Assembly: GCA_003971905.1 (NCBI GenBank)
Contig: RSEE01000020.1
Location: 496,001 to 560,000 of the forward strand
Reading direction: 5' to 3'
From: Moniliella sp. 'wahieum'
Taxonomy: Eukaryota
Length of the DNA: 64,000 nt
Shown: positions 1 through 64,000 of the stretch, in pieces
How the letters are laid out: each line of letters starts with the position of its first letter
Numbering within the stretch: the stretch's first letter is position 1
Notes under the pieces: generated by a model
What the model saw: the letters and a program-made list of their open reading frames with translations, nothing else
Told to the model about the DNA's origin: nothing
Databases searched by the model: none
Made by a program: the position numbers and the translations under genes

Positions 1-1755
1 TGCGTCCGGCGGCGGCAGAGCGGGAAGAAGGGATAGCGGCGGCGGATGGAACGCGGGCCAACCACGGGGGGAATCAACGTCCCACGTCGTCGGCACGCCC
101 TCGGATGGGTCAAACGCTGCTTGGCCACAACTCGATTTCCACATCAACGGCGCCACATGGCCCACTCCATCCACCAGACAGAAGCGGTGGCGGAAAGGAC
201 GCACCCCGCTGGCACGGTCTTGGCCTTGGGTGGCAGCTGAAACGAGGTAGCCGTTGGACATGCGGGCCGCGGAGGATCCCGACCCCGACCCCGAGTTTAG
301 GGTCGACGGTAACGTGGTCGTGCCGGGCAGGACGGCATCGTCGAACGCTGCGCTGGGCGGCACATCGATCCGTAGGCTAGAGTAAAAGGGGAGTGTGGTC
401 ACGTTGCTTGGTGATCCGGCGAGAAGGTTCTTGTACGTCCACCAGGCGTAGTTGCGATCCCTCCTATCGTCCCCGCCTTGCGCCTCTACCTCGCACGTAT
501 AATCCCCAATGGGGAATTGAGCGCGTGTATCTTGGTTTCCTTGCAGTTGCACCACGTCCCGCTCAATGTATTGTCTGTTGAATGCAAGTGGTGCGTCAGT
601 ACTCAGCACTCAATCCTCAATCTCGGTACTCGGTACTCAGTGGGGCTCGCCAGCACTGATCCAACAAGAGCATACGCACTGAAATAACTCGGGCACCGGA
701 AGCGTCAGACGCTGGGCAGCGTACCGGTTTGGCATGGCCAATCCGTACATCCACTGATTTTGATGCGGGCAGGCCAGGTCACTGGTCCGGTTGGGACGGG
801 CGGCGCTAAAGTAGGGGAAGCTGGGACTGTTGGCATGCACATAGCGTACCGTCACATTAGCGTGTCCGGCGGGTGCAACAGGTGGATTGGCAGCCAAGAG
901 GGCGTATCGTGCGACCAAGGCTCCGCCGCCCGAGTGCCCAGCAACGATAATGTGGCGCAGGTTGGGATGAGCGTCGTGTTGGCCAAGAGGGATACCAGGC
1001 CATCGTGTACGTCATACGTACTACACTGTTTTCCCACCGCTACCATCTCGGACGAAGCTTGGGAAGACGTGGGCGCAACCGCATCGGCCCCGCCAACCAA
1101 TCAGTAAAGTTGTTCCATGCCAACGTCTCCGAGACATTGTACCAGTTGGAGTACGTGTGCCGCTGGCCGTTCCGCCCGCGGCACATCGCTAGGCAAGTAA
1201 AAGTTGGGCGCGACCAGCACGGTAGAACTCAGATTGAGCATGGGCGCAATCCCAGCAAACGCTCCTTGAAAGTTGCGTCCGATCCCATGCTGAATCACCA
1301 CGCCGAGCGTGGCATTGCTCGTGGCGCCGCTGGCCGGGTCGGCCCACCGGTCCGAATGCATCAGCGGCACCGTCGCACGCGTCTGACCGGGGCATGGCGC
1401 CCAGCGAAGGAACGTGGCTTGCGGAGGGGAGGGGGGAGCTGCAACGGGCCAGTACCAGACCCGTCCTGGTTCCGGTTCCGGTCCCGTAGACCCACCCCAA
1501 GGCCCACGCCTAACCCCACACCGAGACAGATCAGCAGCGCCAGCAGCAAATGATTGCGCGCCGTTTGCCTCGGCGGGAAGGGGTAGCAACACGTACACCC
1601 TCGCCCTCGCTCAAAGGGCGGTGGTAGCCCAGCCCCAACGTAGACCAGGAGGAGGGCGCGCTGGGGCGAAAGGAAGGGGGGAGAAGCTGGTTGCGGGACT
1701 CGTCCTTGCTCGGCGCATCGAGCTCGCCGAACAAGGCGGAGGACGTGCTGGCCAT
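1..1755 (-). CDS. Membrane-anchored alpha/beta-hydrolase-fold protein (3' end runs to or off the window edge; frameshifted)
   Basis: ATG at 1755 (MASTSSALFGEL). TM segment LLLALLICLGVGLGVGLGVGL, then VVIQHGIGRN, VLVAPNF, nucleophile elbow IIVAGHSGGG (925-939), VRYVHANSPSFPY, CEVEAQGG..RRDRN and a C-terminal His motif VDGVGH. GT-AG intron 575-679 with branch point TACTGAC. Several 1-nt frameshifts are needed to join the pieces. Confidence 0.75.
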
Positions 1756-2459
1756 CGGACAAAAGGTCCTGTCGTGCCCGGCTGGGCAAAGCGGCGGGCG
1801 TCGAGGGGGTTGTCAAGGGGGTTGGCGAGGGCGGGGTCAGGGGCGGGGTCGGGCAGGCTGCGGCGCAGGGTACGGGTTTTACGGGCGAGGGTGCGGAGGC
1901 TCAGTCGCCGAGGGAAGAAGCTAGGATGGCTAGGGTTGCGTTGACGTAACGCGCAATTCCAGCTGGGCCAGAGCAGAGGACGCAGGGCGGTGGGAGAGGG
2001 GAGAGGGAGGGGCCGCAGCCGAAACGCGCCTGGAGTTCTCAACGCCACTTCTTCCGGGGCTCTGTGCCCTGTTGTCTGTGCGCTCCGCGGCGAGTCGGTC
2101 TGGCGGAGATCGGGCGACACGACTAGGCAGTCTGAAGGATCGGACGCTTGAAGGGCGATGCAGGTCACGTCCCCGCATGCGGTTTACGACGCTGGCCCAG
2201 ATAACACGTGCCGAGCGACGAGCGACTAATCGACGATGGATGACGTTTTCTGACAGGGTGATAGTCACGCGTAATGCCGAGGCTTGGCAGCCGTCGCCGT
2301 GGCGTGGGTCGCGATGACGTAATGCGTAGAATCCCCCTCGCCCATCCGCCACGTGATTTCATCGATCATCCTCCACTGGCCCAGGTGCACAGGCAGGCAG
2401 CCCGATGCATCCATCGTCTTCCTCCCTCTCACATCCTCCTTCATCCACGGCCTCCTCCT

Positions 2460-2560
2460 CCATCCATCCAAGCATCCATCCATCCATCCATCCAAGCATC
2501 CATCCATCCATCCATCCATCCATCCATCCATCCATCCATCCATCCATCCATCCATCCATC
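2460..2560. repeat. (CCAT)n tetranucleotide microsatellite, ~25 units with two AAG interruptions
   Basis: Directly visible CATCCATC array just upstream of the ligase ATG. Confidence 0.97.
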
Positions 2561-2623
2561 GCCCATCCACCCACCAACCGCCACCTGGGCGTGCACACCT
2601 CTGGCCTCCCACCGCCCGGCGCA

Positions 2624-5600
2624 ATGCACGATCCAGCCACGACGCTGGGCAAGCGTAAACGGCCCCCTCGCCCTCGCCAGTCCCAGCGTTCACTCCATCC
2701 CACCGCCACTGTACCCCCCAATCCACGGACCGGGATCTTGCGGCCCAACTCTCCGACTCGGACGCTACCGTCCCCGAGTTTTCCGACTCGGACCACCCGC
2801 TTGCTCCGCCCCGCACACCCTGGGCTGCTGCGTTCCCCGTCTCCTCCCCCTCTCCTACCCCGTCTCGTCCGCTGTCTCGTCCGCTGTCTCGTCCCCGAGT
2901 GCGGACGGACCGACGAGGGGCTCCGACTTGATGCAACGCAAGAGTATGAAGGCTCGGATCCCATCCTTCCCGCCTTGGCCGATGCCGGTGCTGTACCTGC
3001 TACGCCGATGGCCAGGCCGGTATCCGTGCCTGTTCCCGTGCCCCCCCTTCCAGGCTCGGACAACCCACATGCGTCGCCTGCCGCCGCGGGGGGTATGGCG
3101 ACGGGGAACCAGATTAGGTCAGTAGGACCTCATCACCACCCCCCACCAGCCTGCCCTATCTGGCCCACCACCATCTTCCCTCGCCCCTACCGCATCTCCC
3201 GTCCCGCCGCGTCGATCGTCACCTGAGTCGCCGCATAGATCGCCTCAGCCCCCCGGCCTCAGCTTGGAACCCCCACGTTACCCGCCAGGAGTGTCACCCC
3301 GACTACTGTTTCCGCCTGCCATGCGGCTGCGCGCCCGATTCCCCAGTCGCGAACCACGAGCCGGCTCGGGCGGCAGGGAATGCGGAGGCAGAAAGGTGGG
3401 CCCAGCTGCGCCGTGGTCGTCCCGTTTATGTCATGCTACTGCACCATCTCTGCTTTGTCCTCGTCCCCCACCTCCCGTGCTGCGAGAGGTAAAGCCAAGC
3501 TGCTTCCTCTTCCTCCCGCTGCGAGGGAAAAACCAAGTTGCTTCCTCCCTTGTCCATCCCTTTCTCCGCCTCCCCGACCCAGCTATCCGGGACAGAGGAG
3601 TGTCGTGCGCGTGCATCCGAGCCAGGGCCAGCTGTGTGCTCCTCCTCCTCACCTTTCCCTTCTCCTTATTCCCCTCATTCTCCTTCTTCCTCTTCCTCTT
3701 CCTCTTCTTCTTCTTCGTCCTCATTTTCGTCTCCTTCTCAGCCTCGCCCATCCGGAACAGGCAACCCACAACCAATCCAACCCCCACCGAACTTTACAGC
3801 CAACCCCACCGCCAAAGACCCAAGAAACGTAGTTGCACCCTCTTCGGCGCCTGCGTCTGCACCTGCGTCTGCGCCTGCATTTGCCCCGGCTCCGTCCCAG
3901 CCATCGGGGTCCCAACTCGCTTCACCCCCCTCTTCCTACCATCTTGTTCCCCACGTAACTCCCTTTACTGAAGAAAGCACCGACCCTGGTCCCGCTCTGA
4001 CCCAGTCAGCTACCGACGCCGACGCAGACGCCGACGCGGACTCCGAGACGGACTCGACCCCGCGTCCGCGTACCCATCTGGCCATTGGAGCGTCTACCTC
4101 AGTCTCTTTATTCCCTGGCGCGCACGCGTACCGCATCACGCACAAGACAGCCCTGACTTGGCTCTGTACCTGTCCGGAATTCAAGTTTGCGCACCACGCC
4201 ACGCCAACGTGGCAACGAACTTGTCGTCACCTATCTCATTTCCTCGGTCCGGCTTACGACAAGTTCCGCCTCAACGCGGCCCGCCACGTTCGTCCGCCTC
4301 CCACACTCGCTCCCCTCTCCCCGCTTCGGAAACGCATCATGTGCGCATCTTGATGCACCATCCTCCTTCTCAGCCGGGGTCACAGCAGGGTTCTCAGCCC
4401 GGTTGCCATCCTCTTCCCGGCTCTTCTTCTCCTAGCCTCCCTCCCCACACCAGTAGTAGCCAACCAGTTGTTTCCCCCTCTTTGTCCCAGTCGATGCACG
4501 TGTCCGTGTCCGTTCCCTCCTCGCTCACTGCTCGTCCCTCTTCCTCTTCCACCCCTACCCCTACCCCTACCCCTACCTCGACCTCTACTTTGGTCTGCCG
4601 GGGGGTTCGGACGCGCGGGACGCCGGTGGGTCAGGCACGGCGCGGCCGAGAGAGCGGAGGGAAGCTTGCTCCCCCCGCGCTCATGTTGGCCAAGATGGTA
4701 CCAGCGAGCTGGACCGAGCAGATGCGTCCCGGAGATTGGTGGATGTCGGAAAAGGTACGTTGTAGCCCCCTGGTTGCGTGGTTTGGTCCTTCTCCTTCTC
4801 GGTCTCGGTCTCGTTGTTTGGCGTCGTGTCGCGTCGTTTCGCGTCTCTCTTTCTTTCTTTCAGAACAAGAGGAGAGGAGAGAGAGGGCACGGAGCGAACG
4901 AAGAACCGAGAACCGATCAATGGAGTATACGAACTGACGAACTGACGATGAAACTGTGGATGGTGGCACCAGTTGGATGGGTTTCGAGCGTATTGGGATG
5001 GCGAGTATTTGATTTCCCGCCAAGGTCATGCCCAGCGTCCCCCGCCCGAGTTTGCCAAGGTACGTACCTGTGTCTGCCGCCGCCGGCAACCCATCGAAGA
5101 AAAAAGGAAGATCTGTCAACATGTTAACGGTCAACATACTCACAGGTCGCACGGACCCTGGAATTTGACTTGCATTGACACGGAGACTGAGTACTGACCC
5201 CCATGCTGCGTAACCACAGAGTTACCGACCGACTTGGCGCTGGATGGGGAGCTGGGGTGGCAGGATACGTTCAATGCGACGTCAGGCAAGATCCGGTCGT
5301 TGCACGCGCGCTGGGACGGGGTGGTGTACATGGTATTTGACTGTTTCCCGCGTTTGCCCGTGGGGCAGGTAGGCTTTCGGTGGAAGCACGGTGGGAGCTC
5401 ATGACGGACCGCTTGGGCCAGCCTTGACGCCGGACGAGGTGGTGTGGGCATTGAATCCCGAAGCACGAGCTACCTCGTCGCAATCGCAATCTAGTGCGCT
5501 GCTCACCTCCTCAAGCACGGAGGGTGGTGCCACTGAAACAGATCCGATGCCAATCCCCCGCCCACCTCGCCTCGTTCGTCGCGGCCGTACTCAAGCGGGG

Positions 5601-6279
5601 GGGAAGGCGCGATGATGCGCAAAGCAGGATCAGATTACGTCCCAGGAAGGTCCAATAGGGTACTGTACAAGGTCAAAGCAGCGTACGATGGCGAAGCTAT
5701 CGTCGTTGGCTACACCCCGCTCCGGCACGGAAGACCAGATGAGGACCCGAACCAGATCGGCGCACTTACCTGCCGCATGGCGTCGGGCGTACAGTTCAAT
5801 GTCGGATCGGTCTCGACGCACAAACCCGCACCCCGCGGTCAATGGCCTCCCATCGGCGCAATCGTCAAGTACCGCTGCTGGGACCTGACTGAAAAGGAGG
5901 GCAAGCCACGACACCCGGTCTACCTGGGCATTGGTGCGTGCTGGATGGGGGGGCGGAGTGCGGAGTGTGGGAGTGGGAGTGTGTGGAGTGCGGAGTGTGG
6001 AGTGCGGAGTGCTGGTACTGGTGCTGACGAGCGAGGGGTGCGGTGTGGACAGATGCAGACAAGACGGTGCCGCAGGATCCGATGTGCAAAGTGTGCGTCT
6101 GCGCCGCCTGCGCACCCAGGCAGCGGAGGGGGCGGATGGCGGATGATGGATGTGGATGCGATGGTGGGCGGAGGCCAGCTGGACTCAGATTCAGATCTGA
6201 AAAGGTCGTACGTAGGCGGAGAATGTGGCGTGGCTGTCGAGGCAGGCAACCGGGGGGCAGCGTGCGGGCAGCCACGTAG
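2624..6279 (+). CDS. ATP-dependent DNA ligase, minimal kinetoplast-ligase/LigE-like type, with SWIM zinc finger (spliced, frameshifted; ends approximate)
   Basis: Ligase motifs in order: [27 protein letters not shown], IIIa YMVFD, IV EGAMMRK, V LYKVK, then OB domain [34 protein letters not shown] motif CTCPEF..RTCRHL at ~4165-4235. Introns 4755-4972, ~5060-5220, ~5494-5541 and 5934-6052. Putative NLS GKRKRP follows the ATG at 2624. Confidence 0.88.
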
Positions 6280-6678
6280 AGGCGGTGGTGACCGGTGATC
6301 GAGATCCATTATCACACTTGGAGTGGGGGGGGGTTAGGGCCATGCCAGTGCTAGTGCGAGTGACGAGTGAGGCTGTGTGGGATGGGCAGCACATATATAA
6401 CGCCACAAGCCGTGTCGGTGTCGGGCGGGCGGCCGGTGGCGCTGGGCGCAGCAGGCAGTCGGCCAGCGTGCTGTGCGGAACAGCCCCTGGCAGGGCTTCT
6501 GTCTTTCTTTGCGTGCCCTCGACGAGCAGGGCAGGCTGACATTTCCAGCGCCAGCCGTCGTGCGTGTCGGTTCTGTCATCTGTCTGTTTGTCTGTTCTTT
6601 CTGCTCTGTCCCGCTGTGTGCGTCCTTCTTGCGTCCCACTTCGCCCCTCTCTCCCTCTCCGCCTCCACCCCCCCCGCC

Positions 6679-9600
6679 ATGCGCCCCTTCCGCACCCCAC
6701 CGACAGCGGATCCGCCTCCCCCCGCCCCCCCCCGCCCCCCTCGCTCCTTCTCCTCTCATCCGGCCACCCATCACCAACACTTCCTTCCCCCCCCCAGCCC
6801 CAGCCCCTCGCCCAGCCCCCCTCCCTCCGAGAGCCTCCTCGTTTCTGCTCACCACAACCGGCACCATCCCGCCTCCGCTGATTGTACGCCCCCCTTCCCC
6901 GTCATTCTTCTTCCTCGCCCTCCTAACTCTTTCCTGCCCCTCCCCCCCCAGGGCGCATCCACCACGGTGGTCGAATCGGGTCCAGGCACCTCCTCGAAGG
7001 GGAAGCGTGCCTCTACGTCTTTGGTGGCCGCCTCAGCGACCGCAGACTAACCAATGCCCTCTACGTGCTCAACCTCACCACTCGCATTTGGTCTTTTCTC
7101 GGCCCCGGACCTGACGCGGCCATCGTCCTCGCCAACCACGAGGCAGACGAGCCCAGCGAGTTGGCCATCGCCATCGATCCTCTCCTTTCCTCTGGTGCCT
7201 GGCCCCAGCCGCGCTACTTCCACGCCGCCAACGTCTGGGACGGCCGTCTGCTCATCTCGGGCGGCATGGCGCTCGGTCCCCGGCCCCAAAGTGAACGCGA
7301 ATCGTCCGAGACCATTACGCTGCGCACCCCACGCGCCAGTGAAACCGACAGTGGTCGATCGGGCACACCACGTCCTTGGCCCACGGCCACCTCGGCCCCA
7401 GCGGCCGATGGACTGGCAACCTTGTCTGAAATCATTGCGTTCGACTTGACCACCCAGACGTGGGACTTGAGCTTTGACCACCCCCCCAGCAGCGATGTGC
7501 ACGCGCCTGTGCCCCCGCCGCGGCCTACGGCGCGCTACGCCCACCTCAGCGCCGTCGTGGGCGACTACCTGTTGGTTGTTGGCGGCCAAGACGCGCAGAA
7601 CGAGTACATTATGCAAGCCAACCTGTTCAGTTTGCGCCAGTCGCGATGGCTGCGCACCGACCCACTCAAGGGTAAGTTCGGATGCTACCGCTCTTTGCTG
7701 GCGCCTGTACCGTGGGCCGTATTCGATGGCCAAGGCCGCGAAATCGTAGTGGGCGGCGGCAGGTCCGAATCCGCCGACGCGATCGGACCTGCCTCATCAA
7801 CGCAATGGCCTTGTTGGCTCCAATCGCGGGACGGGGCGGCACTGCCCTCAACAAGTCGTCGTACCTCGACAGCTAGCGGTGCGCTTTCGCCCTTGAGCTC
7901 TACCACTTTACCTGCCTCTGCCCTTTCTCCCACTGCCGCTGCAGCGTCCGACGTACGCCGGTCTTCGGTCGCGCATGGCCTGCCGCTGCGCCCGGATAGC
8001 TCCTTTGCTTCGGCCGGTACGAGGAGTTTGCAAAAATCGCTCGAAGCTTTGGAACGGTCTCAATCTACCACTCCCACCTTGGGAACCGTGACGCGCGAGC
8101 CGGATTTGAACCTGGGCCTGACTGATCTACGGCGGTTACCGTTCAGTGTCCCATTTGCCCACACGTCCGTATCACCTTCCTCTTCTTCCTTCCCTCCTTC
8201 CTTCCCTTCTTCTTCTTCTTCTTTTTCATCCTCCTCCTCCTCCTCTTCCTCTTCTTCCTTCAACTCCACCTCTTCCACCACCTCCTCAACCTCAACCTCG
8301 TCGCCTGGGAAAAAAGGTTGCCGCCCGTACTGCTCTACTCCAACTCGCGCTTCTCCAACGTGCAGCGCGAGTTGCTCTTGTTCCAATACGAGCAGGATGC
8401 TACCGGGAACCTGTGTCAGTTGACCATTGAAGACCTCGGTGCGCGAATGGTCCAGGGTCGTCGTGGATCCCAACCGGCGTTCCCAAGTGGTGACAGGGAC
8501 AAGGGCAGAGACAGGGACAGGGACAGTTTACCTGTGCCTCCAGGCTTGCGGTTTCCGACCGGGTACGTGGTAGGCGATCACCTACTTGTTTCCGGCACCC
8601 ATTTGGGCAGTACGACACAAACGCATGCGCTGTGGGCACTGCAGTTGAGTCAGCTGCGCTGGACCCGCTTGGACGGCGGCACGTTGCTCAGTACCGGATC
8701 GTGGAACAAAGCCCTCTTGAACCGTCAGGAGAATCGTATGTTGATCTTGGGTTTGCGCTCGCGCGACTTGGCGACCGACTACCAAGCTCGTCGTCAGGTC
8801 AACATGCACCAGCTAGCTGCGTTGGACTTGGAAGCGTGGGGGATCTACCAGCCCCCCCTGGCGCAGGTCGCACCGTGGTCCATCGAGTTGGGCATTGACA
8901 TGATGCTTTCGACCGCCCAAGATGGCAGCACAGCAACAGCCGGCGACAGCATTACCGCTACCGCTACCGCTACCCCCGCTTCGACACCTCGTACTATCCC
9001 AGCTGCTACACCTGGCGCGACGCGCGGTGGATCATTAGGCCCGCCCGTGTGTCCATTTGGGTCTTCGCTCCCCGCCTCCTCGGCCATAGGCGCACAAGGC
9101 GACTTTGAAGTGATCTGCCAAGACGGGACGAGGGTGGGCACGTGGCGTGCGCTATTGGAACGTCGCTGGCCATGGTTTCGGGACGCGATGCGCACCTACC
9201 GCGGTCGAGCACTTCACCTCGTTCGCACCACCGCCGAGGAAGGTCAAGAGGAAGAAGCGATGGTACTGCGACTGGGCAAGTCGGATGTCCGTCTCACCCC
9301 GCGCAGACTCATCTTGCCTGAACCTCCTGATGTAGTGCGTTCGTTGTTGCTCTACTTTTATACTATGACGCTCGCTACCCCCCTCCAGCGCCACCCTCGC
9401 ATCAGCTCCGCTTTGCTCCTCTTGGCTCGCATCTACCACCTGCCCGACTTGGCACGCTGGTGCGCCCACGCTCTGCACCACACACTGGCCAACGACTTGG
9501 CCCCGCTCCCACCCTCGCTCTCCCACTCACCCTCGCCCTCATTCTCCTTCGACCGACCGCTTGCCCCTACTCCAACCCAGTCGTCCCACCCCCTATCCCT

Positions 9601-11240
9601 AGCCTAACCCTCGCGCTTCCCAACCAAACCCGCCTACAGCTGGCACAAGCCATCGTTGACGCTGCGGCCTTAGCCGAGGCCAGGGCGGTACATATCCACG
9701 CATTCCGGACGGTGATCCAGTTGAAAAAAAGTTTGGGCTTGGACCGCTTAGATCCTCGCATTAGCCAACCTGCATCACAGGTTGCCCTGCCAACTAGTAG
9801 TAGCAGCCTACTACCCCACCCCGTTCCTCGGGAAGCACAAACGGTGCGCAGCTCTTTCCTTTTGCCTTAGCTCATGCGCCAGCACCAGCACCGGCATCGG
9901 CACCGGATTCTCACCGCCCAACACGGCCGCTGCGCAGCGCGAGCAGTAGCTTGCTCCGCGGTCGGTGGGGCGGGGGGCAGGCGCGTCCAAGTCCTTGTCC
10001 ACGTCCGTAGCCGAGTCGGAGTCCGAGTCCGTGCCCCCCCTCGCGCCGTCGGGTGTGCCAGCGGCGGTTGGACGAGCTCCCGGCCCAGGCGCCGAGTCCC
10101 ACCCCCAGAACCAGCATCAGCACCAGCAAGAGCACGAGCGCGGTTGGGACCCAGACTTCCCGGGCCCAGGCAGCTCGTACGCCCAAGCCGTGAAGAGCAG
10201 GCTGCCTTCCGACCCGCTTGGCTCGCCCTCCATCTTGGGCACCAGTCCCGGCACGGCGTCAGCGTCAGCGTCGGGGTTGATGCCGGGGCTCATGGGACAG
10301 CTTTCCCCCCGCTCGTCGGTACAGGACTTGGCGATGTACCGCCTGACGGGTGGCGCGCGCGCCCCGTTCCCTCCTCCGGCGGTTGATACGTCTCCTCCCA
10401 CTGGCTCCAGCACCAGCAGCACTAGCACTAGTGCCAGTACGCGCTTGACCGGCTTGGGCGCACGCACCGCGTCTGACCATCCACTGCGCTTGTCCCGCAG
10501 TTCCACGAGCGTACTTACTTCCCCCCCCGTCTATCTCCCACCCCGACCCGTTCGACCCACTCCACCCACTCGACCCGCTCGACCACTTGGTTCCAGCCAC
10601 ACGTTCGCCCCCTCAGCCCTGCCTCGTACGCCTCGGCACCACGTCCCGCCCAGCCCGAGCCAGCGCGAATCTACCTCCTCTCATCGACGCCTACCACCCC
10701 ATCCACACCACGGTCACCACCCATCACCACGACCCAGCCCGGGTCGCCCTTCCCCCCGGGAGAGTCTGGACCGCGCACCGCGGTCCGCCCCGCTGGGTGG
10801 CGTCTCCCCGTTCTGCGCCACGCTTGGCGCGCTTGACGCACGGTCATCCCCATGGCTATGGCTATGCCTTGCCGAGTCCCACGAGCGAAGGGGTGCGGCT
10901 CAAACGGATTGCAAGGCGGATGGAGTTACGTGCAGAAGCCGAGGCGGCGGCCGAAGCGCACGCTCAGCCTGCTCCCGGGGTGGGTGCAGCAGCCGAGGGC
11001 CAAGGGGACCAGGACGGTGACGGAGATGGGAACGGAGATGGGGACAGGGAAGGGGAGGCGGAGGTGGAGGGGAAGACAGCGACGGGTTTGGATGTACCCT
11101 TGTCCTTGTCGCATAGCTTTGTCGACATGCTCGATGATCGCCCGTCGGGTCCGCGACCGCGCTGCAGCGGTTCAACCACCAGCGTCACTGGTAGCACAAG
11201 TTCCCTCTCGTGGGTCTCGACTGCCTCGGGTAGCAGGTGA
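6679..11240 (+). CDS. MDS3: Kelch-repeat + BTB/POZ protein, Mds3/Pmd1 (Ral2-related) family (frameshifted; 3' end uncertain)
   Basis: TTGTIPPPLI|GASTT across intron 6884-6951. Kelch repeats LYVFGG, PRYFHAANVWDGRLLISGG and ARYAHLSAVVGDYLLVVGG. Family block PPGLRFPTG..GSWNK..DYQARR..DLEAWGIYQPP. BTB GDFEVICQDG..LLERRWPWF..LPEPPDVVRSLLLYFYT. The TGA at 11238-11240 overlaps a possible GTGAGT donor. Confidence 0.85.
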
Positions 11241-11403
11241 GTGGGTCGCGTGCGACCCGACGCGCCGCGACGGAACCCGACGGGACGGGGATGGGATGGG
11301 ATGGTCGCTCGCAGGCTGAACTAAGAAACATCCTTCGACTCCCCACCTCGAGTCGATCCTACCCCCCAGGTCCCTTTGGTGAGTGTGGGTAGGGATGATG
11401 GGG

Positions 11404-11447
11404 TTGGCTTGGGCTTGGGCTTGGGCTTGGGCTTGGGCTTGGGCTTG
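11404..11447. repeat. (GGGCTT)n hexanucleotide microsatellite, ~7 units
   Basis: Directly visible downstream of the kelch-BTB gene. Confidence 0.93.
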
Positions 11448-11604
11448 CTCCCCCTCCTCTCCTCTCCCCTCCCGTCCCCTTCTTTCCAGTCATCTCCCTC
11501 CATTTCCTTCCTCCATTCCACTTTTGCTTCATCCTTACTTCCTGTTACTAGTAGTCTCAGGCCTCATCCATCATTCGTGCCTTTTTTCATCCCATCCCGT
11601 GCTA

Positions 11605-11742
11605 CCTCTCATCTCTTCTCATCATTTCTTCTCATCTCGTTGATCACCTCATCTCATTCCATCTTATCTCATGTTTTCCCATCTCATCTCATTTCATCTT
11701 ATCTCATCTTATCTATCCCATCTTATCCCATCTTATCCCTCA
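11605..11742. repeat. Degenerate (ATCTY/ATCCC)n pentamer low-complexity tract
   Basis: Repeated ATCTC/ATCTT/ATCCC units. Confidence 0.75.
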
Positions 11743-13176
11743 TTAATCGTTCCTTCATGCTCTTGCTCAGACATCTTACTATTATTCCTCGTTTGATCTC
11801 GGCCTCTTCGTCTCTTCATCAGCTTCATCCTTACTTGTAAGGGTGCTCGACGCTGATGCACGTGACGCATGGTCGTAGGATGCAGTTCGGTTGGTCCACT
11901 GCATCATCGACATCATGCATCATGCATCATCCCCGCCACCCACACCATCGACCAGCCCATGACGTCATGTGCCAGGGGAGACTGGGGTGCTGAGGGCACT
12001 GAGGCCAACTGAGCCCCAGCGCGTCCTGATGCACCTGATGCCTCAGTCACCTAGTCACCAGTCAACGCCTCGGAACCAGACGGCTCCTGCCACTGAGTTA
12101 CCGCCGAGTGTGACATGTCCGTGACATGGGATGGTGCGCGACGGCGCCGGAGACTTGCCGGAGTCCACGGAGTCCGGACAGGTACGGGTGGCGACAACAG
12201 CAGTCTAGCTTAGGGCCTAGGCGCGCACCCCTGGCTCGGCCCAGGGACCGCCTCCCACATACACGGGCCCCCCAGCGTCTCAGAGTAGTATTACCGAGAG
12301 TACACTGAGTACTGGGACCACCAGCTTGGGTGATCGTCATCCGTCAACCGGTTTAGAGGACAGGGTCCACCATGTGACTTGCCCGCGCATATCACGCGCC
12401 CGCACAGGAGCAGTGTACCGCCTTGCGTCAGTCACCTGGGGGGTGGGCGACGGGCACTTCAATTAGGAAAATAGTTCACTGTGACTGAGTAGTAGGCGTC
12501 CCGCGTACCAGGCGGCAGCCATCCGGCGGAGAGGCAGAAGCGATGGGCTGTGGCCCGTGGTCGATGGAGGAAGGGGAAACCGGAGGGTGGATGGGTGACG
12601 CGCGAACGCGGCACGGGGCTTGAAAGTGGCTTGATTTCCAGGCTGGCCCAGGCGCAGTGTGGATTCAACGACCTGTTTAGCCGGCGCCAGGGTGGGCAGA
12701 CGGTTACTAGTAATGGGCATTTGGACTTTGGCTGTCGGCTGCGAGTTCTGGATCTCAGTGTCTGAGATCCGAGATGGCCACGCCAGGCAAGCGCCTGATC
12801 TAGTGGACGTTGGGGGCTGGTTGGGACCATTTCTAGGTTGCGGTAGGTTGCGGCAGTTGGCCACAGGGTGGTGACATTGACATGTTATGACGCCGTCTGG
12901 CAAATTGGTGTGCTCAGCTGAGCGTTGATAACTGATGCCACCCGCTGTATACCAAAACGTCGCCATGGACGATGGACCCGGCAATCCCCGGCCGGCCTCT
13001 GCCCGGCGGCTGCCACACTGCACAGAGCACATCATGCGTCATCGACGGCAGCCCCCATCACACATCCACCCCCCCCGCCTGCCCGTTCGATCTACGCGCT
13101 GTCCCTGGACGCTTCACGCGGCTATAACCACCCCGCCCCCTCTCTCCCTTCCCTCCCTCCAACCCACCTACCCACA

Positions 13177-14522
13177 ATGACCGACACCCACCCGCCCTCC
13201 CAGGGGCCCATCCGCCGCCTCTCCAACGCCATCCGAAAGTCCATCCACCTCGGCCCGGCTCCCAGCCCGCCACCGACGCTCACCCTCCGCCTGCCACCCA
13301 GTCGGCCCCGCCTGCTGATGAGCCCGAGGGCCCCCACGAGCACCCCCCCACCCCTGCGGGCCAATCTGCCGGTGAATCCGCTTCCCCTGCCGCCCCCACA
13401 TCCGAAGACAGGCCCAACTTTCTCCGCCGCGTCCTGTCCCCCAGCAGCGTCACCTCTGAGCCCACGGCTGCCTCGTCCGAGGCCCAAGCCAACCTACCCA
13501 CCTCGCCCCATCATGCTCGTCACCCTTCTGACGCCCATGGCAAACGCTACGTCTTTACCTCGCCCGACGAGGACCAAGCCACGCCCTTTGACGTGTTGGC
13601 GGTGAACGATGTGGATGTGGAGCATACGACCCACTCCCCCAATGGCAATCCCGATGCGCTCCCCGCAGCAAATCCACCTACCAGGCCAACCCCTGTACCG
13701 CGTCGAAAGTCCCACGTCCAAAGAACCGCATCACCCGCAACGCAGCGTCACCCTCCTGGACACGGGGGACTTTGTACAAGATCATGTGCTCAAGGCGGCG
13801 GCGCGCTTGCGTCATCCGCGCCGTGCATCTGAAACGGCACCTTGGTGTGCCGACCAAGCCGGGTTGGAGCGAAAGCACACCGAGGTGGCCGACACGCATG
13901 CCCACGAAGCCTTAGCCCTCGAACGGGAAGAGGACCGAGCCAAGGCCGCGCGCCTAGAACAGGAGCGCCAAACCAAGCTCCACGAAAAAGAACTCGAGCG
14001 CCAGGCTAAGCAGCTCAAGAAAGAAGTTGAGCAACAGGAAAGAGCCGAACGACCTCATCGGTCAGCTACCATCACAGCCGCCGGCTTGGGCTTTGCCCAC
14101 CACTCCCACGCCTCCTCCAACCACCCGGAAGAAGGACAAGCGTCGCTGCAGCATGCTGCCACTGTTGCTCCTGGTTTCGTGTCCCATTCGAAGCATGAGC
14201 ATGACAACCAACGGCCCACGTCTCCTTCTGACGGCGAAGGTAGTGACTCGGGTCCTTCCCCACTGGGACGTTTGACACGTGTCTTTTCGCACAAATCTAC
14301 CTCCCCACCTCCCCCTGCTTCGGGGCCGGTACGTCACGATGGCCTAGTCCATGCGTTGGACACGGGCGACGTGGTGCAGGATACGGTATTGGGCGCGTTG
14401 GCGTGGGAAGACGGCGTTCGTCAGCGGCAGCTACCTCGCCCGTCGCATCGCCTAAGGCAACTGCGACCACCCCGGCCCAACCGGTCCCGTCCTTGGGTGA
14501 GAAGGTGGACGAGGCGCCGTAA
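13177..14522 (+). CDS. Hypothetical Pro/Ser-rich protein with central coiled coil and a duplicated LDTGDxVQDxVL motif (frameshifted)
   Basis: ATG in ACAATG context (MTDTHPPSQGPIRRLSNAIRKS). Coiled coil ALEREEDRAKAARLEQERQ..EQQER. Likely stop ..EKVDEAP* at 14520-14522 after a frameshift. Confidence 0.65.
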
Positions 14523-16502
14523 GATCCTACGGGCGCACCATCGTCCATCGAGGTTAACGTCAGTAATCAGTACTCAGCCTTTGAAGCTTGAAGCGCTTGC
14601 CTTGCATGTTGGTCTCTGTTTCAGGACCTGGTCCAGGGAGGCACAGCACAAATCCACAAATCAAATACTTTGGATTCCTTTTTCTTGTTTCTTGCAGCCA
14701 GCCAATTGAAGCACGGGGGAGGGCAAAAACAACAACGACCTCGTCTCCTCCCGCTAGCTGGTTCTCTTGACCCAGTTCTACCGCCCCACCCCCACCCCCA
14801 CTCCTTCTGGGACTGGTTGGGCTCGGAGGGCATTCTCATCGATCTCACTGGGCCCGTCCGGTGCCGGACGGGCTGTTGCGTGTTTGACAAGAACGGTCTC
14901 TTCTTCTTTACTTCTTGCTTCGCTACTTTCTACTTACGTGCCTACTCTAGTATAACTGCCTGCGGCTTATTGTCCCAAGCCGGATGTGAATACTGTCATG
15001 GCATTGCATAACAAATTGGCATAGTAATGTCTGCCTTCCCCAGGGAATCAACAGCATACCTGATGCATATATCATGCAGTGATGCCGCTGTTCAGGTTAT
15101 CTCATCAGGTAGGGGAGCAAGAGATTCATGAAGCCATCTTGGGTAAATAGTATCGACCAAGCTGCAACAACATCATTATATTGCACGACTCACAACTGGT
15201 GGGAACAGCATATACATAAACATATAGATATAGTATCCCTTGCCGCGGGACGAACAATGAAGACTGGGCTTCCCCTGCTCGACCACTGCGCTTGCAGGCG
15301 TGGAGAGAGATTGGCACTCCGATTCGGGATTGGGGACCGCGTTCTGTGCCACATGATCAGGTCTTGGGTGGTCAGTCCCCCAAGGTCACGTACCAGGCGA
15401 GTGGCAGATCGCGGCCTTGACGTAGACCTTGGCCCCCAGGGAAGACAGTAGGCATGCCAGTGGAGCCTGAGGGCTCCTTAGTTAGCATTCGCTACAGCCC
15501 ACCTTCAATTGCCCGTGTCGCGTTGTCGTCCGAAGTGAGAACGAACGCGCGTCTCCCCTTGACTGTGTGAGTCTTTGATCTTTTTGCATGTTAGCGTGCA
15601 ATGGGACAGCTTGGCTGCGACGAACGAAGGACACTATCGGAGATTGGATTGACTATGATAATCAGTGTGCGTGGGGGGGCATCCGTCCATGGTCTGTCAA
15701 TGATGATGAGTAATGATTCTTGGAGAATGACCTTCACGGACCCCGATCCAGATGGCAGGTGGCTTGTGCGGTCTAGCGGCAGAGTCGTTCGGATCCGCAA
15801 CGTGCATCGTGCACATCACTCGTTCACTATAATTCCTATGGAGTCAATTCTTTTTGTGTGGTTGGCCGATCATGCAGTGGGACAAGCCGGCAGACTGGAT
15901 GTTAAGACCGAGGAGGTGTAATTGGACTTGGAACAGTGACTCTCTTCCTAGTGGGATCTACTAGGCTGTGCTTCATCAGTACTCATGCGATTGGAGACGA
16001 TGAACAAAGAAAGAAGGGAATCGGAAAAAAGAGGGCAGGGGCGACGTAGGATGCACACGCTAGCTCGCAGAGCAATGTGCCAGGATTTTGGTTGGTTGGT
16101 TGTGTTGACCGCGTAGTACGGCCATGGTTAAAGAAGGTAGGAGAGTGGTTTGCAAGAGAAGCGATAGTGTCGAGGGATAAGGAAAGGGGCAAGGGAAAGA
16201 GGACAGGACATAGGAAAGGCGAGAGGGGGAAATGTGATGATACGACAGACGATTTGACGAGATGTGACGATGCGATGATGCGAACGAAAATGGGTTGCGG
16301 CTGCCAGAGCACGCGGGGGATGCAGGAACGAAAGCGGAGGAAGCAGTAGAGAGAGGAAAGAGTGATGTTCGGTGAAGATACGACGAGGAGCAAAAAAAAA
16401 GAAAGAAGAAAAAACAAAGAAAATACCCGACGGTTCCCATCCCGACAGTGGTAGTACGTTATCGCACCACCTGCGAAGGAGTTGGGACTGGAGCATGGCA
16501 CG

Positions 16503-17390
16503 CTACGAACGTGGGGTAGGAGAAGGCGGGTCGTGCTGAGCTTCAGGACCAGAGGTTCCGAAGGTAGGTTTTGCAGTACGACCCTCGTGCAAAATGGCAA
16601 CAAAGCAAAAGGAAGGCAGAGTGTCCTTCCCCTGTGTTCGGGGCGTCCCATCCCTCCTGTGGTCTGCAAGTACGACGAGGGGAAGCGGTGGATAAAGGTA
16701 GGCAACGCCTTATGGTCCATGACGACAGGAGGTGGGAGAGGTGCCTTGAACGGCCCCATGGCACGCGGGGAACGACGATCCATCAGCGCTGCAGGTAGAT
16801 GGAGCTGCTGGCAGGCATCCACCGTACTCCTGTTGGAACGACGGGAACGGGAACGGGAACAAGTGGACGGCGTAGCGGGTCCGTCCCACTCGTCCGTGCG
16901 TTCGGTCCAAGCAGAATTGCCCCGGTCGTCGTAGAGCAACGCGAGGAAGACCGTACGGAGCTGGACCGAACCGAGCCCGAGCTCCGACGCGCAAACAGGA
17001 AATTGCACCCGAGGGAGGCACCTGTAAACTTCCTGCATCCGCACCTCGACATTCCGTCGAACAGTACAGTTCTCGCGTTGCAGACACTGGTTGCGCACAC
17101 ACCGTGCACACGTGCGCCAACCAATCGGTATCCGCTTGGGCTTTCATCAGCGCAGCATGAACTTGGGTGCTAGATCGCTTGGTTCGTCGTATCCGTTGGC
17201 CCGAGGAGCGACACGTGGCCTTTCCTCCACCTTGTAAAGCAGAGGGCGAGGGAGGGGGGGTGAGGTGCGCTTTGGGAACTGGCTTGCTGGGTGCGGTGGG
17301 AGAGGACGCGGGTGGCTGTGGTTGTGGTAATGGCTGTGGCTGTTGGTGTGGTACACGCGTTCGACCAGTTGTAGCTGCGACAGCCGTCAT
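16503..17390 (-). CDS. Ecl1-family (extender of chronological lifespan) small Cys-motif protein (3' end unresolved)
   Basis: ATG at 17390 (MTAVAATT). Signature WLAHVCTVCAQP....LYCSTECRGAD fits CxxC..LYCSxxCRxxD, followed by a Ser/Arg-rich tail across frameshifts. Confidence 0.7.
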
Positions 17391-19843
17391 GGCAGAGAGT
17401 TGGTGGCGTTGTGCAAAGTAAGGTGGAAGTCGGAAGAAAGGGTGCGAGGTGCCAGGTGCGAGATGGGGATTCAGGTGCTGCACTGTTGTGCCCTCCGTCC
17501 TCACACAGTATACTACTCAGGAGTACTCAATACTCAGTTCAGCCAGAACGATCGTCGACTCCTCAGCGCCTCAACCCTTTCAGTCCCCTCAGCCCCGCAG
17601 GCCTCTAGCCCTCAAGCCTCGGCGTTGAAAAGGTCTGAGCCAACGAGAGAAAAAAAACCAAGGTAAACAGCGATCGGCGTGTGCTGGGCACGCAGGCACG
17701 TGCCGCGTCACCGCGTCACTACCTTGTCACTAGTCACCATCACTACTAGGCTTGTACTAGTCACTAGTCACTCTAGTCGCACACTAGTGACTCGTCCTGT
17801 AGCCAACTAGTCGTTCGCACTTGCACTAGTACGACCTAGTCCCCGCGAGCACACACTGGCGGTGCAAAAGTGAAACGCGGGCTGGCATGCGGGGGGAGGG
17901 GCAGGGGTGGCGGTGGTGCTTCTGCGGGTACTCGATAATCGGAAACAGGAGCGATGGCACAGCTGCACAGGCAGTGTGGCCGGTGGCAGTGGAGGGAAGG
18001 GGCAACAGAGGGCTGGGAGGGGCGATGGAGGAAAGAGGGGTTCGAAATCACATGCACAGGGCATTCGCAGGACGTGTGAGCGGACGGATGATGCGATCCG
18101 ATCTGCCCTGTCTCTCTCTTGCCCAGATGGACAGGGCAGAGGAGCCCAAGGTTCAACGTTCACGTCGATGAAGTGGATGAAGGCAGTGAAGGATGGAATC
18201 GAACGAGCAGGGTACTCAACTGAGTACTGAGTCTCAGTACTCATGTACTGATGCAGACGTTCGATCAATGATGCATGATGCATGATGCATGATGCACATG
18301 ATGTTGAACAACCGAACGGGGGTCGGATCTCGGCGGTGTTCTTGCCTCGCCCAGCTTCCTGCTTTCAGCGCAATTCCTTGCATTTACCCGATGCCGGGCC
18401 GGGAGGCACAAGCACAGTGTGACTTCGGCCGCGGCATGCGGGGATCCTCGATATTCGATCATCGATCAACTTGATCGTCGAAGGTCGAAGTGGGCCCGTG
18501 GCGCGTGGTGGCACCTGGCGGCACTAGTCACATGGGCCATGTCGTACGGAGTTTGTTGCTTCAAAAAGTTGTGTGGAAGAAAGTTGTGGAACTTGAAGCT
18601 AGCTTGAAGCTAAAAAAAAAAAGCCTCAAGCAGCGGTATTGTATCTGGATGCATGCCCTCTCTCCGACCTTGGGTCCGATCAACCCCATCCGGCCAAAGG
18701 TCCAAGGCCTACCGATGGCTGATCAAATTGATCCAAATTGATTGTCTCCAGCATGCTCCTCGCGGTGCAGAGAGATAAGTGTTGGAGATCCAATCCCATT
18801 CCACTGGTGCTACTTCCATTTCTTTAGAAGTTACTTCTGTTACTTCATTCGCAGGCAGTTGCCTTGTTGAGTAGGTTGAGCGTTCAAGTTGAACTCAACA
18901 TTGGGGCCACCCGGTCACGGCTGCACCACTACTTAGTACTGACCATTCGCAAAAGAGAAAAGAAAGACAGCGCCATGCCTTGGCGTTGGTGTGGCATGTG
19001 ACATGCATGTGTGGCATGCGAGCATCGCTGAGGCTCAGCGATGAGGCTCATCGCTTAGCCGCTCATCGATCTCATCCATCATTTTCCCTTTTCACGCCCT
19101 CCGGTTACATGTTACAGGTTATACACAGAAGAAACCCTTTCGTGCATAGTCAGCGAATGTTCATTGGTGTCATCCATGCCTTCTACATCGATCATCAATT
19201 TCATCCCCCCGCATATTGTGACCAGTGACTAGTGACTAGTGACTGGCACACATGATGGCACGTGCGTGTGTTGTCACTAGCTTGCCACCTTGTCACTCAC
19301 TAGTCACTAGTCACTAGTCGCTTGACTATAGTCCCTAATCGGCTCGCTACGCTATAGCTGCTACTGCTACGGCAGGTATGAGTATAGCCTGGTATAGCAC
19401 ACGGAAGAGTGACTCTTCAAGCTTCAAGTGAGCTTGAAAAGCTCGATTGGCAAGCTATATTGTTCAATAGCCAGGCTAGTTCAGAGCAAATAGTGGCAGT
19501 CACTATGTTGTCTAGGGAACGCTGGGCAAGGGAGCTGATGAGACTGGAGTCCGGATGGTCCTCGAGGGTGATGCAATCGCACTGGTGGTGATGGTGGTGG
19601 TCTAAGCCAACCAGCAACGCCTAGTACAGAGGAACATCAAGCAACGAGTCGCCACCAGGGGCTAAGCTGCGGAACAGGGAAAAACAGGAGAGAGAAAACA
19701 ACGGAACTCCCAGGCCTGAGGAGGAACTGAAGGGGCATTGGCCAAAGCACGAACCACCCGATGGCTCAACACGAGCGTGTCATCGAATGCCCACAGACTG
19801 CGACCCACTTCTGGCTCATAACCATCAGGTAACATTGGTTTTT

Positions 19844-20190
19844 CGACGTGGCGCGAGGAGGCACACGCGACTTGCCAGTTGGCTGAGAAGCTGAAAGCGG
19901 GATACGGGAGCTGGAGGGCGAGGTCGAGGAGCGGGGGAGCCACTACAAGAGAAGAGAAGTCATCTGTGTACGGGGTTGATCAATTGGCGAGAACAGGAGA
20001 GGAGGACGCCAATGGACCATGGAGGAAAAACTACGAACCATTGCTTATAGACAGGGAAACAACGCAATAGAGGAAGAACATGGGACATGCAGGGAAGAAC
20101 AAGGGCAATATGGTTGCCGCACGGGCCACCTAGAAAGGGAAGGTAAACCAGCACGGGACGATTATATCGTCGCAAAGGAAAATACTGACA
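19844..20190 (-). mobile_element. Degenerate LTR-like dispersed repeat, family B
   Basis: Reverse complement starts TGTCAG. It shares blocks CCTTTCTAGGT.GCCCGTGCGGCA, AGCAATGGTTC, GGTCCATTGGC and CGCCAATTGATCAACCC.GTAC with 38759-39180, and further blocks with 51322-51700. No TSD identified. Confidence 0.65.
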
Positions 20191-20916
20191 ATGGGGCGAC
20201 CACGCGGTGGCGACCGGTTCACCTGGGAAAGAGGCGACCATTGTCGCACAGACACACGTACTAGGACTGGGGATGGCTCTCTGGTGTTTGTGCTGTCCAC
20301 CACGAACTGTCGGATTTAATTTGGTCTGACCCGATGCTCACGCCTTGCTGGGCAGGCAGCTCACCTTGTACTCCCAGAAGGAGGCGGCGTTGTCGGTTAG
20401 ACCAACCTGGGGGCGGGGTGAGGAAGGCGAAGTGAGCGCGTAGAAGGCTTGGCCAAGAGAACGGATACGTCATTGACGGCTCGTCCCAACAGGAGCGTGC
20501 TCGGACTGGGGTGGCCGTACCGGTGCGCGCGCTGCAAGGGGCTGCTGTTATGTAGTTTTTCTGCTTTGGGGCGCTGGCTGGCGGCGATGTGGGGGGGTGC
20601 TAGGGCTGCCCCCTGTTGGCCCTGGCGGGCATGAAATTTGAACGAACGCCGCGAACGAGCGAGGGCGCTGTGCCGGGGCGGGGGGCCGTGGCGCGGGGTG
20701 CGCCGCAGCTCCGACGGCCTGGCAGCGGCAGTCCTGCGGCTGCTCCGCTGCGCTGCCACGGATTGCTGCGGGCACCCCAAGGCCTAACCCCGCGGGGCGG
20801 CTGGTGCGCGCGCTCGCTTGCAGCCCGCTGGATGCGGCCCGCCACCACCGCTGTTCGGCTGCGCGCCCATCGACCATCCCCCGCTGGCTCTCGCGTTGGC
20901 CTGCGCGTGCTCCGCC

Positions 20917-23302
20917 ATGCGCACCGTCTGTGTTGCCTGCCGCGCACGCAAAGTCAAGTGCGTCGCCCTGCCCGCCCAGCACCACCCCCACCCCCCGCCC
21001 AGCTGCCAGTTCTGCCACTCGCTCGGCATCCCCTGCCGCCCCGCCCAGCGCCAGCCCGCCGCCGCCGCCGCCCTCCCCACCCGTCCGCGCGCCTCGCCAG
21101 CCCGCCGCCCATACCCCCTCCGCCTCCTATCCTCCCCCCGCCCCGTGCTACCCTGCCCGCCGCTGCCCAAGGGCGCCACAAGCGCGCAAACGCATCATGG
21201 CCCTGCTCCAGCAAGAACTCGTCACGCCCTCCACCCCCGCTGATCCTACTCCGTCCGAGGAACCACAGCTCCCCCCTCCCTCTCCGGGTTGTGCCAGCCT
21301 GTGCGGCGTGCCGGGCCTGACGCGTCCCGTGCTCGACGCGTGCATCGACCAGTACTTTGGCGCGGTTGGCACGTGTGTATCCCTTGAGCATGCCCCAATC
21401 GTACTTTATGCAGCGCTACCACCTTGCCATGCGCCCCTCCGCTGCCCCCTCCCCTTCGAGCGACACAGCGTCCATCCGGTCGATCCAGTCGATCCGGCGC
21501 CCTACAGCCAATCTTGATTCTTGCCGTCGCCAGCCAGGGGGCCTCGTCGCCCCACCTCAAACCCTGGTCCGAACGCTTACATGAGCGTGCGTATGCCCTG
21601 GCGACCGACTCCACAGTGCTCGAGGAGAGGAGAGAAACGGATGCGGTCGAAGCTATTTTCATCCTGGATCGTGCGGTGGGCGGAGGAAGCAGCAAGGCAA
21701 GGGAGCATATGCCCACTATGTTCGCTCGCCCCTCCACCATCCATCTCGGGATAAGTGCTTCCCTGTCGAATTTGCCCTGTACCATCACCTCAACGAGCCT
21801 AGTTGCCTCACAAGTTTTCTCGCCCCTCGAGACGGAACGACGGGCAGTGTGTTTGGACGTTGTGGGTGTTTGATGCACTGCGGAGCGCATCGACGGGCGT
21901 CATGTTTCGCGTCGCGGGACGAACAGGTGGGATGGCCGTTGGACTGGCTAATTTGGGCGAACGAAGTCGACCGTGGTCATGCTGGGGGAGATGTGTCGGT
22001 CGATTTGTCGGCAAGTCTTGTCACCAGCGGCGCGAGGGGGTAAGTGGTGGTAAGTTGGATGTGACCACCGCACTGGCCCTCGTGGACGAAGCACGTGCGC
22101 TTCCGATCAAGATGGAGGTCGATCTCGACTTGGTCACACGCCTAGACGGGAAGGGCGACGAACATTCTGCTCCCCCACCCGACCCGGCGGGTCTGGCAAT
22201 GACGGATGACCAAGTGCTGCGTTAGACGAAAAAGATCAATTTTCTGGTCGAGTGCCAATGGATCGTTTTACTGCTGTGGGTCACGTTTCATGCTACCCCG
22301 CTTCTCAAGGGTCGGTGGCTTGGCGTGGCCAAAGTGGATGCCGAGGTTCAACTGAGCGCGCACGCAGGCCCACCTTGCCCAAGTCCTGATCAAGCCCCAA
22401 AACCGACCCCGATACGTACCCCGTTTGTACGGGACATTATGGCTGCGTTCGTCCGATGTGGTGCGGATGATGGCTCTCGAACGAACCGAAGCGTCCTTGG
22501 GCACTACGACGGCGGGGGTGGAAAGGAGATGACGTCGTTGCAAGACCATTCGAGTCCACTTTGTCCGTGCCATGCTCCGTCCGCCCGTGGAGAGGGAACA
22601 CACGACGGAACCCCCTCCTCCTCTACCGTAGTTCACTTGCCCACCATTGCTTCCACCTTGTTCATGCGCTTCACATTCTCCCGGCCCTGCCAGGATCGAA
22701 GGATGGGTTGGTGGACGCGCTACGCTCCCTCGTCCGCCGGGCCCAACGCGCTTCCGCTTCTCACCCTACCGCACATATCCCACCTACCCCACCAGCCCCA
22801 CCTCTTCCTTCCCTCTCGTTCGTCCCACCCCCGGACGGGGAGGACGCAACACAGGCGCCCCCTCCCCTCAGTCCCATCCTCCCGGCTCTGGGTTCGACGT
22901 TGAATGGGACGTTGAATTGGACCGTCCAGACCCCTTCGAGCGGGAGCCATGACGGCCACCATCCCACCACGAGGACCGCCAGGCCGACAATCCCGACTCC
23001 CACCGACGCAAGTACCGTGGCCAGTACTACTGCCGGCAGTACTACCCGCCGCCAGTGGGATACCGATCGGCTTGCCTGACCCACTGTTGGACCTGGACCG
23101 CTTGTGGTCCGGGTCGGACGAGGCAGCGTTGGACCCCGCCAACTTGTTCCCGGCCGTTCCGGACGAAGGGCCAGACGAGGGACCGGACGAGGCAGGACTT
23201 ACCCCGCTCCTGTTCCCGCTGGACATGCTAGCTCCACCAACGGGTTGGGATGCTTCCACTTCTGCTTCTGCCACGTCTACTTCGGCTTCCCGGATGGGGT
23301 AG
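20917..23302 (+). CDS. Zn(II)2Cys6 fungal transcription factor (frameshifted)
   Basis: CVACRARKVKC-x14-CQFCHSLGIPC. Middle-homology-like segments LDACIDQYF, ILILAVASQGA and ETERRAVC/WTLWVFDALRS. Acidic C-terminal tail ending at 23302. Confidence 0.85.
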
Positions 23303-23600
23303 CGGTAGGCGTAGGCGACAGTTGGGCTGAGTGGGCTCCGTGGTTGTCCCGTCAGGGATCGAGGTGGGGTTGGGCTTGTTGAGGTCCTATTTTGGTCCGA
23401 TGGCGGGTGCAGGTGAGGAGGTAAGGAGGTGAGGAGGGAAGTAGGTGAGGACAAGGGGGTAGAGATTGGTGTGGATGTGAGTGTGGAGGAGAGCCACACT
23501 AGTCGCTGGCAAGTCACAGAACAGCCACAGTAGAAGTGTTCATCAGGTTAAGGGTGCAAGGTACCATGCGAGACAAGGTACCATGCGAGACGAGAAAAAG

Positions 23601-23690
23601 CAGAAGCAGAAGCAGAAGCAGAAGCAGAAGCAGAAGCAGAAGCAGAAGCAGAAGCAGAAGCAGAAGCAGAAGCAGAAGCAGAAGCAGAAG
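23601..23690. repeat. (CAGAAG)15 perfect hexanucleotide microsatellite
   Basis: Directly visible, and preceded by a 17-bp duplication CAAGGTACCATGCGAGA (23557-23590). Confidence 0.97.
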
Positions 23691-26354
23691 GAGGCAGAAC
23701 TTGAAGAAAAAGGAGTTGAAGGACGACTGATATGACGCGATGACGATTGATCTATTCATCGTCGAGCCGCGTGCATCGTGGCCCATCGAGTATCCTGGTA
23801 TTGATCCAATCTACAGCCATATGCCAGCAAACATCATGCACTCTCCATGCATTCTATCTATCCACTCTTCATCCAGTCCGTATATAGTCAGTTGGTACCT
23901 GAGTCCCACAGTCCTCAACCGTGTCCGTTTCGCCCCCTGCCTCTGATGCAATTGAGGACATGCCAGTGGCTTCGGTCTAGACGCGGCCGCTGTTGCACAA
24001 ATTGGATCAACGTGGGATACATCAGTGGTAGCAGTATATATAGTGCGTCTGAATCACAAGGGTGCACGATGTGATTGTTCCATTCGCCTGTGTTGATGAA
24101 GTTGATGTATTGGCGCACACTTGCAAATGGCGACAGATGAATACACGGATCGTCACATCAGTGATTCGTACTACATCCTATATCCTTCTTTCTCTCTGCC
24201 TCGGGCGCTGCCGCTTGCCTGCTGGCTTGCGGCCAAATCGCCCACACCAACTATATATACTAAGTAGTAGGAGAACGGCCAAGACGAACAGGAGGAAAGG
24301 CGGTATGTTATTGGGTCACTACAGGCTGGCTCGCCTCTATTTAAAGGACTCATCTACTCCGTTGAGCCTAACTGGAGCATGTTTCCTCTTATTATCTGTG
24401 CGACCAAGATCGAGCCCTTCCGTACGGCCGGGAGATCTGTGCGAGTGTTAGTTGGGCTTTGAGTCTCAACAACTGTGATTTTATCCTACTTCAAGTACTT
24501 CGTCTTTGGTCGTGAACCCAAATCAGCTCAAAGTTGAGCTGCCGAATCGAGATGTCAGTGTATTATGTCTGCTGTTTCCTGATCGACCTGATCCGAGTGT
24601 CTCGTTCTCATTTTGTGAGATTCTCCCCTGATGCTTTTGACGTTGTTGTTGCGGGAAGGGGCGGAGGACCTGCCCATTATATTTTGGGCCTTTTTCGTGT
24701 TTGACTGTTGCTGTCCCAACTCTGAACGTGGGGACCTTTAATTTCCCAACAGACCTTTCCCTATTTGGTTTGTGCTCTTGTTGACAGTCATTAATCATTC
24801 GCCTTTGTTCCTTCCTCTTCCCTCAGCATTGTATCTGTGGGTGCCTTAACGTTCCCATGGGTATACTGTACGCCTTTTTGTTCTATGTTCTTCCCCCTAG
24901 AGCGGGTCATTTTGTACCAACATCTCCTTGCGAATACTACATCCTTTTGACCCACCATGCAATACCCGCGTTACTCCCAAGCTCACCCGCAGTCCCACCG
25001 ACCTGCTTCCGCAACCACCCTCTGAATCTTTCCGAATCCTTTCGTCTTGGTATCCTTATCCGTCGAACTCCGTCTAGCTTACAATCTCCTCTGTACGGAT
25101 CTCGCTACCATCCTACAATATAGTTGAGTTTTTCGGGGACAGGACAGGATCTATCCCGCCTTGTCTTGGTCTGGGCCAACCTCCCAGCCAAAACCGTTTT
25201 CAAGATTCTGTGTCTACATGCAGGCGATAACCCTGCTCGTTCCGGTGCATACACTGTCAGCGTGATCTCGTACAGACCATATGGTCACATGGCCAGCCCA
25301 CGTACCCACTCTGTTATCGTCTCCATCTTCTTCTCTCCCTCCTCAACACGCACAACCTTACTTTGCCTTGCCATCCCAGCCGACGCCCCAATCGTGATGC
25401 CTCACCGGTTACCTCTCGTCTCTAGGCTCTGTTCGTTCGGATCCGCCAATAGCATTCAAGCTTCAAGCTCGGTAAACCGTGAGGGGGACCCTCTCTCCTT
25501 CAGGGGAAAGTACCCCTACACCCGGGATGGGGTTCCAGGTCGCCGCCCGCCCATGATGCATGACAGAAGGAGGGCAGAGCGGTGCGGGTGTGTCCCGGGA
25601 ACACCATATACCGGGAATCAAAATACTTGTGGAGAGAACGCGTACTCCAGACCCGCTGGCTCTGTTCCCATCTTTTGTGGTGACGGACGTAACCGGAACA
25701 TGTAACGCGTAGCGATGCTCTGGAGGATGCTCATGCACATGCCAGCGCTCAGCTGAGCCGCATTCTTGCGCTGTATGGGTCCGTCACCAAAATGCCCACC
25801 AACCAACGGCCCGTTGTGTGTTACGCGGTATGCATGGTACGATGTGCAGTATAGCGACCAAAACTCAGTATAGAAAACGGCGTCCCATGTGATATGTGAT
25901 AGGGTTCTTGGCATACTTTACTGTACTGAAGCGTATACCGATGAGTTAGTTACACGTGGCCATCCAAAGGTCTAAGGTCTAATAAAAAGGTCTGGCCCCC
26001 TTCTGGTCCCGGTTGAGCGGCAAGTGAAGCTAGTGAAGGTGAAATGGCCCCACGGGCTTAGAGGTGAGAGATATGGATCTGAGAAGGGTGGGATTTCTGA
26101 TGGGACTCTGCTGTAGTGTTCTTCCGTGCCGGGGTGGGCAGGTCAGTTGCTTACATGTTACTTCTTACATGTTACGTGTTACATCCAACCCGGAAGATAT
26201 CGATCCGGAAGCGGGAGGCCGCAAGCGGGCCGAACTGACCTGTTGTCCCGATCACCGGGCGCGGGTTGCTAGCTATTACATGTGACACGACTCGTCAAAG
26301 CTTTATAACTGAGTCTGTCCTCAGGCCTGAGTACCCCTGGAGTCCCCCCTGAGG

Positions 26355-26416
26355 CCTGAGGCCCACAGTGAACTATTTTACCTGAGGCCCACAGTGAACT
26401 ATTTTACCTGAGGCCC
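26355..26416 (+). repeat. 26-bp tandem duplication CCTGAGGCCCACAGTGAACTATTTTA (2.4 copies)
   Basis: Units start at 26355, 26381 and 26407 (partial). Confidence 0.95.
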
Positions 26417-28026
26417 GAGGCCTGGGGCTTGTGAGGCAGGCTGAGGTGCCTGAGGACTGAGTTATCATGATGATACGCGAGATGCAGCTGACACTGAGAT
26501 TTTGTTGACCATCGAGCATAGAGATAATGAATCATCGATCAACGATCATCGCTCAGATCTGGGGCACCATTGCATCCCGTTGTTTGTAGGGAAGTAGAGA
26601 AGCACGTAGCAACTCGGAGCAAGTCCACGGAGTTCCCCCACACCACCAGAGAAGTACTGGAGCAGACTGGAGCAGTGAGCGTACTGAGTACTGACTAGTG
26701 ACTAGTGACTATACTGACTATACCCTGAGAGCGCTTGGCGTTTTGAGCGTCGTGTGCGCGGCCCCAAAGGGAACCATCAGGCCCAGGCCTCAGGCTGGTT
26801 TCTGACACCTGACATATCAAAGCTTTCGTACAGCTTACCGGTTACCCTTCTGAGCCGTGTGTGTGTGCCTGGGCCGTGCGCAAGGCTCACGCAGACGGCC
26901 AAACTGGGGCCAGCCAGGTCCCGCCACGCGCCACGGGGCTCCGCGTGCCATGTTGTCGGAGGGGATGGCGACCGAAATTGGAACACACACCTGTGGGGGG
27001 AGGCCGGTTGCTGTTGGTCGCCCGGTGCTGGGTAGCTGACTGATGCAATCAATGGTCGTTGATGAATGATTAGGCTTAGATCGGTTCTCGATTACCGTGC
27101 AATCGTGACAGATTGCTTGCTGAAAACCGAAGACTTGAAGCTTGCTGCTTGAAGCTTGATGACTGGATGTCGGATGACGATGACCGTCATCGGTCATTAA
27201 TTCGGGCATCGGCGATTGACGACCCGTTGAGCCGTTGTCGGTGCATAAAAAGCCAGCTGCTGCTGCAAGTGGCTAGCCAAGCTCCAAGTGGCTGTGGCCA
27301 GTGGCCAGAATCGTAATCTTGGCCTCGGCGTCAGCGTCACATCCCAGATTCCACCGAGTCGGAGGGGCCGCTCTCCCCTGCTCTCCCGCGCTCCCCGCTG
27401 CTCCGAACCACGGTGCGCCGGTGAATTCACCGGGCTGGCAGCGGAGTAGAGCGAGCGAACGCAGCCTGCTGAATGTGTTGAACTTCTCAGCGCTCAGCCT
27501 GGGCGGCTCAGCGCCGAAGCTGAACCACCAAAACCCAGCCCGGAAGATTTCCTTTTAGCGCTGGCCCGCCCGTCGGCAATACACATGATCGATGATCGAT
27601 GAACAATCACTAGTCACTAGTCATCCATCCGCAGCGCACTCCTGCCCCTCTCCGGCCTCGACACCTCCGTCCGGCCAAGAGCGACACTTGCCCGCAAGTC
27701 CCGTAGTCACCGCGTGCCGGTTGCACGCCCCCGCCCCCGTCACACACTGGCCACTGGCCATTGCCGGTTCCCCATCGCGCCTTTCCGAGCGTACATTGCT
27801 CCCCGTACTGCGCAGCGCCCACGAAGCCGAAGCGACCGCCACACCCTCACCCGTCTGATCACCGTGATCTGTCAGCTGTGGGTTATCCAGACCATATCGC
27901 ACCTCTCGCTGCCGCGCCCTTTTGGCCCTCATCGCATCCCCGCTTCCCGTCCGCCATTCATCCGTACTGCTCGTAGGCCCCTAGCCAATTCTGCCTCCCA
28001 ACCACCACCGCCCGAGCGCTGGCATC

Positions 28027-28694
28027 ATGCAGCGCACACACCAGACCGCCTCCTTGCTGCGCCAACACGCCCCCTGCGACCTGCCCCTCGCTCCCACGGT
28101 CGACAATAACCCGCCTCGGGCCCATCCAGTGTACTCCAGCCGAGGCGCATCCACCACCTACCGCTGCTTTTCCTGCGAGCGCCGTGGCCTTCTGTGCAGT
28201 GGCACCCAGCACGAACATCACCTCTCCTCCCCCCCCCTGCAATGGGCTGGACTGAGCTCAGCCGCAAACCGCCCCAGCCGCCTGCTGCCTTTCGGGCTCT
28301 GAGTCCGCCGCGTCTCGTCCACCTTCCACCGATGGCTTGCGACCCCCCCACTCCCTCTGCTTCCGAGGCCTCATCGGCCTCCTCTCCCACTACAACAGTC
28401 TCTTCTGCCTCCTCCGTCGGTCCTTTCACAGCGCACCGGCTCCGCGTCCGCGTCTCCCCCCCTCAAGAAACGTATCCTCTCCTCTCAACCCGCCGCACTC
28501 GCCCGCAATCAAATCCATCACACGCCCTCCTCGGGTGGGCAGCCAATGGCCGGGCTGGCCGGCTTAATTTCCGCCTGGCTGGACCCATGGTCGCCAGATG
28601 CACTCAACGCATGGAAGTCTCCGCATCTGGACGCACATTGCCTCCTCCCACTCCCCTGTCGGCTCGGGATTTCGAGCCCCCATGCAGTGACTGA
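28027..28694 (+). CDS. Possible small protein with a partial Zn2Cys6-like motif (CFSCERRGLLCSG)
   Basis: ORF 28027-28302 carries CxxC-x6-C. It probably continues into the Ser/Pro-rich ORF 28194-28694 through the C-run at ~28229-28237. Confidence 0.35.
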
Positions 28695-28836
28695 TCATCC
28701 TGATCCACCCCCCCCCCCTCCAAGGTCCTAACTCCCGACTTCTCGGACCAAGACTTACAACCTCTTACTGTAAGGACTACGAACTCTTGTTTTATTATAG
28801 TGTACCCATACTGTTTATACTTTCCCTCTTTCTACT

Positions 28837-31360
28837 CTAACACCAGCATGGGCTCCATGGAGCCTGCCAAAACAAGATATAGATGGTCCAATGGGGAGTT
28901 GAAGTAGTGTACATAACAAGTGTGTGTGCGTGTGTATGCAAGCAAGTACGGAGGGAAGAACCAACCCGATGCAATGCGTTCACATCACTTTCGTCGCTTG
29001 GAGCTTGTCCAGTCCTTTTGAGCCGGTGCACCTTTTTCTCCCAATCGCTCAGCTTGGTCGGCCGGATAGTACGTACAGCTTTCTGGAACCGGACCGAGGA
29101 GGTACCACGGGCGCGATCTTGCTTGCTGATCATCGGTTGGCCAGTCTTAACATCCACCTTGTCCAGCAACACCAATGTGGCCCTCACCCCGCCCCGTCCC
29201 ACCCGGCCAGCACGGTGCAAGAGCTCCATCGTGTCCGTCACATGTCGCTCCGACATGGTCGGCACTATTTTGGCCAATGCCTTGGGCTTCGAGTCGGGCA
29301 CAATCACGTGCGTTACCAAAGGCGAAAAGTCAATGCCTCGAGTTAGGTGAGAAGTGGTGATGAGAACACGAGGTTCTTCCTTCTTCTTCTTTTGGGAGCA
29401 CGGAAAATTTCCGTTTCATAGCACCCGCGTCGGAACCTGTCTCACCATCCAGCGTCATCCGCCGCGGATCGAGAACAAACCCGCCATATCCTCGTTGCTG
29501 GTAATGCTGTATTCGCGCGACTCGCTCACCAAAGAACAGTTCCTGCACTCGAACGTTAGTTTGGCTCAAATCAAACAAGGGCAACTTCGGTTACATACGG
29601 AATCTCAACCCGGTCGAGCACTTTAGCCGCCCACTGGACCGACTCGCGTTTTTCCGTTACGACCAGGACTTTGGACCGGCCGTAGGATCGGAATTGAGAG
29701 CCTCCGCCACTTGGTTGACAAACGCATCGTTGAACGTGGGTAGGGTAGGAACATACTTAACCCGCACCGTGGACGGCAGCTGGTGAAGGAAGTTGGACAA
29801 CACGTTGACCGTCGCTGGGAACCGGTTGGTCAGCTGTTTCTTAAAGGCGGTGTGATCGATGCCGTAACATGAATCACATCGGCCGGAGCGAGGGGTAGAA
29901 AGTCCCCCCCTTCTCGCCAGGCTTGAATACGGTCATCATACACCATCCGGACAAGTTGACGTGTGCTCTCGTAGTGGTGCACGTCCCCAACGTGTCCGCC
30001 TCATCACACACAAATGCCTTTACTCCATCAAGGGAGATAAGTTGATCCTTTCGCGCCTTTTCGTACTGCTTCTCAAGTTGCTCAGCTGCCAGCACATCGA
30101 GGGAGCGTTGCTTTTCATGGAGTGCCTTGAACTTCTCGGCTCGCTCGGTTGGCGAAGTGACCAAGTCCAGTAGCCGGCCCGGGGTGCTGACCAGCACATC
30201 CAGTGGCCGCACCTCACCCCACTTTCCCTCCTTCATCTTTCGCACGTCTTTCCTCAGCGTTTCGATCCACTTGGCTCGGCTGGTACAGAGCGTACGGAGC
30301 GGCACCTTCCGTGCTAAGGATTTGATGTTGGCCTCGATTTGCCGCGCCAGTTCATGCGTCGGCAAGGATGACGCTCCGCGGCAAAACAACAAAGTCAGGC
30401 TCTTTCTTGGTCTTGGGATTCCACGCATTTAACTCCTCTTTCAATGCGACCGCCTCTCGTTCGCGCATCGCAACCTCCGAATCGGATTCAAATCCCCCCT
30501 GACATCGCTGGCTTTGGGAATGAACTGGGCCTTGGCCTTGGCCTTCATAAACGCTTCCAAGTCTTCCACCTCCTCATCCGACCACCCGCAAGCTCCCCCA
30601 TGTCCTCTTCGCCGGACCAGGGTCAAACGAGGCCATTTCTTCCTCGGTCCACCCTCTTCACCTTCCTCTTCCTCCTCCATATCTGTCCCCCGATCGCCCG
30701 TTTGGAGCACCTCCGTACTCTTCTCAGAATCAATCGGCATTGCCAACAATCGTTGCAACAAGGGAAGCAAATACGCAAGTGTTTTGCCCCCGCCGGTTTC
30801 GCCCCCAATCAGGGTCGACGTGCCCGGAGCATGGGGGAAGAGAAAACCAGGTTCGCGGCGGAACAGAGACGCCCAAGGAAGGCTCTTCGATGCCTGAACG
30901 ATTCACGCTCGGTAAAAAAGTGGGTAGGCAGCACGCTGCACGGAGGAGCTTCAACGGTTCAGTGCGATTGTTGGTATCGAGACGAAGGGCATTGCGGGCA
31001 GTAAGTTGCCGAACCAGGTTCTCGACGAGGTCCCTGTCGATGGGTAGGCACCGAAACCCATCGTGTGAGGGTATCGCATCAGAAGGAACGGCAGACGCAA
31101 CAGTCTTCCCCGTGCGAGGGGTGGCCACCACAGTAGCGGGCGACGGCACCGAGGTCGAGCTGGCCTTCCGCGGTAGGGCGTTTCCCACGGGCCTAGGACG
31201 CATCGCCGGGTTCAGGCATGCCGGGTACACATGAAGACTTCGGGCACTCGCTGGTGCGCAGAGGGACACGCGAGGGGGCAGCGCAAGTGCGCGGGCACTC
31301 AATCCGCATCATCCGGGTGACGCTGGGCTGGTCGTTGGCGGTGGCCGAGGCTGAGAGCAT
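28837..31360 (-). CDS. MRH4: DEAD-box ATP-dependent RNA helicase, Mrh4-like (mitochondrial); ends approximate
   Basis: Motif I GETGGGKTLAYLLP, Ia PTHELARQ, Ib STPGRLLD, II DEAD, V RGIDFSP, VI HRAGRVGR. Arg/Ser/Ala-rich presequence-like N-terminus. Frameshifted. Confidence 0.85.
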
Positions 31361-31700
31361 CGACGCGCTTGCGAAAAAGAATTGCCACAGAAGCTCGGGC
31401 AATCGGTGCAACCCTTTTGGCCATAATTGCAGGTGGGGTAAATGTCCATTCTGGCCCTCTGCACGATAGAAACCAGGTGAATAGGCGCGGGATTGACGAT
31501 CGATGATCATCGATGAAAGGGTGGCACGGCGGACGTGGTTGTGTCAGTATGGCTTCTTGTACCCAACAATCACTCTGGACGTCTTCCTAATGTTTTCCTG
31601 TTCGCTATTCCAATACAGGCCAGAGTTTAGCTTTCAATACAAGAAGAACAAGAAAACCACCATCTCTAGGGTTACAACACTCCGCAGTGCAGCTTATATC

Positions 31701-31795
31701 GCTTTCATGGGTTAGTGGTATACTACATCGTTGCCAGACTGGCCCCGTGCCTGTGCGACGTCGATGTGACAGGGGTTCGATTCCCCTTGGAAGCA
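31701..31795 (+). tRNA. tRNA-Gly (GCC) with 24-nt intron (31737-31760)
   Basis: Acceptor stem GCTTTCA/TGGAAGC, anticodon arm CATCG-TTGCCA[intron]T-CGATG, T arm AGGGG-TTCGATT-CCCCT, downstream T-run terminator. Confidence 0.95.
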
Positions 31796-31987
31796 CTCTT
31801 TTTCTTTCCAACCTAACCTGTGTTCGTGAATCCATAGCATTTGCAAAATCACCCGCCAACACTACCAGCGACACGATAAATGCTTTGTTGGGTTTCTCAC
31901 CCACTTGCCATTTCCATTGAAGACTTGAAGAAGAATGAAAGGCGATTTTTTGGTCATTTGCGTTGGAATGGCAAAAAGGTAAAAAAG

Positions 31988-32087
31988 TGTCGTGTCCCGG
32001 GATCGAACCGGGGACCTTGAGGAATCCAAAGGATCTGCTATTGAAGAAGACTTCAATCTCACGCTCTCCCATCTGAGCTAACCCGAC
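31988..32087 (-). tRNA. tRNA-Phe (GAA) with ~27-nt intron (32024-32050)
   Basis: GTCGGGTTAGCTCAGATGGGAGAGCG TGAGA-TTGAAG[intron]..AGGTC CCCGG-TTCGATC-CCGGG ACACGAC A, followed by a T6 terminator. Intron CTTCAAT can pair with the anticodon loop. Confidence 0.92.
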
Positions 32088-33076
32088 TGCTGTGACAACA
32101 TCTGAAGGCTCTAAATTTACGGTTCAACCAATCTATATACGTTCCCGCCAATAAATGACACCGTTAAGTGGCGGCGAAATCACAATCGATTGCGTGTATC
32201 GTGAAGGCTTGGTAGAGAGGTTGGTTGACATAGGTACTATGGGAGCAGGGAGTGATTGAGATGTGACCGGAGGAGTATGCGGATGGGAAGTCGGCAAACT
32301 CCCAGGTCTCGCTCAAGACTAATGAGAAGAGATTCAATATTCACGGCCGGGACAACAAAACCCGACGGTCGAGCTTCGCTTCATGCACTTCATGGGTCGG
32401 CACATTACCTGCCCTACCGATCGTCCCTTAGCGCTGAGCCTGAGCACAGCAACTTTCCCAGCTGCACCACTGGTCTTGCGCCGCAGCTGGGCATCCTCGG
32501 AATGGATATTTATATATCACTCCGCCTGTGCTGTGGAGGGTCAGCGGGCGCCTCTTCTCTGGCTCGGCTATATTTCGCACTCTCATCAGAGCCCCTGTTT
32601 TTGAATTGCATGGAAGCGACTATACTGCTATCGCCAACCACCGCTTCCCACTTGACTTGACAATGACCTCCCAAATGCAGCACTTCTTGCAACTGGGACC
32701 AGTTTTGGCCCACTCAACGCATCCCTCTCAATATCGAAAGGTGTGGGTGCTGGCTTTGCCCAGGCTTCCGCCACTTCTCATTCACTACGTAAATCGGCAT
32801 ATGCATCGATGAGCAGCCCAGACGATCCAACCATTGAGGCCGGAGAAGGCTTAGCCGGGCTTCCATTCGTTTTTCGGCCAGGGTATACTGTCAATGCTGG
32901 TACCAGACGTGTGGTGCGATGTAGTCTCTCCAGGTCACATATACCGACTTCATTCCTCGTCATTGCCCTCGATTCAGCGACAGAGCCTCGCACGCACGCA
33001 GAGAGTTCTCACACCCTGGCCCTCGTTTGCCTCGTATGTTTACTTGCCCGCCCCCTGTGTTACGGGCTGCGGTGGA

Positions 33077-33187
33077 CCGAGATGGTCCGATCCAAGCGAA
33101 GGCCCGCCTGCTCTGCACATGGCCAACAGTAGAACGTGCTGTCTCTGCAGGCCAACCAAGCGTGATGACGGTTAGTTAAATTAGGTG
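33077..33187 (+). repeat. Fragment of LTR-like repeat family A (empty-site paralog of the MITE insertion)
   Basis: CCGAGATGGTCCGATCCAAGC.AAGGCCCGCCTGCTC.GCACATG...GCAGGCC matches 50734-50803. It continues GATGACGGTT...TAAATT..AGGT, like the sequence after the MITE. Confidence 0.8.
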
Positions 33188-33825
33188 TGGTGTCACCGAA
33201 TGACTAGCTCGCTCCAATTTCCAATTCTGCATCCTGTCTCTCGCTCTTCCCTTTCCCTTTTGCTTCTGTTCTCTGCCTGATGCCTTCTTGTGTCCTTTTT
33301 TGAGGATCCATCACTTCGCCAGGCCACTTGCAGAGTTGATCGGAAACTTACGGTGATGCTCAGGCTATGAACGAAACAGCAGATTTTTGCTACCGACATC
33401 GAACCTAAGTGCGGACTTCTGAGAAACCCTCAACCTTTAACGATTGAGATCCTACTAGTACTCTATACACACTTACCCACAACACCTGTTAGTCGTCTCC
33501 AACTTGAATCAACTACATCGATTCGTGCATGACCATGACTGTCACGAGTGAGCCACAGAACTTTCAGAGCTACGTCACAACCACGTAAACCAATAGAGAA
33601 GTCCGTGCATGCAACACAACCAAGGAAAACGGACAGGGCAAAGTACGAAAGAAGTTCGATCAGACCGATCGGGTTGCTAGGGCGAGCCCAACGGCCCGGA
33701 CGACGGCGCATGAACCAAGATTGTAGGTGTGAGGTCGCTGGAAGAGGAAGGTGGTGGGTCCATGTGAGGTGATTGCGTCCCCTCCTCCTGCTGTGCGAGA
33801 AGGTTGCTCGAGTCCGAATCGGACC

Positions 33826-35822
33826 CTAGACCATGATTGGATTCGGCCCTTTCTTCAAGCGGGGGTGATGAGGTGAGGTTACCGAAGCAGGAGAGGACAC
33901 CGCAATGGATGAAGGTCGTCGAGTGGCTGGCTGGGACCAGGTGGGCGGGTACCCGTGGGCACAGTGGTGGGGGCTCAACGCGAGGGCGGATGGGCTGTAG
34001 GTGCGGAGCCTGGTGGAGGGGACAAATAGTCCGCTCTGCTCGAGTGAGTTGACCAAGGCCGCAGCCAAGGTGTGCGACCGTGGGGGCACCCGAGACGCAG
34101 TGCTGACTTGGCCCGCGCCGCTAGTGTCGGACCCAGAAGGATGCATAATTTGTGCACGATCAGCAGGGAAGCGAGGAACCAGCCCAGTTAAAGGTGCCTC
34201 ATCGCTTCCTCCGGTCCTTGGACGTATCCAACTCAAGAGGGAGCCCCATCCAGACGGAGGATGGCGGTCATTGGCAAAAGGTGAATAGGGTGGCGGTGAA
34301 GTTGGACGGGAGAAGTAATCTCTCGGCGCAGCATGGGTGGTGGTATGACTTGTCACACCATGCGGTGGTGGGGGGTGGAGTACGTTGCTCTCCGTCACTT
34401 GGGCCCGAGGGAGGCAAAAGCGAGTGGAGAGAAATGTCCATGCCGTGTTCCCGTGGCGTGGGTAAGGCATAGTAAGACGGATCCGAGGAGATAGACACAC
34501 TGTCGTCACCCCCTTCCGCCTCGTCCAGCATCGGAACCCGACTGGGTCCAGCCTGGCTAACTCCTGGCGCAAAAGGTGGGCGGTTCCCTCCAACGGGGCA
34601 TGAAGCGCCTCCACAGCGCCAAGTAAAGGTGAAATGGGCGGAGGAGGCGGCAGAGACTGTAGCAGTTCCGCATCTGCCGGTCCAGCTGTTCTGCTAGCCT
34701 CAGCATCATCGGCGGTTTGGATGAGGACACTACCTCCCTCCACGCCGTAGGCCGGAGGAGGAGGCAAGTTACCCACCATGGGAGCCAACCCCCACTTTTT
34801 CACATTTGCTTCGATAAAGACGAACCCGGCTTGTCCCAGATTGACATGCACCTCAGCTGGCCCATCAGCGGCGACAGTGGGGAAGAAGTTGTGTCGATTA
34901 AGTCCCACAAACGCATCTTCAAAACGCTTGCCGTTGCGGGTAAAAAAGACACTCCCCAGCCGAGGACGATAGCCAAGACCGATCACATCCCCCTGTCGGT
35001 AAGGAACACTGTATGGCTCCTCAGACCAAGGCTGGTTGTGACACTTGGTGCCATCTAGGCTATAGTAGCCAATCGAGTACTTGAGCAGGCCTTTGCATAC
35101 AAAAGTCAAGTTAGTATCTTTACTGTTGCGAAGGAGAGTAGGTAGCTTACCAGGCAAACGGAAGCTCGGGTACGGCTTGGTCGTCAGCCCAATGGCAACG
35201 TTGGTTGAATCGGGCTTGTTGAACATCTTGACCTCAAAGTAGTACACTTCGTTGAGCTTCGGGATTGGCAGGTTGCTCTGTACACACACGGCACCGCCTT
35301 CTTGAGGAGCAAGACCATCTCCATCGGATAGAAATGTGATTTCTGTACGACCCTCGACGTACAGAGGTGGGTTGGCCTCGTAGTCGGGCTCAAAAGACCA
35401 GGCGGCTACGCCCTTTTCTTGAATGCTCAGCAGCTGGCCGAGCGTAATATCGGTAGGAACGCTGCCAGTCGGATGAGTGCGAGCCCAGGCTTGGCTACGC
35501 AAGAAGCCACGGCGCGAAGCGTCGTCGAGGGAGGAAAGATAAGCCTCTTGCCTCTCCTGCAGCGCGCGCGGACCGGCCTCGTCCTCATCGCGCAAAATGT
35601 CGGCAGGCATGCGAAGATCCGAAAGGGCAATGCGGGCATTGCGCCGCAATAAAGGACTAGGATCGCAAAGAGCACCAATACGCACATCATCGTTGCCAGC
35701 AGGATGCAACGGGAGCACAATGATCAGCGTCTCGCCGGGGTCTTCAACCATCTGGACAGGGGCGGCGGCGGGGGTGTGGGCGCGGCAGCGAGAACAAGTG
35801 CGAAGCAGAGCAGGGCTGCCAT
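33826..35822 (-). CDS. SSH4: Ssh4-like SPRY-domain membrane protein, Rsp5 adaptor (frameshifted)
   Basis: Signal peptide MAALLCFALVLAAA and TM segment. IQEKGVAAWSFEPDY, VQSNLPIPKLNEVYYFEVKM, TKPYPSFRLPG, GDVIGLGY, FFTRNGK, HVNLGQAGFVFIEANVKKWGLAP. PY motifs PPPAY and PPPY. 60-nt intron 35091-35150. Confidence 0.9.
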
Positions 35823-37799
35823 GTATGAAGCGGAGCGCACTAAGTGCACCCAGCGCGGCGACACGCGACGGGTGGCGGACATCGTCGCCGAGGCGCGCAG
35901 GGGAAGCGGTTCGGCACAGGTGGTGGTGGCCGCGGCAGCCGGGCGGGGTGGCTGCGCTGCTCAGCTCCGGCTGCGCTTAGCTCAGCGCTCGGGGAGCGGC
36001 GGTTAGGGTTGGCCACCCGGGCGTGGCATGTGGAATAGTCCGCGGGCCACGGGGCGACGGAGACAGTGGCCCCCTGCGGGGCTTGCAACATTTCAGCCGC
36101 CCCAGGCAGCACCCCGCACAGCCAGCGGAAATGAAATGGAGAAAGCGGCGATGGCTGCCGCCGTGCGTTGCTGCATGATCGACGTTGTCTCAACCGCACG
36201 CGGCCCCACGTTTTGCTGTCTTGGCAGATCTGTCCGTCGCTCTTTTGCCACCCTGTCTTTATCTTTGCCGAAGCGGACACATATACACACCCACGCCACT
36301 GCTCCACAAAAAGAGTGGCGCTTAAGCCTTGGAGCACAGGGGCTGAGGTTATCAATTCCTTTTGATGCTTGGCCGGTCCTTCCGCTTTTCGCTCGAGTCA
36401 AAAGACCTTCCATTTTGCATCGTTTGTTTCTGGTCGAGGGCGAGGCCCTCTTGAACACTATAGTCTTTCACAAGAGCTGCCAATTTCAGGGTTTCTTCCT
36501 TCTTATTGAGGACTCAAGTGTAATATCTTCCCTTCCACAACTCTCCTGCATGTAGTGTATGGATTTTGGTAACATGTTTCTTTTTTCGGTTTAGGTCATT
36601 TCATCAATCCAATCTGTTTCTCGGGGATTTCCAGTCTTGTCCTAGATTTTCCAACGCAATACCGGCCAACATTTTTCGCCTCTCCAGGATCCAGCTCTCG
36701 AATTGATTCGCTGGGAAATATGGGTTTCCTGCTCGAGTATATCCAGCACGTCTCGTTTAACCCCTCTGGGATTCTAAAGAGCCCCTTTTAAAGTATAAAG
36801 CGAGAGAAGCTGTCCAACCGGTCCGATGCTTGTGTACCTTCCAGCCCTATCTTTCGCTCCCAGTGGGCCTCTTTTTAGACCAAAATACTTAGGAACTTCG
36901 ATGTTTTGTTTCACTTTGACTATCCTATATATAGTTGTTCCACAACCAAGCCGTGTTGCACTGGGTCTTCCGTTCTCCTCGCTGGCGTCGATGGTTGGAA
37001 CTGGACATGTACTCTCCCTTCCCTTCGAACGATTGCATCACCCTGAAAGGCCAACATGAGTCCAGCTCTCGCCAGGACTCCCTTCAGTGGCACGTGGCTT
37101 GACCACACGTCGTGAGTCGTCTGTCCTCCTGAAGGGAATCGGACTCCAATCCCTGGGGTCAACTCCATGTTACTAAATGACTAACACCAAGAACGTCAGA
37201 TCCTGCCAGTAGCTTCCACACTTCCCTTATTGAAGCAACTATGATCTCTTCACATCGTTACGAAAGGTATAGTGTAGACCTTGCTCCCGTCACTGAATCA
37301 TTGAGGGTCTTGGACATATCCTTGACCAAGTTCTTCTCTCAATAAATCATTTAGAAGACCAGTACTACTACCACCACTTAGAAAGAAGGAAAATGGGCCC
37401 GAAGATATCAGTGTTAGAGTTTGTCAGACAGATACAGAGAGGGTGAGAGACGTGCTACATCAAGTTAGACTCACCGATATCCGGCTTCAGAACCGTGCAA
37501 AACCAAGAGGGTAGAGAGGGAAAAAACCCTCTGGTCTGGGTGGCTGTGTGCCTGTAAAGACGACAGCCCAGGCCCTCCGGAGAGGCGGCAGCATACGTAC
37601 ATTACGGGTCGTGAGGACCCGTTGAAGGGGGGCCCAAGGCTGCTGCGGGCCGCCTTAATGATTGTTCGCGGGCTCAAACTCGTAGATAGAGGTGGAGTCC
37701 TCTCGTTTCGATACAGCCCAGCCTCCACTCTTCTGCAACCTGTCCGAAAGGGCGAACCGAAGCCGTTTCTCTAATGGATGCCGTCAATGCTGCGCCCGC

Positions 37800-38200
37800 C
37801 CAACAGGGTCGCCCTGCAGGGTCACCCTGCACCCGACCTTATCCACCAAGGTGCTGTTTCTCAGCAGCTCGCCCCGTTGGGCACCCCCACTACTGCACTC
37901 CCCCACCAGGTCCACGCAGTCGACGATCGCTCTGCTTCAGTCAGAACCCACGTGCACCTTCATCCGTCGACGTTGCCGCCAACAAGGAGGCATTGTAGAG
38001 TTTGCTTTCACAGCGGTGTTCCTCATGCGAACGAATGGCCTCCCCTCTTCGAGGATTCCGCTATCTAAATTCACTGCCCGGCTCACGTCAAAGCTTTCAT
38101 TCAATTCTTGCCGGATTGATGGGTACGAAACCAGAGAGGTCTCTTTGGCGAGGTGGCGGACTGGGCGAACTATACGCTCCCCCCCCCGGATCTACCCGGA
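37800..38200 (+). pseudogene. Possible decayed tyrosine-recombinase (DIRS/Ngaro-type) coding relic
   Basis: ORF 37692-38279 contains LLHSPTRST..IALL....TC, VF...NGLP....PLSKFTARL and SFNSCRIDG...LARWRT. These loosely resemble YR motifs LxLPxSKT, PLF, GHSFRIGG and GRW. Weak match by eye only. Confidence 0.25.
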
Positions 38201-38402
38201 CTCCACGCGCTCGCCCACGGACCCGCATAGTGTGCCTTCTGCACCCGCCATAGTGGACAGACCGTGGAAGGCACATTGATCACACACCGTCGTCTCCAAG
38301 TATCCTGACCTGGTCATCCCTTCAATAGGCTACAGCGAGTGCTACATGCTCATGAAGAGTGGCTCGCTGTTGATGCATGACCTCTGGCATATTCTCGAGA
38401 AT

Positions 38403-38708
38403 TGTCACGGGCGAGGACGGGCTGGCAAGCCCGGCGGAGTCTACGTGCACCCTTTTCGCCTTCCTAACCCCGTCCCAGATTGGTCAGTGGGTCACAGATT
38501 CGATCTGATCCAATCTCAGCTGAGGGCCGTCCGCTCTACCCAATCATAGAGCGCGCCCTCAGATTCAATTCAGTTCCATCGCGGCTGGCTCGACCGTCAG
38601 GGCGATTACCTTCACAGTTTACGCATCCGAGCGACCATAGTTGCCTTTCGCCTCAGCGAATTGGGAACAAGTCTGGTGGTTCTCCCCGTTTCCATGGTCG
38701 TTGTGACA
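38403..38708 (+). mobile_element. Solo-LTR-like element, family A (TGTCAC...GTGACA termini, 306 bp)
   Basis: TG..CA inverted termini. Homologous blocks with 50675-51319 (CAAGTCTGGTGG, CGTTGTGAC) and with the reverse complement of 42070-42174. No TSD seen. Confidence 0.65.
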
Positions 38709-38758
38709 CTAGTCCGCCCTGTGCCCATTTATATATATGAGTTCTCTGCGCTGCGCCT

Positions 38759-39180
38759 GTGGCAACCCCCCTTTACGACATTAGTCGCCCCGTGCCTGAC
38801 CTTTCTAGGTTGCCCGTGCGGCAGCTGTCTGCCCTATTTTCCCCTGTGCCCCGTTCTTTCTCCGGTGCCTTGTTTCCCTTTTAGTCACTGTCTGATAGCA
38901 ATGGTTCATCATGGCTTAATTTCTACCACACGGTCCATTGGCCTCTCCCCCTATTCTCCACGCCAATTGATCAACCCAGTACAGGCAACTCCTCTTGGTT
39001 GCTTCTCCAACACCCGTCGTCAGCTCTCAGTTGCTTTTCCGACCCAAGCAGTTTAGCTAGGTGCGATCCTGCCTACAGCCACGCCGCCCCCCATCAGTCC
39101 CAGTCCCCACTCTCAGTCCAGCATATAGGTCCCTCGCTGCCCCCTCCCCGTCCCTAAGCCTGAAGGCTTCAGACGCGCTA
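38759..39180 (+). mobile_element. Degenerate LTR-like repeat, family B
   Basis: Homologous to 19844-20190 (-) and 51322-51790 (+), for example CTGCCCC.TCCC.GTCCCTAAG..AGGCTTCAG. Confidence 0.65.
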
Positions 39181-39194
39181 TACTGCACAGCGGA

Positions 39195-41529
39195 TCACCA
39201 AAAGACATCATTTATGTTTTTGATATAAAAAAGGTCAGAGGAGTAATTTGCCGTGGGTGAGACAATTCTGTCAGCGCGCTGCACGTCAGTGACGTCGCCG
39301 ATGTCACCACCCTGAACGTCAGATATGCCCTCGATGTCATCCCCCTGCAGGTCAGTTATGTCCTCGATGTCATCCCCTTGAACGTCAGATATGTCGCCGA
39401 CGTCACCCCCTTGAACGTCAGAAACGTCATTGACGTCATCCCCTTGAACGTCAGAAACGTCGCCGACGTCACCCCCTGGAACGTCAGAAACGTCACCCCC
39501 TGGAACGTCAGAAACGTCGAGTTGACGTGCCCTTGGGCGACGTATCTGACGAATCTGATCCTCCTATGCTCGCTCTCCCTGGGTTACTATTGGTATTACA
39601 TTTTATACTACTACTCATTCTAGCACCATCGAATGCAGTGCAATCGTCTTCGAGGGTACTTTTTTGCGTTGCGATGGGTCAATATGGACTTGGGGGCTTG
39701 CCATTGAGAGGTCTTTGGAATGTATAGCCGCCAAATTACTCTTCAGTCTCAGAGTCGTCTGTGCGGTCGTCGTCCTCGCCATCTGTGCCCTCTGCGTCAA
39801 AGAGGTTGACTGCAGTGCCTTCGATGTCCCCTGCATCCTCTTCGTCTGTTATTTGTGCCGGGCTACTGCGATGTGATGGAGGTGGGTGATTTCTGCACGG
39901 GTCGCATGCCAGGCAGTACAAATTTCAGGGTTACCTTGCGGAAGATGCGTGTCCGCAATGCCCTCGAAATTCTCCATGCACTTGTCCAGCCCAGTAGATA
40001 GCTTGCGGGGCGAGATGTGTGAAAAAAGTCAGATGCCCTGCTGGACGACAACGGGGTGGCGACGTACTTATGATTCGACAAAGAGACAGTGATGGCACTG
40101 AAAATGTCATCGCAGCGCCTGCCGCTGTTCAGATTCCGGTTGAGCAAGAGGGTGCACAGGGCAGATGGGTCAGGGAAGTTGTGATGTTGTGAGACACGAT
40201 CCATTTCCCTCCGGAAGTCAATATCGTTCGGTGCATAGCAACAGAAGCGCTTTTGATGAGAACGGGTGAGAGATAAGTTATTGTGGCCATATTGCGAGGA
40301 GAGCAACGAGTGAAAAGGCGGGGCCAGTACGTACCAGGATTCGGATGCGCTCCTTGGCGACAGTGAGCTCTTCCGGGGAGTGGCTGCGAAAGTAGACGGG
40401 AAACCTACGACGCACGAACTCAGCCTGAGTCTTCAATTGTGCATGTTCCGTTTCCTTGATCGGTACGGTGCATGCTCTCCGGCAACTGGACGATTGTTAT
40501 TTGTTAATAGATGGCTTCGGCGTTTGGGTTAACGCACCTCTTTCAAATAGCCTTTGTTGAGCGTTACCCGCCTCTGGATGAAGCGGTCTGTGTCCCTGTT
40601 CAACGCTGGTCTAGTCGGGTTGATCTCGAGAGCGGTGGCCTCTAGACCACCATCAGTAATGTGCTGTCTGGCGAACATACGACAGAAGTCGACCATTCGC
40701 TGGCCCTTCCAGGGTGCCTTGAACAGGAGGCAAACCCAGACGAGGTCGTTGATCAAGTATCGCCGTCAGACGCAAAAAGAACATATGTAAGTTAGGTCAG
40801 TGAGAGTGCTTTTTGTGCGCATGAGGGGGCGGTGATACTGTGGTATATGATATACTGGTGATACTGACCCGCTCAACCGCGTTGTGTTGCACGTCGGCCG
40901 CATTGTCCGGGTTGCGAACTCGGTCATTAAGGTCATTGATGTCCGTGTCGTGACGCATCACAGTGCGTCTCAAGTCTCCAAAGCGGTCCATCTCGTCGTG
41001 CTCGCGACGCAAGGCCAGATCGGAAATCAGATCCAACCTAGTTGATGTATCGTTCTTGTTGTTGGAGTAGGGCGGCGGGGAATTCACTCCTGGTGGCGCG
41101 GACTTCACTCCTGGTGTATGGCGTTGACGTCGTTCCTAAGTTCAGCACGCAGACTTTGAAGCGCTTGCAGCCAGGGTTCCCCATCATGTGGTCCATGGCA
41201 TCCCGCACGCCCTCAGGGGCAAGGGGGTGATCTTGTGGATCGCTTGCGTCATTTTGATCGACAGCTTCCGGACCATTTGCCTGCGCGTCTTCATCGTCGT
41301 CTGTTGCTGTCTCAGGGACCGTCAGAATGAAGGCGGGGCGGCGAGTCCGGTTGGGGGCAGGCTCGTCCATGTCCGGTTCGTCCATTTCGGCTGCCTGGCG
41401 ACCTCGCTTATTGTTCGCGGTACGGGTGTGGGCGGCACCGGCGATGTTGCTGCGTCCGCAAGAGGTGTTCACGTGAGCATTGCCTGGGTGGGCTGTTGCA
41501 TTTACTCTGTTTGAACCGCGGCGAGCCAT
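39195..41529 (-). CDS. Orphan multi-intron gene or pseudogene with acidic repeat C-terminus
   Basis: ATG at 41529 (MARRGSNRVNA). GT-AG introns with GTCAGT, GTATGT and GTGCGT donors near 40868, 40680 and 40537. Helical central exons and the acidic tract DEEDAGDIEG..DDSETEE. It ends in the 33-bp repeat frame. In-frame stops or frameshifts are present. Confidence 0.5.
39291..39519. repeat. 33-bp minisatellite (~5.5 full units plus two 24-bp units)
   Basis: Unit GAYGTCAYCCCCTTGAACGTCAGAWAYGTCGCC. The minus strand reads DVSDVQGGDVG-like 11-aa repeats. Confidence 0.93.
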
Positions 41530-41880
41530 GCTGGTGGGGTGTGCGAGGAAAGAGGCAGGACCAGGGGGGCTGGATGGTCTTTTTGTCAAGTGTGGGCTGC
41601 AGTGTGGGGGTAAAGGAGATTGCGCCACTCACATGCGGGGGGCTCCATACAATGCACTAGGAAAGTCCTTTTTGCCCGTGGCCGGATTTGGATAGCCAGG
41701 GTCCTAACTGAAGAACCACTGGGGCGCTGTGGCTGCAGGGAAAAAGCTGCGCCCACCATTCTCTGCACCAGGCAGTGTAAGGGTGGGCGCTGCCAGGGGG
41801 CCCGGGGGGGGTGGTTAAGTGGTACAATCCATGGGAGATCCTAAGGTGACTCGCGATAGTTACACGCCTGGGCTGATTGG

Positions 41881-42174
41881 TGTCAGGGTCTGAGCGGGGC
41901 TAGGGACAAGGAGAGGCCTCTGGGCGTATAGCAGAGGCGGGGCTGCAAGTGTGGCAAGGCTGTGCAGCATAGAGAAAGAACGGGGACTGGGCAAAACAAG
42001 GAGGGCGGTTGCCGCAGGGGCAACCTACGTAGCAAGGTATAATGCAAAAGGGTACCGGGAGACTATCGTTTCCAGATTGAATCTGACCCCATGACCAACC
42101 TGGGGATGGGGTTACTAGTAAGACGAAAGGCGCGCGTAGGCTCCGCCGGACTTTAATCTACGCCCGGCGTGACA
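41881..42174 (-). mobile_element. Short LTR-like element (TGTCA...TGACA, 294 bp) combining family A 5' and family B 3' sequence
   Basis: Reverse complement contains CCGGCGGAG.CTACG.GC..CCTTT.CG.CTT..TAACCCC.TCCC (A; 38431-38478), TAGGTTGCCC.TGCGGCA (B; ~38806) and CAGCCTTGCCACACTTGCAGCC (matches 51804-51825). Confidence 0.65.
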
Positions 42175-45100
42175 TATGTGTAACATGTGTTGACAAGTGT
42201 AGGCAACTGTCGCTGGATGATCGATGATCGGCGAATAAGGTTGCGTACTCAGTTGAGTGTTTGGCCAGATCGAAGCAATCAGGCCAACAGTGAAAGTCGA
42301 TTGGCACATTCTCATAACGCTCGCAGTGGGTAACCTGACATTGAATGTATCGGCACCGACGTACTGGTGCCCTCACTCCTCCAACTCCTGCTCCAGCTAT
42401 TTGGCTGGAAGCATGTCCAGCATTGTCAGGGATTATTGGATGTGCACCGGATGTGGTCGATGCCCGTACTCGGCTTTTCGACACAGGGACGCCCGACGTC
42501 ACCAAGATCACACCGGGCACACCGGGTCGCGTCCAATAACCAAGCTGCAACACCGGACACGAATGCAGCAGGCATCATTCGTGCACCATGCGCCCCGGCG
42601 CGCAAGTACGATCTTAGCTGGTTCTAACCGGCGAGCGCTGGCCACCATCTCTACCGGTCCACATCTGACATTAATATACCAGACGTGACCTCCCCTGAAT
42701 TGCACCTTCAGCCCTTCTCTGGATGGCCCCCTGGGTCTCCCACGCAAAATGGCGATGTGGAAGACGCTTTTGGATGGAGGACATGGCTGAAACGTGCATT
42801 GCTCACAGTCGGCTGGCCCGCCTACCGAACGCGAAGCGACAGCGGATCCTCAGTCCGGATCCAAGCCAGAGCGACGATCAACTCGGCGCGCACACAAGTC
42901 TGATGCCTCACAAGAAGACGCACTCCTTTGCAGTCTCCATCTCTGTATTTTGAGGATCTGTCGGAAACAATAATACGTCACCACGGCCCGATTGATAGCA
43001 ATATGTTCGCACCCTTACGAATCCGTTCATTGCCGTCATCAACATCACCCAGTTATGGTTACCAAAAGGTCTATGCGGCGAGAGCTCGCCGAACTGGTCC
43101 TGTCACTGATGAGATTAGCTATTGCTGCGTCGCCACCTTAGCCACCGTTCCACGCTGGAACCATTCCACGCTGGAGTGGGAAAATAATATCTTTTCACCG
43201 TTCCCACGTTGACTATGTGTGATGTCTCAGATGATCTCCACCCGCAAGATGGGGGGATGGATTAACGCGAATCCCACTTCACCATCCGGCTCGCGATGTG
43301 TTGCCAAGCGAGACGACTGTGCTCTAACTATACAAGCGCGTATGTTGGCACGGTCACCTTTATCTCTAGCCGGTCACCTTTATCGCGGGAGCTACTGGGC
43401 ATCGGTACTTCCCTGGGCCTCTGCTGGCGCGACGCGACGTGACTCTGCACATCGCCTTTATTATTTGCCAGACGGCCAGCTGATGAGCGGAGACTTCCAA
43501 TGACAATCTTCCGGGACATTGGGACAGATCGCACACGCAACACCGCGTTCATTAAGCAAAAGGTGGAGTTTTGCGTCAAGGAACAGTTGAAGGGCATGCC
43601 GGTCCGCAAAGTAAAACCTGTCGTTAGCCGTATTCATTGTCGAACTGGTGTCGTTCGCTATGGTCCGTTCGACGGGGTCAGGGTCATTCTGTGACCACCG
43701 ACAATTGATCTGGTCCAATGAGTATCCGGCCGAGTCAGAACACTGCGATGAAGGACGTATATACTACACGGACCAGTGGGGCCCAAACTCCGGTCTCATC
43801 CAACACCTTACTGTTGTCGGAACCAACGTGGAATGGGTCATACGGTTGGCTCACGAGCACACAGACCTGATGGAGCAAGAAGAAGAGATGGTGAAGAAAG
43901 TGTCAAGTCCGCGTATACGACAGCCTAACCTCTTCTTGGAGACAGTCTCGCTTGACGGATTTCGGTTTCAGACCCGTCTCTCAAACGCGCCTGTCCGACT
44001 ATGGATTTATCAGGACGAACGACTCTCGATGATCTCGTCGGTTTTGCTCGAGAACCCAACAGACTTTTCATGACTTTCGTTTGGGGGTCAAAGCAATGTG
44101 AAGGACCAACAAAAGCCTATCTTCAGCGGGGCTGCACCAGTCGTCCCTGCCTGCCCTGTACTCAAGCAGAACTAGCCGCAGATGGACGCCTCATGAGCCA
44201 AACCCCTATCAGTGGGCACAATGTTGTCCTGCAGGCCTTTTGGTCCAATGAAATGAGCTTCCATTTACCTGACGACTAGACCTTGGCCACACCAATTGCC
44301 GATGTTCCCCTGGCTAATCTGAAGACGCATGTTCCCGTAGAACACACCCTTCCGTGCGACGCGAAATCGAATCCCTGCCGTTGGCCAGCTACCGTGAGCG
44401 CGTATAGGAAGGACGCGTGTTGACTAGGTGGTTCTGATAGTAGCATTTGCTAGGAGAAGACACGAAATGGTGTGGCCGGGTGCGATTTTGAAACGGTGCA
44501 AAGTTTCACATGTAGCCGGCAGTTGGCCCCCCGCGCTGCACATCATTGATATCAACGACCTCTTTCGCGCCGTCGCTGACTCATTTTCCTCAAACCATGC
44601 AAACACGTCGCCGATGTCAGCTCCCTGACATCGCTGATATCTTTTACCTCTTTTTGAAATCCGCTGTATGATGTAGGATATGTTGGTAGTTCGGCATCGC
44701 TTCGCACTTGGCGATCCCCCAACATGATGATGCTGTGGAAGCTGCCAAGTCATATGCTTTTCCAGGCTCCGTCTCGTGTTGAGACGAATATTCTACTGCT
44801 GCATATTAGAGTGCCCTCCCCACTCTCCTTCCAGATGGGAATCAAGACCAAGGGAGAGTGCGGCAGATTGTGCGTCGGCTGAGCATTTCATTCCAGAAGG
44901 CGATCGAGGCGAAGGGCCCGAGCAGGAAAAAGTTCCATTGTGTAACGTGGATCGACTTCAAATACAGCGTACAAGATGTGCAAGCGCAACGTGCCAAGAT
45001 CCTGGGCTTCTGCATTGGGGATATTATCACCTGACTGATGCTCGTGCCAGTCCAGAATGTGGATCAAACCTCTCGCTACCTCTGCCTGAAATCCCTCCCG

Positions 45101-48100
45101 TTGCCCCACCGGTTGTTCATTTTGCGGTTCGTGCTTGCAGCAACCCCCCTCCATCTGTTTCGCTCGAGACGGAGAAACGGATGTGGCACGGGCCAAACTC
45201 CGCTGGGTAGGTGAGCAGCAATGGCACCAGGCAAGTCATCCGGGGCGGCGATCGGAGCAATGTGATCGGTCAATGGTAGGACCAAGTTAGCATCCCGATC
45301 CCGTCTCTTCTTTGGGCAGATCACTCTCTCTCCTCTCTTTGGCTTAGCTCCACAGGCCAACGCAACAACTTGGGCAGCGAGGCGAACGTATGGGTGGGCC
45401 AGGTGATCGGCAGCCAACCAGAGGGATTCGAGCCCGCTCCTCGTCCTGGCACAAGGAAAAGACGGCGGTTTTGCTCGCCCGCCAGTACACGAAGCTGCTG
45501 CCTCCTGTGACTACATCGCTTCTGCTCCTGGCTGTAAGAAAAAGCAGAAGCGCTCGATCCCAGCTACAGGTCGGTGGTGCCCTCAAATCCAGCGTTCACA
45601 TTTCCTGGCCACGGGGTCATGACTGGGTTGCGGGACATTCCGGCCACAATAGTAGAACCCGAGCCATCAACAACCCGCCGCGAGTAGGGCGCTCCTACGC
45701 CACTGTCACCCGCACTAAGATCGCGATGGCAAACGCAGGTGCTCCAAAGAGCCCATCCATATCCAACGGCCGGCCTAACCCCTTCGTCCTTCAGAGACAA
45801 GACGCGCGACGCCTATTCTACGTCGTATTTGCCATCCGCTTTCCGCCGTCCCTCAGGCACACGCGTTGTGTAAGGAGATGAACACCTTGTTCGACATGGA
45901 GGCCAAAGGAAAGCGCCAACATACAATCCTTATGCAACGGGTGCCTACTAGCTCTGTTCTCTTGGTCTTCCCTGCGGGTGACTACGCCTGTGGTTACACT
46001 TGCGCTGTGCGAGCTAAGGTATAAGGATAACCCCATCCAAACGAACCACCCTGGTAAGGCATGGATCAAGGGACTTTTCCTTGAATTCCCTCCGGATCAT
46101 GTTGCAAACCCACAGCCTAGGAGCCGGACTAGGCATTCGTGGTCCTTGGGCTGCCCAAGAATGCAAGACGAGCAAGACGTGTATTCGCAGAACGTTCTGG
46201 ATTGCGTGCGTTAATTTGGTCGATGTCCCAGGCACTTTTGTTGTACTACCATGGCAGTGAGTCCAGTCAAATTGGTGTGGTGGCCTCGTTTTGCTCTGTC
46301 ATTTGGGGTAAGGAGGTGGCTCGAGCCATCAACTTCGCCATCAGGACGCCTGTAAGAACGTGTCGGTACCCGAAAATGATGAGTCCATTCCAGACCCCCA
46401 TTCCCGTCACGCCGCCGATTGCCAAAGCTGGGCCGAAAGTAGCCAGCCAGTGTGGTGGTCCGGGCGCGCCCCTAGACCTGGTGGGCTGGATGAAGCCTTG
46501 TGTCTGTCGTGCTTGCTTGAGGGGCATGTTTGTGTGATGGTCGGCTCTGACTTGCGTCGCCCCCCCCGGTGCGCCGAATCTAATCGCTCAATGTTTGGTA
46601 GGAAATATGAAACCGGGCCTATGTTGGGGGGGGGGGGGTGGGGGGGTGGGTTGGGGCACGCACGTCACTGTGTCATCGAAGGGGTTTCACACTTTGGAAT
46701 CCACAGCTCGACGCAGAAAGAACGCGGGGTAGACACGTGTACTCGGTAAGACCTCGTTATGACAATGGATAGGAAATCTTGATGGTTGCTTCGTTCAGAT
46801 GATCACCATCTTGGGCTCACGTCTAGTTTCCGCCATATTTTTCCTGACCCAGGAACCCGCAAGCCAGCGACATGGTTTACAACAATGATGTTGTGAACAC
46901 GGTGCTTCAATTGTTCTGGAAGTTCTAGTCGCATGGTGCGAGAATTGCGATTAGATTCGCTTTAAAGTCATATATGCCCATGACTGAAAGTCGACCATTC
47001 ACAACCGAAAATGAACGTGTTGCTGCTGTCGTGCTCCTGGTTCAATGTTCCCATGGACCCAGAACTTAATCCGGCCCTCAAATTCCAGTCCAACTTCGCC
47101 ATATTAGCATGATGAATCACACCAAGCTATACTTTGAACTGATTCGTTGTTGCTTTCCTCTCCTATAAATTTAACCCTGTCTCATTGAATACTGGGACAA
47201 TACAGTGATTTGCATCACGGGTGCTCATAGCTGGGCGCGAATACGATGGAAAGGGCTCGAAATATTGAGTCGCCCAGAAAGAACAAGAGGGTAGATAAAA
47301 GAAGAACTGATGGCCCACGTCATTCGATGCTACTTGAATACAACCAAATACCGATATGTATAACGGAATGAACCATTTGAGTGAAAGACAAAAGAAGATA
47401 CAGAGGTTTTGATAATGTGTATATCCTGCAAGAGAAACAAAAATGGTTGAACTCAAACGTGCTCATATCACTGAGAGTCAGTATCAGCAGGAGAGTAGCA
47501 AACAGCAAACACTTGCCACCACATCCTTATAGTGTAGTCACGTCACATATACAGAGTAAGGATGGGACCAAAAAACACCCTGCGCGCTAAACTGACCGAG
47601 ACTACTTGACTGGACCACTCCCCCGAGCTGTAGGAAAACAGGCCGATTGTCCGCAGGTCCGAACCCTCTGAAAACTGCCATCCATCTCTAAACTGAAGGT
47701 ACCACGTGGGAAACCGGAAGAGTAGGGAGGCACTCAATGGTGAAGAATCTCGATTGAGTTGCTTCCTTCTTTAAGTACCCAAACATAATTATGATTGTGT
47801 TGTTGGAATGGCATCCTCGCGTCGTCATAACCAAAGGGAAGAAGAGAACTTTTTCGGCCTGATACATTGGCAATCATGTCCGACTCAGCCTGTTCAACCA
47901 ATCCAAGTAGCCTCTGGGTGCTAAATAGCAAAACGGGGCAGGACGATATCTTTCAATTTGTTATATAGCACGTTAGGATATGGGGGCAATGGGATAGGGT
48001 ACGCAAGTCAGGCAGTTGACTTAACACTTCAAAATCACTTGATGCTGAAAATGTAGAGCGAAGTGAATTAATGAGATGAGCAAGGCAATGGAGAAGGATT

Positions 48101-48657
48101 GGAGGAAGGGCAAACTAGGTGTATGGTAGAGGCATCGAAACGAGTAAGTGAGAGCAGTTAGGATGAAGGGTGTTTCGCTAATAACTCAAGAGGCTTCTCA
48201 GGTCAAATGTTGCAAAGCCTACATTAAGCAGGTCTATGCATAATGGCCCCGTCAAGTAAAAGAGTGACGCGAGGCAATTGCATTAGCTTGTACAATGCGT
48301 GTATGCAGAGGATGCGACAGGTAATGCTCTGCGGAAACTGATGCTATTTCTGTTGCTACCGGTACAGTGGTCGCAATATTTGGGCTCTATCAAGCAACCT
48401 ATGCCATCTACATTAGCCGGTGAAGTGGCATGTACGAAGAATACATGGGAGCGTTTGTCTTTCTACAAAAGTGTCTGCAGAACCCAAAGTGCCACTGGGC
48501 GCATGCAACAAGCGTAGCAGACGATCAATCGCGGAGCATAGGGTTCCCTCCGTTTGGCCCTTTACGCAAGGTTAGAGGAGAAAACAATGAAAATCATTGC
48601 AAGCTTGAGCATTGTCGGGTCAAGAAATTAGCTGCATGCAGTGCGCGTGATGTATCC

Positions 48658-48680
48658 GGGGGGGGGGGGGGGGGGGGGGG
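48658..48680. repeat. G23 homopolymer
   Basis: Directly visible. The length is unreliable in long-read data. Confidence 0.9.
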
Positions 48681-50674
48681 TGGCCACGATGGGCTAAGAC
48701 ACCGTCGATAAGGAAGGCAAGCAGAGACATGGGTGAGTGAGCCTCGGCAGAATAATGCGAACTGGTGGGCGAACAGATAAGCGGCACATAATCTAAGAAG
48801 AGAATACATTACATCCCCGATCGAATCCGCACTGAAACCCACGGTTGTTAGCAATGCAGTTTCTTCCAATCCCAAAGGCGCACACTCCAATCGCCTCGGG
48901 GGGAGGATCGTCATGGTCCCATGCTCGCCGGTGATAATTTTTCCACACATATCCCTCACCCAATGGCAAATGCCCCTGGCCAGTTCGCCTTTTTCTAGCT
49001 GGAACTGACGACTTTTGTACTGAAAGCTCCACAGTTTCGATTCAGCAAAGCCAAAAACCTGAGCAGCTGATGGTATTCTAGAGCTGAGAGGGAAAAGCGG
49101 AACCAGCGAAAAGGCAGACAACATAGAGAGAAGGCCTTAGTTGTCTGTACCTTAATGATGGGTTTACGATGGTGATGACGCCAATTAATTGACGCACTTA
49201 GGATCATATGAAGGCGCCAATGAAGGCACAAATCATTGCTTACAGGCAGGGACTGAAAACATTGGAATAGAGGAGAATGGGGGGATCGATAAGTTACTGG
49301 GGCGGAATCGCCACTCGGGAGACTGTTACCGGGCGGGTAACACGGAATCAAACGAATTTGTAGGGGTTCATGCCGAGTGAGGGCGAAAAATGAATAACAA
49401 CATCATAGTCTAAATGGGAAAGGTTGACTATCGTCACCTTGAAGAATGGTTTCACTGCTTCAACGTCGTAATTGTTTGGGCTTTGGCACCAGCTCTGTTT
49501 AGAATGGGCAGGGTTTAGATCAGACTGAATCCGCAAAGGCTCCCTGTGTACAATGCATGTCGTCACACATGAGTGAAAAGCTTCTTCATCTCTACTCCTT
49601 CGGGGGCGTCGCCTGCTGGTCCGCCGACCAACTTGAAAGCAATAGGCCCACTCCCAGCATAGTAAATGGGGGCAAGATATCTCTTTGGCCGTCTAGGGGC
49701 AGAACTTGATCGTGGTGAGAGAGGCAAGAAAACAGAGCGTTACACTCAATCAGGTTCCCCGGCCCACCTTCGTCCGAGCAATCACGCTCCTCTTCGCAAA
49801 GCATACATCCTCGTCAATCATGCCAAAATTCCCGCCATACCAACCGGAGTGTACAGCTTATCCATGGGCGTACATTTTCCCACTCCATGTTAAAGTCCTC
49901 GAAACATTGCCATTTCCTATACTTCCGTCGTTCATCACACGTTACCAGCGTCATGCAGATCACTGGCTACACCAGCAAAATCCTGAGCAGATATGGGATG
50001 CTTAGCAATGAACCTCTGCTTCCTTCGGTTGCATTAGGAGGGATTGCAAGTCAAACTCCTTCTTAGGCGCTATTAGGAAACGGAAACAAATTAGGAGGCT
50101 CTCTGTTGGCTCGCCAACTAATGCAAATGCTAACTCGGGCTCTGCTGGATCGCCGGCCAACGTACCCAGCGTATGCCGCGCGGGTCTGGGGGATTGGATG
50201 AGGGTATCGATACACATTCAGGCTCGCCCAGCATCGGTCAGTAGTAAGATTTGGATCATAGGAGGAATGGCAGATGATGTGAGAGCAAAGGAGGTAGACC
50301 ACATTTAGGGACTCGTGACGAAGGAAGTCAGGGCTGCATTCCAGAGGTGATAAACAAATGAATAGCTACAAGTTGTCGGTTTATGCTATTCTAGGAGAAG
50401 GAGTGCCATCGGCTACTGAATGACGACAAAGAACGACAAATGCCAGAGAGCACTTAGCAGGAAGACATTTTTCCTCTACGGTCATAACAATGAGTGGGTC
50501 CAGTTACTATGATTGTCAAGAGGATATATTCAAGCGCAGGCATCAGAAACTTCAAGGAGAGGATTTTGGGTAGGATTTCTTTGCTTTCATGCCTAGCATG
50601 CTCATTTCTAAAACCTCATTGTGCCACATCCACTTTAGAAACAAATGGCGGGTGCCATCAGAGTGCCCTGGCCT

Positions 50675-51319
50675 TGTCACGGGCAAAGGCGGGCTTACCG
50701 CGCGCCGTTCACTTGTTACGAGCTACTGAGAACCCGAGATGGTCCGATCCAAGCTAAGGCCCGCCTGCTCCGCACATGCCCAGTAGAGCGTGCTCCGCAG
50801 GCCGATGATGCTCACTGAGCCGAGAATCCATGTGTTCCGCGGTGTTCTGTACCCCTCCGTGGTATTCCGTAGCTTGGATTCCGTGGCATACCGTGTTCAT
50901 ACCTGGCCAATACCGTGCCCATACCGTGTTCATACCGTGCTCGTACCGTGCTCATACCGTGCTCGTACCGTGCTCGTTCCGTACCTATACCGTGTCCATA
51001 CGGTGCTCGTTCCGTACCTATACCGTGTCCATACCGTGCCTACACCGTGCCATGGCCACGGAATGACACAGATTCACCACAACATACCACGACATACCAC
51101 GACATACCACGACATACCACGACATACCACAGAATACCACGGAGGGGCACGGAATACCGCGGAATACCTGGATTCTCGGCTCAGTGAGGATGATGGTTCT
51201 CTAAATTGTAGGTACCGTGGTCCGAAGGGCCGTGCATCCGCGCAACAACAGTCGCCCCCGCCCAAGTCCAAGTCTGGTGGCCTAAACAAGGCCGCCGAGC
51301 TTCCAGTGCCGTTGTGACG
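50675..51319 (+). mobile_element. LTR-like element, family A, interrupted by a MITE
   Basis: Starts TGTCACGGGC and ends CGTTGTGACG. Homologous to 38403-38708 once 50811-51195 is removed. Confidence 0.65.
50811..51188. mobile_element. 378-bp non-autonomous DNA transposon (MITE) with 60-bp TIRs and 7-bp TSD GATGATG
   Basis: TIR CTCACTGAGCCGAGAATCCA.. (first 20 bp perfect, 54/60 identical). TSD at 50804-50810 and 51189-51195. Internal ATACCGTG/ATACCACG subterminal arrays. Confidence 0.92.
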
Positions 51320-51321
51320 TC

Positions 51322-51853
51322 TGTCGCCCCGTCCCCGTTTCCTTTTCCTTTCTCGGTCGCGCCTGCGGGGACCAACCCCGCTTTTGAGTGTCTTCCTTTC
51401 TGCAGCCCCTCATCTTGCATCCGTTTCCCTTTTGATCTTGCCCGTGTGCGCATGTGAAATGGTTGATGGGGATCCTTTCCCCCACCTTCCATTATCGTCA
51501 TCCTCTTCATCCTCTCGTCAACCCTCTCGTCTTTCCCGTCTATCCTGTCCGGCTCCTGCCCGTTTTCCACAGCCAATTGATTCAGTACAGGTAGTCTCCT
51601 CCTTGTTAGCTCGCGACTCCTCCTCCGACCTCTCGTCTTCCAGAATCCGTCAGTCCACAGTCGCGCGAGCCCTCATTTGGCCGCGTCGATTTCCAGTCTC
51701 TATCCAGTGTCAGTTGAGACAGTGTTTGTCCACCTCTGCCCCTCCCGTCCCTAAGTCCCGCAGGCTTCAGTCACGTTACTACGGCCCAAGTCGGTGCAGA
51801 CGCAGCCTTGCCACACTTGCAGCCGCCTCTATTCTTCATCCATATCATTGACA
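51322..51853 (+). mobile_element. Degenerate LTR-like repeat, family B (TGTCG...TGACA)
   Basis: Blocks GCCAATTGAT..CAGTACAGG, AGTCGCG.G.GCC, GTCCCTAAG and CAGCCTTGCCACACTTGCAGCC are shared with the other B copies. Confidence 0.6.
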
Positions 51854-53174
51854 GAGCTTAAGGCTGGGACAGGGAAACGCTACGCCTAATAAACCGAACC
51901 ATTCATCTTGCATGAGTTACTTGGTAGCACCACCAATGTTAAGGAACCAGGGGGGGATTGCCAGGATATCAGGACCCTCTGGTGTTATCGCCATCCGGTC
52001 CCGTACCCAAGGTAGCGCGTGTGGACACGGATGAACGTGTGGTAGACATCCGAGCGAGGAACCATTTCCATTGAGACTCAGTAGCCAAATCCTTCCAAAG
52101 CGCAAACATCTTACCCGCTGTCTTGGCGCCGTAGTATCCTCGTGTCGTCAAAACCAAGGGGGAAAACGGCTTTGAGTGCGTCTCTGATGGTACTTGGCGT
52201 TGTCACATTCTGCTTTTTCCAACAGCCGAAGCACTCCTTCTCCCGGCGTTCCAAAGGCGTCGCGGTGCTCTCATGCACCACTCCGGTAGGCGCTCTGCGC
52301 CTCCTGTGATCCTGTGTCGCACAGCGTGTGGTCCACCTCCATTCCTGATACTCCGATTGCTCCAGGCCCCATCACGCGGTAGTCGGTGCGCAGCGCCTTC
52401 CGCTCGCGTCTCGACCCATCCTCTTCCTCCACAGCAGGTTCGTTGCGGACTAACCTTAAAAGCTTAACCGTGAATCCTGAAGCAAAGATTATTCTACCGG
52501 CCATCATAAGATGATGGGCAATTTTGATGAGGAAATGCGCACTGCAGATGAGCATCATTTTAGGCAGCCCACATGCTGGGCAGTGGGGAGCAGATAAATG
52601 GGGCGATGCTGGATGGGGGGAGGGGTACGGGAAAAGGGCAAGGGGAAAAAGGCAAAGGGGAAAGGGAAAGGGGGGGGCGGGGGTTGGTAAGGGGAGGGCA
52701 AAGGGATAGCGGCATAGGGAACGGGGAGGAGGCAAGATTACATTGCACAAAGACATAGACGCGAGGGAGAGGCGGGGGGAGAGTGGGCAAACGAAATGAG
52801 CAAAGCATAGAGCGAGCCAGTCCCACTCGCGTCGCTAAGCCAGCTCGAGATAAGATGGTGGAGGTGGGGGAGAGGGGGCAGATACGAGGTGCGCAAGACC
52901 TGCGCAGACAACGGGGGAAACCATAGAGGCCACGTCCAGCTCATGGCAAGAGGGGTGCAGGCATAGAAGAAACCCAAGGTTTCGCGCCCCTCAACACACA
53001 CGCTGAAGGGCCGAAAAGGCGGGGAAGGGAGTAAACCACGAGCCTTGAATCAAGATCCAAACGACATACTTCAAGAGTCAAGCGCTAAAACCCAAAAGCT
53101 GTCCCAAAGAGCAAAAGGGCCAAAGCTGAGGAAAGGGTGGTGGAATGGGGTAGGGCTGATGGGGGTGACACCGT

Positions 53175-55050
53175 TCAAGCAGCCATTGCAGCCGGTTTGC
53201 CGTTTTTCTGGAACGTGCGGCCGGGGCGGGAACGTCCCCACGAGCCATAGGACCCCGCTTGGTGTTACGCGCCTGACCAAGGTGAACTCATCCTCAGTCT
53301 CCACCTTGGTCGGCGGGGCAGGCGTATCAGCAGAGGGCAGGCTGAGACTGCTGCTGCTCCCGTTTCGAGGGTTGGGCAGTGGTCGGCGTCTGGGACTCAC
53401 TGGCGCCGAGCGGGAGGTCCGTCTTGTTTGTCTGCGGCTCGGCTGAGACTCCTCGGGGTCTTGGTTTCAGATTTAGTCTCCGTCTTGGCATCAAGCTGGG
53501 GCTTCTTGGGCTCTTGAGATTCCTTGGGCTCCTTGGGCTCGGGCTTCTCAGCCTCGGCCTTTTCCGCAGAAGCAGAGACATGTCAGAGAAGTTCTTCTTT
53601 AGTCCTTCGTCTCTTCCGCGGGCGGGGGTGGCAGGGGTTCATGAGCACCGGCGAGGGCAGGGAAGTCAGCGGAAGAGAGGGAAGGTTGAGGAGCCAATTT
53701 CGCGGGCTTGCGAGTACGGTGCCGGGAGGCCGGGCGAGTCGAACGAGGTTCGTCATCCGTCTTGGGCGTCAGACGACGCGAGTCGTCCTTCCTGCGCGGG
53801 ATGCGCTTGGGTGGGCCGCCGTGCGGACCAGCACCCGAGCGGCCTGATACATCCGTTCCATCGGGCAGGATGTGAGGGAAGGCGCAATCGTCGCCCTTGT
53901 TGCAGATGCCATGAGGGAAGTAGCGGCAGGGAGGCATGGGTCCGGAGCGTTTCGTAGGACGGCCCGTGCCACGAAGTTTCCGGTAGGGACGGCCCTCGAG
54001 AGGCAGGTGCATCGGCGCACCCATTCGCGGCAGCGAAGGCTCAAACGGCGCTGCGTCCGCTTGACCGCTGTCGGGCCGCAGGCGGCTTGTGGCACAGCCG
54101 GGGGTACGTCAGTGCCTGAGGCAGGGGTGCCAGGGGCCAAAGGCTCTGGTAAGGCAGCACTCTCCCCTGCCGGAGGGGCAAGGAGAGGAACGGCACAGAG
54201 TGCATGACGGGCGAGCAGCTGGGTGGGCAGCGGGCACAGCCACTTGCCCCGGGCGTGGGGTGGGGCGGCGGCGGCGGCGGTGCGCCGAACCCATCACAGG
54301 TGGCATGTACATCTGTCCCGGAGCGGGCGGGAAGGGATACGCAAAGCCGGGAGGCGGGTAGAACATTGGCACACCTTCTTCCCTCGGGCGGGGGACGTTG
54401 GCCATGGTGGGCGGGTGGAGGAAGAATACGCACTGATCGCCATACCGGCATTGCGGGAAGAAGCGGCAGGGGATAGTCCGTGCCACCTCGGGAGGAGGAA
54501 GCGAACCCATTCCGGGGGCGCACCGGCAGGTGGAGGCGGCATGGCATGCGGCATCATCGGCGGAGGAGGCAGCATCATGCCATCCGGCCCAACAACGCGG
54601 GTGGGAACTCGGGCGGAACTTGGCCCGGAGGAGGGGGGTAGAAGTATCCAGGCCCAGGAACCACCATATGAGGTGCAGGAGGAACGGGAAGAGCAGGGGG
54701 GCGGGTTCTCAGGCTCGGCGGAAAAGTGGGTGAGCACAGCCGCAACAGCCGGGTGAGCACGGACCTGCTCGAGGTCAACCTGCGCGGATCGGCACCTGAC
54801 GAAATGGGTGGTGTCGTGGAAGAGAGACGGGGGGAACAGCCGAAACAAAGACGTTGGCAACATACCACGAGCCAAGAGATCGCGCACGATGTCGGCCTGG
54901 CCGGCGCTGGAGGCAGCCTGAAGCAGCGTCTGGCCCTGGTCGGTGGTGGTGAGAGCAGGAGCGTTGGAAGCGGCGAGAGCAGCATGGAGAGCAGGCAGAT
55001 CGCCCTGGCGGCGGCAGCAAACGCCTGGTGTGCATCTCAGAGTCGGCCAT
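53175..55050 (-). CDS. Ankyrin-repeat + two CCCH zinc-finger protein (putative RNA-binding; frameshifted)
   Basis: ATG at 55050. Ankyrin GQTLLQAASSAGQADIVRDLLARG|ADP spans intron 54796-54865. CCCH1 CRFFPQCRYGDQCVFxHP and CCCH2 CRYFPHGICNKGDDCAFPH. Likely stop ..AAMAA* at 53175. Confidence 0.8.
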
Positions 55051-55498
55051 GCTTATGAAAGAAGGGGACGAAGAGGAGGAGAAGGAGGTGCACAAAAGGA
55101 GTAGCAGGAAGACGAGTCCAAGGAGGCTGGGTGAAGGAAAAAAAAAGAAAAGTTGTTTGACGGGCACTTTGAAAAATCCAGCGCGTTCTTCTCGGCCCCG
55201 TTCCGCCCATCCGCCTCTGGCGTGTGACACCGGCCTGGCTTTTGTTAGCTGCGCACAAAACATACGATGGTCGGCCATCAAACTCCCAAGTCAAGCCTGA
55301 GGAGATGGAAACAAGCTCTCGTACGCCCATCTGCCATGCTAGCTGGGGGGCACGTGGCTTTCCCTGATGTTCCATCTACTGCCATTACCGCAATCGCAGT
55401 GGGCCTAGAGTGGGTGGGGAGTGTGTACTGTTACAAAATGGGTAGACAAAGGCCAACAATCAAACGACAGCCATCAAGACGCCGACAACGCAGGCGGG

Positions 55499-56339
55499 CT
55501 AGTCACCATCGTCTTTTGTCCGAGTCCTGCGTCTGTGCCAGCGGGAACAGAGGCACATTGGACTTGCAGCCGAGGCGACGCTGTGCTTGAATCGGCGAGA
55601 GTGGTTGCTGGGGACTGAAGTGTCCGCCCGTATGGCAGAATGGGAAGGTTTAGCGGGCAGGCCGGTCATCCGGTCACCTTGGGACGTCGGGGCGACGGGA
55701 TTGGGCAACACAGGCGACCTTGTCGACTCAACGAAGTTCGGGGAGACAATGTGGTTGTGCAAGTCTTTCGGTAGAAGCCCCGATGCAACAAGCTCGGGGT
55801 GTTCAGGGATAGATGTCAAGGAGTTGGCCGAGCTGCTCTTGCGAACATGCACGCCCCGCATCCGGCTCGGCGATCGGTTTTGAACCGCAGCGAGGATGGC
55901 GTCCAGATTGGCACCATAATAAGGCCGTATCAGGGCCTTCTTCCGGGAGCATTCTTGAATCCTGGGTGCGGGTGGAGGAGAGGGTAAGATATGCCCGCTT
56001 GGCTAGTACCGCGTGAGGACAACGTGAGCATTATGCAGTATGAAGTGTGGGATGGGGGTGGTGAGGAAGAGGGGAAGGGAGGGAAGGGGAGGGGAAGGGA
56101 GGGGGAAGCAAACGTACTGGTTGCAGGGTCAGCAAAGATAACGTAGACGCAGGAATCGTCGAACCATTTGATCTTGAAGCCGCCATGGTCATCTTCCCAG
56201 GGATGGAAGATGGCGACAATGTCGTGAGTCTTGAGCTCGACGTGAAAGTCGCGCAGCACGAGAACAGGGTGATGAGGGGGGAATTGGCCATTGCAGAGGG
56301 ACGAGAGGGCATAACCGGATGAGGTAGGGCGACGGTCAT
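55499..56339 (-). CDS. Small protein with R3HCC1-like divergent RRM domain (ends approximate)
   Basis: VLVLRDFHVELKTHDIVAIF....GGFKIKWFDDSCVYVIFADPAT|xKRAYL resembles the R3HCC1 RRM pattern (DFP..KTEDL..F..FDIKWVDD). Intron 56003-56117. Confidence 0.7.
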
Positions 56340-57753
56340 GAAGGCAAATGGATGAGATGTCGTGGTGTAGCGGCGCACGGACGACTGGGAGGGAGGATGC
56401 AGGGGGTATATCGAAGACAGAGATAAAGGGGGATGAAAAGGTAGACTGGGAGCGTGGATGAAACGAATGGAAGGGAAAATGGTGAGGTGGTGGCGAGAAG
56501 TGGAAGCTAGAGGGAGAGGGAAGTGCTGGTGATGGAAACATGCCCTCGATCTCTCTCTATCTCTTGTTTTTTTGTAAAAGATGCGATCGACCACCCCTGA
56601 GCAACGTCCGTATGTGGGTGAAGCCAGCTGCAAGGGGCCAACAGGCCGAGAGGAGTAGAGGCGACTGCGCTCCCACTGTAGGCTGGGCTTGCGGGGTGTC
56701 TACTGCTACTGCCACTGCTGCGATTACCGGTTACCGGTTACTTACCTCTCTCTACTATGTTTTCTGGCCCAACCTTCTCTCTGGCCCAGTCTGTGGTGTT
56801 TTGCCACCATCGGTGCAACGATCATCTGGACCACGATTATGGCGATGAGCCCTGACGCTTCAGCTTCAGTGCACAGGAGGGGCAAGTGCTTAAGTGCGCA
56901 GTGCATCGATCATTGGTATGTTTTCGCGATTCCTTTTTTTGCTTTTCGACAAGCGTGACATGTGAGGCAGAAGCCCCTGAGAAGAGGGACTTATCAAGGG
57001 GCTGTGTTTGAGGCGATCCGTGCGCGCGACGCGTGTTGGATATTCGCGTTTGGTGATCGACAAAGATTAATCGCGATTAATGATCGCCTAATTAATGATC
57101 GCCAATCGTTAATCGAGTCCATCAGTATGTCAATTTCAAGCCAACAAGCTTCACGACACCTTCGCGCGGACGACCGTCGAGCTTGGTCCAAAGCGATCAG
57201 TCGATGAGGTCTACCTGGCCCAGCTCGATCATATTGCACCATGGAGCCTGGCCAGTGCCTGACATCTCAGTTGCGTTGCATTCCCCCAAACACGATTATT
57301 GCCCGAATCTCCCCTTTGCACCCCCTCTGCCTATACTACTTACTGACGTTAAACGTCGAACGCGCAGAGAAAATAACAGCGTCTCATCTCTTAGAATAGA
57401 GTGCCAAAATAAGCCTTAGTGAGCCTGCAGTGGGGTTGCCAGTTTTCTGACAGATTCTGCACCAGACATAACATCCTCCCCCCAATGATCCGGCGTGGTC
57501 TTCACGAGAGGTGCATGAAGAGTAGGCTGTGCCAGTTTGTTCCTCAACCAACGCCGTCCCTCGACGTTGGACATTGATTACTTCGCCATTCAGCTTCGCC
57601 ATTTTCCCCATGGTGCGTGGTGCTCGATCCAATAATAATGTGGCAGTACCAAAACGCAAACGTTCTGACCTGAGAAGCAATACTATAATCGCCAGCCTTC
57701 ATTGATCAGCGATCAGCCCGCGGATGGCGCAGCTAGAATCGCGATCGGGTCTT

Positions 57754-59310
57754 TCAGATCTTGGCCAGAGCAGGGGGCATGAGAGCCTGCTTGTACGCCC
57801 ACGCAGCCAAGAGCGTATGAGCAATCGCCGTAGGACCTGGGAAGGGACTTTGACATCAGTCGGCAACGACTGGAACTGCATCGGAGGTGTCGCAGCTGGG
57901 TTTGGGGCCGAACTCGGAGAGTGCTTAGTACCCCGCGTCTGCCGAGCCAGGACAGCCACCACTTCTGCTCTTGGGACAAAGCGGGCATCTGCCAGCTCGT
58001 TGTCGAGATCGAGTCGGATGGTATCGTGTCCCGGCAAGACCTGGGCAAATGCACCGATCATCAAGTTAGCCGGGAAGGGCCAAGGCTGGGAAGATGGTAG
58101 ACCACATCCCCCACTTTGACACCCGCTTTTCCTGCACTCCCTTCGCACCGCATCTTCCAACGATTCTCCTGGCTCCACAAACCCGGCCAGGCCTGGTTGT
58201 TTAACGTCGGCGCAAAAGCATGGTAGGTCAGTACACCACTCCGCGCCACTAATTTTATCTGTACGACGTGTATCTCGCGAGGGGGAAGAACGTACAGGAG
58301 TAGAAGCCGGGTGGCCAATTTTTCCTGCCTAGGAGGATGCTTTCGCCATCAGGACTGAGGGCAGCCATGATGGTCACCGGGTCGGTGCGTGGATAGGAGT
58401 AGTTGTGCACTGCTTGGGACGAAGGACAAGCCAGGGATGCATCCAGTGGATCAAGTGTCCGATCCAACCCTGAGGAACAACTGCGCTTGTACCCGGCCCA
58501 TTGACTGTACTGCGTCCGTCCGCAGGCTGGACAAAACTGTGCCAATTCCATCATCATCGACATCGTTGACGAACGAGTACATATGCTACGTCAGTATTCT
58601 TTTTCCTCTTGGACTGGGCTGGCAGACCGCCGCCTCCCCCCCCCTCTCTCTTTCTCCTGCCCCCAAAGCAAAATGGGATGGGGGAGAATAGGTTGAACAT
58701 ACCTTATTGCGCTTGTTCCAATCGAGCAAACTCATAGCTTGGGCGACCAATGCAGCGTCCAAGCTAGGCCAAGTACCGAGCGAGGCAATCGCACGTGCAT
58801 CACCAAAAGTGTATTGGGCATCGTCCTCGAGCTCCGCACACAGACGCTCGATCACTCTAGGAACCTGCTCTGCGGGGAGGGGCATAGGAGAGGGACAGGG
58901 CAAAGTAAACTGTGCCTGTGGCTCCGACCGGGAGGAAGGGATGCGAGAGAGCCCGTGGTGGTAGTGGGATGTTCCTTCATCCCGAGCAGGACGAGGGCCA
59001 AGCCATGGGGCACCAACCCTTCTGTTGCTTCGCTTTGCTCGTGTCCATTTGGCTGGGCGCCAAAGACGGCGCCGTGGTGCTGTGGGTCGAGCGCACGAGC
59101 CACGTGGGTCCAGGGCAGGTAGCGAGCTGACCTTTCTGGTCGCCTGTGTCGTGGATCAGAGGACAGCCGTGGGCAAAGAGGAGGAAGCGGGTGCTAGGGG
59201 CCTGGAGAGCGCGGTTGAGGAACGCGTCATCGTCCCGCAGCCACGACAGACGGTTGAGCTCGGAGGCGGCGAAGAAATTGGCGGTGGTGAAGGTGCGAAG
59301 CGGGGACCAT
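57754..59310 (-). CDS. NPY1: NADH pyrophosphatase (NudC-family Nudix hydrolase), peroxisomal
   Basis: NFFAASELNRLSWLR, LLDWNKRNK|FCPACG, YPRTDPV, Nudix box S|CLAGFVEPGESLEDAVRRE, SQPWPFP, IRLDLDNELADARF, C-terminal ..ALAKI*. Introns 58537-58702 and 58193-58295. Confidence 0.93.
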
Positions 59311-60039
59311 CGCGGCGGGAGCAAGCAGGGCAAGTGGAGGGGCTGGGAGAGAAACACAAAACGAGGCGGATCTGGTGGATCGCTTGGGTCTTTGCCGGTT
59401 ACCAGGTTACCAGCCACCAGCCGCCAACCAACTCTTGTCTAACTCAAGTCTGACCGGCTGACCGGCAGCGACGATCACCGGGATCACCGGCCACCACACC
59501 TCCGGTCCAGGCTTCGAGGCCTGAGGTCAGGGGCCTGAGGGTTTGAATCTCTCACACGGGGGAAAAGAAAACTGAAAGATGCAGGATGGTGCTACACTCG
59601 TGGCCCAGCCTAGATCGATGCGCGTGCTATATGATGACCACCACCACCGCCTGCTGCCGGCGTGTTGGCTGGCCTCGTGGTTGGTTTTGGTCCAAGCCCG
59701 CCTTCTACTAGCCCTGCATCCTGCGCTGGCTGGCTGGCTCGCTGGCTCGCTGGCCTTCTCAAAACATGCCATGTGCGTCGGCTGGACCAATATCCGCAAC
59801 CGCGAGCTGGAGCTACGCAACTAAGTACGCCAAATAGTTTCTATTCGCATAGACGACCGACGACGACATGCATCAACACGTGGAGAGGAGGGGGGGCGCA
59901 CAGGGTACGTGTTCAGGACGCGGACGCATAGGGAGGGGAGGCTGGAGACCTGTGCGTCACGATTCACAGAACGCACAGAACCCAAAGGGGACCAGAGCTG
60001 TCAGAACAGCAAAGAGAAGGGGGGGGGAGGGTCCCAAAG

Positions 60040-62506
60040 TTAAAAGTCTTCGCCCGACAAATCACTTTCGGAATCGGAGCTTTCCGAATTGACCAGATCA
60101 TCATGACCTGGGAGCGGAGAGCCCTTCCCCCCGCTCCTACTTCCTCGCCGATACCTTCAAACTGTTGCAACTGAGCCTGCAGCGCTCAATCCGTGCCGTT
60201 TCCCGACTCGTCGAGCGTCTTTCCCTTCAACCCGCCCGTGCCACGTTTGCGTCCATCATTAGCGTTCTTGACTGGTTTGCTATGCGTTGTTCTTGTCATT
60301 GGGCCGGACCACATAGCGGTACAGTCGGTAGAGCGTCCGTGGACTCAAATCATCAATGTCCAACTCAATTTCTTCCTCCTCGACGGTAGAACCAGGCTTG
60401 TCTTCCGCAATGATCTGAGCGCCCCCTCCAGTCGATCTTCAGGGAGAGTGGTAATCTGTTGGCCAGTTCCTTTCTTTTTGTTGTACGTGACCAATCGTAC
60501 ATCCTCAGCATCCGACGCGTTCGATGCACCCACCTGGGACTTCCGAGCACGCGGAGCAGTAGATCTTGGTAGGACGCTGGGTGCCACAGCAACCGAGCCA
60601 GCTGCCGCTTCATCCCCAACACTTTCTCACCTGGCGTGCTCGACCGACGGCCAGAAGGCCCCGTCGGCCTAGGCGCTGCACCAGCACTCTTCTTGGGTCG
60701 CTTAGCAGGCGGCCGCTTCACGCTACCCTCGCTCGTCGCGACGGATTTGCGGCGCTTGGTGCCACTAGGCAAGCTGCCACCTCCGGTGCCACCGGCACCA
60801 TAGCCACTAGGGGAAGAAGATAGGGCGCCTTCGGGCAAGGCGCCGAGCAAGGACAAGGTTGACCTTGCATGGGCCAAGGCACGTGGGGAAGGTTTGCCCA
60901 TCAACCTCCTCAGCTTGACGGAGAAGGAAATCAGCTTGTTGGCGCAGAGCTTGTGCCAACAAGGTGGATTCCGGAACGGATTGTGGTGGTGGGGTGGCGA
61001 CGGTTCCAGAGGGTGAGGCAGGAAAGGCTTAGGCTGGGGTCTTTTGGCCCAAGCTCGATCATACACCTCCTTCACTCGCTGGCCCATGACAAATACGTCC
61101 GATCCAGGCGGGTTGAAAGTAAAGCAGTTGCGAAAGAGAAGTTGGAGATCGGCATCAAATTCATCCGCGTCAGCGTAGCGACCATGGCGCAACTTGTCCT
61201 GCACCTCTGTGAGCGAGATGGGATGTTGAATCATGGCATAGTATGCCGGAGCATAATCCAACGACCGGTCGGGCAGTTCATAAAATACCCACGCCACGTC
61301 CGAGTGGGAAGGCTTAAACAATTCCTCCAGTACCTTGCCGCAAAACTTGAGCTCATTGGCAGCCACTTTATCCCAATGCGCAGCCTCGGCCTCCGATTGA
61401 GCCGCCTCCACCATACGGGACTTGCGCCGCACCTGCCCATTGGAAGCATTGTCGTACAAAACATCTTTTGACGGAGGTGGATGAACGTCCCGTTTAGGTC
61501 GGGTGAGATCAAAGGTGGAGGGAGCGCGAGACGATGCTGCGGCGGCAGGGAGCGTCGAAGTGGCCGAGGGAAGATTGGCAAAGTGCTTGTCAAACACCGA
61601 CTCAAGTACGTCGGCATGGAGCGAGATGAGGTGGGTGGGGCCATTGAACAAACGCGTGTTGGAAAAGACGAGACGAACATCGTTTTCAAACTGGAGCGGG
61701 GTTAAGTACACATCTTTCCGCACGTCGAGCCCCCAACTGGGCGCGGCCTTGACCTTTTCCGTTGGCTTGGTACCTCCCTTGATGGCCGCGGCAGTAAGAG
61801 CGAGCTTAATGTCTATCGTACCAAGGTCCATGGGATGGGTAACAATGGTAGGGTAATGAGGCACGCCCAACGCGATGGGGTCAACGGGGGAGAGAAAGGC
61901 GCGAGCCTCGGCGCGGCCCTTGAGCGCCTTGACGACATTTTGCATAAACTTGACCTGCGCACCGGTGATCTTGATCGGTCGGGGCGCCAATCCGCCAATT
62001 ATGAGGCTCGGGTCCCATGGGGGCACCTCTTTTTTAGGTGGGGAGTGGACGGCAGCAGTGGGTGCTCCTGGGGGAGGTGGGGGTGGAGGGTTTGAAGATG
62101 GAGAGGGAACGGAGGCGGGGGCAGGAGCCGTAATGGGGCTGGATGCAAGTGCAGACGCAGGTGCAGAGACAGACACAGGTGCGGACGCAGGTGCGGACGC
62201 AGGTGCGGATGCGGATGCGGGAGCGGGAGCGGGCTCGGAAGCCGAAACAAGCGCGGGGGCGGAGCGGGGGCGGACGCGGGGCGGACGCGGGGGCGGACTC
62301 GGTTGGGTTGGAAAAATAAGTGGCGGAGGCGACTGGGGTGGGTGAGGTTGTACATCAGAGGCGGTGGTGGGATGGGTGGCGGTGATGGTATTGGTGGAGA
62401 GGGCCGCATCTCCCGGGTCGGCGACAGCGGGTGCTGCCGCGGGCGCCGCGGCTGGATCCGAAGCGGGAGGGAGTGGCGCAGGCAGGGGTGGTGGTGATGG
62501 GCTCAT
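60040..62506 (-). CDS. BDF1: BET-family double bromodomain + ET domain protein
   Basis: BD1 FLSPVDPIALGVPHYPTIVTHPMDLGTI..VFSNTRLFN. BD2 AWVFYE..YYAMIQHPISL..LLFRNCFTFNPP. ET VTYNKKKELA..EIELDIDDLSPRTLYRLY. Acidic SEED-like tail SESSDSESDLSGEDF* (stop 60040), reached through frameshifts. Confidence 0.93.
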
Positions 62507-63253
62507 TCTGGACAGCGTCTACGGGGGAGTGTGGCGCAGCAAGTAGGGCACGTCGGCGTGGGCTGGCGGCGGCGGCGGTGGTGCTGAGGGTGGCGGTGGT
62601 GGTGGTGGAGCAGAGGCAAAAAAAACGCGGCGGCCAGACGCGACGCCAGGACTGAAGCCGGGGCACGTCACGCGTCACGCGTGGGTGTGGCGCGAGCCAA
62701 CGCGGCTGTCACCCCACCGGCACGCTCCCGCACAGGGGCAGTGTGGCTGCGGCTTCCGTGTGACGATGGCATCACAGATGACATCACTGAGCGGCCCCTT
62801 GCAGGGCGGAATGAGGGCGCGCGTTCCGCCTGGCCCCCGTGAGCGAGGCGAGCGCGTAATTTAACTGTTCAGCCCACAGCAAGTACGAAGTACACTACAC
62901 CGTCCCACCATTGAGCGGACGCAGGGCAGGGAATGCCTGCTTCGCCAAGCGGGGGCGACGCGGGGCAGTGGTGGGGGTGAGAATACGGCAGGGGGGAGAA
63001 GAAAGGGCCAACTGAGGCAGGAGCGCAGCATCCCCGATGGTATATGAAGCGATGGATGGATGATCCGGCGATGGATGACTGGGCTAGCAAACTCTAGCCT
63101 CGGGGGTACGTAAGCCGCCGCTTACGTGGTCGTTGTCTTCAGTTGAACATTTGCACTGGGAAGCCCCCGCGCCCGCTCGGCCCCGCCCGCCATCGCCATT
63201 GCTCGTCCGTCTCTGTCCTGCGCCCCACCACACCCTCTCGTTCTACTGCTCTC

Positions 63254-64000
63254 ATGTCGGGTCCACCCGGCACTGGCGCCCGCAGCGTTGCGCGCGTGTA
63301 CGCCGACGCCAACGCCCTCCTGGGCCGCGCGTGGTGGGACTATGACAATGTGAGTGTCCAGTGGGGCTCCCAAGACCATTACGAGATCCTACGCAAGGTC
63401 GGCCGCGGCAAGTACTCCGAGGTGTTTGAAGGGGTCAATGTCGGTGGCGTTCAGCCTGCCCAGAAAACCTGTTCCCGTCCCTGGTACCAACGCGGCTGCT
63501 GCGTCGACGTCGGAGCCTGCGTCTGGCCCGACGGGCCCAGCCACTGGACCGCCGGCCAAGTGCTCATCAAGGTGCTCAAGCCGTCAAGAAAAAGAAATCA
63601 AGCGCGAAATCAAGATTTTGCAGAACCTGGCTGGCGGGCCTAACGTGGTGGGACTTCTCGATGTGGTGCGCGCCCACAGGTACGTGCCTTCTTCATCTCT
63701 TTCTTGACTCTGGCGTTCGCCATGCCACGCGCACCGTACTAACCCTCTCGTCCCCCAACTCCCCGCTTGCAGTCCAAGACGCCCTCGATCATCACCGAGT
63801 ATGTCAACAACACCGACTTCAAAGTCCTCTACCCGCGCCTTACCGACTTTGACGTGCGCTACTACCTGTTTGAGCTGCTCAAGGTATGTTTGTTCTCCCC
63901 TTGAGGCGCAGCGAGGAAAGATGGATGCGTACTGACATTTGAGGTTGGATGCTAGGCGCTGGACTTTTGCCATTCACGGGGCATCATGCACCGCGACGTG
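63254..64000 (+). CDS. CKA1: Casein kinase II catalytic alpha subunit (3' truncated by window)
   Basis: [75 protein letters not shown]. Introns 63680-63772 and 63884-63955. Confidence 0.97.

Follow-up and report, generated by a model that had tools for sequence, protein, structure and literature searches.

Palindromic heptamer arrays in Moniliella sp. 'wahieum' as probable excision footprints of an EnSpm-like transposon

Heptamer arrays and a small transposon in the window

The stretch of DNA from the smut-related fungus Moniliella sp. 'wahieum' analyzed here (64,000 bp, referred to as the window) contains many short arrays in which a palindrome recurs in a 7-bp rhythm, together with a small terminal-inverted-repeat (TIR) element flanked by target-site duplications (TSDs). 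These features are listed in Table 1. No tRNA gene was found in the window with ARAGORN. A reading of the sequence alone had listed 23 intervals with the 7-bp rhythm, and the rhythm is present in all 23; a strict 10-mer, TNA-[4-bp palindrome]-TNA with the same N on both sides, occurs in 21 of them, the arrays at 31493-31515 and 59515-59540 being imperfect. In these two arrays, CGA stands where TGA would be expected. The diversity of palindromes described in that reading was borne out, but "about ten" was too low a figure, as the window holds 14 different cores, and all 16 possible palindromic cores are present in a 464-kb sample of the genome. The comparison with shuffled DNA proposed at that time has now been made for the window. 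Of its perfect period-7 runs (38 with a length of 14 bp or more), 18 consist of A....T palindrome+1 units; 100 local dinucleotide shuffles gave a mean of 5.1 runs of that kind and length, none built of A....T palindrome+1 units. There are 50 strict 10-mers, versus 2.4 +/- 1.6 in the shuffles (maximum 7).

Table 1. Probable excision footprints and candidate source element in the window
Feature	Position	Strand	Remarks
Footprint	596..606	.	core GTAC (TCA)
Three-TNA array	11911..11930	.	core TGCA
Footprints	14560..14594	.	cores GTAC (14567) and AGCT (14581-14594)
Footprint cluster	17726..17790	.	core CTAG; upstream of minus-strand ORF starting at 17390
Footprint cluster	18151..18296	.	ACGT (18153); GTAC in both orientations (18221, 18234); four-TNA TGCA array (18268-18296)
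Footprint	18455..18468	.	core TCGA
Footprint	19104..19116	.	core CATG, TTA centre
Footprint cluster	19224..19428	.	CTAG arrays (19224-19244, 19297-19319) and AGCT (19415-19428)
Footprint	24788..24799	.	core TTAA
Footprints	25455..25563	.	cores AGCT (25455-25469) and TGCA (25552-25563)
Footprints	26151..26183	.	core CATG, TTA centre
Footprint	26348..26363	.	core GGCC
Mixed-core lattice	26681..26711	.	AC-TGA-GTAC-TGA-CTAG-TGA-CTAG-TGA-CT
Footprint	26835..26846	.	core CCGG, TTA centre
Footprints	27134..27159	.	core AGCT
Footprint cluster	27486..27623	.	GCGC (27486-27498), TCGA (27585-27602), CTAG (27607-27623)
Imperfect array	31493..31515	.	core TCGA; no strict 10-mer
Footprint	42216..42230	.	core TCGA
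Left TSD	50804..50810	+	GA-TGA-TG
Non-autonomous TIR element, 378 bp	50811..51188	+	TIR starts CTCACTGAGCCGAG; related to the 4.9-kb elements but internally deleted
Right TSD	51189..51195	+	GA-TGA-TG
Three-TNA array	56724..56741	.	core CCGG, TTA centre
Imperfect array	59515..59540	.	core GGCC; no strict 10-mer
Footprint	62666..62682	.	core CGCG

The same grammar extends beyond the window. In the 464-kb sample, TCA-pal4-TCA was observed 325 times (11.6 expected) and TAA-pal4-TAA 65 times (1.5 expected), and enrichment of the TNA-pal4-TNA motif ranges from 28- to 43-fold. A spacer of 4 bp is the only length enriched, the spacer must be palindromic (28-fold enrichment versus 1.75-fold), and N must be directly repeated, the TCA..TGA arrangement being only threefold enriched. 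Genome-wide, TCACTAGTCACTAGT has 764 matches and its reversed control three. A typical array is about 1.7 units long, with two TNA in 274 of the 325. The ends of 268 TCA arrays peak at (0,2) and (2,0), with 42 and 35 arrays, respectively; 24 arrays fall at (0,0) and 13 at (2,2). The sequence-only reading also mentioned heptamer arrays (TCACGAA-type) in the intergenic DNA of Ustilago maydis; a literature search on these arrays found nothing. Among the matches listed, 122 metagenome loci with a CTAG-core array carry 37 other-core motifs in 410 kb, a density of only 0.09 per kb versus 0.84 here, and thus none of these loci shows the grammar.

Structure of the junctions

The basic unit is a 7-bp site, ab-TNA-cd, in two copies, which are linked by the site's own end bases in reverse complement. 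Junctions were counted at fully informative sites in 574 kb for TNA, ANT and TNT centres, in that order. The commonest, X+2P+TNAcd, was found 135, 1 and 6 times, followed by X+2P+bTNAcd (25, 2 and 0), X+2P+X (23, 2 and 2), X+1P+1P+X (14, 0 and 3) and X+1P+X (13, 3 and 1). Plain X+X duplications, found 26, 76 and 70 times, show no TNA enrichment. Junctions of the same kind with 8 and 9 bp also occur at TNA sites, less commonly than those with 7 bp. The joints thus carry short inverted copies of the flank ends, forming even palindromes with no base loss, and this is the pattern of P-nucleotides that would be left by a flank hairpin opened and then rejoined, as in RAG/Transib-type reactions. The 574 kb also contains 14 mixed-core lattices, and 82 same-core triples were counted. 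The lattice in the window may have grown from a single site, AC-TGA-CT, through products of both the left and the right type. The centre is TAA or TTA in 83 of 546 footprint 12-mers.

A candidate source element and its transposase

The 378-bp element is the only sequence in the 464-kb sample with both a 7-bp TSD and TIRs. It lies in a host repeat of which empty copies are available (L129, L123, L039), and these contain the 7-mer of the insertion site once. Five relatives of 4.9 kb, nearly identical, carry a transposase that is weakly EnSpm-like (CMCT clade). The element has the termini CTCACTG..CAGTGAG, TIR homology over about 60-80 bp and subterminal tandem repeats of 9-11 bp, TIRs and subterminal repeats being features of EnSpm/CACTA elements. 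Five of the seven two-ended copies have identical 7-bp flanks, those of L103 and L111 being unequal. All 15 independent insertion sites have a T(C/G)A centre and none a TAA/TTA centre; the chance of zero in 15 is about 0.09 given the 83 of 546 footprints, and other or extinct families may therefore contribute. Fifteen further exact matches to a TIR 12-mer were found, but only one (L153) is a TIR, the other 14 being chance matches.

The transposase gene is fragmented in the two element copies read, and a Pfam search with its pieces gave no match. One piece matches the unnamed proteins P0121 and P0122 (E 3e-4 in 1.8 billion; tblastn 1e-9), as does a second (9e-6). The named clusters closest to these proteins are DUF4218, Transposase_21 and Plavaka, with a member share of 11-20%. 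The transposase is also linked to a paralogue in the genome, the upstream frame of which matches Transposase_21 below the cut-off. The motif-like strings CRPC, PVEPMH and SVHNTLHWAD..W...E occur in the transposase in the expected order, although the motif-level comparisons for CRPC and PVEPMH are not significant alone. Homologue searches with P0121 and with alignment A2 returned P0121 only. A 236-bp repeat at 19536-19771 was considered as a source and rejected: it is solo-LTR-like, with TG..CA ends and 5-bp flanks.

Comparison of two haplotypes

The haplotypes compared were C4 and C16; among the few candidates scored, no second haplotype of the window itself was found. Fourteen of the 20 clean 7-bp indels obey the junction rule (two haplotypes do not polarize gain versus loss), and these 14 are accompanied by 2,830 substitutions. 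The short allele is non-palindromic in 11 of the 14, and the other three are gains or losses of a unit on an already palindromic site. Of 157 motif occurrences, the other haplotype lacks 33 and shows small gaps in 28 more. Substitutions affect 39 of 1190 motif columns (3.3%), versus 4.9% in the flanks. The value expected under neutrality, once ascertainment is taken into account, is lower still, about 2.4%; the motifs thus display no extra conservation of the kind that purifying selection would leave. None of the loci examined carries the element in one haplotype where the other has a footprint.

Proposed mechanism and comparison with known systems

These observations suggest that the arrays are, very probably, accumulated excision footprints of a DNA transposon with a 7-bp TSD and an EnSpm-like (CMCT clade) transposase, generated through RAG/Transib-type hairpins with repeated hits on the same sites. 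The element, of the cut-and-paste kind, inserts at a 7-bp ab-TNA-cd site and duplicates it, as the exact 7-bp TSDs of intact copies show. On excision, a hairpin would close each flank right where the TSD ends, without base loss, as happens with RAG and Transib; the even palindromes at the junctions imply this. A host nuclease of the Pso2/Artemis type would then cut each hairpin open some 2 nt beyond its tip, a position known for hairpin opening (PMC3299998), leaving 4-nt palindromic overhangs. End joining would mostly retain one overhang and lose the other, giving abTNA-cd-d'c'-TNAcd or its mirror image, so that the site becomes 7 bp longer; with less trimming, the observed products with gains of 8-9 bp would result. 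Such a scar recreates a perfect palindromic target, and repeat visits, perhaps together with slippage, could therefore extend it into arrays and mixed-core lattices. The earlier suggestion that a hairpin or strand-switch mechanism seeds the arrays is supported for the hairpin, best read as one made on the flank by a transposase; this is preferred over a replication strand switch because of the junction spectrum and the matching element with a 7-bp TSD.

The CMCT clade includes EnSpm/CACTA, Plavaka, ESTA and Transib, with TSDs of 2-5 bp (PMC12730594). The element of about 4.9 kb described here resembles this clade in its TIRs, its subterminal tandem repeats, the CACTG found two bases inside its termini and, possibly, its transposase pieces, which are nearest to Transposase_21/DUF4218/Plavaka-like clusters, but its TSD is 7 bp long and TCA/TGA-centred (five intact copies; window copy versus empty sites). 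EnSpm/CACTA elements have TSDs of 2-3 bp and, in most members, 5'-CA..TG-3' termini (PMC12730594), whereas the termini here are CT..AG. At RAG1/2 coding joints and Transib donor sites, the flank forms a hairpin and is repaired by end joining, with P-nucleotides mostly of 1-2 nt (PMC5499845). The even P-nucleotide palindrome at the flank end is shared, and the junctions point to hairpin formation and end-joining repair here too. Unlike those joints, the scars here are heritable, and their density has reached about 0.7 per kb; as both flanks are copies of one TSD, joining them yields a repeat with a period of 7 bp.

Two other groups have comparable features. The hAT element Ac/Ds leaves footprints with an odd palindrome centred on the complement of the element-adjacent base (PMC5873905), and fungal hAT7 has a 7-bp TSD (PMC12730594). 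Stereotyped footprints with short P-nucleotide inserts between TSD copies are common to both systems, and the TSD length equals that of hAT7, but the odd-centred junction of hAT type (double transversion, odd/odd) is absent from TNA-centred 7-mers in the 574 kb. Kyakuja (KDZ) elements also have a 7-bp TSD in basidiomycetes, with CA..TG ends and no TIRs (PMC12730594), whereas this element has TIRs and CT..AG ends. Searches of the genome for the hAT dimerization domain and for KDZ (PF18758), both run without a positive control, gave no match.

Alternative explanations

It is possible, although unlikely, that the same chemistry operates without the passage of whole elements: a domesticated or stray transposase or recombinase, or abortive integration, would duplicate a TNA site and hairpin it directly, and the visible elements would merely share the specificity of this genome-wide mutator. 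The genome yielded only five full-length copies plus a single decayed one, very few for the roughly 49,000 arrays extrapolated from the 325 in 464 kb; three further Transposase_21-type loci have no convincing TIR or TSD in the flanks examined, and the TAA/TTA scars have so far no matching element. However, the junctions need two complete 7-mers with P-nucleotides between them, which is the product of insertion, gap filling and excision. Moreover, cut-and-paste transposition gives one scar per hop at constant copy number, and the rate required is modest, judging from the ratio of rule-following indels to substitutions between haplotypes.

Replication slippage or template switching at quasi-palindromes, giving ordinary heptamer microsatellites favoured by fold-back, seems very improbable as the origin of the arrays. 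The same-core triples and the tail of longer arrays could have grown in this way, as could the three haplotype indels that change unit number on a palindromic site. Yet no enrichment is seen for palindrome+1 units whose junction is of another kind (odd palindromes of arm 6, the arms themselves palindromic: TNA 112, CNG 2, ANT 2), nor for plain duplications at TNA sites, and slippage cannot make mixed-core lattices or 8- and 9-bp junctions with inverted inserts.

The sequence-only reading also suggested a promoter or chromatin code, with the arrays bound by a factor that recognizes TGA-N4-TGA/TCA. There is still less to favour such a code, kept in place by selection. The motifs do cluster in large intergenic stretches (two 2-kb bins contain 27 of the 50 10-mers in the window) and are scarce in long open frames (31 of 390 lie inside frames of at least 250 codons, which cover 37% of the sequence), but this depletion would be expected regardless of function, because a 7-bp insertion disrupts the reading frame. 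A binding protein would need to tolerate every one of the 16 palindromic cores while refusing non-palindromic ones, and the need for a palindromic spacer and a directly repeated N, the rapid turnover of the motifs and their lack of conservation beyond the neutral level between haplotypes all speak against such a code. A scar in the style of Harbinger or mariner, in which the 3 bp of TNA are duplicated and 2-bp stubs of the element stay behind, was rejected because the core tracks the flank rather than a fixed TIR end.

Implications

Excision footprints usually come to light in small numbers, among laboratory revertants, whereas here, in a natural genome, they seem to outnumber every other class of heptamer repeat. 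A literature search covering mostly open-access papers found no description of genome-wide footprint arrays or of an EnSpm-like element with a 7-bp TSD. A far-reaching reading, which we consider improbable, makes a new EnSpm-like lineage, with RAG-type chemistry and a target of 7 bp, the chief origin of 7-bp indels in this fungus. Its scars, tens of thousands of them, would form a lattice in accessible intergenic DNA that reinforces itself; in the boldest form of this reading, the enzyme would be a domesticated RAG-like mutator acting largely without whole-element movement, with some lattices co-opted for regulation. If the arrays are indeed excision footprints, they would document, tens of thousands of times in vivo, how targets are chosen, hairpins opened and ends joined, and would argue indirectly for cleavage with RAG/Transib geometry by an EnSpm-like transposase. 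They would also extend the target duplications of the CMCT clade to 7 bp and reveal a slippage-free route to "microsatellites".

Array grammar

The heptamer arrays are real; they are scars of mutation and not a code. The palindromes listed in a 7-bp rhythm by the sequence-only reading are present in all 23 of its intervals, 21 of which contain a strict TNA-[palindromic 4-mer]-TNA 10-mer, and the enrichment over shuffled DNA on which that reading depended is borne out (50 such 10-mers in the window versus 2.4 ± 1.6 in 100 local shuffles). Palindrome-plus-one units make up 18 of the 38 perfect two-copy heptamer runs in the window, a type of which shuffles yield none, and one 15-mer has 764 matches genome-wide versus 3 for its reversal. 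In 464 kb (the window and 40 stretches of 10 kb), TCA-pal4-TCA was observed 325 times versus 11.6 expected and TAA-pal4-TAA 65 times versus 1.5 expected; non-palindromic spacers reach 1.75-fold, as for other trinucleotides, and the fully palindromic TCA..TGA arrangement 3-fold. Enrichment is limited to spacer length 4, with 16/16 cores (palindromic 4-mers) in use there. The constant grammar proposed earlier (7-bp period, TNA junction, palindromic spacer) holds, under stricter rules than had been stated. Most arrays are short (two TNA in 274/325). In TCA arrays (n=268), the most frequent ends have two bases on one side and none on the opposite side (42 and 35 for the two orientations), versus 13 with two on both sides and 24 with none. 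This makes the unit ab-TNA-cd-d'c'-TNA-cd or its mirror, in which two copies of a 7-bp site are linked by a reverse-complemented copy of the site's final two bases.

Two TGGCCA+1 arrays in the window, A-N-T-centred and outside the TNA rule, are the only such cases in 464 kb.

Features of the window
Feature	Position	Remark
DNA ligase OB domain	5612-6298	Pfam
Kelch protein	7266-9607	Pfam
Solo-LTR-like repeat, 236 bp	19536-19771	TG..CA ends, 5-bp flanks
(AAGCAG)15	23598-23690	perfect run
Mixed-core lattice	26681-26711	
TGGCCA+1 arrays	27294-27308, 27745-27760	
DEAD-box helicase	29874-30428	Pfam
Multi-copy repeats, ~100 bp	31701-31803, 31982-32090, 33184-33297	many 90-97% matches elsewhere in genome
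Ssh4/SPRY protein	33826-35751	Pfam
TCA-centred 13-bp odd palindrome	37804-37831	two tandem copies, not 7-bp type
33-bp-period repeat	39283-39518	~six copies
Repeat-rich stretch	44000-56000	no strict footprint motif, yet houses the 378-bp element
TIR element, 378 bp	50811-51188	flanks GA-TGA-TG
Double bromodomain	60365-62506	Pfam

Junctions and probable hairpin chemistry

On both strands of 574 kb, a count was made of joints linking any 7-mer X (ab-TNA-cd, or the ANT or TNT equivalent) to a second copy of itself, restricted to sites with a and b unlike d' and c' (24,471 TNA, 23,984 ANT and 31,130 TNT sites); a looser filter on 464 kb left the picture unchanged.

Joint counts by centre of X (P, inverted flank-end base)
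Joint	TNA	ANT	TNT
X+2P+TNAcd	135	1	6
X+2P+bTNAcd	25	2	0
X+2P+X	23	2	2
X+1P+1P+X	14	0	3
X+1P+X	13	3	1
X+3P+TNAcd	6	0	1
X+1P+TNAcd (weak)	30	20	20
X+X (plain duplication)	26	76	70

These short inverted additions and variable trimming have the look of P-nucleotides. The dominance of 2-nt additions fits hairpin opening by Pso2 and Artemis, placed two nucleotides 3' of the apex (excerpts of PMC3299998). Flank hairpins are known for hAT, Transib, RAG and Muta1 (excerpts of PMC5499845). In Ac/Ds, the palindrome centre is the complement of the border base (excerpts of PMC5873905), whereas such centres are absent from the Moniliella joints, which points to RAG/Transib geometry; the 574-kb count contained 0 hAT-type joints with both border bases complemented.

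A transposon with 7-bp target-site duplications

The element predicted by the footprint model is present within the window itself. A blind scan of 464 kb for terminal inverted repeats (TIRs) flanked by target-site duplications (TSDs) of 2-11 bp returned a sole 7-bp case, the 378-bp element. GA-TGA-TG occurs a single time in empty copies of the element's host repeat; in the window copy, 10 bp immediately to the left of this 7-mer are also missing. Five relatives of 4.85-4.97 kb were found, and one 4.9-kb element, L104, is 97.7% and 98.4% identical to two relatives aligned end to end. The 15 independent insertion sites are all TCA- or TGA-centred with varied outer bases, and 21/22 element ends adjoin such a 7-mer (chance, ~1 position in 20); the remaining end belongs to an allele with two extra bases. 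One insertion site (L046) is a perfect footprint and two others are near-perfect. Where both ends are in hand (n=7), the 7-bp flanks are identical in five copies and unequal in two.

In the two unequal copies (L103 on contig C11, L111 on C38), the ends adjoin different 7-mers, each TCA/TGA-centred; one-ended transposition with an adjacent deletion may account for this, as may recombination between copies or an assembly join. The two extra bases lie between target 7-mer and TIR in one haplotype (L045 versus L046, position 1501); they match both the TIR's first two bases and, reverse-complemented, the final two of the target, and could be P-nucleotides from a cut then rejoined. The solo-LTR-like repeat has 645 first-look candidates in the genome, and a related stretch lies inside L104 (~3150-3420).

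The transposase gene is fragmented in both copies read, through assembly errors or decay. No piece matched Pfam; one matches two unnamed proteins among 1.8 billion, and a second matches one of these (E 9e-6). The named clusters nearest these proteins are DUF4218, Transposase_21 and Plavaka (member share 11-20%), and two other motif comparisons fell short of significance. The families are members of the CMCT clade, which has motifs in common with RAG1; CMCT elements have TSDs of 2-5 bp and CA..TG ends, and 7-bp TSDs are on record for hAT7 and Kyakuja (excerpts of PMC12730594). The element appears to resemble CMCT in mode of action, but departs from EnSpm in TSD and termini; its placement as EnSpm-like is weak. 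Three other genes of Transposase_21 type, all with long open frames (L146 on C17, L147 on C34, L148 on C127) showed no TIR or TSD in the flanks examined and are possibly decayed or domesticated.

Haplotypes, age and rate

The assembly of this basidiomycete (69.5 Mb, 223 contigs) holds two haplotypes in parts, contigs C4 and C16 aligning over ~98 kb at 89-97% identity. Long-read errors are suggested by the many window reading frames that appear interrupted and by hundreds of 1-bp indels between haplotypes. For the window's Ssh4/SPRY protein, identity to relatives reaches no more than 64%; in a one-gene tree its long branch falls to the Ustilaginomycotina side, the exact place being unsure. ARAGORN called no tRNA at the ~100-bp repeats.

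Among 20 clean 7-bp indels between C4 and C16 (nine more, in gappy alignment, were left out), 14 obey the rule, one obeys it at another centre and five do not; 11 of the 14 have a non-palindromic 7-mer as the short allele. Two haplotypes do not reveal direction; in one repeat family, a single copy has the extra unit and two others lack it. The other haplotype has an identical sequence at 76 of the 157 motif occurrences, substitutions at 20 and small gaps at 28, and lacks 33 altogether. Motifs are substituted at 3.3% (flanks 4.9%), no lower than the ~2.4% expected under neutrality (half the flank figure), contrary to a regulatory code kept by selection, and the scar-forming process is recent and looks neutral. 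The 2,830 substitutions in 94 kb correspond to one rule-following 7-bp indel for every ~200 of them. If mutation runs at 1e-10 to 1e-9 per base per generation, an assumed rate, in a 35-Mb haploid genome, one scar would form every 5,000-50,000 generations, for which a few mobile copies could be enough.

Array growth and interpretation

Each scar would create a perfect palindromic 7-mer, a fresh target. Lattices with two different cores in register, which would require events of both left and right type at a single site, number 14 in 574 kb (rough chance figure, ~1); the 82 same-core triples could be repeat visits or slippage. Scars avoid long open frames (31/390, frames being 37% of sequence) and cluster in intergenic stretches (27/50 within two 2-kb bins of the window), as accessible chromatin and re-targeting would explain.

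Several observations count against the footprint reading: no element/footprint allele pair was found among the loci compared, few elements are left versus ~49,000 arrays (extrapolated), TAA/TTA centres occur in no element site yet in 83/546 footprint 12-mers, and the superfamily call is weak. The literature searched held no description of this element or of footprints on a genome-wide scale; a mechanism of this kind is already known. The promoter or chromatin code suggested earlier gives way to mutational scarring, and the likeliest origin of the arrays is repeated footprinting by an EnSpm-like transposon with 7-bp TSDs and RAG-type hairpins.
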